A stretch of DNA of 63,682 nucleotides, counting the filler, from Octopus bimaculoides (taxonomy: Eukaryota), in NCBI RefSeq assembly GCF_001194135.2. It is 4 parts of 3 records of this genome, joined end to end, with 100 filler letters (N's around TTAATTAATTAA, not from the genome) between each part and the next. Parts side by side here need not be neighbours in the genome. Positions count along the whole stretch, not along the records: positions 28,421 to 56,337 come from NC_068990.1; positions 56,438 to 61,308 come from NC_068999.1; positions 61,409 to 63,682 come from NW_026350718.1; 1 more part is not named here. One strand, given 5' to 3'. Below, one piece after another: positions 1 to 63,682 of this stretch. Positions within the stretch are counted from its first letter, which is position 1. Each line of letters begins with the position of its first letter. The notes below the pieces were generated by a model, which was given only the letters and a program-made list of their open reading frames with translations, was not told where the DNA came from and searched no databases. Made by a program: the position numbers and the translations under genes.

Positions 1-1903
1 TATATATTTATATACATATATATTTATATACATGTATACATATATTTATATACATCTATACATACATACTTACATACGCACAGACACATATTATGTGTGA
101 GTGTGTGTGAACATATCTATATCTATATTAACACTCACACATGCGTTTGTAGATATGCACCTTTATGTAAGTGTTTTAATTTGATTAAAACATACTTTGC
201 GTAATGAAAATAGTATATGGCATGAAATTCAATACTCTAAGTATAGTGGATAGACGTATTTATTGTATGAAATAACAATGAAATCAGAATTTTCCTCCAG
301 GCCGAAATTATATAAAATGTTTGATCAAATCCTCAAGAACATCGGAAACGTAAAACTTAAGAGTAACATTTATATCGTATTCATCTTACTGCACATAGGA
401 TATCATATAATTTATATACTACATTATTATGTTTTCGTTTTTATTCACATCGAGACACGGCATATATAACGAAAATCGTACTTATAAACAACATTAAACT
501 GATAGAGACATGTACACACACTCTTCAAATTTTCTTTCTTTCAAATTACATTGTTACAGTGCTCTTTAGTGTAGCATAATGTCAATTGTTTAACGATATA
601 TTTTATTTTTTCAAATTTTGATTTTATTATATTTCATATCCCAGGCTGAATTGCCTATAGCTATAATCAGAATTAAGTTCCATATGCTAATGATTGAAAA
701 TTTAATCATATCTTAGGAATATTAATGTGCTGAGGTTTTATATAAATATATATATATATATANNNNNNNNNNNNNNNNNNNNNNNNNNNNNNNNNNNNNN
801 NNNNNNNNNNNNNNNNNNNNNNNNNNNNNNNNNNNNNNNNNNNNNNNNNNNNNNNNNNNNNNNNNNNNNNNNNNNNNNNNNNNNNNNNNNNNNNNNNNNN
901 NNNNNNNNNNNNNNNNNNNNNNNNNNNNNNNNNNNNNNNNNNNNNNNNNNNNNNNNNNNNNNNNNNNNNNNNNNNNNNNNNNNNNNNNNNNNNNNNNNNN
1001 NNNNNNNNNNNNNNNNNNNNNNNNNNATATATATATATATATAAAATATTCAATTCCTCAACTGATAATTGAATAAAACCATAAAGACGACGAGATAGTA
1101 ATAGAGAGAGAGAGAAGGAGACAGAAATTGGGGGAGACAGAGGCAGCAGTTTTTCCAGTGTCTGAATAAAAGTTATTGTATCTTTATCAGTATTTTTTTT
1201 AATGCTTCAAAAACAACTTGTTCATTTAAACACCCTAGAGAATTTAGCTGGATCGAAGGAAAGAAATATTTATGTTTACAGCCTAACCGTCTCACATTAG
1301 CTTTCATATATGCCAATTTTCCAATGAACACTATCGGATGGTTTATTCTGTGTTGTCTGTCTTACAGAATGTGTTTGTAGTTATGCTATTCGCGTACAGT
1401 CACATCCAGCTAGGTCAAATTTCGCTGTCGGAACTATAAATTCTCTAATAGGGTTACTTACCACACAAACCTTGTTTGTGATCAAAGAGAGATATATCTT
1501 TGTTCATATATTTGATTAATTCGTAAGCTCAATGGTGTGATATGTAATTTTCCTGATAAACTGAAAGCAAAGATATGATCTAGATACAGACGAAATAATG
1601 AAGGGGGAATAGAAACGACGATGAAATCTATGAAAGATAAATATCTCTATTAGAGTGATATCATATATCTGGGAAACAACTGCTTCTTTACTCATAATAG
1701 AAGTATGACTGTTTATCAATGAAACAATTTATTGTTATTGGATGATGCGAAATCGTGTGGAATGTATTGGGATATTATCTCTAAGCACTATAGATATATT
1801 TTGTTATTATGGTTTGCATTTATGCAGACAAATTCTCTTGTAGCGGCGTCTGTAATGCAATACTTCACCTACTAAATTATTCGTATATTTATGCATACAG
1901 ACA

Positions 1904-1940
<37 letters not shown>

Positions 1941-2256
1941 GTGTACGTCTATGTGAGTGTACGTGTGTGTTGTGTGCGTGTATACTTAAATCGGTATACA
2001 ATTTGGTGTCCACCGATATTTATAATTTTGTGCCATTTAAAAGAATCGCCGTTATTACTCTTCTTAAATAGAGGGCTTTATGCAGCAGAATCTGTCGAAT
2101 GGTAAGTATAATGTACTTCAGTATTATTTCTGTAACAGATTCTTTGATGTTCCAAACTCAATATATGTCTGCCTAATCCATCATTGTTGTAATTCATAAT
2201 ATGTATAAGAAATATATCACAAAACCTCAAAAAATATGAGCTTGTATACATAGATG

Positions 2257-2322
<66 letters not shown>

Positions 2323-2327
2323 TATAA

Positions 2328-2572
2328 AGATCCTTCCCGAGTCATACAGAACATGGAGCATATTCCCCTGTTTTTGTGGCGCATATATTACCCCTTCCTG
2401 GATAGGTCGCCGGTTCGTCGAAGGAATACATATTTTCGATAGTTGCGTGGGCTGGAGCAACGTGAAATGAAATGTTTTGCTAAAGGGTACATCACGTAGC
2501 GCGGTTCACAAAATTGAAAGAACAATCTTACGATCATGGGTCCAAGACCCTGAACACGTACGCCACTACGTC
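2328..2572 (-). mobile_element. SINE family C copy (tRNA-like head at the right end), degenerate
   Basis: The minus strand reads GGCGTACGTGTTCAGGGTCTTGGACCCATGATCGTAAGATTG...CATTTCATTTCACGTTGCTCCAGCCCAC, a tRNA-like head plus a body I recognise as a common octopus SINE. It abuts a (TA)n tract. Confidence 0.55.
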
Positions 2573-5500
2573 ATCAATAGCTAAAACAATAATTTGAGAA
2601 TATAGTTGACTGAACCTCGTGTGTCCAGAGAACATGTAAGTGATAATACTTTATATTTTATATAATCGTTCAAACAGTTTTATATTTAGCTTTGATCGTA
2701 ACAATATTTTTATAATAATTGTTAATTACGGGTTTTCTTTTATTACTTCCTAATTATAATGATATTTTAGTATTATCTATTAAGTTACTGGTATAAGTTT
2801 AACATTAAAGTATGTAAGGATAACACATATTTAATACGTATTTAGTGCTTTAATTATCAACGTTTGGATTATGAAATAGAGTAATTCTCTCGGATTTAGT
2901 TATATCATTAGTTATGTTCAATCAAGTTTGTTTTGTTTTGGAGAGAACAGAATATAAACGCGTTCACGTTTATATGATTAACTATGGAAGACTGGTAGGT
3001 ATATTATCTGTATCGACTTCAAGAGCTAGGTCGCGATTCAGTTATAACATTAGGGGTTAGTTATACGTTTACTTATTGAATTTATTCAACGATACTGTTT
3101 TTGTACATTGAATAAATGTTTTTCTTTGTTGTACTTTAATTAATAATATTACTGTTTAATCGTTCCTAGAGTTAAGATCGAATGAATGTGGAGATATCTA
3201 AGGTATGTTTGCTCCCAGACAACACTCCTCTTAGTTCCGTTTACACCGCTGGGTTGGATGGTACTGCCCAACTGCCGAAACTATAGTGATATCCGTGGGT
3301 CAGTTGATGATGGAAGTGTGTTGGAATTTTGGTCTGGGTGTTATTGTATGTGCTGAATTTTTTTTTTATTACAGTTCCATTTCATATAGATATATATATA
3401 AATTTGTCAGTGGTCGACCACGGAAATGTGATTGGACAGTCAATGTTACATCTGAAGGAAAGGAAACTCTCGTCTACAAATACACTTGCACATACTTATT
3501 ACATATACAGTCACACAGACCCACGTACAGGCACACACTCTTGTATCATTACGTTTCTACATAGATGCAACCTCACACATTTTCTAACCCATTTTATGTG
3601 CACGGTGAGGCAAAAGAAGGAATTCCTTTCCTTCCAATGTCAAAGGGAAACATTTGTAAGTTTCTTTTAGATATTATGAAGAAAATTGAAAATTTTTGAC
3701 GTATTATCAGTAAGTTGTACTCGTTGGTATTGATACATTCCATCGATCGTTCTAAGGTCAGGAACATAATTGTATAGGTCTGTACACTTAGGATACATAA
3801 ATATTTTTCCTTATTGTCTATATCTCTCTATGAATATAGTTTTTGTGTGGTTGTATAAATGTATGCTTTACTATAATAAATTACTAATTTCAAATTTTTA
3901 GTATGATTATTACATGTCATGAAAGAGAGTCATAGATTTATAAGGATAAATATTTATATTGTCCACTATTGATTATACTATAACAGCAAATATATAATTT
4001 AGCTTACTTAAACTGGGATACGTTGTATGAACTATCGAGAATTTACTGAATTTATGAGAAAGGATCAATACTAATGTTGCACCAATATAATTCACTGATC
4101 AGATGTTTGGATATAAAATGTTATTCGAGACTTGTGTGCAACTCACAAAACACTTGATTGATTTCTTTTGTTGCTTGCAGTCTAGTCATAATATATATTC
4201 ATTCTTGTAGCAGTTAAAGTTTTCGCTTAATTTGATATTAACTACGTGCTCTGAAAGAGTTATTTCTTTAATATTTGGTGTCAACATGATGTCTCTATGT
4301 CGCTATATCTCACAAACACGTACACACACACAAACACACGCAAAGACATGTATGTCTATAATTATACTTGTCTCTAATTTTCTTATTTTATTGACATTTA
4401 AGATGTTTCTTAGATCTTCTAACTGGAATATGTTTCTATGGAATTATTCTTCAAACGCTTGGAATTCAAATACTTGTTGAACTAAATTTCAGCTTATAAT
4501 ATACTCGGATACTTTTAATGAACTACGCTCAAGCGAAACGCATTAGCCTTTTGTACAACATCATACTGACAGTTATGGAGCCAAATATGAAATTAGCCAT
4601 CAAGAGAAAAATGGATAAATTTATTCCATTTTAACACACCAAAATGACAAACTTCAAGCGTGTGCAACATGTTATGTGTAAGATTACTTCAAATCTAAAA
4701 TAAGTTCCAGTCGATATAATCAAACTATTCAACACCCAAATGTGTGAGCCTTGTGTCAAAACTTGAAAGCAATATTAATTTAAAGCGGAAAGTTTTTTAA
4801 AGGTAACTCAATCCGAAACTTATATCTTCAAAACTATCTAATAATGTCGGTAAGTGCATAGAATAATTGTTTTTAATATATGTAGTAGGCCAGCAATTGT
4901 TCGGAGGGGATCCTAGTTGAGATCTCTGAATCAGAACTATATCGCTTTTCTAGTTTATTAATCTCGGGGGAGTGGATGGGGTGGGGTTATAAAATATGCT
5001 GCTGCTCTTGGCAGCATTCGATCTCAGAATGTAAGGTGTCATTAGTAACTATGCAATGTTGTTTTGTTCGAGTTTCTAACAAAAGAGACAGTTCGATACG
5101 TTCTGTTTGCAACAACATAATTACCAGACATTTCTGCTAAAGAAATTCTATCTACAACCATGCCAATTTTATTTTTTCTTCTTTTCCTAAAATTGTAAGA
5201 TAGTTCTCCTAAATCGAAATATAGACACACATTTTAATCATGCTAAATCTAATATAGGTATTTTGAAAGTTAACCCGCCAATATTATATAATATAAAATA
5301 GAAAGTAGTTGCTTTGATGTAACATTCACATTGTTTATTGCTACTTCCTTGTCCAGTGACGTTTAAATATAATTATTTTCGGTGTTGATTTCCATTACTG
5401 AGTGACTGGCTACATAAGTTTCCGAGGAAAAGAAACACCTGATTATATCAACCCAAGCGTTTAGTTAGCACTCGATTTATTGCGCTTAATCATGAAATGC

Positions 5501-7252
5501 AAATTGTACCTCTGCGAGATTCGAAGTAAAGAGTTAACGATTTGGATTTGTAACAAAATAGCGCGAGCATTTCGTTAACCTAAACTATCCCAAGCATTTC
5601 GTTGAACATAAGCCGTCCATTAAGTGTAGAATTTGTAAATGCTTTTACCATATATGTTACATATTACTGTGTTTACGATATCCCTCAAAGTCAATTATAA
5701 ATTTTAATCTGCAAGGATAAACAATAACTACTTATCACTGAAGGCGACACTTTTTACGTTCCCGTTTCTCACCACACCCACTTCCGCTATCTTAATCTAT
5801 GTATCATCCTTGTTTCTCTCTCCCATAATCACTTAGATCACATTATAAGTAGCATGTGTCGCTGTATTAGCGCAGTTTAGAGAGCGTGATTGACAAACTG
5901 TTCTCATCCAGGTTGCATGAAACACTGTTGAAAGAAAACATGGACGGATGCTGCAGACTAAATGGTGGCTTATATGGCATAGAGTTGTAATATCATGTCT
6001 CGCTTCAAAAATATGACAACCCGTCGACCTATACATATTGCATAGAAAAGCATAAACTAGTAGGGCATTTAAATGGTACAATCATTGGAACGAAAGTTTG
6101 AACAGTGGAATAATTAACGTAAGAAACAACGAAGGATTCTCAACCACACGTCAAACAATAGCACATGAAACAGTGACAGTGACTCTTGCCTATTTAGAAA
6201 CACTTATTTCCTTTATGAAATTAGAAAACCCCTTTGAGTGTAGACACAATTACATTTTTTTTTTATATTTAAAACTTAGTGTACTATTAATATAGAATAT
6301 GGAAAGGGAATAATCGATTACGTGCATAACAATCCCCTTGTATCATGGACCACATATAAAGAAAAGCAAAAGCAGCTTCTTTTGAATTTGAGCTCAGAAT
6401 GCAGAGGAGTGTAACTATATACATTGTAACAGCTTTAGAATGTAGTTTTTACCACTCTATTGACATTGTGCTTAGTATAATATTACAGTGATCGACCATA
6501 TTGCTGATTCAATTTTATTCTGATGTTACATATTATTGAATTAATGATCGGAGTTCCTATAAATCATCGATTATTTTTTCCTCATAACTAACAACTATTT
6601 ATAGTATATATTGGATGGTAGAAATTTTATTCCATTTCTTAGCAAAATTTCAAGTCACTTATACTATTGCAGTATTAAGAATTGGTATTCCACAACACCT
6701 GATAAGATTCATTAATTTTGTTTCTCTGTATAATCATAGAAAAACTTAGGTTGTTTGCATAGACGCTCAAATCCTTAAGGGAAAATGTTAAAACGAAACA
6801 TTAAAATCAAATGTTAGCTTTTCAACTTTTGTTTCTCTTTGTATTTAGAAAAGTCTAAAAAAGGTAGTTATTAGATCTTTCATTTGTAGCATTTTGATAC
6901 ACAGTAATTTCAATGACAAACAAGAAATGATGGGTAATTTTGATTCAATTTCCCCTGTGATTAATAAGAGCCTCAGTTATTTCGTGACCATACTCATCTA
7001 TTAATATACATGGGTAATTTCTTTATTCTTACAATAGATCCAATTATTTGAATCGCAGCACTCTCACACCAACAACAAATGTTAAGCAATTATATAAATT
7101 CCAGTATATGTATATTTATTAATTAGCTTGTCGATTCTCGTTTTTAGTTATCGAATACACACTTGATGTTTTTGAGATCATAGTTCACAAGCATTGATAC
7201 ACACACAAATATATTTTCGAAATGCAGTCATACGCCTGTACTTTCATATATA

Positions 7253-7299
<47 letters not shown>

Positions 7300-7430
7300 N
7301 NNNNNNNNNNNNNNNNNNNNNNNNNNNNNNNNNNNNNNNNNNNNNNNNNNNNNNNNNNNNNNNNNNNNNNNNNNNNNNNNNNNNNNNNNNNNNNNNNNNN
7401 NNNNNNNNNNNNNNNNNNNNNNNNNNNNNN

Positions 7431-7498
<68 letters not shown>

Positions 7499-7962
7499 CT
7501 GCATGTAAATATGCTATAATCCTCTGCAGGGTATACAATTGATTGCAAATTGAACTTCTTAACTGCTTCCTTAATTAATGCGCCAGCCAACTGGAAAAAA
7601 ATAAAATATGTATTAACATTCTTTTATTTGTAGCTTCATTCACTGAGAAATGCTGGATAAACTATCGAGTTCTTTGGAAAGTTTGGGAATGTATCAGAAC
7701 ACATGCTTAACCCTTATTCTTCGTTAATCAAAGGTTCTGACGTAAAATGCTATTTAGTTCTGCGTACATTTTCTTGTCTAATACGATCTGCTTTTGATTG
7801 TATTGCAGATATTCAATGTAGCACATTTATAACACACCTGTCTTATGGTTCTATCTGTCCTCTGGTTCTACCTGGATAACCCAGGTAAACCTTCCTTGCA
7901 AGATCAGAGATATGAACACTGACATGGAATCAACGACAATTCTCTCACTCTGTATCACTCAC

Positions 7963-8006
<44 letters not shown>

Positions 8007-8126
8007 NNNNNNNNNNNNNNNNNNNNNNNNNNNNNNNNNNNNNNNNNNNNNNNNNNNNNNNNNNNNNNNNNNNNNNNNNNNNNNNNNNNNNNNNNNNNNN
8101 NNNNNNNNNNNNNNNNNNNNNNNNNN

Positions 8127-8164
<38 letters not shown>

Positions 8165-8381
8165 ATGCCTGTATGTATGTGTGTGTGTATGTGCGTGTTT
8201 GTGTTGCACGCGCGCCTGTATGTATGTATGTATGTATAGTACTTTTCTTCCTTAGAAAAAAGTCTTGTTCCATCTGGGTGCCGTCTTCAGATGCGATGTA
8301 CCGAGGGTATTTTACATTTGAAAGCGCTGTTATTTCTCCAGCTTGGATGCAGGTGGTTTGCCTGAGAGGGGGAGAGGGAGA

Positions 8382-8536
<155 letters not shown>

Positions 8537-8796
8537 TATGGTGCATCTAATGTAAGAGGAATTTGGGTAGAGTGTGCTGCTATTGTATGCAACGAGAGAG
8601 ACGACGTCGGTGTATTTTAATTTAGTTTATGTTTATCGACGTTGTTATTCATAATTAAATATCCGTTTTTGAGGCAAAGAAATATCGAAATATCTTATAA
8701 TGCTAAGCATATTTCGAAGGAAATCTGTTGAAGCTTAACTTATTTACTACACATTATTCCTTGGTATAATTCTGCGTTTAACAAGTATTCCATCGA

Positions 8797-9003
8797 GATG
8801 GCGACGAGGTGTCAGGATTGGGATTTCCCCACGCAGAATTCTTTGCGGTATTGCGTCCATTCCGAGTTCAAATTCCACCATGATCGACTTTGCCTTCAAG
8901 CTCCATAAATTAAGTATCAGTTGAGAACTGACGTTTGATGTAATCGACTTATTCACCCACCCCACCAGATCGCTACCTCTGTGCCAAAATTTGAAAGCAA
9001 TAA
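8797..9003 (+). mobile_element. SINE family B copy, degenerate
   Basis: Head GATGGCGACGAGGTGTCAGG, B-box-like GAGTTCAAATTCC, core GATCGACTTTGCCTTC...GTAATCGACTT and tail GTGCCAAAATTTGAAA. It matches the reverse complement of the copies at 36541 and 40853. Confidence 0.75.
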
Positions 9004-12000
9004 GTATTACATTATTGGAAGGATTTGCTATATTATCCTTGTTTATAGTAAATGTCACTTACTTTATACTATATTAAAATGAATTTCCTTTTGTTTCTCG
9101 TTAGCCTTACGTATTCTCACACTACAATACATACGTAGCCAAGCAAATACAGCAAAGCGACAGTTATGAAGAATATAAGCTCTTTATATAAACGTTTATA
9201 AATTGTCTCTTATTCTTCCTCAAGGGTTATTTTGTTTGTCTTCTGCTGTTAAAAATTTGTGAAAGTCATCATTATATCATGAGTATGCATATAAGATGCA
9301 TATTTAAACATTGAATCATAAAACATTGTGACTGAAAAAACTGACCTCAAAACTGAAGTGTCGCACGTTATAGACGGCTACACTTAATGAGAAATAACAG
9401 AAACAGCAGTAAAAAATTTATTTGGTTAACTTCAAGAAGGCATGTAATCATTAATGTAATATGTGTCCATAAAGTTTCTAGACTCTTTCAGACATAGCTC
9501 TGCATCATTTTTTTGACATACGAGAATAAAAACAAAAGAAAAGAAATTTATATACGTAGGATTAATGAGAAAGATATTTTAGCATGTAGATACCGTAAAG
9601 AACAATGCCTTGTTTATATTTCTGACTTAAATTACATTTCTAAGTATTTAAAACTTCCCTGTTTATTGCTCACATCTTATGTTAAACTTCTTAGACTGCA
9701 TCTCCTACGACAATCAAAATCTAACAATTTACAATCAAATAGCAAGTTTGAAATTCCACAATATTCTAAACTGTTTTCAAACCACAAGTTAAGATGAAAT
9801 ACTAGTTAAATGCAAAAATATGTTCATGTCAACTTCAAACACTAACTAAATACACGCTGTCCCCACAAAAGGAACTTGTATAATATATTGGTATTTTTAT
9901 ATTCTCTCGTACGAGCCAGAAGCAACATATTTTCGGAATGACGTTCGTCATATTTAAGACTTTCCCAAATTTGTAACAGCAGAAGGCAAACGAAATAACT
10001 TCTGAGGAAGAATAAGAAATAGTTTATATACAGTTATATAAGCAGCTTATATTCTTCAGACCTGTCGCTTTGCTCGGTAATCTTGGCTACATATTGTGGT
10101 GAAACGTTACACTGGACTGAAGGGAAAGAATGAGGAAATTTATTTAAATGTAGTACAGGTTAAGTGACATTTAGCAGAAATACCAGGTCAGGACAGATTA
10201 AATAAGAATTTAACCCATGATGTTCAAGAAATCACCAACTCAACGTTAGAGCGTGTCATACAGTAAATTTGCTTGCTATTTCTAGCTGGTTGATCGAAAG
10301 TGCAGGCGTTCTATAGTTCGTTTATACTGAATAAGTCAGCGTGTGGAAATATAATTTAATCCAGCACTATCCACAATGTAGCGATATGTTTGTCGATTTC
10401 ACATTGATAATTACATTAGCCACTTGTGTATCGTCGGCACTAATGACAGGGAGGTGGTTAGTTTATTTGACAGTTATGTTTCTTAGACAAAGATACAGGG
10501 TTTTTACCACAAATACCATACGAACACGGCCAATTTATTAGTTGGCTTTCTGCTACAATATCGAATCAACCATCAGAAAGATTAATGTTTACCAATCGTC
10601 ATATTTGTCTTCGCTCTATTGAACTTTCACCTAAGTATCGGAGAATTCGATTTACACCTCAAAGCTGCTTTGGACTTTTCCTTAGAGCTTCGTTTTCACT
10701 CTCTTCTATCTTCACCTTCAACTGATTTATAACAGTATGAATCAACATATCCATTAACTTCGACCGTTATGTTGAAGGAAACTTGTATTAAGAATAATTT
10801 ATGCACATTCAACATGAAGATAATTGATTATGCGAAAAGGTATTAATGTATGTAATCTATTTAACTTTATTAAAGGAAAATATTTATTTAGAGACCGCAA
10901 GTTTTGCCTTTAAACATCATACATATAATTTATTTTTATTCCCTTGACACTAATAATTTAAAATATTTTCCGCAAATACTAGATTCAAAATTTATTTAAT
11001 AAATATCTGTCTCCAAATAGATTAATTTGTAGATCTGCTTTGTATCTCTGTTAAAATTACGAAGATACAAGTGGCTAACACTGCGATCATATAGACAAAA
11101 TTTGCTTATGCATTTAGGTTAATTTTTGACGCTGTTCTCTAATATAAAGGGTGATTAGTTGGCAGCTACTTCAGATCGTTAAATTAAATGCTTTTCACTG
11201 TTTAGTCTGTCTCGTTAAACTATATCTTGGCTTCTTATTAAGCAAGGGTTTAATTTAGCTTTCATATCACTACGCTTGATAAAACAAGTATGATTAACAT
11301 GCTGACGAGTATTCGATCGACTATACGTGTTCTCTTAATCACAAGTGGTAAATATAGTTGAATAGCATACTGTTGTGTTGATATAATTCGTAATTTAGAT
11401 ATATATCGTATATAACATTGCTCTAACAATATACATTATTTTCGTTTTAGTGGTGATGGAAAATTAGCCGTAGGTAATAAATTTGCTTGAGTAGCTCTAA
11501 TTTAACAATTTGTCCCATTACAATAGGTTTCCATTTTCACTCTACCGATAACAGTTGCAAGAGTTCAGTAAATATCTGTTAATTTTAGTTATTCAATACA
11601 ATACAGTCTGTTTTTCTAGACGAAATAAGTGACATACAGAAATAAGCTACCCCCGCCCAGCAAATAAAGGTCAAATTTACATTGCAATTAATGGAATCAA
11701 TATATTCACGTTTATCTAAAATTGTGCTAAATTTTAGTCTTAAAACCATATTAGAAAAACATTACTACCTAAAAAAATAATGTATACGTGCATATTCTAA
11801 ATAAAAATCTGTAAAATCTACCTAAGAGCTGGTTTCTCTTTACTAACTTGGTGAAGATTCACGTTAACGAAACTCGCAGATCTCTACCATATCTCCGGTC
11901 CTTAGAGTGTTTGCACACAGCATAACAATTGCAACAGAAATAATGATGGAAATCTGAGCACTCTTGCGATTGAAATGTCACCACGGACAAGCCATATCGT

Positions 12001-14239
12001 TCCTGTAAACAGACAGATTGATGCTCCATACCATCCTATTGATTGTATCATTTGAAATACAGATTAAATGGATAGAGACCAGAACCAGTTAAAAACCTAA
12101 GTGAGGGTGCGTTTATTTATGGTAATTTGTGTTGTGGGAGAGAGATGGAGGCACTTATGACCAATTATATCCTACCAGAATTTATGCTACAAACAAAGTC
12201 CAGTGAATGGTGTTATACTGGGCGATTAAAAGTGGAATACGCACTCGAATCTGAACACTGAGTCCGAAACTATAACCTTTTCCACTGACGAGTGAAATTT
12301 TACATGTGTAATAGACTAAGTTGAAAAATCTTTTATCAGTTGAGATCTTTCGAGTAATTAGAAAAAGAAATGATAATAAAGAGAAACCATCGTTACATTT
12401 TCTGATTCTAAACAACCCTGGAAGGTGAATTGCCAACTAATTGATTGGATAGTTTAGACGATGGAAATTTATTACACACTCTACTACACATTAAAAACCT
12501 GCTCTTGGCTATTATAATTTCCTCATACAAGAGAAATAGAAAATATTAAAGTATCATCGTGTAAACGATTGGCTCTAATTTAGATAGAATATTTTGATAA
12601 CTATTTTGCATAAAGTAGTTATAAAACTCTACGTCTTGTATCGCGCTATGATATAAATATTTTACTTGCTAATGTTCTCTTTACAGATTGTCTATAAATA
12701 TTATACTTAGCACTGATTTGTTACACATCTGAATGCGCTTAATGTAAAGAATGCAATCGACGAGGCAAAAATACGAATGGGTGTATATGCATATTTCAGG
12801 GGTTATTGCTCTTCCTTCAGCATTACATCCAACCCATTAGCTATCCATGAATTCATGCCTCAATACCTACTAAATGCAGCGGTTTACACAGTTGGAAATG
12901 CCAATATTATATTTGTCTGTAATGTGAAGAAAATATTTGGCCAATGATTTTGCTGAAATGACTCTATGTGCAACTTATGTAATAGATTGTTGGGAGTTAG
13001 TCTCAATCTTTCAACCAGTTAAACGTCACTGCATGGTGCTGGGTGTATTTAGTGGAGTTCTTTTGTTGTAAGCATTGGGATTATTTATGCCTTACATTCC
13101 GCTACTTTAACAGCTGTAAACTTATTCACCAAAGCAGGGGCATAGTGACAACAATTTTGAAACAAGGAAATGAGGGGAATTGTTTGCCTGAATTATTAAA
13201 ATGTCTTTGCAGTAAGTAGTTCGATTCTTTGCATTTTTAGTTTTAATTCCACCGATGTCAGCTATCCCTTTACTGAGTCCGGAACTTTTAATTAAATACC
13301 AGGCAATTACTCTAATCGACTAATTCTTCTCTCTCCATTGTTTATTTATCTCTGGAAAGCGCAGAATAGCCAGCAGCTACAATGTGAATGTAGGTTTAAG
13401 TCAGGATATTAGGAACATTTCTCACAATCGTTACTCTTTAAATCATCCAAAGGAACCAAGGAAGGCAGACCGGTTTGCGTTGAATGGTATTGAGGATTCA
13501 GATATAAATACATGGGAAATACGAAGGTTTGACCGGGAACCCGTCGTTTGTCGTAGTTTTCTGGCAATATCACGTTTCTGATAATATCATGGTAATGGAC
13601 ACAATGCTTGCTAGTTGAGAATTTAGAGACAAAGAGAAGATTAACATAGGAGACCAGAAAGGGAAACGGCAACAGAACAGTGAGAGGGAGAGAGTGGGAG
13701 AAGGAGAGAGAGAGAGCGAGGCGGTGGTTACGTAGCAGTTGGGAAAAGGAGTGGTAGAAGGATACAGTGCGATACTAGTAGTTGCGCGTAGGACCAAGTG
13801 AACTCTGACCTCTCAGGCACCCTAGCGCTACAAACTAGATATTTGCGTGTATGTGTGTAAAAAGGACTGCATTGTTCATGACCCAGTTTTTTTTTTATTT
13901 AAAGATAATTCGCAAAGTTGTGGGAATTTCATTGTTATGTTTATTTCATTTTGTATTTTTTATCTCATTCAAAATCGATAAATATCCAGTGAACCAGTCA
14001 ACTGCCGTCAACGATTTTCCTCGTCTCCTTTCCTCTCTATCTTTTCAGCTGTCAGTCTTCCTAAACCCCCACATGGTCTTCTCTCAAATGCGAACACTTT
14101 CTTTTTGGAATCGGCCACGTCACGAGATAAAGGAAAGAAACATTTACTTCACTGCCCTAAGACAATGATATGAAGTAGGTCGGCGCCGATAGATGGATGG
14201 ATGGATGCGTGTGAAATAAGCATGTTCTGCAAATAATTA

Positions 14240-14351
14240 GATTCAGGCTCAGTCCGCGGGCAAGTGTCTTCTACTATGGTCTGGACCGTTCAATGTTTTG
14301 TGAGTGAATTTATGAAGCGGAAACTGTGTGGAAGCCCTTCGTAATACATGC

Positions 14352-14395
<44 letters not shown>

Positions 14396-14675
14396 TGATT
14401 GAATATGTATATGTGTTTGTGTGTGCTTGTGTGTGTGTGTGCGTGTGTGTGTGCGTGCGTGCGCGTATTGTCATGTATATGTATATGTGTTTGTAATTAT
14501 CCTGCAACCATCGCACAACTTCCAGTGTTGGTACGTTTGCTTCCCCGTAACATGGAAAAATATCACACATAAAAATAGGAGCTCGAGTATACACTTTACA
14601 CTAATTCCTACGAGACAGTGCTCCAGCATGATCGAGGTCCAATAGCTGAAGGAAGTAATAAATAAGATATAAAAA
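14240..14675 (+). mobile_element. SINE family A copy with expanded internal (TA)/(TG) microsatellite
   Basis: GGCTCAGTCC...GGCAAGTGTCTTCTACTAT...GAAGCCC before the repeat and GTGCTCCAGCATG...CTGAAGGAAGTAATAAA after it. Colinear with 55550-55928. Confidence 0.75.
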
Positions 14676-16362
14676 GAGACAGAAACGATAGAGAAATGGA
14701 GAGAAAGAGATTGACGGAGAGAAGAAAATATAATGCATGTGGAAAACATTTGAGTGCACAGTCACCTATGAAACATGCTTTCTTGAAGGAAAAACGAGAA
14801 GAGAAATGGATTTTATGCTACACTCAACAGGAGATTCAATAATGCCTCGATATACGAATTAATTTGTTCCCGGAGAACGTATGTAAAGCGAAAACTCGTA
14901 AAGCAGTCCAATAATTTCCCATAGTAGCAGTGTTATGAATCGTAATTCGCTCCTAGAAAAATATTTTATTTGTGAAATTTATAATACTCGTAACTAAATA
15001 GCAATAAAACACAGCAGAATATAGACAATGTTTTATGTACAGTAAAAGGATTGTGAAAATAATTCATAATAAAAAACTATTATTATTATAATCGTTTTCT
15101 GATTCACTTTCACTCGCTCTAGACTCGTGCACACCATCTCACTTGAAGACATGATCACCGATTCACAAGCACTCGTAGACGGACATGAATATTTCTTTTT
15201 AAAAATCAAGTCGAGTTTTGTTGTGTTTGGGGAGAGTCATACTACCTTAATATCTAACACATTCACCAGTTCAACACTAAATGATTCTCGGTCGTAACTC
15301 TTTGGAGTAAATGTATGTGTGGGAATGTATATCTCTTTCTGTGTTTGTATGTCCTTCTGTGTATTTGTGTGTTAAAATGTACGTCTATGTGTGTACTGTG
15401 TGCGATAGTTTGTTTTTCTACACATTGTATGTGTGAATGTGTCGTGTGCTTATGATGTTTTGCATGCATGTTGCGAACAAGCACGCGAGTATATGTATGT
15501 ATGCCTGTATGTATTGTGAGCGTATGTTTATACGAATGTGTGTATGCGTGTGCGAGCACGTCTTTGTGTATGTTTGACTTTATAAATGTACACAAACACA
15601 CACACTTTTACATACGTTATATCTCAGTTCACATTGTGCTTACCTCTTAGCATATGTATATTTGTTTCTGTATGTGTGTATCTGTGCGTCCTTTTGTATT
15701 TTTGTGTGTGCATATGTACATCTGTATTGAATGAATGTAGAGGGTATAATTATTTGTACATATGTGCGTATGTGTGATTGTTTTTTTTTTCCGTAGATTT
15801 GCTTGTGCTTGAGTGTGTCTGTGTTTGTTTGAGCGTATTATATTTCACACACACACATCCCTCAACAATCATTCTTATTTGTTTTGTCTTATCTAGGGTT
15901 CCCTCAACGAAAATTATTCAACACAAAAACAACAGAATCAAACATAGCATTGACTTATAGCATTATGAAACGATGCTGTTCGCTATACTGCCAATGTGTA
16001 ACTATTTTAATGGACCAATTAGGGAAAATATAGCCTTTAGACTATATTATGAGTCATCAGACGTATATTGATCTATTGATTTTCCTGCGTTTCTTTCTTC
16101 CTTTATTCACCGTGTTCTCTGTTTTGCTGAATAAGATAAGAGTTCATAGTCTTAAGACATAAATGTTTTTGTTTATATATTCATTTACTTTTTTTATTTA
16201 TATATGAACGATTCTTCTCCATATCATTACAGCTGACTGTTAGGGTGTTATTGGTTTTGTTATTACTGTTGCTATTTTTTCTTGATGTTCTAGTGTTGCT
16301 AATACTACTGATGCCTCTACGACGTCTATTTCAGCTGAATTAAAGTAACATTATTAGTATTT

Positions 16363-16654
16363 GCTGTATAGTAAGAAGCTTGCTTCCCAACCACATGGTT
16401 CCAGGTTAAGTCCCACTGCGTAGTACCTTGGGCAATTGAACAAGTGCCTTCTACTATAGCCTCGAGCTGACCAAAGCCTTCTGAGTGAATTTGATAGACG
16501 GAAGCTGAAAGAAGCCCGTTGTATATATATACATACACACATTCTTTGGCTTACAAAGAATAAGTCATTGGTTCGATTTGTACGATTAAAGGCTGTGCTC
16601 CCAGCATGGCCGCAGTGAACTAGCTGAATCAACTAAAAGAATAAAAGAATATAT
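16363..16654 (+). mobile_element. SINE family A copy with shortened middle
   Basis: GTAAGAAGCTTGCTTCCCAACCACATGGTTCCAGGTTAAGTCCCACTGCG head and GTGCTCCCAGCATGGCCGCAG...AAAAGAATAAAAG tail. Confidence 0.85.
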
Positions 16655-16854
16655 NNNNNNNNNNNNNNNNNNNNNNNNNNNNNNNNNNNNNNNNNNNNNN
16701 NNNNNNNNNNNNNNNNNNNNNNNNNNNNNNNNNNNNNNNNNNNNNNNNNNNNNNNNNNNNNNNNNNNNNNNNNNNNNNNNNNNNNNNNNNNNNNNNNNNN
16801 NNNNNNNTATATATATATATATTTATATATATTTGAATGTATTATGGAGAGAGC

Positions 16855-17430
16855 ATGTCGATTATATCGACAGCACTACTCGACTGGTAATTTAATTTAT
16901 CTATTCGACAGGATAGAAAACAAAGTTGAGAGAAGAGGGATCTGAGCTAAAAAAAAAACACACGAAAAAAAAGAAAGAAAAAAATGCCGGTAAACATTTT
17001 GTCCGACGCACTAACCATTCTGACACCGCACCGTCTAAATACCATTAGCAACAGCAACAAGAATATTAATGATAACAGTTTAAAATGTTGGATGAAGTTC
17101 AACATTTTTTGAAACGGGAGAATAAATCGATTATATCGATTGTGACTTTCAATTCATACTTCGTTTATGAATCCCGAATAAATGACAAGTAAAGACGACT
17201 TCAGCAGATTTCACGCTCAATAACAGTAACAATTTCAAACCTTGGCGCAGGGCCGGAGATTTCGACTAAGTCGATAACATAGGCCCCAGTGCTCATCTAA
17301 TACTTATTCCATCGGACTCCGAAAAGATGAAAGACAAAGTCGACCTAGACAGAATTTGAACTCAGCAGGTAAACGCAGATGAAATGCCGCTAAGCGTTTT
17401 GGCTGGTGTGCTAATGATTCTACCAGCTCA
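16855..17430 (-). mobile_element. Three adjacent decayed SINE family B copies (about 16855-17037, 17120-17220, 17232-17430)
   Basis: Each carries the (G/A)TCGATTATATCGA-type core. The third retains AAAGTCGACCT...GAATTTGAACTCAG...GTGCTAATGATTCTACCAGCTC. Confidence 0.65.
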
Positions 17431-17471
17431 TCAATCTAACAACAGCAGCAACAACAACAACGGCGGTGATG

Positions 17472-17472
<1 letters not shown>

Positions 17473-17529
<57 letters not shown>

Positions 17530-18690
17530 TAATTTCATTTATTTGCCTCGGTGGTGAAGGATGACGGGCCAATACAAGACAGACAGAAAGAGACATCATG
17601 AAATAAAAGATAAGGCAATATTTAAAAAAGTAAAAAAGCGTATGCAGTGAAAAGGAAGGAATATATACTCATTATAGAAAGGTAAACAAAAATAGAACAA
17701 GCTGGAGGCTGTCGGCTGGGGGGCTGATAGATATATATTCTTCCTGATATAGAATAACCTCTAGGGATAATCGACGAACCCTAATGTCCAAGATCTCCCT
17801 GAACACCAAGAGCAAATGCCCTCTCTAATTCCATTTCGCCGTCTACAGTCAGAGTGGTACCATCCCCTTTTGTCATATTGGTAACTCCCCCACCTGTCAA
17901 TAAACTCACCCGAGGATAGCACTTCCCACTGCATCCTCAATTTCTTTTTTCTTTCATGCCTTTCAGTCTCGTCCACCAGACAACCTCTTTCTTCACAGCC
18001 ATCAGACTAAAGAAAACTGCCTTGCCTGTCCGATTAAAAGTGGGCGGCGGTGCAATCATCACTATGGACTCGGCCGATAGATGGATCCGTCCTACACGTC
18101 ACACATCTGTCCGACATCACCCCACAAATCAGCAATGTCCGGACACTGAACGAATGTGTACAGAACGCTTTCGACTCACTGCGCGCATCCCGGACAAGCC
18201 CGTCTGATAGGACATCTGTATCTGTAGAGTTTATCTCAAACTGGTAGCATCCCTCATTAGTACTACCAGACCAAGGACATCTGGAAATTTGCAATGAGAG
18301 TTCCCGTCGGGAAAAACCTCCAGAAAGACCGGCCGGTTTTTTTCCCTCGATACCTAGTCTCCCCGAGAATGTCTCAACACTTGCTCGTAGCTAATCCTAT
18401 ATAAATTGTTAAAGCCGAACATCCACCGTTCCCATTGCCCGACTGGTAGAGTTTTGTGAGCACCTGACCACATACTAAGTGCTAGGCACCCAGTCTTGGT
18501 CTTTTGTTCACTCAGGACTGCAGCTGCGTCAAGGAGACGAGCAGTGGAAAAACGTACCTCACAAACGGATCCCACACACGTTCAACGTCCATAAATCGTT
18601 GCAGGAAGCGTAAGTTAAGAGCGTGCCTGCGAGTCACAAGCAATGCATACCTAGTCGGCCACTTAGGAGGCACTGGTAGAAGGCTGACCG
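17473..18690 (-). mobile_element. 5'-truncated Tx1/L1-clade LINE relic (ORF2 C-terminus, 3' UTR and (ATT)n tail)
   Basis: Minus-strand frames give RRHALNLRFLQRFMDVERVWDPFVRYVFPLLVSLTQLQS, a CPGCAQ*VESVLYTFVQCPDIADLW zinc-finger remnant and KLRMQWEVLSSGEFIDRW. The 3' end GGCAAATAAATGAAATT runs into (ATT)n. Homologous to 59333-59880. Confidence 0.8.
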
Positions 18691-18870
18691 CCTGATCATT
18701 GGAACGCAAGTGTTTGGTGTGTTTGCGTCCTTGTAACTTAACGGTTCGGCAAAAGATAGTGATAGAATAAGTACTAAGCTTATAAAGAATAAGTACTTGG
18801 GTCGATTTGTTCGACCAAAGGTGGTGCTCCAGCATTGCTGCAGTCAAATGACTGAAACACGCAAAAGAAA
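18690..18870 (+). mobile_element. SINE family A, 3' half
   Basis: GGTGTGTTTGCGTCCTTGTAACTTAACGGTTCGGCAAAAG...GGTGCTCCAGCATTGCTGCAGTCAAATGACTGAAAC matches the 3' half of 55550-55928. Confidence 0.85.
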
Positions 18871-19227
18871 ACTTTCACCTACGACGGGGAAATCGATGTT
18901 GTACGATTAGATTTACCCCTGTATTTCGGCATTCTTCTGAAAGAGACCACCGATCTCTCCAGGTTCTTGCGTACGAAGCTTTCATAAAATTAGGTCTTCC
19001 TTTTTTTTAAATTTGAAATTCTTTTCTAAATTATACTTCAAGAACTAAGCAACAGCCTGCCTCGTAGAGAAAAGCTATATCCGCAAGAATTTCATTGTCG
19101 TCCGTCATACAACTTCTTTATAGCCACAAGACATCGGAACATGTCCTACTTTGGTTCGTCATTCGTCTTGTGTCCGTGCATCCTTTCTAAAGTTTCAGTA
19201 GCTGGCGGGTCCTTTAAAACCTAAGAG

Positions 19228-19450
19228 GTACTCTGGCAGAATCATTAGCATACCGGACAAAATGCTTAGTGACATCACTTCTGTCTTAACTTTCTGAATT
19301 CAAATCCTTTACCATTCATCACTTTGGGGTTCAGGAGGTAAATAACTTTTTCTCCCGTAAGCATATGCTGTCCAATTTTCAGGGAATGTACGCCTATTAC
19401 ATCGACACCAGTGTACAATTGGTACTGACCAGTTGTACCCTGGGATCGAC
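19228..19450 (+). mobile_element. Fragmented SINE family B copy ending in a fold-back of its core
   Basis: Head CTGGCAGAATCATTAGCATACCGGACAAAATGCTTAG...GAATTCAAATCC. The core fragment ATCGACACCAGTGTACAATTGGT is followed by its own inverted copy. Confidence 0.6.
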
Positions 19451-21767
19451 GTTACTGAATTGTCTATCCCACCAAAACTGTGTACCTATAGTACAACATG
19501 ATTATTTTACATTACTATCCGGTTCTCATCTTCCAGATTCGTTAGCACCTCTGAAAAATATATTTAGTTGCATTTCCTCCAGTACTTTGTTCTCAGTTCA
19601 AATTCCACCGTTGTCGGTCGTACCATTCATCTGTTCAAGGTCAATTAGATAAGCATTTACTGAACCATGAGGTCGATGAAATAATTATCTATTAAATATT
19701 ATGCTAGTGGCAACTATTTGTTTTATTTTGTATGTTATATTTTCGACGACTTCTTTACCGTTTTGCATGTATTGCAAAAAGACAATGAAGTTTGACTGAT
19801 GAACAATTGCATCAGACTATAATTTAGTATTTTGTTTTGTTCTGAAAGCATTTATGTTTTTGTTTTAATATTCCATTTGTCTCCCTAAGTAGATAATGAT
19901 GTAGCCAACGCGTTGATAATAGGACCCTTACGTTACCAGTCGGCAATACTAAACAAACATTTGCTGCAATAAAACATGACGACGTTGCATAACAAAGAAA
20001 TCATTCAAATAGCTATATAACTGTAGACACTTCTAAACAGTGCGGAAAGCCATTTTACAAGTACTCTTCCATCAATGATTTGCGCAAGCAGCTTTCACTT
20101 GAGGGTAAATACTCATAGCAAGGGGTGGGAAAAGAACATAAATTTAACTACCATGGTTGGATGACAGCACTCATTGAACGCTTTATCAAATATTTTCTAT
20201 AGCATTGTGATGCTTTATGTTTGGAAGCTTCGGTTAGTCATACCGAATATTCTCAAATATTTACCACTCAAGTATTTGATGGTAAAATCCAACTTTTGTA
20301 CTGCTCTTTTCAGAGGAATCTATGCAAACACATACAAAATAGTTTACGTAGAATCTAACATTTATATCGCTAACATTAGAAGGTTCACCGAGGGTAACTA
20401 TGCCCTCGTCACTGAAGAACTCCAAAATTATGACAACCAACAAACATTTACCCATACATCTAAAATGAAACGTGAGTTATAAATTATCAACGTTAAAACG
20501 ACAAAATCTTGTGGTTAGTTTAAGAATTTGATTTGGAAGCTCTTTTTCGCCTTTAATCTTGTCGGTTCATTAGAATGATTTCATTCAAAGCTTTCTTTGA
20601 CAAAGCGGATAGAAAATCGTTAGTGATATGGAAATATTTGTGTGAGAATTCAAGGTCCCCATCTCCCACGAGTAATATTCACACAGTGCTTAGATACAGG
20701 TACGCTCGTCAAGGCTGATTCAGAAAAAATAACCGTAAGAACTGAATCAGATACCACAAATGTATTTCCAATTCTCAGATTTACGGCAATCAGATTATCC
20801 ACAGGGACCTAATTTTATCGCCTTAGAAAGATGAATGAACAATTTGACTTTGACTGTTTGTAAACTGTGACAATACAGTGTCGGTATAGCCCACACTTTT
20901 TTCTATCAAGCACAAAATTTCAATCAAAATATTTAGAGCTTTAAAAGCACATATTATCCTATTTACGTTGAACTGATTAGAAGTAAACCACAGCAAGTTC
21001 ATTTTGATGTGATTTGATCTCTCAGTGTGAATAGTTGTGTTTAACACCGCTAGGAAGCTTGTCTTGCGGTCATTCGATTCTGCAAATCAAGCACTGATGT
21101 TGCCGATACGATCAACTATAGCGTTTTGCTGTGCGGAGTAGAAATCAATATCATAGCTTAACAGGAGAGTAGTTTATGTTTATATCAGAAAACCAAATGC
21201 CTCATGGTATCAAAAAAGTTCCGATGACCCCTTTTTAAACTCAAAAGTGACATGCTGCCTGCAAAGGTTGTCTTTAATTTTAGTATTATGAATCTGATAA
21301 TGTAAGGAAGAGTAAAATGCCGGATCGATTTAATCGAAACTGTCCCTATCAAAATGTACGTCCTTGCGACAATAAAAGAAATCAATACTACACCACGTTC
21401 AATATATTTTTCCTTTGTTTTACGCTACTTTCACATCAAATTATCTTCGAGAAATCAATAAACTGAAATTAATTGTCTCTTACACAGTCATAGATCCTAA
21501 GATTTTCTTTTAATAGAATGAGTCAGAAAAAGCTTGTGATATTTATAATCTTTGCTGTTATATTGATTTTTTTTTATATTGGCACAAGTCCTCGATTGTT
21601 GTATCAAGGTAAATTCCATGAAATGCCCCAGTATTTGATTGGAATTTTGTTTTATCGATTCCCGTTGGTGGGTGGAACTGCAAAATCGAATTCAGTGAGA
21701 ATTTAGATCGTAGAGAATGCCAGTAGTGTAAAGAGATACATTTTTGGGAATGTTCTAAATATTCTAA

Positions 21768-21798
<31 letters not shown>

Positions 21799-22014
21799 NN
21801 NNNNNNNNNNNNNNNNNNNNNNNNNNNNNNNNNNNNNNNNNNNNNNNNNNNNNNNNNNNNNNNNNNNNNNNNNNNNNNNNNNNNNNNNNNNNNNNNNNNN
21901 NNNNNNNNNNNNNNNNNNNNNNNNNNNNNNNNNNNNNNNNNNNNNNNNNNNNNNNNNNNNNNNNNNNNNNNNNNNNNNNNNNNNNNNNNNNTATATAAGT
22001 TCCTCACACATAAA

Positions 22015-22402
22015 TTCTTTTATTTTGCTACTTGTTTAAGTCATTTGACTGCAGCCATGTTGGAGCACCGCCTTAAAGTGTTTTAGCTCAAGAAATCAAC
22101 CCCGGGATTTATTATTTGTAAGCCTGTTACATATTTTATCGGTCACTTTGCCGAACCACTATGTTACGGGGACGTAAACAAACTCACATCAGTTGCCAAG
22201 TGATGTGGGGGACATACAGAGATATAAAGAAACACATAAATATCTAGTTATATATATATATTAGATGGGTTTCTTTCAGTTTCCGTCCACCAAATGAATT
22301 CAAAATTTTTGGTCACCCCGAGGCTATAGCAAAAGACTCTTGTACAAGATGGTATACAGTGGGACTGAACCGAGAGTTATGTTGTTGGGAAACAAGTTTC
22401 TT
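22015..22402 (-). mobile_element. SINE family A copy, near full length
   Basis: The plus strand shows CAGTGGGACTGAACC, GGCTATAGCAAAAGAC, CGGGGACGTAAACA and CAGTCATTTGACTGCAGCCATGTTGGAGCACCGCC-like segments, which is the reverse complement of family A. Confidence 0.85.
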
Positions 22403-22974
22403 GAAGTTTAAAACAAGCTAAAATAAATAACAATTTCTAGACTAAACATTGCTAGGGGCTAGGGTTTTACGTAAATCTACAAAACATTATACGCAATACT
22501 TAAGTAATTGTGCTGGGTCACCGATATTAGGCGAATGGGAAGAAATATGGAGTAAAATTTTTCTAAGACTTAGCAGAAGGGAATGCTTATGAGCTCTGCG
22601 ACAGATGTTAGGAAGGGAGTAAATTGTCTAAGGGATCATAAATCTTAACGAGTACATTTGATGTGCCACATGGGAGTATTAAATTATGAGATTGTTTATG
22701 TCTACCATGCAAGAAGGGCATCGGTTCCTACAATGGATGGTACATAGAGAGTTCCTTTGTGTCTACCAAATTTCATTAACAAGCCTTTGATTCGCCCGAA
22801 ATTTAAATTATCTATCGCTGGCAGAAAATTAAATAAAATAGATGAACTATACAGAATACTACAATAAAATTTAGAGATAACAGGGAAAAAAAATGTGTTT
22901 CAGCCTTTTAAACATACTTCGAATAAACAATCACCCTGACATTAAACACACTGAACAAATATTTCAATAACAAT

Positions 22975-23745
22975 ATTGATGATGATTGAGATACTGCTAC
23001 CATTACTGCTGCCACTGCTGCCCTGATGATGATGATGATGACGACGATGACGATAATGATGATGGTGGTGGTCGTGATAATGATTCGATATTGGTTGCAA
23101 CCGAGACTGATAATTACAACGATGATGAGGTTATTACATAATAGGTTCATGAAAGATATCGATGGCGACGTGCGGGTTAAACAATGATTTGTGTACAACA
23201 ATTGTGATGGTAAGGATTACGTTGATAGTGGAGGTAGCGATGATGATAGTGGTGGCGTTAGTAGAGGCGCAGATGATAAGATTTGTGGTAATTATGATGA
23301 TGCTCATGTTACCGACGATGGTTTTAGATATTATGCGACTGATTGCTTGAGGGTGATGATAAAAACAACGACAGAAATGTCGGCAACGACGACGACGACG
23401 GCGATGATGATGATGATGGTAAGGAGAAGGATGATTATGTTGATGATAGTGATTATGATGATACAGATGATGAGGAGTAGGAAAATGATAAAGAACGTGG
23501 TAATGGTGCCGATAATAAATATGTTAATGGTGTTGATAATAGATTTGATGTTGATGATGATGTTGATCATGAAAATAATAATAATAAGAAGAACGATGAA
23601 TATTATGATGATGAAGGTATTGCTGGTGGCGGTGATGGTGATGATAAGAATGATAACGATCTCACCAATGGAAACAAAAAAATGTACAGACATATATAAA
23701 AGATTAACAAACGACATTTTTGGAGAGAAATCTGAACAATGATGT
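22975..23745. repeat. Long decayed (GAT/GGT/AAT)n low-complexity tract
   Basis: Cryptic trinucleotide periodicity over about 770 bp. It produces the M/I-rich ORFs of 183 and 170 aa. Confidence 0.9.
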
Positions 23746-24438
23746 GTGGTAAAAAAAAAAAAAAAAAAAAACATTACAAAGCTAAAAATAAAAAAAATAA
23801 AAATAATATTATGAAGGACACATACAAAAAGAAATTGTTTCAAATTTCAAAATGTTTCGGAAACCATTTGTTCTTTCAATGAAACAGTAGAACAACTTTC
23901 GATTTATTGATCCTAGCTCGGGTTTCACTGCAGTTTGTAGCGTTTAAAACTTTCAACAAAATGCCACGAAGTCTGTGAATATAATATGTAAACAATGCAA
24001 AAGCAGCTATCTCGACTGCATAATGTTCTGACACATTATTTCTCATTTCGATGATAGTTTCCTGAGTGCCTCAATCGTCTGAGCGCTTTTCTCCGCCATT
24101 TCCATAAACGTTATGTCATTGAAAGAATAAATACCCTCCACCGGAAACGAAACGTTATTTATTTTTTACTGCAAACATTTTAGTTTTTAGTTGTTGCCAG
24201 AGGGATCTGGCCATGCTGTGGCCAAATACTATCAAAGGCATATTTTCAATAAATGTAAACTGATGTATTCGCTATTCAATATTACAGCTGAAGAATATTG
24301 ATATTATTCAGATGATAACATTTTCACATATGTACATAAACTACAGATGGAAGTAGAAAAATGATTGTACCCCCCAACTTTTAGGTTATTGGAGATAGAA
24401 CTAGGAAGGGGATAACAACAACAACAATTACTACTAAA

Positions 24439-24488
<50 letters not shown>

Positions 24489-24559
24489 AGCATGGGTAGG
24501 GAAACTAAGAAGGTAATGGTTACGTGTGGGTGACCTCATATTAGAAGTAGCGTAACAAT

Positions 24560-25710
24560 ACTTTCTTTACTCGGGAAGGAAGTTGGACGTGGGTAAAATT
24601 GTGAAGGAGATTAAATATTTGCGTGCCTATCAGAGGAATAGGAATTATAGAATGTTGCAGACTGCACCAAAGGAGAAAGTGATCAGTGACAATTGTGAGA
24701 AACTCCGATATAATTTGAGAACTGTTATGTCTGAAGCTACTACTATCTAGCACCTTCGGATGATCGCTACTCAACCGCTACATAACTGCTACTCGACTGC
24801 TACTCAACTGCTACTCAACACACCTACCACGGCCAGACAACCTCTATTTATATGTCTTGGGAGATCCTACTTCTTCGCCTGGGGGCGTCGACACAACAGG
24901 AACTAATAGGGAAAAGTTCAAAAACTGGCATGAGAAAGATATGGATAGATCGTCTAACAAACATCAGTTGAAGCTGAAGAAGAATTCTGGGAAAATGTTT
25001 TTTTTAAGAAAGAGTGAGAAAGATTGATACTTGCTGCTCAAGAACAACTTTCCAAAAAAATTCCTATCAAGTGTAGCATCGATAAGACAGCGGTATCACT
25101 TCTGCGTAGACCATGTGAAAAATCATCTGATGCATACATGTAATTAGTGATTATTCAAACGGGCCCAAACGGTGTACAAAAACGCCATGACAAACAGACG
25201 GTGCAAATGCATTGGCCGTTGTACAAGAAGTGTGCACTAGCTTGAATTTTCCAAATTTCCTGGTGGCAGAGAAGCATCATGGGTGAAACTCACATAGGAT
25301 ATGCCAATTCTACTTCAGATAAGAAGCTGCAACATAACCGACCAAATATTACTCTGCTATGGAAGGAGCCAGAAGTAGAGACATTCATCGACGTAAATAT
25401 GGTTGCAGACCCAACATATTATAAAGGCGGTGTGCGGGAATGTGGCAATGTACCAAGACTTAGCATTGGAAACGAAACATATCCTTATAGCGTGGTCCCG
25501 GTTGCAATTGGTGCAATTGGGTCCATCACAAAGACAGCAACATTCTGGCATCAAAAGCTGCAAATATCAAACATCGTAGGAAGCATTCAATTGGCGGCAG
25601 TACTTGGAACATCTTAGGTGTTGCGAAAAGTGTTGCGTCTCTAAGCTGCGGGATGGAACCGAAAGGTGACATAGATAACTCAGGAGAAGATAAGATAATA
25701 AAATAAATAA
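24560..25710 (+). mobile_element. Decayed R4/Dong-type non-LTR retrotransposon (RT C-terminus, CCHC region, restriction-like endonuclease)
   Basis: Translations include SGRKLDVGKIVKEIKYLRAYQRNRNYRMLQTAPKEKVISDNCEKL, LILAAQEQ, KRHDK, HNRPNITL...TFIDV (PD-(D/E)xK remnant), VVPVAIGAIGSI and IQLAAVLGTS*VLRKVLRL*. It is interrupted by stops, frameshifts and an insert of about 175 bp. Confidence 0.85.
24766..24820. repeat. 11-bp minisatellite x5 (GCTACTCAACT-like)
   Basis: GCTACTCAACC GCTACATAACT GCTACTCGACT GCTACTCAACT GCTACTCAACA. Confidence 0.95.
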
Positions 25711-25761
25711 TGATGGCTTTAAATACTGGCACAAGACATGCAGTTTCGAAGGAGGAGGCAA

Positions 25762-25885
25762 AGTCGATTAGCGCTCAAATTGTACTTAATTTATCGTCGC
25801 CAGATTGATTGAAGGTAAAGTGGAACACGGTGGAATTTGAACTCAGACTGTAAATGTCGCCCGACGTGCTAACGGTTCTGCCAGT
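25762..25885 (-). mobile_element. SINE family B copy, internally shortened
   Basis: AAGTCGATTAG...GTACTTAATTTATC...GGAATTTGAACTCAG...CGTGCTAACGGTTCTGCCAG. Confidence 0.75.
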
Positions 25886-26526
25886 GGTGATGATGATGAT
25901 GATGATGATGATGACGATTTAATAATAATAATGCCTGGAAATATCGGGGTGGGATGTTAGTCGATTAAATCTAGTTCACTCGTTCGATTGATATTTTATG
26001 GTATTAACATTGATCGATGAGAGGCGAACTTGGCTTTCGGTGGTATGATTTGAGAAGCCTTTAGAAGAACAGCTGAGCGTTGACTGATATATTTGGTAGT
26101 CAGTGGTATCACGAAACTGTGGTTTTGCTTTAGTGGTCTTAGGTAAAAAGATCTCTCTGTTTTAGGTAGTGCATCTTGCATGTTTTCACACATTTTGTAC
26201 TTTATGTATAATTGGTATAACATTTCTCACACACCTCTTCCTTTCTTACCTTGTTATGCACACCTCTCATCTGACGCACTTCTTGCAAATAAGAGAAACC
26301 ATCATCATCAAAATCATGATCAACATGAAGATCATCGTTTAATTTGTCACCTAATTCTTTCAGATGTTTTTATACAAACAGACTGTTTTACATACCATTT
26401 CCCTTCATCAAAATTAACGTAATATCTTAAGTGTTAGTTATCTTCCCCTTTCCTTCTTGATGAAACATCGTAAGCTGTCATCAAACGTTCTCCTGTCGGA
26501 AATTTATCCCGTAAAATGTGTTCATA

Positions 26527-27755
26527 CAGGGTGGGACAGAGCGGAGGGGCGTTTTTGAAAAATTCACAAAATTATTAATTTTAGCTGCAAACAAATTTTA
26601 TTGATATCAATTTATTTGTATTTAATTAGCATTTGTCAAAATATAGAGTGGAAAACAACATCCATCATTTGGTGTCTGTTTTCATCGATGCATTTCTGAA
26701 GGCGTTCTTGTAAGTTGGCCTCCCCACTCTCCAGCATTGCTCTGTCGATTTGGGCGACTTCCACGCAAATAGCGTCATTCCGATCGTCCAATATACGGGG
26801 CTTATGAGAACATATACGTGCCTTGAGGTTTCACCACAAAACATAATCACACATAGACAAATCGGAAGATTGAGCGGGCCAAGAAATGTGAGCAAACCTG
26901 AAAATGAGGCGGCTAACGAAGAGAGGGCAAAGAACGTCCATTGATGCTCTGGCTGTGTGAGCCATCGCCCTATCCTACTGAAACCACATACGTAGAATAG
27001 GCATATGTTTTCGTCGTAAATCAGGCTCAAAGAAGTTGTTTATCATCTCGATGTAACGCACAGACTTCACAATACAGCATTTTCATTATTGTCTTCATTT
27101 TGGGATGTACAGTGGTCTTTCATGCAGCTCTCTCGGATTTTGAAGAGCCCAACAACGATATTTCTGTTGATTCTCCCTGCCATTAAGATGAAAATCAGCT
27201 TCACCACTAATTATCAAAATGAGGTCACTCGCCTCAAAAATTGCTTCCATCTGACGTGCGAAGTTAAGCCGCTGTGAATAGTCTCATGGTTTCAACTGTT
27301 GCCGAATGACCAATTTCTACGGGTGGAAATCCAGTTCTTCATGCAAAATACGCCTTATCGATCGATTATTGATGCCAATTTCAGTGGAATGCCTCTGAGC
27401 AGAGCGATTCGGACTCCGTATCTAAAATTGTCTGACGCGTTCCACATTTTCCGGGGTCTGGACCGTTCGTGGCACCCCACCATTCTCCTGGTCATTTGTG
27501 TACCTCGTGTACGGAGTGCATTTACTCAATGTAAGATTGTGTTAAGGTTGGGAACAGCCTGGTTTCGGTGAATGTTGAACTGGCGCTAACTCGGTATTCT
27601 TCACGTAACTGTGGTAGGCAAAGACACGATGCTCTATCATTCAGAGCACCATGGATTCACCTGAAAAGAAAAAAAGTGCTAAGACACCATGGACTGAATG
27701 GTCCATGCCGGACATATGCCCCTCCCACTGGGGCTGAGTAATAGCGATTTCAAAA
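26527..27755 (-). mobile_element. Tc1/mariner-superfamily DNA transposon, DD41D (rosa/Visitor-type), pseudogenised
   Basis: TA|CAGGGTG terminus at 26525-26533. Minus-strand transposase remnants: EHRVFAYHSYVKN, TPENVERVR, ISGEADFHLNG, WFQ*DRAMAHTARASM and WPAQSSDLSMCDYVLW. I count 41 residues between the second and third catalytic Asp. The opposite TIR is degraded. Confidence 0.85.
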
Positions 27756-28262
27756 GTATCTACCCTCTTGCTCCAGCAGAATTTCATAGGATTTACATCA
27801 AGATAAAATTGCAAAATGAACAGTGTATATTTCTGAGAATTATCTATCAATTACTTTTCAATCGTACATTGAACATATCCATTATTTGTAACGTAATATT
27901 ACTTGCCGAAGTATTACTATGTTTCTGTACAATGTAGCGATACTTTGTTTCACTATTATATGTGTTTTGTAAGCAAGATGATTGTACAAAACCTTGAAGG
28001 ATCTGGGTTTTTATTCAACAGCATTAATAATTTTAAGATTATATTCCACTTCCAATAATTTTAATAAATCTTCGTGTCAGCAATATTTGACGTCCACATA
28101 CATACATCAGTCTAAGAAAAATTTTCTGTTATTCTTTGAAGCTTATATATATTTTACTTAGTAATCCGCTGTTATCATTTAATAAATGCAAATTCCTTTC
28201 AGAACATCAGACATGATAAATTTATTTTCAGTTTTATCTTCTTATTTGTATAACGTAGGTGT

Positions 28263-28320
<58 letters not shown>

Positions 28321-28364
28321 NNNNNNNNNNNNNNNNNNNNNNNNNNNNNNNNNNNNNNNNNNNN

Positions 28365-28376
28365 TTAATTAATTAA
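28365..28376. other. Artificial assembly spacer TTAATTAATTAA in a 44N+12+44N gap (also 56382-56393 and 61353-61364)
   Basis: An identical palindromic 12-mer with stops in all six frames sits at the centre of three gaps of exactly 100 bp. Confidence 0.95.
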
Positions 28377-28465
28377 NNNNNNNNNNNNNNNNNNNNNNNN
28401 NNNNNNNNNNNNNNNNNNNNATATATATTGAACTCTTCTATTTCCCTCTAGTTAACTCTCTCATA

Positions 28466-28517
28466 TAGTCTCTGATGAAGGGTTATCCCTAATATCCGAG
28501 AAACAGCTGTAAGACTA
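28466..28517 (+). ncRNA. Type I minimal hammerhead ribozyme motif (Penelope/retrozyme-like)
   Basis: TAGTCT-CTGATGA-AGGGTTATCCCTAATATCCGA-GAAAC-AGCT-GT-A-AGACTA. Stem I is TAGTCT/AGACTA, stem III is the palindrome ACAGCTGT, and the cleavage triplet GUA ends at 28511. The base of stem II is imperfect. Confidence 0.7.
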
Positions 28518-28588
28518 CCTTTCGCTTTATAAATTCCTATAAATTCCCCATAGCCTTGGTTTTGTTGTCTCATTTCATTTGAGACACA

Positions 28589-28635
<47 letters not shown>

Positions 28636-29753
28636 CATTAATAATGATAAGGCGAACAGAGATTTTTCGTATCCATAATCCACTTAACAGATATTTACGG
28701 CATTTATTTCGAAACGGTCTAGGGTCAATGATTCTGATGAAACTGCACTGACCATAATACTAGGCTGCATATCCAACATTGTATAGTTACTGCAGTTGAA
28801 ACACGTTTAGGTACGGAAAATGTGCTGTAAATAATTGTTAAAGAAATGATGAATGTCAAAAATCTCCATCCTCCTTAACATTATTAATGTTATTAATTAC
28901 TCAACGGATGATAAGCAGTCGTGAGCGGGACACAAGTAATTAACCTTCGAGAGAAGTTAGCAAGGCATAACAACTCATGGTTAGTTCGAGTACCACATAC
29001 AGACCGTTGTGGTTAGTCGGCATCTGAAACCGACTTGAGAGGAAATATGGTAACTTCCAGGATAATATATCCTTTTATGGTATATATATATATATATATA
29101 TAGATGTTTATAGATGTATATATATAAACATATTACTATCGTATTCACAAACAGCTTATTAGATGAAAGTGACAAACCAAAATGAATATATAAATAAATA
29201 CAGAAATAAATATAAGCGAAAATGAAATAAAAACATGAAAGCAGGCATTCGAAACTTCTGTTCTCCTGCATCCAATTCATCCAATGATAGTATTTATAGA
29301 TAATTCTACTAAGATCCTTATATACGCTCGAGCTTATTGGTGCATGCTAGATTGTATTTGTACGGGAATTGTCTATGGATATACATACATATATGCTTAC
29401 AAACTGAAGCACGAATACACAGAAACGCACAGACACATGTATATGCATGTATGTATGTATGTATGTATGTATGTATCATACACTTTCGCTTGGAATTTTG
29501 TGCCGTTTCTGGGCAACACACTAATCTCTTATAGTCTCAGACAGCCAGACGCCGATCATGCCGATCTGTTTTACTGCAGAATCCGCTCTTTTCCTCATGT
29601 TTTTCATATTATAGTATTGTATTCCTTGTTTTATATATCCCTATATGTACTTACTCTAAATATTCTTTCCAAAGAATATGCATGTACACACATACACACA
29701 CACAAACATGTGTATGCATATATATTCATGCATATACATATATATGCAATTAA

Positions 29754-29789
<36 letters not shown>

Positions 29790-32700
29790 CAAATTAAAGG
29801 GGTAAAGATTTATCAATTTATTAATTTATTAATAAATCAACAATTAACAATTTTTACCAAGCCCTTCGGTATGTACGCACCATTATCAGTGGAGAACTTA
29901 TTTAAAAGTTCCCATACATCTATAAACATAATTAAGGGATCAGCAAGCATTTGCTTCACCATATACCGAAGTTCAGAAATAGCAGCTAAAAAAGCTGAGA
30001 CTCCAACAGATAGCATTACTTGTAACTCACAAAGGCAACAACATGAAGAAAAATCAATGAAAACTAACCATTTAAAGTTAATCATAGACGCGTTTCTGGA
30101 TTATGAATGATAAATTTCAATTTCCGTCATATATATATATATATATATATACTTTCTTACATGTATATTTACCTGGTATATGTATATGTAAATACACATG
30201 TGTGCGCGCGTGTATTATTTCAATATTCCGTTATACTATAGTACTTCGCTTCTCAGTCTTTCATTCTTCTGTTGTGTTTATAAGTATGTTATATGTCCCA
30301 ATTTGCACAGTCATTGCACACGGGAGGCGTGAGGCAAATATCCAGATGATTTCGTCAGAGCTTAGTTTTCTATGTGATTATAGCTCAACAATAATGCAAA
30401 ATGCACCTCAAGTTTTGCGCTTAGTGATATGGCAAACAATAATTAATGAAATAACATTAAGTGTCCACACAAAGTACCAAATTTCCTGTTGAAACAGTTA
30501 AGATTAAGACGATATCGATATCCAATCCAAGAATTTAAACCTCCCAATACATACACACACTTATGTGTGTGTCAGTAAATATGCTTGATATTATATGAAA
30601 ATCTACCACTGTTCCGTATATACACCTCATATATTGGATGTCTCTATATTGCTGTTTACATGTTTAGTAGAGAAAAATGGACATAGTTTCCATATCAACT
30701 ATCAGCAGTGAAAAATGTAAACTGTTTAACATGATTATATGAACTATGCCATGATTCAAAAGAAACCCGGAGAGGTTTGGAATGAGAAATTTGTCAGAAT
30801 TTTCACGAAGATGAAGGGAAAAAGTAAACTTCAGCAGAAAACACAAAATAAATAAAATAACGAAATATAATGAAAATTACCAATTCTTTTGTATGATGAC
30901 AGTCAGTAGAAAACATTTCTATAATGTATTTAAATTTGAAGAATAGTAGATTTAATTGTGATAAAAAAATTAAAATTTGAGATATTTCTTGTATTCTGAA
31001 CAACATACGTATGTATTTCTCAACTTATCCAGTAGTTTTATTCATCATGCAGCAAATATTGTTCAGCAAAACTAGCAATTCATTGAGACAAAATATGACT
31101 ACATGAGGTAGGAAAAATGTAAACCAAATTGTAAACAACAGAAAAAATATTTATCATTTGGATTCAGCATGATTAGAAATCATTATCTTTCTACTGGGAT
31201 AATGGGAAAATGAATTTTACATGGGTGTGTGTGTGTAGTGCCAGAGTATGTTAATAGGAATGCGCGCTCCCCACGGATATACATATAAATACGTATATAT
31301 GTATATACAAATACATATGTATGTATATGCATATATGTATGTACATATAGTTCTGTATACATGTATATGTATATTTGCATACATGCATACACACACACGC
31401 TCAAGCGCGCACACACATACACAAATAAACAAACAAACAAACAAACAAATGAACGCAAACATTCGTAAACACGTATTTAAACGTACAGGCACACCTTTTG
31501 AAACAAACTTAGTTTATGATTTATTATTAAACCTGTTAACCAAAATTAGGTTTTGAGGAAGCTACTATATAATCTTTTTTATTAAATACTACTTTTCGAA
31601 TTCATATATTGCTGTTATTAAGAATCATAAATCACTCTTTTTACGTTATTTCTTAATACTTTGAAAAGCCTTACATACTGCTAAGTTTCTGGAGTTTAAA
31701 ATCAATAACGTGTTTTTTCTTCAAAATTCGAGCTAATATTTTACTTGTACAATCTGATTGGTAGATAAATGAACGAGACTCTGATATATAAGCTTTATAG
31801 CGTTGTTAACATTTTCTCAATCATATTTTAGTGAAGATGCACATGTACACATGATTGAGTTTTAATAGTTCATGTTTTTCCTTGTAAGTACCTTTGAGGA
31901 AGACATGTTTCCGGACACAAGAAACCGATACAAGTTATGTTTTCTTGATCACCATCTCCTTGACTTGAAAAAATACGCTTTTGTTTTTATCAAATGAAGC
32001 CAATATTTTTGTAATTATGTTTCATTACTTCTGACACATGGTAATTGTTTCTTCTATGTTTAATGAAATATACCGACTGTTATGAGAAAAAATATTTTCC
32101 AATGAATATGCGATAAATCGATTATATCGGTAAAGAAAACACGTAATACAATACATGTACCACCTAAAGTAACTTCACGCCCATAATTTTACTGACAGTA
32201 AATAAATTCAATCTTGCATTAGGTTTAGTATTAGGAAAATAGGAACATATTTTGTAATCAATTTTTCTGGCTGTCAAGACATTTTGAGTGGAATATATTT
32301 CTGCACATAGGAATTTACAATTAATTAGAAACTTATAATTTAGTCAGATGTGACTAAATCATATGACTCCCTTCTTGTGTGAAACGCACCCCACGGTGCA
32401 ACGTAAGTAACTAGGCATCTCTGAATTACTTATATACACTGGTATCTATATTTCAGGCGTGTTTTGAAATATTCGCAAATGCAATGATAATCTTTTGCTA
32501 AAAGATGACAACTAAATGTAGCGATATGAAACGTTTATAAATGCAATGAAATACCCCCAATCTGTTTTAGGCACGTGATATTGATAAGGCATAAAAATAG
32601 CGAGACATCGATGTCTATCCTTCCTTAATGAGAATTGGAGCGAGTTGTCTCGCCTGTCTCTGACTGTTTTAGCACCCTGTAGTTTGAGGGAGGTATCTTT

Positions 32701-34741
32701 GTCGCGCTAAGACGCAGCCTACCAGTGCAGAAGCAAGGCACATACATTTGGGCATTGAATATTTGTAGTCGAATATACATGTATATGCGCGCCTTTATGT
32801 GTGTGTGTTTGTGTGCCTGCGTGGGTGTGGGTGCCTGCATATGTGTGTCTGTGTATGCTTTGTTGTTATATGTTTGCCTATGTATATTGTAAAATATAGA
32901 GCGAACAAGAAACAATTCGAGGCATGATGTTTCTTCTATCTGTTATAGAATATTATATATCGAGAAAACCATAATCGTGTATTGTTAGTGTATCTTTAGG
33001 ATATCAGCATCTAAAATAAGTAGTTAAATATCAGTCCTAATTTACCAAATTATTTTGTCTAAATTGGAACGTGGCATACGATATAATATCCCAAATTAAG
33101 TCATTAATAGTCATTATTAAACTCTAAGAGGTTATAGATGTTAAGATCTCAAACTGTACGAGCGACGAATCTTTTTTCTTAACATGTAAAATATAACATT
33201 TGGTGAAACGGTATATACTGCAGTATATTTCCTTTTAAGGTCTAACATGGAGGCTCATCAAAGAGGAATTTAAATTTTACTACTAATACATTAATTTTAA
33301 TCATGTTCTCCTTTGGAATTTGTGCTGGTACACTAATCACATAATGTAACCATAAGATCTACAAAGAAGAGAAACCTAATAATTAAATACTGAATATTGA
33401 GTTACGATTTCCAGCATTACATCCAAAACATACTTTTGATAAGCTGCTGAGACATGAACTGATATTTATTTAATTAGTTTCTGTTAATTTATCTACTTAA
33501 TATTCCTAGAAAATGTATATTCAGAGACGTAAAAGGGAAAATAATTGGATCTCACAGTTTTAGCCCAATTTCGAAATTCTTATGTTAATTGCACATCATA
33601 ACCACAACCGATAGATACTAAGGATCGCTTAATATAAGAAAGTCTGATGAAATATATTTTAATTCTATGCCATGATTATTTTTGTACAATCGATAGTAAA
33701 TCCTATAACATTACGAAGCTACTGTTGGAATCTTTCAAAAATTAAATTACTGTATCTTATCAAGACATCCGTAACGTAAATATAGTTAAATAATTAACAT
33801 AGTTAAGGTATCGAGCAAAAATAATATTGATCCAGTGAATAATATATTAAACATTACGGTAAACATCAGAGAAAACACTAGATCTGCTTCGGTTTTACTG
33901 AAGCATCGTTTCTTTGTGGTACTTCATGATTGTCATCCCTAACTTAACTTTTCTATTTGATATTTCAATTGATAGTGAAGTCATCAATTGTCACCTTATT
34001 CTCCCGAGACTTATAAAAGAAAATTAAAAGGACTATTCTGATTCTCTATCCTCATTTCGTGTATATGCAAATCTAGCACAATTAAGAATACTCCAAATCG
34101 CTAGCAATGTTCTAGATTTGACGTTATCCAATTTTCATATATCTTTCGTCATGCTTACTCATCTTTTAATCTAACATATTGATGTCAACTGTATGACTTA
34201 ATACGCTGAAATAGCATTCCTTAACTTCTGTATTTCTAATGTTTCCATAGATGCGTCAAACAATATCATAATACATCTCTAAGCCAATCAGAATCTGTTC
34301 TTGGTTACTTGTCTATAATTTACTTTCATAATTAATTATAAAATTTACGGAAATAATTTATTTGAATAATAATATAGGACAAGCGCTGAAGCATCGATTA
34401 TGTTGCTCTGCTTAAAATTGTGAATTCTCAGTCAGTTTCAGGGATGATTATTCGGATATTTGATCAACTGAGTGAACAGGACGTTAAAGTAACGTAGAAG
34501 AGGCTGAGTATTTCTTAAGCGGGTATACTCTTAACATATCAGTCAAATCGAATCAAAATGGTACATTGTGTGACAAGTTTACAGACCTTTCAAATTACAG
34601 GACCTATTCAAACAAAATTCCACAGTTTCTGACGACAATTTCATTCGAAATATTAATATAATTCGTGAAGTGTTTCCTTGTATTTTCAAATAAAATTAAC
34701 TCTTGTAATTAATTCTAATATATTTTCAGTGCTTTTTGAAG

Positions 34742-34838
<97 letters not shown>

Positions 34839-36540
34839 TTATATAAAAAGAGAGAGAGAATTGGGAACTGAATATGAGTGCAATCGTCAATGTTGAAAAG
34901 TGTATGATTCACGATTATGTTGTGTGATTGCATTTGTAAAACTGATACAGTATGTATCCATCTACGCATGTGTAGTAACCGAAATAGTATTTCAATGAAT
35001 ATATTAATTAGCATATATTCTGGAGAGAGACGTTTTTGATCTGAACACTATTTAGTGATAAGAGAAAATATTCAAATATCTGACGTCAAACACTTGCTTG
35101 TGATACCTCTAAAGACTGTCAGATTAAATTGTTCTGATGAAAAAAAGTGATAGCGTTCGCGGAATATACAATTCCCTTATGATACATCACTTAAATTAAC
35201 TGATCAGCGATACATCTCCAGAATTGCATCAGAAAACATTCAAAATGCTTATAATTTACAATCAAGCTTTCATGAATAACTTAAAGCAAGAAATAGGAAC
35301 AACTCATCGACAAATTTCAATGCATTTAAGGAACTATGGCATTGTATATTACAGTGGCCTAAAATTATTATAGTAATGGAGATTGGCTGCATTGTTTCAA
35401 AATGTGGAAATTTTAGAAGCATTACAGTACTGATATTTAGTCCCGACTTCTTAAGTTCCTAGTTCACATTTTGCCGTGATCAAGTTTACTTTTTACTTTT
35501 TAGATTTTTTTTTTTTGCGTTTCTTCCCCTTACAAAATTTTCGATCTTTTACGTATGTTTTAAACTAATATTTATCAATGTTATAAGCAATAGTTTCGAA
35601 TTGAATGAAGCCTAGCATTACTCGTTTCAAAACTAAAGTCTGCTCTAACTTTATTGTCTTTGTTAGGAGGGTACAGAATGTGTCTGACACTTTACACCGC
35701 CCCCGAGAAAGGGAGTAATTCACCCTCATAAACGAAATCCCTGTCCCAATGCTTCCGGCGAATGCGGCGGAGCTAAATTCTAACGAAACGCAAACTATAC
35801 ATGACCAAACCGTATTCACTTCAATATTATTTACCTGGGTGTACAATATTCATTGCATTGATGTCTTCCTTAAAAAAAAAAAAAAGAAATTTGAAGGGAA
35901 TTTTTCAGTTATTTCTAACAAGGTTAAGTGACTACAGAGAGGGATTCTTGTGGTGATGGATCCATTTTATTCCAATTGTTTGTTCACAACTGTGGTTGTT
36001 TTTGAAATGAATGTAATGGTCGTTACTTCATTTTTAGGTTCATTAATTCATATATGTAAATCTTTTTTTCATTTCAACGGTTCATTAAAATATCTATTAA
36101 CAAAATAATTTTTAAATGAATTTTTACGATTGAAGCAAGAAGAAGCGTAAAAAAAAAAACATCAAATGAACTTGCAAATGTACATGATTCAAATAACGTA
36201 CAATGCTGCATAGTGATTTTTAAAATGTGAATTGCAAATATTATGATGCTCAGTTAACGAAACCCCAATTATTCATATTTAATGAAGCGGTTTCGCAGCG
36301 TGCATTGTATCATCGGTTGAAGTACCTAGCAATAATTGTTACTCATATTTTCACGCAATTGTAACAAAAGGATAGGAGGAAAGATCTCTTCTCTGCTACA
36401 GAAACAATGTCTATTAGATGCATAATATACAAGTGCAAGTAAGTTTATGGCATAAACTGAGCTGCACTTGCATAAACTAACTTGGTACGAGTTTTACTAC
36501 GAATATATTACTTTGCGAAGTAATGGTACTTTATATAATC

Positions 36541-36753
36541 CTTTCTAATATAGGCACAAAGCCTGAAATTTTGGGAGAGGGGGCCAGTCGATTAGATCGA
36601 CCCCAGTACGTAGCTGGTACCTAATTTATCAACCCCGAAAGGATGAAAGGTAAAGTTGACCTCGGCGGAATTTGAACTCAGAACGTAAAGACAGACGAAA
36701 TACCACTAAGCATGTTACTCGGCGTGCTAACGTTTCTGCCAGCTCGCCGCCTT
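36541..36753 (-). mobile_element. SINE family B copy, near full length, tail type 1
   Basis: The minus strand reads AAGGCGGCGAGCTGGCAGAAACGTTAGCACGCCG...GAGTTCAAATTCCGCCGAGG...GGGGTCGATCTAATCGACTGG...CAGGCTTTGTGCCTATATTAGAAAG. Confidence 0.9.
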
Positions 36754-36793
36754 TTGAACTTTATATAATGATGCTTTATATTGCTTTAGTCAG

Positions 36794-36836
<43 letters not shown>

Positions 36837-37093
36837 NNNNNNNNNNNNNNNNNNNNNNNNNNNNNNNNNNNNNNNNNNNNNNNNNNNNNNNNNNNNNNNN
36901 NNNNNNNNNNNNNNNNNNNNNNNNNNNNNNNNNNNNNNNNNNNNNNNNNNNNNNNNNNNNNNNNNNNNNNNNNNNNNNNNNNNNNNNNNNNNNNNNNNNN
37001 NNNNNNNNNNNNNNNNNNNNNNNNNNNNNNNNNNNNNNNNNNNNNNNNNNNNNNNNNNNNNNNNNNNNNNNNNNNNNNNNNNNNNNNNNNNNN

Positions 37094-37136
<43 letters not shown>

Positions 37137-37290
37137 ATTTGTATGTCTGTGTGTACCAGTATACGTATATCTGTAAATGTGTGTATATAAGTATGTGTGC
37201 GTGCGTGCCTGTGTGTGTGTATACGTATGTATGTGTATGCTTATATATCTATATAAATGTATACATTTCATATGTGTGTACGTAGGTATA

Positions 37291-37378
37291 TAGGCGTAGA
37301 CGAGGCTGTGTGGTTACAAGCTTTCATCTCAGCCATATGGTCCTTGGTTCAATCCCATTGCGCAGCACCATGGGCAAT
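37291..37378 (+). mobile_element. SINE family A head fragment
   Basis: GGCTGTGTGGTTACAAG...GGTTCAATCCCATTGCGCAGCACCATGGGCAA, with A- and B-box-like motifs. Confidence 0.7.
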
Positions 37379-39634
37379 ATGCTCGATCTCAAAACGTCTG
37401 TTAAAGGAAAGTAATTATATCTTGGAAGAGTTAGTTTAACTTTCAGGAATACGCGAAATACAATATAATTCTGACGAAAATTGAATTTGCTGTGAAATTA
37501 ATTTCCAAGAAGTATTCCTGTTTTCTTTGATAGTCCCAAAGAAATGCCATTAAAGCTTAATTTCTGTCTCCAACTAAGACGAAAATTTGAATTTATTCAG
37601 AAAACATAGTCTTCCTACATGAATGATATGAATTCAAGCCATTGGCTTGTATATGTATATTTATACATATAAATGTTCTTACATATGCATATATGCATAT
37701 AAACCTACTATGTCCTTTCGGATATCCTTATACATTTTGGGTGGTATGAGAAACTGATTGTTCTATTTTCAAATATAATTGCGAATTCCGAGTCCACAAT
37801 GTAAAAGTCTGTACGTGTGACAACCGATTGGAGTGAAGTAACCAGTTAAGGATTTGAATCGTTCAGCCGCTACCAATACCCATGATGAATTGTCAAAAGA
37901 GAATAAAATATTTCGTGTCTCCCTTTCCTGTACTGCCATATGTCCGAGCTCGAGAATTTGCCGTCGGGTTTTCTCTGTCTTTGTCTAATAGTTGTCCTTT
38001 AGTTTCCTGTTGATCACTACGCTACCTCAACACACGCGCTGTCATGAAACTTGTAAATGTTTCTCTCTAGAGGCCTTCGTAGAAACATCTCAACACATCT
38101 CTATTATCACCTGAAAACTGTCGTTACGTCCATCTATATAATTTTAAGTATACTCTGTAAATCCACTGTTCCCATGAGTCTTCTTAGTATCATGCTATAG
38201 TCCAAACTGCTGCCTCTAATTACCATATTATACAATCAAAATACGTAATAGAGCTTACTGTCACAAAAAATATGCAACAAACACTCTAGATTTTTCCTGT
38301 AATCTAGTTCCGAATCATTTTCTATTCAGTTCGATTTCTAAAACTAGCATCAATTTCTGGTTATTTTTTAAACTAAATATGAGATTTTCCTACGTGGATA
38401 TAACTTTCCCTTAATTGAAAACAAGTGGACATGTTAATCATCTTCTTGGTTGGCTGTAAAGTGTTAATCCTGCTTTGCAACGTTCTTTGCATTTCTCTTC
38501 AAACATTTATCTTTTAGAGAGAATAAAGAAGCTGTGTTCTTTCAATTTTATTTGCTCACAATTAATTTTAGGAGAAGATGCACTCAGCTATTTTAGTGAA
38601 TATGTTTAGTGATGTGATGATAATTGTGATGTTTCTTATGAAAATAATCGTATTATTTTGGTTCAGAAAAGCCCCTTAATTATTCTTATTACCATTCACT
38701 TTTATGTATAAGTCTAAGAGTAATGTAGTATGAAATAAAACGTATTCTTAATAATATAATGAACATTATGTATACTGTAAAATGTAATACCTTTAAATAT
38801 ATCCTTAGTTCTTAACAAAACTGATAAATACTTACAGGTGGTTGTTTGATGCCTTGGAAATCAATAAATTTTTTATTGACTCAGTTTTAAGCGTAATAGG
38901 AATATAATTTTCACATATGAAACAAAAGAGATAGTAACATATATTCTATAATTAGCGTATATTTTATACAATTGTCATTTTACTCTGATATGAGAAATTT
39001 ACGAGGCTTTCATGGATGCGCTTGCTTAATACTGCAACCGACGCTTTGACAATATGGTGTATAACTCACTCACAAAAGGCCCTGTCTTTACAACGGAAGC
39101 TAAATGACGAAATAAGACAAATAGCTTTTCTTCAGCGCAAGAAATGGTGAAAATGAATATTGAATGAAAATACGGACGCCTGCACATAACTCTACATTAC
39201 TTTTGCTACAATTACATTATCATGAGAGCAGAAGAATGGGAGATGTTATAGTATGTCGTTTCTGGAAGTAGATTTCTTCCAGACAGAAATCTGATTTGCT
39301 TTTGCAAAAATCAATAAACTAAGAAAACAGAGTTTTGTGCAAATCCTCCTCAGACTTTTGTGACAATGTCAATAAACAATACTATCAGTGAAGAAAGATA
39401 GAATTGCGCTGTAAATCCACTTCGCACTGATCACTAGGCCTACATAACTCTCTGATCTTTTATCATTTCAGAGTTGATATGTATTAAAATACTCTCTGAT
39501 ATTCAGCATAAATTAATATATGTATGTGGGGCTGTTTTTTCCTAATCAGACATATGAATCATACAATAACCACGCATATCAAGAAATTTTGCCCCATTCC
39601 ACTTTTCTACACTTGAAGAAAATACAGCTAGAAT

Positions 39635-40170
39635 CTTACCATAAGGGCCGTTATGTCCGTCTGTCTGCTCACTCTTGACGGTCAAACGGCTGGACCAATA
39701 TTCACGATATTTTTCGGGATTGCGAAGAAGGTAATCAGGAAGGATTTTAGCGAAGATGTCAAAAAGTATGATTATTTAGTGGATATTCAATTTTTGTATT
39801 AATAAATCGCCATTGATTTTTTTTTTTTTTGTCAAAATTCCGGGACGAGGATTGACTCTGGATTTCCTCCCCGTATAGTCCGTGAATTTAGGGGGTTTAT
39901 ATTTGCGATAGTATTCCTTTATTTCCCATCGTAGATGGGCAGATTTGCTATCTCACTATAATGGGCGTTATGTCCGACGGTCCTGTCTTTGTCTGTTCTA
40001 TCTTCACGGCCAGACGTCTGGACCAATGGTTACGATATTTTTCAGGATTACAAAGACGGTCGTCAGGAAGGGTTTTAGCATTAAGAAATCAGAACGTATG
40101 ATTATTTCGTGGATATCGATTTTGAATTAATAAACCACTTTCGCATTTTTATAAAAAATTCACCGGCCAG
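39635..40170 (+). repeat. Diverged tandem duplicate (about 320-bp period) resembling non-autonomous Helitron/DINE-like 5' ends
   Basis: Both units have GTTATGTCCG, a (GTCT)n-like stretch, CGG..A.ACG.CTGGACCAAT..T.ACGATATTTT, CAGGAAGG.TTTTAGC and GTATGATTATTT.GTGGATAT. Confidence 0.5.
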
Positions 40171-40852
40171 AAGTAACTTTGGATTTTCATCGTACAGTTC
40201 GTGGCCCCATAGTAGATACGAAGAGTGTTGCGAGGACGGTTAGTATCGAAATAAGATGGAAAAAGTGTGTGTCTGTATATAACGTGTGTGATCATTTAGT
40301 GATTATTGAAGTGAGTCAGTCTCGAGCAGAATTTGAAGCGGCTAATCGAAGCGGCTGCTGTTTACATCTCAGTTTTGTCAATCAAAATACTCTATGGTAC
40401 CAGAACAGCCAGATATTATTCGTATAGAACGGTGAGAGGTATGTCTTAGTTTGATTTTTTGCACCCCTACAAATTCCGCTAACACATTCACAGCAAACAA
40501 GGCACAGGGTCAGACTTTTTAACAACTCTGATGTTTACACACAGTTATACGTCGCTATGAGTAGAACAAAGGGCTCTAGTAACTTGAAAATTAGTGTCGA
40601 CCAAACAGAAAATATCTTCTACAATGATGTTTTGTAATCATATTGTTACTATCGAAAGGAATATGATTCATAATTTAAATAAGGATACTTGTGAACTTTG
40701 AAAGTATAAGATTATAAACAAGCGTAGAATAGTGTAAACAACTAAAATAAAAGTATATCTAAATAACATTTTTTTCTTAATACTTTTCACCAATTGGATT
40801 GGTAAGACGTCAAATGATTAATGCATCCATATCTCTGGCTGTGAGATATATT

Positions 40853-41285
40853 CTTTTCCACTCTAGGCACAAAGCCCGACATTTTTGGGAAGGCGGCCAG
40901 TTGATTAGATCGACCTCAGAACGCAACTGGTACTTAATTGATCAACCCCGAATGGATGAAAGGCAAAGTCGACCTCGACGGAATTTGAACTCAGAACCTA
41001 AAGACAGGCGAAATACCGCTAGGCATCTTGCCTGGCGTGTTAACGTGTCTTATTTCTTTATTGCCCACAGGGGGCTAAACATAGAGGGGACAAACAAGGA
41101 CAGACAAACGAATTAAGTCGATTACATCGACCCCAGTACGAACCTGGTACTTATTTAATCGACCCCGAAAGGATGAAAGGCAAAGTCGACCTCGGTGAAA
41201 TTTGAACTCAGAACGTAAAAACAGACGAAATACTGCTAAGCATTTCGCTCGGCATGCTAACGTTTCTGCCAGCTCGCTGCCTTGC
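40853..41285 (-). mobile_element. Head-to-tail dimer of SINE family B (tail type 2 copy, then tail type 1 copy) flanked by a 14-bp direct repeat
   Basis: CTGTGAGATATATT occurs at 40839-40852 and 41286-41299. The two SINE bodies lie at about 40853-41050 and 41051-41285. Confidence 0.9.
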
Positions 41286-43445
41286 CTGTGAGATATATTG
41301 CCTGTACTCTCTGGAAGTTCTGAGTTTTCTCTGTTTTTGATTAGCGAGTCTCGTGCCACATGGAGTCAAGTACATCCGGCTCAGTTGTTCCTTTTCATTT
41401 CGCTAACCTATATTACGGAAATCCCATTTCCGAATATCAATGCCCAAACTATCTTATCCTAAGCGTCAGCTTTCTATAATTTTGTTCCTCTATAAGTTCT
41501 TTTCTACAGTTGTCAAATTCATTGTTGTGACTGGCCGAGTGCTTCTCACCAGTCTCTGGACACTCATGAGAGCCATGCGCAAAGGCATTTCATTTAGACA
41601 TAGAATTGGCGGGAAAAAAGATAATATACTTACAAAATATAGTGGGTAATAAAAATAGCGAATATATGAAAGAAAGACACTTCACTATATATTATCAATA
41701 GAACCTGAAAAGGAAAGATGGCACGACGAGTGAAATTATAGTAGCTCGTCCCTCAGCGAGTAGACTTTTTTTTTATTCGATTGGTAGCGACACTTAATAA
41801 GATTTATATGTTTATTAATGTATACATGATAATTTCTATTACGAGAACTGATGCCATACAAATCAATTTGATCAAGAGCAAAATTAACTAAAGTAAATAA
41901 TGTTTGGAGGAGGAAGAAATATTGAAGAGAAAATATTTACAATATTTTGATGTTATTGCAAAATGTTGCAATAAGAATCAATATGGAAAATATCGTGTTA
42001 TCGTAGTAAAATATCCATTTATACATACAAAGGTTCTAAGTAAATGTGTATTTGTAGGCAGGAGGGAAAAAAAGCACAATCTACACTCACAAACCCAATC
42101 ATAAAACGCTCGAATGAGAATTCATAAAAATAAACAGATATAGAGAAAATGTTAAAGAAGTGAAGGGATACAAATAGCCAGCGATAAATATATAAAAGTC
42201 AGATATAGAAATCATTAATACTGAGAACTTATGGAAAACAACTGCGTTTTACATGCGATTTTATTGCTATATAAATTTGCATGAATATTTCATTCTAAAT
42301 AGACATTCATATATTTTATGCACGAAGCAGGATTAAATGTCTGAGGTGCTTAGACAGATCGTCTCCCTCTTTCTCTACGATATTGATTAGACTTATTCTT
42401 ACAAATGGATAAATTACTCGTGCATAGATTCTACGGAAACTGTGACAAAAAAATCAAATTAAATTCCTCATACGTCTTCTCTCTCCATCTCTTTCTCTCT
42501 CTTACAATATCATACACACAGCTATAAAGAAAAACAGATTTATAGACAGAAACACACATTTACATATATACTTATACACATGTATACAGCTTACCACCCA
42601 CACTTAAACGTAAATTTATTCCATTATTCTTATTGAGTATTTTGCCTTTTAGACTGCGGCCGTCCGTAGCAAACAACACTTTATAGAGATGTCCACAGAG
42701 ATATTAAAAATCAAGAGATACATGATCGGAAGCTTTTTAAGTGAAGAAATGTCATGCACAGTACAAATTCTACTCGCTCAACATTTACCCGCCCCATATT
42801 AACAACTACTCTACATTATTTGAGGCTTCTAACTTCCAACTATTGCATGGCTGTCACCACCACTACTTGAATTCATCCGATTTGTAACAGATTTTATATT
42901 TACTCCTGCAGTGTGTATAATGAAAATCACCACCCCTTTATAAAATAGATTTGTAGGCTTAGTCAGCGGCGGTCTAGTCATGTATATTACATCTGCATAA
43001 ATACATCTATCTGTTCAATCAGCAATATTTCTACAAATGAAAGAGCGTATAAGCAGTTGCACATGCCACGAGACCAGGCTCTTGGTAATTATTTATATTA
43101 GCCATATGTTAGAGGGCAATATCATAGTTTAGGATTACACACATACGCCACACAAATACACGTACAAACGCCACACAAACACACGCACTCACACACACAC
43201 ACACACACACACACATATTTGCATATTTCTTTCATATATAACATACAACAGTTTCTTATGTAAAATGTAAGTTGAGTGCTTGCGTATCACCCAATGGCTT
43301 CAAACAAGAAGCGCTATATATTTGAAAGGAAATTTACATTTATGTATATACACAGAAAAACTTGTACATCCTGTCGTCTGCTTGAGGATGCCGATGGCCG
43401 ATGTGTTTACAATATATTGCTAGCTGGAGCGGCATCGGACCATGC

Positions 43446-43494
43446 TCGCGACTGAAGATGAGCAAACGAACTCGAAACAGAGTCAATCTCGCAA
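43446..43494 (+). ncRNA. Hammerhead ribozyme motif with offset stem I
   Basis: TCGCGA-CTGAAGA-T-GAG-CAAACGAA-CTC-GAAAC-AGA-GT-C-AATC-TCGCAA. The core is complete, stem II is GAG/CTC and the cleavage triplet is GUC. Confidence 0.55.
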
Positions 43495-43741
43495 TCCTGT
43501 CGTCTGCTGAAAGATGGGGGACATAGCTTTCGCAAGCCAGGAAGAGTCGAAACTGACATTTCAGAGTCCTTCGCTTTGAAACCAAAAGAGTTTTACATTG
43601 ATGGGATTAAAAACTTGTAATTAGATGGAAGGAAGTCATAGATAATCATCGAAAGTACATTGATGATTAAATTTCAATTAAATAATACATTTGATCAATT
43701 GTTTACTTTATTCAAAATTCGGACAGAACTTATGGGATGAC

Positions 43742-43792
<51 letters not shown>

Positions 43793-44586
43793 TCATACCA
43801 ATATATGTGAGTGTATGTGTGTGTGCCTCTGTCTGTGCATGTCTGCCCTTTTGAGTGTGTACGCATATGTATATATGTATGTAAATCTATGTATGGCTTT
43901 TACGTGACATTAATTAATAGCGGCGTTCGTGTTATTTTGTATAACAACATAACATCATATATATAAGCCAAGCTGGAATCATATAAGCCCCAATCTCTTA
44001 AAAAGATCCAGGCCTTGTGCCTATTGTAGAAAGGATTATGTATAATTTATACTAAAAAAAAACTTCATGAAAGAAAGGATGTGAAATGTCTATGCTTATG
44101 CGAATTTATTTACTCAGGCAATCATACTATATACTTATACTTCGACATTTCCTTAAAACAAGACGTAAATGCATCTATTATGCGGACACAATATTTATTC
44201 GTTAAGCATTGTATTCTTTACATATCTATTATGTATCTTTTATGTCAGTTCATTGTAATGTAAAAGGCAGAATTTTCATTCTCCGACATTACGAACTATT
44301 GTGCGGATTCTTGTTTATATAAAGAGCCCCAGCAGAAGTTATATTAACATATTAAGAATGTTAATGAACATTAGGTAAGCATTGTGGAGCAATTTCTATA
44401 CAGAAACAATGCGTATATGTCTATCTTTCTGTCTGTATCTATGTCTGTGCGTTTAGATAGATAGGTATATATATATATATATATATATATNNNNNNNNNN
44501 NNNNNNNNNNNNNNNNNNNNNNNNNNNNNNNNNNNNNNNNNNNNNNNNNNNNNNNNNNNNNNNNNNNNNNNNNNNNNNNNNNNNNN

Positions 44587-44646
44587 ATATATAGTGAGAG
44601 AAAGAGAGAGAGAGAGCGAGAGAGAGAGAGAGAGATAGAGAGAGGG

Positions 44647-44696
<50 letters not shown>

Positions 44697-44800
44697 AAGT
44701 TAGGTAGGTAGGTGGGTAGGTAGGTAGGTGGGTAGGTAGGTAGGTAGGTAAGTAGGTAGGTAGGTAGGTAGGTAAGTACATAGTTAGAGAGAGGGGAGAG
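44587..44800. repeat. Compound (GA)n-(GATA)n-(GGTA)n microsatellite
   Basis: Directly visible. It explains the PTYL/SIYL ORFs. Confidence 0.97.
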
Positions 44801-45554
44801 AGACAAGGAGAGTGGGAATGTAGATATAGATTTTTACGGAATGGATTACTAAACATATATAATGTCTTCGTTCAATTAACTTTATTCACATTGTCAACTC
44901 TGCTCGCTTGGTGATTGTAAAGTAATGTTGCACAACGGCTGAATCTTACAACGCACGCATCTCCAGATTTTCTCTACCATCAAACTGGCTTGCTTTAACG
45001 TTGATAAAATCATAAGAAGGTACTTCAGCATTGGTCAACAAGCTGAATCTTTTTTTACAAATTCATTTCAGTATGATTTATTAGGCGTCACTTTAAACGC
45101 GTTAGTCTTTCGTCGTATAATTTTCACCTACGCGCGCGCGCACCCCCCACACACACATACACACACACACATATATATATGTATGTAAGTATATTGATAT
45201 GTGTATGTGAATTTATGTACGACTGTTACGTTGCATTAAGTATTCCGTGCGAAAAATTAAAACTTATGTGAAATGGATTACAAGGGGATTCGTATCATAT
45301 TACATAACATTATATAACACCATATATGTATCCAAACAAGGTTCATATATGGTCTTTATGGTCTTCAACGAATACATTGAAATGGAGTTGAACTGCATGT
45401 GCCATGTGTGAATTACATTGGAAATATAAATAAAAAATATTATTGCACTTATATATCTGCCAACAAATATATTACCCAAGGGCACTTATTCTGTGTCATG
45501 GTGAACTCTCTTTGTCAACAAGTGTAATAAATCCTGCAGACCTTTCTAAGAACA

Positions 45555-45601
<47 letters not shown>

Positions 45602-45617
45602 TCTCTCTCTCTTTCTT

Positions 45618-45656
<39 letters not shown>

Positions 45657-48600
45657 TTCTCTCTCAATTGGATTATGTAGTTCAGTAATGCTTAACAGTT
45701 TTTCACAGAAGAGTAAGTAATGTCCGTATATAAAGATCAAAACCAAAGTAAAAATGTATTAATCTAGATATCTTACACGTCAATCGAATTAAAACGATGC
45801 CGAACAAACTTTCTCCGGTGTTGGCCGCAAATGCCATGCCTTAACCATACGCAAGTTCAATGACATGTTAAGTATACAGGTTACATGTACTAAAGGATTT
45901 TCAGTTTTTGATTACAGCAAAATCCATACTAGTCAGCAGTTTCTGTGCATCAGTGCCTTACATTTCATGTATAACACATAATTACTCGGCATTCATCGTA
46001 ACTACTTTCACTATTAATTCCCCTATCTCTGTCTCTTTGAATGAAGCTATTTACATTCGTATCTATGTTAATGCATTCAGGGGCTTTGAACATAAGTATA
46101 AACACTTCTAATTGATGCTATTCACAGTCATTTGACGTGGCTCACGGCGTTCTTATTGATATATAATCGGATACAAAATAAAGTCTATTGTTCTCATGAA
46201 TTAAATGAGATGAAAGAAGATAAGATTTTCTACATGAAATATGATTGCAACGTTGAAAGTAAGCGAAACAGGATTGTAATCGCTCGTTTTATGCCCATTT
46301 TCCAGTTTTATACTATAATTATGTACCGTCGAAATGAACTGTTCCCATGCTACATACGACAATACTTTTATGTAATCTCCGAGTTTTACATCATCTGTCA
46401 CAACTGTATTTTGAGGGTTAATTCACTCCTCGGTGAGGCACCCCACATGACTCTCAGATTCACTTTATCAGAGTGTACCTTCTTGCAAGATTTCGGATCA
46501 GACTATAGTTTGGTGATAGTTAGGAGCGCTACTCAATCATACATTTAATTGATTGCTTTCCCTTTACGTAAAAATATCACAAATGATTGAAAAATTTGCC
46601 ATTAATTGCAGAGAGAAGAAACCCGAAAGAAGTCTCATATAAACATAACTTTATTGTGCGTCAAAGCTTCATGATATCTTCTACTGTAAAGCATCTCGTC
46701 AAAAACAAGCTTGACAGGAATAAAAATTACGGATGAGATCGAATAAAATTGAAACATATTTATGACTGCCAGCCTCACTTACCTCAAGTATCAGATGTGT
46801 AACGAAGCATGGAAATTCTTTGTAAGAAATTCTTAGTTTCTTAAAATTAGCTGCATGTTCCTTTCACAATGATATCAAGTATCACTAGATTAACGTTTAC
46901 TATCTCCACTCAAAATGGAGGTTTCAATCAATTAACATCAGTACCCACTTGAAATCTCTGGGATAGTAACTGGATTTTGAGATTGTAACTGAATTTCTCA
47001 GGGAATATTTTCCGTAACACATTTTAAGAGTATAAATGTATATTTATCAGTTGCCTTGGAAAGTTCTTTTAGGTTATCACAAAATGCATTCCTTCTCATT
47101 TATTCTGATCACAATACGTCGCAATCAATTAAGTAGGTAACTGGGATTCACTCGAATTCATCAAGTTAATTAATATTTTTGCTTCCAAGCTAGAATATTT
47201 GACCTCTAATGAAACTCTTTATTTATCACTATTATATCTATGTACGTCGAAAATTCTCAGGGAAAGATATTAATGTCACAGTTTTAGTTTGCTATCCACC
47301 AAATTTGTTTTATTTGTATCGTAAATCAATAACTAGAATCGTCAACGAGAAAACTAAATGGAGATATTTTCGAACTACCCAAAAATATCACAATCAGTAA
47401 AAATTGTTATTCAAATATTTGAGATTGAAATAAATAAGAAGAGAAGCAACAGCTTTCAAATTCTGAGTTACATTGATGATATATGTAATACAATTACGAA
47501 CAAGAAATCTAACATAAATATATTGTAATTTTAAATCAGAGTTCAACTCTTCTATTTCTTAACAAAAATGTTCTTTGAGAAATATCTCAATTGATTTCCA
47601 TACACATTAGAAAGGAAACTATTACAACAATACAGAACAAAATGTTGATTGCATTTTCACTTCCTTTGGTGGAGCTGTTAATACAAGTATTGTGTTGATA
47701 TAAAAATCAAAATTTTGTTTCATATAGCCTAACAATAAATGTCTCTAAAAATGAAACTCTAAGATGAAAAGCGTAACTGGTAAAAAGGCAATATTGTGTG
47801 TGTATATTTATATATATATATGTGTATGCGTGAGTGTGTTTGCGGATGTGTTGTCGACATATGATTATTGTAAATTTTATATATTAAACAAATATATGTT
47901 CGTATTAAAATTTTGATACACTGTTCAACAGAAATGTAAATAAAAGAAGATTATACAGATGTTAAACATGTTGATAATTCTTTCTCACAGGATTCAATAA
48001 AAGAACTGACCTATCATTTTTGTGAAATTACTTTTGTGTGTTTAAATATCTAAATACATTATTCCAATCATTTGTATAAGTAATCATTGAAATGTAGATA
48101 GAAATAAATATAAAAATTATGAAATCACTAGAAAACTATAATAAGAGTGCTCATTAAAACTTTCATTCGTAAATCGAGTATAATGGTAGAAAGAGTTGCA
48201 TAACATTCCTTCCCAAAGAGGCGTATATTTTCTGGTGGCTTTCAATTTCATATCATTATACTTATATGAAATAAACGGAAATGAATTACACATAATACTT
48301 GAACATATTTTTAAGAGCATGGTTTACAGTTTTTTTTATGTGTATGTCGAAAATTCGATATTACGTTTAAAATTGGAATAGAGATGATCTTCGGGATCCA
48401 AATAGCAAATGAATATGTATGAACAAGGCTGAATTGTAGTCAATCCTCTTGATAAACATGAAGATCTGAGCCAAAATAATTTGTATAGATTCATTTCAAT
48501 CACATCCAATGTATTATAGCAGGGGACCTTTAAGTATTCAAAAGGATATGTATTCAGAATAGTCAAAATCTAAACAAGAGCAACAATATTAGTCTGGCTC

Positions 48601-50244
48601 TTTGCCGATTATGATAGTCAACTGTTTGTCAATAGTTGAACGTAATCTTGAACTGAGAAGCACGATGTTAAGAATAAGAAGCATTTCAAGATTAGTTATA
48701 AAGTTTAATCATACGCACGAATCATTTCAAAAGTAGAATATCAGAACTGGGGGATACCACAAAAGTGTATTAATATGAAACATTAAATAAATGTAAACAA
48801 TTTATAACTGCAGCTGTTTTAAATTTCAAGCGCTGAGTTTGGAAACAATTCCTAACAGTAATCGTATAAAAAACAAATGTTTTTGTGTAATTAATCGAGA
48901 ATAATTTTGAAAACCTTGGTATTCCCAAAATATTATTTCCTTTGAACAAGGCACAAGTTTTTAAATTATTATTTTAGAGTGAATTCTAATTCTAAAACCA
49001 GCTACTTTATTTTTCTTTAAACTCACGAATCTTGCTAATTTAGAAAGCCACTTCTTGTTTCAGTAGAAACTCATAGTCGAAATATTAAGCAATTTCTGAA
49101 ATATGAAGAAAACGAAAAGAAAAGCCTTCACCAAAACAATTAATTTCAGATATGCAGGGAAGTTGTTAATATCGCAAAATACTTTTAAATGTTGACAACG
49201 AGTTTAAAAGGAATTTGTTTTGCTGATCTCAGTATTTTATTGAATGTCAAATATTTCTCTCATAGCAATGGATATAGTATATCCTGCGTGATACTAGTAT
49301 AAGCTCTGGATAATTGATCGACTCTTTATTGATTCACTGAGTTTAAACTACATATAAAAAATATATAAAATATGCTTATTGTAGATTTTGTATATATTTT
49401 GAGAAAATATTGAAAAATATGTCTTATATAATAGGCAGTTTCAGAGACATTAGAGAACTTCAGTATGTTTTCTAAAATAAAAGAGTATTTTTAATTCTAG
49501 TGAAACCGAGCAAAATATTGCGATGCTTCATTCTTTCCCACTAACAATAAAACATCAAATAAAATTAAATTTTTACACCTACAAAATAGAGATCAAAGTT
49601 ATTTAGAATATACAGGTGCATACAATAGGAGGGAACAAAAATATTTTGTTAAAAATTTTATACAACGATACAAGAGAAATTATACATTTTGATAAAGAAT
49701 AGGCGATTCACCCATAGATTATGCTTCCATGAAACTTATATCTTGATCAAAAGCAAAATCTCCAATACCAGTGTGATATAGCTAGAAGTGTATGGTTTAT
49801 AATATTGATTGTAGTTTCGGCGAATGAGCATTCCAGTTATTTGATATTATGAATTACCTAGAAATTGGAAGAGAAAGAGTACTCTTAATGCAAATTTCAG
49901 ATAGAACCAGAAGAACTCTGTGTGTGATGGTGTCGCGCTACAGAAATATTGGTAGACCCTTCCCCACGAACTTACGCAACGAAAAGGAAGCGTGGAAAGA
50001 TGTTTATTTAGGCGGTGGTGAAGGTAGAGGAGGAAGGATTTGTAATTAGGTATGCTGGAAAAAAGGAGATAAAAGAGGATGGGAAAAGGAGAAAAAAGGA
50101 GAAAAAGGGAGGAAAAGTAAAAGAGGAACAAATTGAAAAGGAGAAAAAAAGGAAGAGAAGAAAAACGAAGAAAAGGAGAAAAATGGGAAAAGTAAAAAGG
50201 AGAGAGAAGGGAAAAGTATTAACGTACATTTCAGGAAATATAAA

Positions 50245-50590
50245 GTATAAAAGTTGTGGTAGATTGGAGCAATTTACATCAACCAAAAACTCCAGAGAAA
50301 TCCGTGAAAATAGAGTCAGTAGATCCAGAGGTGCGATCAAATCTGGCGAGCTCGGGTAAGAGTGACATTCACAAGGGTGGAGGGGTATCTGCGACGAGTG
50401 AACAGATGGGACAGGTATTGAAAGAAAGTCTCGAAATTATGATCATGACAGCACAGACGCCAGAGACTCTGGAGCTGGGAAAATAGGATGTCCCATTCGG
50501 TTTGGGCGGAGTGAGTGTAGGAAAGATCGAGAGTGGGGTGGGACTTAATAACTTTTAAGAAGGTGGAAGCAGTGAAAGAGATTATCAATA
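50245..50590 (-). mobile_element. Penelope-like element (PLE) reverse-transcriptase C-terminal/thumb fragment
   Basis: ORF 50337-50588 reads KSHPTLDLSYTHSAQTEWDILFSQLQSLWRLCCHDHNFETFFQYLSHLFTRRRYPSTLVNVTLTRARQI. This resembles the PLE motif series KPTDSH.YL..SSSH...IPFSQ.LR.RR.CS...F..RGYP. Confidence 0.7.
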
Positions 50591-50763
50591 ATAGAGAGAG
50601 AGGGAGGAGAGAGAGGAGAGAGAGAGAGGAGTAGAGAGAAAGATAGGGAGAGAAAGGGAGATGTTCAGAAAGTGAAATCCTTTTGATAATGATTTATAGT
50701 ATCGATATATAATTGTAAGATCCGAGTATCTAAGTGTAGGAAGTTTGCAGTCCGTGATAGATA

Positions 50764-51975
50764 TCAGGCTGAGTAAAAAGTAAGCAACGTTTTAAACCAA
50801 GAAGAATTGGTACTGGATTTTTTCAGTTTTGATTTTTTAAAAACATTCTTTTGAAATTCTCTGATAATACAGACCTAAACTTGCCCAAATGCTTCAAGCG
50901 TTGATATTTTTTCCTCGTGGTTACAATCATCTCAAATGGAACTGTCAAAGCGCAATGTTCGAGCAATTCTGCTATTTAACTTCAAAAAAGGACGGAAAGC
51001 AGCTGAGACTGCTCGCGATATCAACTGTGGTCAGTTCGAAAACAGTTTAAACGATTTCGCAGTGGATACTTGAGCCTCGAAGATCGTGAGCGAAATGGAT
51101 GCCCACCTGTCATCGATGATGGTTAATTAAAGACCGTCGTTGAGAAAGATTCCCGTAAGACCGCACGAGAACTGGCAAAAGAACTTTAGGTTAGCCAGAA
51201 AACTGCGTGAAACTATTTGTATATGATCGAAAAATCAAAAAAAAAAAAAAAATGGGTACCACACAATTTGAATGAAAATCAGAAAATGCGCAGATATGAA
51301 ATTTGCTCATCACTTCTCTGTAATCATACTGATCCATTTCTCGACTGTATTGTAACCTGCGATCGATGAAGTGTAGATTATGTACAATAAAAAAAAAGTT
51401 CTTCGCAGTGTTTGGAACAAAACGAAGCACCGAAAACCTTCCCTCAACCCGAGCTCTTCAAGAAGAACGTTATGGTAACTGTTTGATGGTGTACTGCTGG
51501 ACTCTTCCACTAAAACTTCTTAAAACCCGGAAAAACCATTACGGCAGAAATATATTGCCATGAAATTGTCAAAATGAACGGAAAACTGCTACCCGTCCGT
51601 ACAGACTGGTCAACAGAAGAGTGCCAATCATTCTTCATGACAATACTCGCCCACACGTTTCACTAATGACACTCCAGAATTTGAGTGAACTTCGCTACGA
51701 AGTTCTTCCCACCCAGCGTATCCCCCTAACCTTTCTCCTTGATGGTTTCCTGTGAGAGAAGTTAAACACTCAAACCGATACTGACAGTGCCTTCAAAGAG
51801 TTTATCAGCTCCAGAACTCCAGATATTTATGTTATCGGAATAAACAAACTTATAACGCGTTGGCCACAATGTGTTGATTGTAATAGTACTTTTATGTATA
51901 ATATTTCCGCATAGCTGAAATATATTATGATAAATTTCATGTTTCAAAACGTTGCTTGCATTTTACTCAGCATGA
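50764..51975 (+). mobile_element. Mariner (Hsmar1/cecropia-like) DNA transposon, near full length, pseudogenised
   Basis: TA-flanked TIRs TCAGGCTGAGTAAAAAGTAAGCAACGTTTT and AAAACGTTGCTTGCATTTTACTCAGCATGA. From ATG 50936 it reads MELSKRNVRAILLFNFKKGRKAAETARDIN, followed by WVPHNLNENQK, IVTCD, LHDNTRPHV and GINKLITRWPQCVDCN. It has multiple stops, frameshifts and deletions. Confidence 0.95.
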
Positions 51976-52233
51976 TATAAGAAAAAAAAAAACAACAACG
52001 TTCAGGAACAATGATACTTTACTGGGATTAATGTTTGTTGTCTTTTCCCACGTCGAAGTGCGATAAGAGGAAAAAGATTAAGTATAGATCACTGTTAGCA
52101 GCTAGAAATGCTATCAATGTGAATAAAAATCCAAATCGAGGGACTCGAACAATGAAAAAAAGGCTAGATATAATTCCTAGCTAGCAAATCTATATATATG
52201 ATATATATAGATATATGCAAATATATACATACA

Positions 52234-52293
<60 letters not shown>

Positions 52294-52494
52294 NNNNNNN
52301 NNNNNNNNNNNNNNNNNNNNNNNNNNNNNNNNNATATATATATATATATATATATATGGGCTTCTCAAACAAAATTTCTCTCACCATTTCACTTCAATTT
52401 CTAAACATTTGGTCATCATTTTATCTCTGTTATTTCATGATTAGCATTTCTCTAGCATCCCGTCACTGTTTGCGATATTGCATTCTCATCACGT

Positions 52495-52536
<42 letters not shown>

Positions 52537-52710
52537 GTTCATCTCACTTATATGCATTAATTCATTCTTTCTTCCATCCTTACGTTAGCCCCACATCCTG
52601 AGAGAATGTCTCCCCTGTTAGATGACTTCTCTTTATTTCTCTCAAATATTTCCTATTCCCTGAAGCTCTCACATAGTTATTTGTCAATCTAATCCATCTG
52701 CTTTTGAATA

Positions 52711-52745
<35 letters not shown>

Positions 52746-53084
52746 AAAAAAATGTCGTCACTCTACTAAGCAGAGTCACTACCGACTCCTTTCGCATCAA
52801 TTATTTTACACGTTAACTGTTATCCCTACTGTCTACTGCAGTGCTTTATCTTTGTTCTTTCTTCTCATATACGCTCTATTTCTTCCTTTGCTACTTCCTC
52901 AATCTCTTCTTTTTCTTCCCTCTATATATTTCAAGGCCTGCTGATGACAGCTGGCTATTTATGTCTGCTTTCATTGTTGTTTCAAACATTTCTCTTTTGA
53001 GATACCTACGGTCAGACATGGAGAAGAAATAGAACATACAAAATATGGAGACGTGACGTGTCTATTTATAAGTTATATATATAT

Positions 53085-53190
53085 CAGCTCTTCGAAACGC
53101 CAGTGTTAAAACGGGGGTAGCTGATGAAGTAGAATGTTCTCTATGTGGCTTGTGTGTTTTCTCGTCTCTGTTTTGTTTGCAATGTCCTGT
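53085..53190 (+). mobile_element. Short PLE-LTR-like repeat with separated hammerhead boxes
   Basis: CTCTTCGAAACGCCAG at 53088-53103 and CTGATGAAG at 53121-53129, followed by GGCTTGTGTGTTTTCTCGTCTCTGTTTTGTTTG. It lies between microsatellite-rich tracts. Confidence 0.4.
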
Positions 53191-53273
53191 ACCCAGATAT
53201 GCACCTATACATACAGGTGGATGTCGGTATGCACATACCTGTACGTATATATGCATATACTCATTTACTATTT

Positions 53274-53340
<67 letters not shown>

Positions 53341-53343
53341 CGC

Positions 53344-53386
<43 letters not shown>

Positions 53387-55433
53387 TATATATATTCATA
53401 TGTATATATATATATAATTGCGCGCGCGTATATGTTTGTGAGTGTGTGTGTGCGTATGTGTATGGGGGTACTTATGATAATAATATTCATTTGCAGCAAA
53501 AGCTGCCTCATATTCGTTGGCTTAAATATTTACTAATTTTATCACCTTACAAAGGTATGTGACATCCAACTATTATATGCACTCAGTTACTCCTTCATGC
53601 AGCCATATGAGCATACACAAAATATCCCCGAATTACAAAAGTCTTTTTATTCCTGTTATCTCTAATTAACTGCCCCCCTCATTTTATATCTTGTGCTCTG
53701 ACGTTCAGTATCAACTATTATATAGATCACCTGTTTTCTTTCTATAATTTTATACTGCTATAATTTTGTCCTTACCGATGCGAATAATATACCATCTAAA
53801 CCAGAGGCATATTTTATTTGAATAAATGTCATTATTACATTGTCTCATTTCTAATTGTGCCTGGGAACAATTCATTCAATGGTGAACATATTAACAAGCT
53901 AGACAAACTACACACACATAGGTGCAGTTAGACAATACATATATGTTTGTTTGTGCGTGTGTGTGTGTGCGTGTCTGTGTATGTATTTATGTATACACGC
54001 ATAAGTTTAAACACACATGCACACACGCACCCCTCCATATATATATAAACACAGAAACACATGTGTGCATTCATAGAAATTATATCTGCATCTTTTATTC
54101 TATATATTTACTTCTGTAACTCTTCACGATGCATACGTAATCGAAGATATTCGTTCATTTTTCTCTATTTAATCACAGACGTCTTCCATTCACGCACATC
54201 GAGAGTTACAAAGAGAAGTACACTCCGATTCTACCTGTTTTTCTATTATTTTCTTTTAATATTATTCTATAGTAAATCTCACTCGTTGAAACCGCTTTAA
54301 GGATTCTCATGTTCACATACGTTCACGATAGTACCATTTAACACGTATGTCAATCTTTGTATGTTGGTCTCTTCCTCCCTCTTTTTATTGTCTTTACAAC
54401 TATTTTCATGCTCACACATTTAATAATGATCAATCTTTTGTGGCCTCTGTCGCATTTTCTTTTCTAATTAGAGGGACATATAAACTCATACCAATTCGTC
54501 ATATGCCCTTTCACTCAACTTCTAATTTCTTTCAATATTTTTACCTTCATATTCTATGTCAGTCAAATCACGCCATCAAAAATTCAGAGGTGTTTATATC
54601 GAAGTTAACAATCTTGTGTCCCACTTAATTAAACTTAAGCTCACAAATATACATTAATTCCACCTTCCATATTGTATGACGAACAAAATTGATCGTGCGA
54701 TAAAACGTGACCTTAAATTGGTTCACCGAGACAATAGCTTTTACAGTTCGGTTCAAGCGCAAAAAATCTATATCAAAATGCACCATTTATTGAATTTGAC
54801 TCAACACTTAAAACTAAAAAAATTCTTCATAAAAAAAAGCATATCATGCAATCAAACAGACAGAAGAACAATTTAGGAATCATCTAATATCGAAACGATT
54901 TTTCTATTAAATTAATATTCACAATTATAATGTTGAACGTCTAAAGGTGTTTCTTATATTTTCCATTTTCCATTGTTAGAGACATCTTTCATTTCTCTAT
55001 GTCTTTCAGAAATTTCAGCGGACATATTATAAGAAAGAATTAATTACTTACATAAAAAGATATTGAAAATAATTATAGACACGTTGCTTTATAGAAATAT
55101 GTAGCACACACTGTATTTTAAAAATATTTAATAAAAAGTATGTTTAGTTATCTCTTTTTTTCGTCTTGATTCACAAGAACCAACAATTATATTTCAGTTT
55201 CTATTTCCATTCAAATAATTTTGAATGTCTACCTACCCAAATATATGAATGTGTCTTTATATATGTCAATGAATTATACATGTCTATATTTATCAAGCTT
55301 ATACTTTTTAAATTCCTCCGACTGTATCTCTCTCTTTCTCTCTCTCTCTCTTCTCTGTACACACACATAAATACATAAGCGCAAATATATGTAACATATA
55401 TATTAATATAAATCCTTATGTCTATGTATAGAT

Positions 55434-55468
<35 letters not shown>

Positions 55469-55504
55469 CACACACACACACACACGCACACACACACACA
55501 CACG

Positions 55505-55547
<43 letters not shown>

Positions 55548-55549
55548 TT

Positions 55550-55928
55550 AGACGCGGGAGTGGCTGTGTTATAAGTAGCTAGCTTACCAACCACATGATT
55601 TCGGGTTCAGTCTCAATACGTGGCACCTTGGGCAGGTGTCTTCTAATATAGCCTTCGGCCCACAAAAGCCTTGTGAGTGGATTTGGTAGACGAGTACCGA
55701 AAGAAACCCATTGTATGTGTGTGTATGTTCGTGTGTCTGTGTTTGTATCCCTACCGTCTATTAATAACCGCTCATGGTGTGTTTACGTCCCCGCAAATTA
55801 GCAGTTCGGTAAATGAAAACGATAGAATAAGTACTAGACTTACAATGAATAAGTCCTGGGGTCGCTTTATTCGACTAAAGGCGGTGCTCCAGCATGACTG
55901 AAACAAATAAAATAATAAAACAAAGAAT
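55550..55928 (+). mobile_element. SINE family A copy, full length
   Basis: GGGAGTGGCTGTGTTATAAG head, GGGTTCAGTCTC B-box-like motif, internal (TG)-rich spacer and GGCGGTGCTCCAGCATGACTGAAACAAATAAAA tail. Confidence 0.9.
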
Positions 55929-55949
55929 ATATATATATATCTACATGCA

Positions 55950-55980
<31 letters not shown>

Positions 55981-56995
55981 ATGTGTATTTCTTCTATCTT
56001 AATGAATAAACATTCTTCTGATAGAATAAATGGGTTAATAGAAACCAATGTAGCAAAGAACACAAAATAACTGTGGTTAGCCCCTGTTTTTAAGGCAGGA
56101 ACTCCTTGAAATTTTGGGTATTTGAGTATATTTAAGAATTTAAGGATTGGAGAAAACGTATGTTATAATTGCATACCTTATTCCTACATATGTTTCAAAG
56201 GATTACAACCTGTGTGATCCATAGGGATCTTTGATATTAAAATTGTAACCTTCTCATCAGGGAAAGCATGGGAATCATCTTAAACGTAAGACATTATGAC
56301 CGATTATGAAAACAATAGATGGATAAGGTTATGACTTNNNNNNNNNNNNNNNNNNNNNNNNNNNNNNNNNNNNNNNNNNNNTTAATTAATTAANNNNNNN
56401 NNNNNNNNNNNNNNNNNNNNNNNNNNNNNNNNNNNNNAAGGCATCATCAATATTAGAAATGTTGTGTACGTTGTGGTTGATTATGTTTCGTTATATGTGT
56501 GCAACTGAGGCTTTTTTGTCATTTATCGTTGATCATGTAGAGTTAACTAGGTGTGGTTATAATGACGTGGACTGTTTTGGTATTTGGGATTTAGGTTTCT
56601 CAGATGAAGACATATTAAATCGTGAGGATATTAATTACAATGTTATTAATAATCTATTTGATGTTATTTATTATTTGTTTACTCCACACCACGCACCATC
56701 GAAATGACACGTGTGTATGTGTTGAGATTATTTTTGCACAGAAATTGTATATCGGCATTTTAGCATTAATTAAACATTGGTGGTAGCTACTCTTATAATG
56801 TGTAATTTAAGTTGTGTGTTATGTATTTTACTAAAAATTCGTTCATTTATCTAACATCTTATCAGAGAAATAGCGTAACATTCCATTCCAAACTCTATAG
56901 ACATCATGATTTCCATGCAGCCATACATTTATATACACACACACACGTGCATATAGACATATATGTGTGTGTGTGTATAAACGTATATATCTCTC

Positions 56996-57041
<46 letters not shown>

Positions 57042-57864
57042 TTTGTCGCATATGAAATGTCTATTTTAAATGGTTTTCTTATGAGTCATCTATAAATAGA
57101 TTTTTCATGAGTTTCTATGTATGTGCTTGGGCTTACACTTAACTATTTTCCTTTCTAGACAATACTATTATTGAAAATTGCTACCCACAGCACTTATCAC
57201 AATATTGAAAATTGAACAATTCTTCTGATTTTCTTGTACGAATACAAGTTGGGTCACTCTGCTACCGATGCCCTACGAAACATCAAACAGGAGATAATAT
57301 TTTGTGTAATTGCACTCCCTTTTTTCGGGTGGGGTAGTTATAAATGGTGTGCATTTTTTGCATTTTTTTTTTTGTGAAAACAGTATTTTATTCATTTTTC
57401 CCCATTTAAAAAAAAAGTGCCGTAGTACTAAACAATTATAATAATCGACCAAGACTAGCCTCCTGCTGACTCCGACAAAGGGCAGCATTCTGTTATAATT
57501 CTGAACACAAACGCAGCTGAAGATGAAACACATTTCTCGCGAAAGAGAAATGTAATTTCCTCTTGTTTGCTATGACGTCAGTAACAAGTGCAAAGTACCA
57601 GGGGCAACAACGAGAACAGCAGCAGCACCACCACCATGAACAACAGAATTGCAAACAAGAACAATGATAATTGTGTGGAGAAGAACAACGACGACGACAA
57701 TACCAACAAGAAGAACAACATCAATAATAATAGAAAGAACCACAACAAATCTAATTCTTTTTCCTAAAGCCGTTAGCAATAGGACAATTTTGTCAGTGGA
57801 TGACTTAAAAAATTAGGGCACTGAAGTACAAGTGTGCAATTATAAAACCAGGTGTTATGTGCGG

Positions 57865-59880
57865 ATGAGGAAAAACATCTCTGAAAGACTAACAATTGTT
57901 TATAATTGAGTCTCTCACAGGGACAGGACGCTTAGATTGCCTGCTCCGGCAGAGAGCGAAAATAGCGTTGAAGTTGCGTGGCTCTCAGTGCTACACACAG
58001 AGGAGGAAGTTAAGCAATATGGGATGGTCACTGCTATATGCATCACTGAGCAAGACCGCATATGAGTGGCTACTACAGTTTGCACCTGCCAGGCTTTTCT
58101 AACGATTCCCCATTATATGGGTAAAATATTGACACAAATCGAGTCAACAACGTATAGGTTCACCGTAATCCGGCGAAGGTTTTACCCATTCTGAAGGAGC
58201 ATGGGGAGATTATGGAGGTGAAATCCTCCCCACAACTCAACAGAACTGGAGTTCTTATGAATTCTAAATTCTAGTTCCTCCAGAAGAAATAAATCGCATT
58301 TCTGATGCCATGTTCTGCAGAAGGAAAAAAAGAGGATAAGCGTTTTGTCTGTGGGAAGTGGAAACACTTGAAACCTTTTTGCTCCGCGGTGAAGTAAGCA
58401 CGAAGTTCTCCAACATCACTACTGACACCTTAATTTGGGGTAAAAATCTATTACCTCACACCTGCCTTCTTACTCCAACTCAAGCCTCCCAAAAGCACAG
58501 TACTCATTGACATCGCACCAAAAGAAGTTTGTCGAAGATAAGAGGAATACTGAATATGAACCAAAGGGAGACTGGCCCAAATTAAATCTCTAAGACATGA
58601 CAGCAAAAAAACAAAATCGATCACACCAATTTAAAACAAATTAACACCACCCTCAATATCTTCACCAGTAGACAGCGCATTATTGCAAACACACTCTCAA
58701 CAACAAAATGCACATAAACCGAAAGAATCAGCGGAAAAAAATAATCAGCAGTCACACTCTCGTGTACGTGCTTCCGTCATCAAGTTCGCTGTTGTGCAGA
58801 AGAGCAACACTGGATTGATTCTGGAAGTAGTTAATAACAAATATTACAAGTGGAGAAAGTTTTGCGGAACTCCTCCAGAACCTCAACCGTACAGGATGTT
58901 AAACTAAACAGATACGGATACGTATCTTGTTTTGAAATAGAAATCCACCTAGGACATTAGAGGGTTTAGTACTTACCACCAAAAAGCACCCCAGTAAAAG
59001 ACTTTACCACTACCCTCTCGACCAAAAAGAACACTGTGTCAACTTTCATCCTTGGCGAGCGTGGTAAGTAATTCCATTATCGTTCCTCTAAGTTAAATGG
59101 CTACGTTTAGAATTGGCTGTGTAAATATTCGGGACTTGGGTTCGACTTGGAAGCAGGGTTACCTGCTGAATGATCACAATTCCCTAAATTTATGTGACAG
59201 CAATTATTGAGACAAGAATTGCCGGGGAAACTTACTGTTGCAACTATTTTCGAAAACTCCAAAGTATTATCATCTTAGTCAGTCGGGGGTGGGCTGCAGT
59301 TTAGCTGTGTTATTCCGAAAATACTTAGGTCTGCCGTCCGGTCCTATAGTGACTGTTACCGCGCCGCCATCCTTCAACCGGGCATGCAAAGCAGTTTTTT
59401 TTGGTCCCTGGTTGCTGTGGCGAAAGAGCTTTTCTGGGGGCTGAAGCTGAAAGGAATGATCACAGGAGCATAAGACTTTCCGTAAAGCCCGCATCGACGT
59501 TTTTCAAGTTTCACTTGAAAAGGACAGTGAGAGTGGAGAGGGAGGTGCTGTTCTCGATTGAATTTATGAAAAGCTGGGTGAATGCTGAGAAAATAGCAAG
59601 GGTAGATGGTTGACCTGCGAGTCACAGGAAAGGAGATGGAAAAGGTATTTGTCCATGGTATTCAAGGTGATCCTGAACGGTGGGGTTCCTCGATCATCAT
59701 AATTTCTTCGTTATTACTGTATACTATGTATGCTTCACTTGCTGTTATGTATACTGTGTATACTTCCATCTTTTTATATCATTCCATTATATGTAAGCCC
59801 TAACACGTTATGCCTCTCTTTGTATTGTATCCCTCATACTTCGCCCTGATGGCAAATAAAAATATCATTATTATTATCAT
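57865..59880 (+). mobile_element. Internally deleted Tx1/L1-clade LINE (ORF1 remnant, start of the ORF2 APE domain, ORF2 C-terminus, 3' UTR)
   Basis: ORF1 remnant with the CCHC knuckle (R)FVCGKWKHLKPFC at about 58341-58382. ORF2 ATG at 59097 gives MATFRIGCVNIRDLG...VTAIIETR...LAVLFRKYLGL, fused to APPSFNRACKAVFF...FFKFHLKRTVRVEREVLFSIEFMKSW. The 3' end is GGCAAATAAAAATATCATTATTATT. Confidence 0.8.
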
Positions 59881-60535
59881 TGATTTTGTCGTTGATTTTT
59901 TTTTCGTCTATCGATACGTAATATACATCACTCGCTTGAGATGTTTTCGTTCCTATTCTTTCGTTGTTACACAATATTATATACTAAACATACTTGTTAT
60001 CGTTTTAATGATAAACAAAATATGAACATAGCGATCTTGTTAGATATTTTCATCTATAATGCTTAGGGGTTAAGATGGGAATTCATTAGCAAACACGCCT
60101 TTCAGTTGTTGCTCAAAAGTAAAATGTGGTACCGATAACTTTCATCCATAGAGAAGAAGAGCCAGTTATCAGTAGAACAGGATGGTGATATTGTAAGACT
60201 TAGTGACAGAAGATGCAGTACAAATAACATCAATAACAACATTTGAGAAAACAACGCCAACAAACAAAACACGAGAAAACTATGAGGCTACTGCTAAAAA
60301 TTACAGCAAGAACCACCACCATACGAATAACATCTGCGAACAATGATAACAGTGAGCATTATGAAGGATTGGAAGAACACTGCCAAAAGACCAACTCTAA
60401 CATCGCGAGTACCAGCACAAGCAGTAATGCAAAGGAAACGGCGTAATTTCCTGTTTCTAAACAAAATGGAGACGGGCACTAGCAATCATATAGTCGACTG
60501 CCGAATGTTGGCGTGCCGGAAATAAAGTTGCGAGG

Positions 60536-60581
60536 TCACCTCCACACAAAATTTGAGGCATTGTATCCACAGTAGAATGGG

Positions 60582-60653
<72 letters not shown>

Positions 60654-61105
60654 TTACTATTATCAGTTAATTTTAATTTGTATGTTTCTTACAATCACAC
60701 GCCGAGACAGATCCAGCAGATCAATGCACGATAGGAAATATTTTCCAGTGAACAATAATATTGTCTTTTCTCCAGTCGATGTTGAGGCTTCATCTCATTC
60801 TTTTTAGGTCAATAAAGTAAACAGCATGCCAGTAGTGTGATGGATGTGATCGTCGATGCTCCAACCTTAGAATTCCAGGCCCTGCGTCATTAGTAAAAAC
60901 ACATAACGATCGTTTCTGCTAAAGGCACAAAGTCGGAAATTTCGCGGGAGTGGCAAAGTCAACTGTTTCAAATGGTACTTATTTTCTTCATGTCAACTGG
61001 GATGAAAGGCAAAATCAACCTCGGTAGAATTTGAGCTCAGAACAAGAGGACGGACGAAATGACAATGAGAATGTTGTCCGGAGTACTGATGATTCAGACA
61101 GCTCG

Positions 61106-61106
<1 letters not shown>
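60536..61106. mobile_element. SINE family B cluster: + tail fragment (60536-60655), + fragment (about 60775-60890) and - copy (60912-61106)
   Basis: AAAATTTGAGGCATTGTATCC...AGAATGGG(ATA)n, and GGATGAAAGGCAAAATCAACCTCGGTAGAATTTGAGCTCAG. Confidence 0.6.
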
Positions 61107-61157
<51 letters not shown>

Positions 61158-61166
61158 ATAAAACTA

Positions 61167-61203
<37 letters not shown>

Positions 61204-61308
61204 GCAGGACTTACAAATATATATAACATACAGAAAATTGCACTACTGGGTACTGCACACATTCTACGCAAAACACTTTCAATACAGTAAACATAAGAGC
61301 ACCACAAC
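61107..61308 (+). mobile_element. Young R4/Dong-type LINE 3'-end fragments embedded in (TAA)n
   Basis: ATACAGAAAATTGCACTACTGGGTACTGCACACATTCTACGCAAAACACTTTCAATACAGTAA encodes IQKIALLGTAHILRKTLSIQ*. An 18-nt terminal piece AAATAAAACTACTGAATA also sits within the TAA tract. Confidence 0.75.
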
Positions 61309-61699
61309 NNNNNNNNNNNNNNNNNNNNNNNNNNNNNNNNNNNNNNNNNNNNTTAATTAATTAANNNNNNNNNNNNNNNNNNNNNNNNNNNNNNNNNNNN
61401 NNNNNNNNCCTTAAGTAACAAAACACTTTGATAAACTTAGTGGCGACTACAAACTTCAGACCACGACAGAGAGGATGCTCTTGAAGCCGAGAATTTGAAC
61501 TTACGGAGACAATATTTACATATCGCCTGAGGAAACACAGCTAGATCTCAGAATGCAGAGAAACGGTTGCGTAATCAAGAAGCTTCACGCCTGGAGGACT
61601 ACGTTGTGTACAAACAATTGTAGTGATTGAAAGTAAATGTCCGCCATGATTGATCGCTAAATCCAGAAGTTTTTATATTCTTTCTCTGTTTATTTCTTC

Positions 61700-61832
61700 A
61701 TAATCCTTTCTGTTGAAAAGCCGAGGTTCGAAACGTAAAAGACTTTCTCACTTTCCCGAGCGTGAAACTAATACACCCGCTTAGTGTTCACACACCTGTC
61801 TTCGTGTTTTGTTTTTCTGTAAATTTCAGCTA
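61700..61832 (+). mobile_element. Short PLE-LTR-like repeat with a degenerate hammerhead core, ending in (TA)n
   Basis: CTTT-CTGTTGA-AAAGCCGAGGTTC-GAAAC-GT-A-AAAG, followed by CACACCTGTCTTCGTGTTTTGTTTTTCTGTAAATTTC and (TA)n. Confidence 0.45.
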
Positions 61833-62088
61833 TATATATATATATATGTACATACTCACAACACACACATGAATATTTGAAAGTATGAGTATAGACGGCT
61901 CTTTTGAGTGAGTTCAAGTAGACATTTTCAGGCTACTTGAAAGCTTGAAACTCATATCAGAGTAACTCACTGTAAACACTATTATCAAGATTAGAATAAA
62001 AATTATCCCCTCAGAAAAAGCTATCTCTACTCATTCTTTCAAATATATATAATACTGCCCCAAGAACTTTCTCTTTATTATTCTACTA

Positions 62089-62166
<78 letters not shown>

Positions 62167-62294
62167 GAATATGTGGAGTTTAGTTCACTGGTGTTCTAAA
62201 CGAATATGTACAGTGAGTAAGTGCTGTAATTAGTCATTCGCTAGGTTCCAAGTTCACAGCTGAGGCTTGAACTAGGGAACCAGGTATATATTAG

Positions 62295-62660
62295 AGGAAA
62301 AGGACACCAAAAAAAACAAGGCTGGACGAGCATCTCAAGTCATTTATAATAATAATTAGAGTAAGGTCAATTTTAATTCTTACAGCTGTTTCTGGGATAT
62401 CCCAAGTGACAGGCTAGCATGTCCTTACACTGGGTATTCCGCCATCAAGGTGAGTATTATGAAAGTTCTAGACAGGGAAATTCACAGATTATAAGGAATA
62501 AAATAAAATAAAGATTAAAAGTAGTCAGAAAAAGGAGGAAGGTATTTATATCTATTAATTAAACAGATGAAATCTAAGTTAGGCGTGGTCAATGGTCAGT
62601 AGGGATAACTAAAAATAGAAACACAGCTGAAGTGGGTATATATAGGATAAAACTACAATT
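62295..62660 (-). mobile_element. Paralog of the 28466 hammerhead-bearing repeat, decayed core
   Basis: The minus strand has ATTTCCCTGTCTAGAACTTTCATAAT...TTGATGG...GGGATATCCCAGAAACAGCTGTAAGA...AGCCTTGTTTTTTTTGGTGTCC, which aligns with 28440-28572. Confidence 0.55.
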
Positions 62661-63407
62661 AAATAGATAAAGGATACAAATTTAAGAATTAAGATTTAAA
62701 ATTTAAAAGTTAAATTAAAGATTAAAGATTAAAAATATAAAATTTAAAAGTTAAGGAATTAAAGCTAGCTAGATTCTAAGGTACTTATGTTGATAGAGAA
62801 GAAAAGGAAAAGAAAAATGTACGTATATTGTAACGCCCGTGGATGCATATAGTCAAGTATTATGTGTGTTGATTTTGCTTGCATTTGGACCTATGGAAGA
62901 ATTTAGAGGTGAGAAAGGACTTATGCTTACATGTAGAAAATGATGCGTGTTGTTTATTGAGTAATTGCAGTGAATTATGAATTAATATTTGATGGGTTTC
63001 TTTCAGACAGAATCCACATGTAGAGCGCTGGCCTTGGTATGGAGTACCAAAATCTATTATGGCTCAAGATATCCTATATAGTACTTTCTTATTTATCAGA
63101 TGGTGTATGTGGCTGGCTAGGGACGTGGATTTTCAATGCTCTTTATATTCAAATGAGTTTAGGTGCGCAGAATATTTCTGTTTGAAATAATAGAAGACTC
63201 GATGTAGTAGCTTGTAGAATTATGTAATACGTTCTGAGCAATACATTTGTATACTACGTTAAACTTTCTGCAGTGGGCTTGCAGCAGGCATTCTGTCCCG
63301 GATCGGCAGTTGCAACTATCTGTCCTGAACGGGTTAGTAGTGGAGAGGGAAAATGCTGTACTATTTATGGACAAGTTAGTTTTGGGTGGGTGTTAGGGAA
63401 TTGGTTT

Positions 63408-63561
63408 GTATTATTATTATTATTCTTGTTCAGTAGTTTTATTTTTATAACGTGCTTTCACTTCACTACCGAGCGCAGCTCTGTGCGCCTTGGGTATGTG
63501 CTGTGGTTTGCTGTGGTGCTCTTATGTTTACTGTATTGAAAGTGTTTTGCGTAGAATGTGT

Positions 63562-63617
<56 letters not shown>

Positions 63618-63682
63618 GTTCAGTAGTTTTATTTTTATAACGTGCTTTCACTTCACTACCGAGCGCAGCTCTGTGCGCCTTG
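63408..63682 (-). mobile_element. Two stacked 5'-truncated copies of the young R4/Dong-type LINE 3' end, each ending in (AAT)n
   Basis: 63428-63492 and 63618-63682 are identical over 65 bp. About 51 bp near 63512-63562 is the exact reverse complement of about 61256-61306. Confidence 0.8.

Follow-up and report, generated by a model that had tools for sequence, protein, structure and literature searches.

Minimal type I hammerhead ribozymes in the tails of Penelope-like elements (PLEs) are a known and ordinary part of the biology of those elements, where they display an extra base after A9 and a palindromic stem III, and are mostly found in solitary truncated copies, 3' of RT and endonuclease (EN) sequence. 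Metazoan non-LTR retrozymes, which are non-coding, hammerhead-bearing and PLE-related, are described in the available portions of two reports as tandem units of 150-450 bp that carry canonical type I ribozymes and form circles (PMC7229834; bioRxiv 10.64898/2026.07.22.740005). A further group of PLEs, the Naiads, was reported to be without canonical hammerheads, with no fold given in the accessible text, and one member, Naiad_Ovul, was flagged there as HHR_half_core (Craig et al. 2021, PMC8557442). Hammerheads of type SGC (HRIMA-1 and its variants) were modelled with the stem II strand directly after CUGAnGA, with at most 1-2 inserted bases, and according to the sections of that study at hand were found only in metatranscriptomes and in no genome of a known organism (Eckert et al. 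2023, PMC10085705). The role of such ribozymes in transposition was left open in the available text of in vitro work on a Poseidon PLE (PMC11167929).

We have analysed a stretch of 63,682 nucleotides of Octopus bimaculoides DNA (here termed the window), made of joined parts, for which a first-pass annotation had listed five hammerhead-like motifs; those at 61706 and 62378 lie on C55861 and the remainder on C10. Hammerhead-like boxes were indeed present at all five positions (28466, 43446, 53094, 61706 and 62378), and searches of genome G000 demonstrated that each motif is one of a family of dispersed repeats. Every window copy is damaged relative to its own family, and not one of the five retains an intact hammerhead. 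The reading that we regard as probable, on comparative sequence grounds, is that all five are damaged copies of the 3' ends of Penelope-type elements, and that a re-wired hammerhead in the full-length relatives of the 53094 motif is likely to self-cleave and to serve a unit mobilised by Naiads.

The original count of four families stands, the families of 28466 and 62378 being sisters. A T-rich tail beside a microsatellite, claimed for most motifs, was found for 28466, 53094 and 61706, but not for 43446, which is adjoined by a mariner fragment, and the proposed density of one motif per 13 kb was too high: seven matches at six sites were present among 176,163 called bases in 20 evenly placed stretches, or approximately one per 29 kb. 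The first-pass annotation had missed a sixth copy and, on the upstream side of 62378, a relic of a GIY-YIG domain (Table 1). An Rfam search of the window (E<=1) returned matches to microsatellites only, with no hammerhead family, and a type I descriptor with relaxed stem lengths (stem I of at least 4, stem II of at least 3) recovered none of the five motifs; its sole match in the window was an unrelated site at 56260, as compared with a mean of 0.12 and a maximum of 2 matches over 60 shuffles.

Table 1. Hammerhead-bearing copies and coding relics in the window.
Feature	Position	Strand	Relation or basis
N family (Naiad-type) split-core hammerhead, layout complete, decayed	3213..3330	+	81% identity to L389
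F1 minimal type I hammerhead	28467..28516	+	family relatives
F2 type I hammerhead, old family	43446..43494	+	relatives 71-89% identical
PLE RT fragment, thumb-side	50245..50590	-	49% identity to L332
F3, 5'-truncated split-core hammerhead unit	53085..53280	+	starts 5 nt past predicted cut
F4 minimal type I hammerhead	61706..61741	+	3' end of canonical RT-EN PLE
F5 type I hammerhead, long stem II	62378..62455	-	sister of F1
Broken GIY-YIG endonuclease coding relic of F5-ending PLE	62915..63392	-	75% identity to L314

Four of the motifs (28466, 43446, 61706 and 62378) represent minimal hammerheads of type I in a state of decay, and their families share the features listed above for PLE hammerheads; they differ from them in that A6U is found throughout F4, and in that F1 and F5 harbor a second extra base before GAAA; in F1 one extra base lies on either side of the stem II base. 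Palindromic stems III of the dimer type, as previously proposed, hold for the families of 28466, 62378 and 61706 (in the last without a loop); the 53094 motif is not of type I. Within the window, the F1 copy carries C11.1>G (28472), the full core being kept in 10 of 29 relatives; the F2 copy has a broken stem III (43452), which is 4 bp long in its relatives, a single one of 19 of which matches the full motif; the F4 copy adds G10.1>A (61710) to the A6U of its family; and the F5 copy bears a 6-nt deletion that takes out C3-U4-G5. For 43446 a register using the first GUC was discarded, as its stem I fails and the relatives fit the second register. These four motifs are predicted to be weak and dimer-dependent, and are now decaying. 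Such hammerhead variants were reportedly catalogued by Lunse et al. in 2017. Slow cleavage by an A6C variant is described in the available part of a separate study (PMC3088659).

The suggestion that the motifs derive from PLEs is supported by RT-thumb relics for the 61706 type, whose hammerhead lies approximately 1.2 kb downstream of them at three loci (L344, L350 and L353), and by the GIY-YIG domain that precedes the motif in the 62378 family. Both F4 and F5 occupy the 3' ends of RT/GIY-YIG elements, with F4 displaying the complete canonical EN+ arrangement (RT, C-terminal GIY-YIG and 3' hammerhead); F1, a candidate for an origin in such an element, is kin to F5 and has inverted partners at 4 of 29 loci. 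While the GIY-YIG relic of the window by itself has no Pfam match, its relative L314 matches Pfam GIY-YIG at E 0.0014, under the curated cut-off. The RT fragment noted earlier is real, although it comprises only the thumb-side part and is physically joined to none of the five motifs. A PLE frame of at least 300 amino acids was present in none of 20 fetched loci of 9.9 kb, and long frames considered as candidate PLE ORFs turned out to be N gaps.

The families here resemble metazoan non-LTR retrozymes in being non-coding, hammerhead-bearing and PLE-related, and the view first offered, that all five motifs are of type I and form part of an active retrozyme system producing circular RNAs, may draw on the high copy numbers of the families, on F3 dimers at 3 of 98 loci and on the occurrence of F3 sequence in RNA reads. 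We nevertheless consider that view very improbable. Tandem short units each bearing an intact type I hammerhead, which together with circles define retrozymes in the accessible descriptions, were not found: in the four families of type I, tandem neighbours were seen at 0/29, 0/19, 0/19 and 0/99 loci, and because they form no tandem arrays the term 'retrozyme' is unsupported. In addition, all five window copies are damaged, F3 is not type I, and back-joints in the reads, entertained as RNA circles, are attributable to paralogue switches and to the 791-nt period of a tandem reference (a joint that 'goes back about 788').

The motif at 53094, of whose four blocks the first-pass annotation had caught two, was also rejected as type II, the stem I hairpin being absent. 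Its unit is non-coding and 675-800 bp long, and is represented by 2,900 exact pattern matches (control 1), with 2,429 in a further search (control 0), as compared with 169 for the N family (control 0); tandem F3 units exist, some of which repeat the 3' tail on the 5' side. In full-length F3 relatives the blocks run from an upstream stem II strand and a helix b strand to the cut-site block (NUH and a stem I strand), and thence through the stem II 3' strand, GAAA and a stem III strand to the helix b partner and, finally, a stem I strand with CUGAUGA. Past A9 the chain forms helix d with a strand located far upstream; that strand leads into a hairpin, P0, whose end is at G10.1. A9 and G10.1 are therefore not covalently adjacent, with two extra helices lying between them. 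The resulting order, S-G-C, is none of the circular orders CGS, GSC and SCG of types I, II and III. What remains in the F3 window copy is the stem II 3' strand, GAAA (G12 at 53094), CUGAUGA (53121-53127) and the strands for stems III and I; the cut-site block and the upstream stem II strand are missing.

Pairing was examined in 96 full-length copies (75 F3, 21 N) chosen for intact core boxes and the upstream stem II word; in these, Watson-Crick pairs numbered 439/479 in stem I, 363/382 in stem III, 466/480 in upstream stem II (counted by script, because MAFFT misplaces that strand in the N rows), 254/288 in helix d and 266/288 in P0, against 1-58% in slid-register controls. CUGAnGA, GAAA, G10.1-C11.1, A15.1-U16.1 and NUH are conserved in F3 and N, two core boxes being partly forced by the selection of copies and NUH not, and the predicted cut base was C in 45 copies, A in 43, U in 8 and G in none. 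Stems I, II and III around the core all display covariation. The N family retains the wiring with compensatory changes, double-sided differences from F3 being present at stem III pairs 3-4, upstream stem II pairs 3-5, helix d pair 1 and P0 pairs 1-3; inside F3 they are found at stem II pair 6, stem I pair 6, P0 and helix b, with no double change at stem I pairs 1-5. Independent events are nonetheless few, because most of the compensatory changes come from the one deep split between F3 and N. A nested minimum-energy fold was no better than shuffles (z 0.27).

These counts bear directly on whether F3 is instead a plain type SGC hammerhead, in which the strand immediately following CUGAUGA would build stem II, with the upstream strand acting as an off-switch that folds first as the RNA is transcribed. 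The S-G-C order fits that type, as does the linker of 2-5 nt that joins stem I to stem II and, in the available account of it (PMC10085705), the pseudoknotted core, the retention of all core bases and the succession of cut site, GAAA and CUGAnGA; if one extra base is allowed, G10.1-C11.1 is preserved by the downstream strand in almost every copy, with pairing at 5/5 positions in subfamily b, and helix d is weakened in the window copy's own subfamily, where its pair 3 is broken. However, Watson-Crick pairing reached 97% with the upstream strand and 56% (267/478) with the conventional downstream one, which in N has mismatches at pairs 3 and 5, where covariation at three pairs is seen for the upstream strand. 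Reads show a further double change at 10.3-11.3 (in X23, 415/909 and 371/860 reads; both changes occur together in one contig of X14), the variant at 11.3 being compensated upstream and not downstream. Plain SGC was rejected for F3 on the pair counts, and we judge it quite unlikely; F3 and N also differ from the published model, as far as its available text describes it, in that the stem II strand lies upstream, not directly after CUGAnGA, with d and P0 between A9 and G10.1, and F3 in residing, in thousands of copies, in an animal retroelement.

The re-wired order of F3 and N appears to be new relative to the papers searched, with all hammerhead parts present in full-length members. No description of this wiring was encountered in the open-access literature searched, including the available sections of Eckert et al. 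2023, and the 'additional helices' mentioned in one source are, in the part available, length variants only (PMC10162972). Matches to the pattern in metagenomes (4/4) lay in unrelated bacterial-type sequence without a cut-site block.

The 5' ends of genomic copies would fit use of the predicted cut. Of 83 at-risk F3 copies, 34 begin at 0 to +18 nt from it, compared with 5 in -19..-1 (p 1.7e-4) and 1 in -76..-20, and 1 of 59 copies of the control family F4 starts in the corresponding zone; a replicate sample was weaker (6 in 0..+14 vs 4 in -15..-1, of 39), and none of 30 N copies started at the cut. The pile is 19 nt wide, blurred by (TA)n microhomology, and not a single-base peak. RNA reads from two unstranded libraries cross the predicted cut, with no pile-up of beginnings or ends. 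Breadth of the pile and reads that cross the site would both be expected if the fold were conserved without cleavage in vivo, as a hammerhead-derived structure that binds protein or stalls RT, the 5' pile marking the stall; the hammerhead of a Poseidon PLE, according to the available text, depended on protein, and insertion in vitro could proceed without it (PMC11167929). That explanation is unlikely given that the catalytic bases and NUH rule are retained across diverged families, and that the number of F3 5' ends falls abruptly immediately before the predicted cut, with no pile in the control family.

Under the preferred reading of a self-cleaving F3 ribozyme, helices d and P0 would stack and keep A9 next to G10.1, so that a single RNA unit would re-form the usual three-way core. 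Cleavage would then release an RNA starting at the cut (of unit length from tandem dimers), which Naiad RT/endonuclease may copy into (TA)n; run-off near the RNA end would yield copies that start 0-18 nt past the cut, such as that of the window, and these truncated copies would be unable to form the ribozyme.

The involvement of Naiads is suggested by the published 3' ends of Naiad_Obim and Naiad_Ovul, which, read by eye in the material available, show the N-family motif. The N locus L391 has an RT-like frame that ends 1.1 kb upstream of the cut (Pfam RVT_1, weak at E 0.06; no match in a PDB search) with no endonuclease after it. No RT/endonuclease frame was seen upstream of the sampled F3 copies, and F3 would be a non-autonomous partner of Naiad, a link that draws on common wiring, on (TA)n as the target and on the occurrence of tandems, and not on an ORF in common. 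In their (TA)n targets, 5' truncation and partial tandems F3 and N resemble the published Naiads, while F3 differs from them in being a non-coding unit, and was not found in searches of the available supplement (PMC8557442).

We lean, with less assurance, towards the fuller proposal that this is an active seventh natural wiring, in which the opening between A9 and G10.1 is clamped by d and P0: a hidden ribozyme of Naiads and their partners that would cut in monomeric form in the germ line, its cut site being printed on the 5' ends of thousands of copies. If true, it would break the assumption of six hammerhead block orders, would represent a genome-encoded non-circular hammerhead in an animal (none appears in the papers searched) and would explain why Naiads were scored as lacking hammerheads, and the 5'-end footprint would be a rare in-genome sign of a PLE ribozyme acting in the transposition cycle. 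The N copy of the window itself carries C3>U at 3304 and G10.1>U at 3242, with the predicted cut after A3263 and G12 at 3277.

Hammerhead-like boxes were found at all five places where the first-pass annotation had reported ribozyme motifs, while every one of these copies proved to be damaged (see table). The window joins four stretches: the F1, F2 and F3 motifs, together with the RT relic, lie on one contig (C10) of the octopus genome searched, and the F4 and F5 motifs on another (C55861); all five are members of dispersed repeat families in that genome. An Rfam search of the window gave no hammerhead match, and a relaxed type I descriptor run on the window recovered none of the five motifs, its sole match (56260, minus strand) being at chance level. 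Twenty evenly spaced 10-kb stretches, with 176,163 called bases between them, held seven matches to these families at six sites, none of them F3, so that the density is nearer one per 29 kb than the roughly one per 13 kb initially proposed. A further GAAAC-before-CUGAUGA arrangement was noted at 28711-28740 (+), in which a cut-site block was not recognised by eye.

Hammerhead-like motifs of the window, their repeat families and the damage in each copy
Feature	Window position	First-look candidates	Damage position	Damage
F1 family	28466	1,337	28498	C11.1>G
F2 family	43446	71	43477-43487	stem III broken
F3 family	53094	2,366	53085	5' half missing
F4 family	61706	2,561	61718	G10.1>A
F5 family	62378	1,376	near 62446	6-nt deletion through C3-U4-G5
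N family copy, decayed	3213-3330			

In F3, GAAA precedes CUGAUGA; the window copy is a truncated member of its family, and longer relatives extend upstream into a cut-site block with two arms, of which one forms stem III with the sequence 3' of GAAA and the other forms stem I with the sequence 5' of CUGAUGA. A GAAAC-then-core pattern returned 2,900 matches in the genome (reversed control, 1), which fall in at least eight subfamilies. The F3 unit is non-coding, spans 675-800 bp, is inserted in (TA)n, and either forms dimers or carries a repeat of its 3' tail on the 5' side; tandem F3 occurred in 3/98 loci.

The block order of F3 (cut site, GAAA, CUGAUGA) is identical to that of type SGC of Eckert et al., which those authors found only in metatranscriptomes (PMC10085705), but the wiring of F3 lacks one of the features that define the type. 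Among 96 full-length copies (75 F3 and 21 from a second split-core, Naiad-type family, N, leaving out those with N letters, truncation or no subfamily rule), the strand before GAAA formed Watson-Crick pairs with an upstream strand at 466/480 positions, versus 267/478 with the strand after CUGAUGA, which argues against a plain type SGC. The chain 3' of A9 instead forms helix d (254/288) with a strand far upstream; this upstream strand continues into a hairpin, P0 (266/288), which ends at G10.1, so that A9 and G10.1 are not adjacent in the chain. Stems I and III paired at 439/479 and 363/382, slid-register controls at 1-58%, and the cut-site base was C, A or U in 96/96 copies; a pair counter applied to 13 real copies gave 98% for stem III, 94% for stem I and 75% for an SGC-type stem II. 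In RNA reads, both bases of pair 10.3-11.3 were also found changed, and this change tracks the upstream strand. A nested fold of the motif was no better than shuffles (z 0.27), as expected because the helices cross, and gives no support to the structure. Judged from these pairings, the F3 family appears to be a re-wired, SGC-like hammerhead, for which cleavage is predicted. No prior description of the split-core wiring was found in the literature covered, which did not extend to two sources that may bear on its novelty, the supplements of Eckert et al. and the paper of Lunse et al. 2017.

Two variants of F3 were also observed. One, with a C-G pair at 10.3-11.3 (L111:1474 and 1507; read runs X23 and X24), accounts for ~45% of RNA reads, is absent among the genomic F3 copies sampled, and may represent a young or strongly transcribed subfamily. 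In the other, an a1 variant (loci L107, L205 and L230), helix d pair 3 is broken and the sequence 3' of CUGAUGA now supplies a perfect 5-bp stem II, which may mark a change from the split core to plain SGC.

A pattern excluding F3 returned 169 matches (control, 0), and among the 100 matches listed 99 belonged to the N family, in which stem I and the core are as in F3 and stems II, III, d, P0 and b are altered on both sides. N matches the Octopus consensus sequences of Naiad: the published Naiad_Obim and Naiad_Ovul sequences, read by eye, end in the N-family motif, and Naiad_Ovul is flagged HHR_half_core in its source (PMC8557442). At one locus (L391) a weak RT-like frame ends 1.1 kb upstream of the motif. 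F3 itself would be mobilised by Naiad enzymes.

Traces of cleavage were sought in transcripts and in genomic copies. In two unstranded RNA runs of 2026 (~6% read), some 900 and 600 reads covered the F3 motif with no pile of begins or ends at the cut; many come from truncated or antisense passengers within host transcripts, and the missing pile therefore neither shows nor excludes cleavage. Back-joints in reads were rejected as circles, since the joint size equals the period of the tandem reference. The first 100 matches of a pattern downstream of the ribozyme, with the 8 ends that fall at assembly gaps censored, include 17 copies whose ends lie 3' of +18; among the 83 others, 34 begin at 0..+18 relative to the predicted cut, 5 at -19..-1 (p 1.7e-4 for these adjacent windows) and 1 at -76..-20, with only 5 of the 34 at exactly 0. 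F4, handled alike as a control, had 1/59 begins at 0..+18 (70 of 83 matches examined). This pile may be a footprint of the predicted cutting, against which count both a second F3 sample (n=39; 6 begins at 0..+14 versus 4 at -15..-1, and 4 at -1..+1) and the N family (0/30 copies beginning at the cut). The F4 copies L405-L474 (n=70) have no 5' end between -24 and +15 around the hammerhead, a gap that is the opposite of F3.

The remaining families, F1, F2, F4 and F5, carry hammerheads of the minimal type I; A9 is followed by an extra base and stem III is palindromic or nearly so, in both of which respects they resemble those known from Penelope-like elements (PLEs; PMC4209133). The Penelope link originally suggested was borne out: (i) F4-type hammerheads lie ~1.2 kb 3' of the RT thumb in three loci (L344, L350 and L353); and (ii) a GIY-YIG relic precedes F5 within the window. 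The retrozyme system suggested alongside it was not supported, as fetched loci (~3 kb each; 0.8 kb for 40 F4 loci) contained no tandem neighbours (F1 0/29, F5 0/19, F2 0/19, F4 0/99). These motifs are PLE 3' ends rather than retrozyme arrays, an ordinary and already known kind of biology. The F4 hammerhead is predicted to be weak, because position 6 is U in most copies sampled and A6C is slow in a different hammerhead (PMC3088659); A6-bearing sister cores are present in L338 and L343. F1 copies in L032, L038, L054 and L486 form head-to-head inverted pairs, a structure typical of PLE insertions, and a 203-aa GIY-YIG-like frame of a different PLE family (L353:7086-7694, minus strand) adjoins an F4-type element. 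Directly 3' of the F2 motif, window positions 43515-43745 (+) hold what we take to be the 3' end of a mariner-type DNA transposon, of a high-copy family (1,652 first-look candidates, ~95% identity), and a frameshifted relic at 50925-51900 (+) is presumably a second mariner-type transposase.
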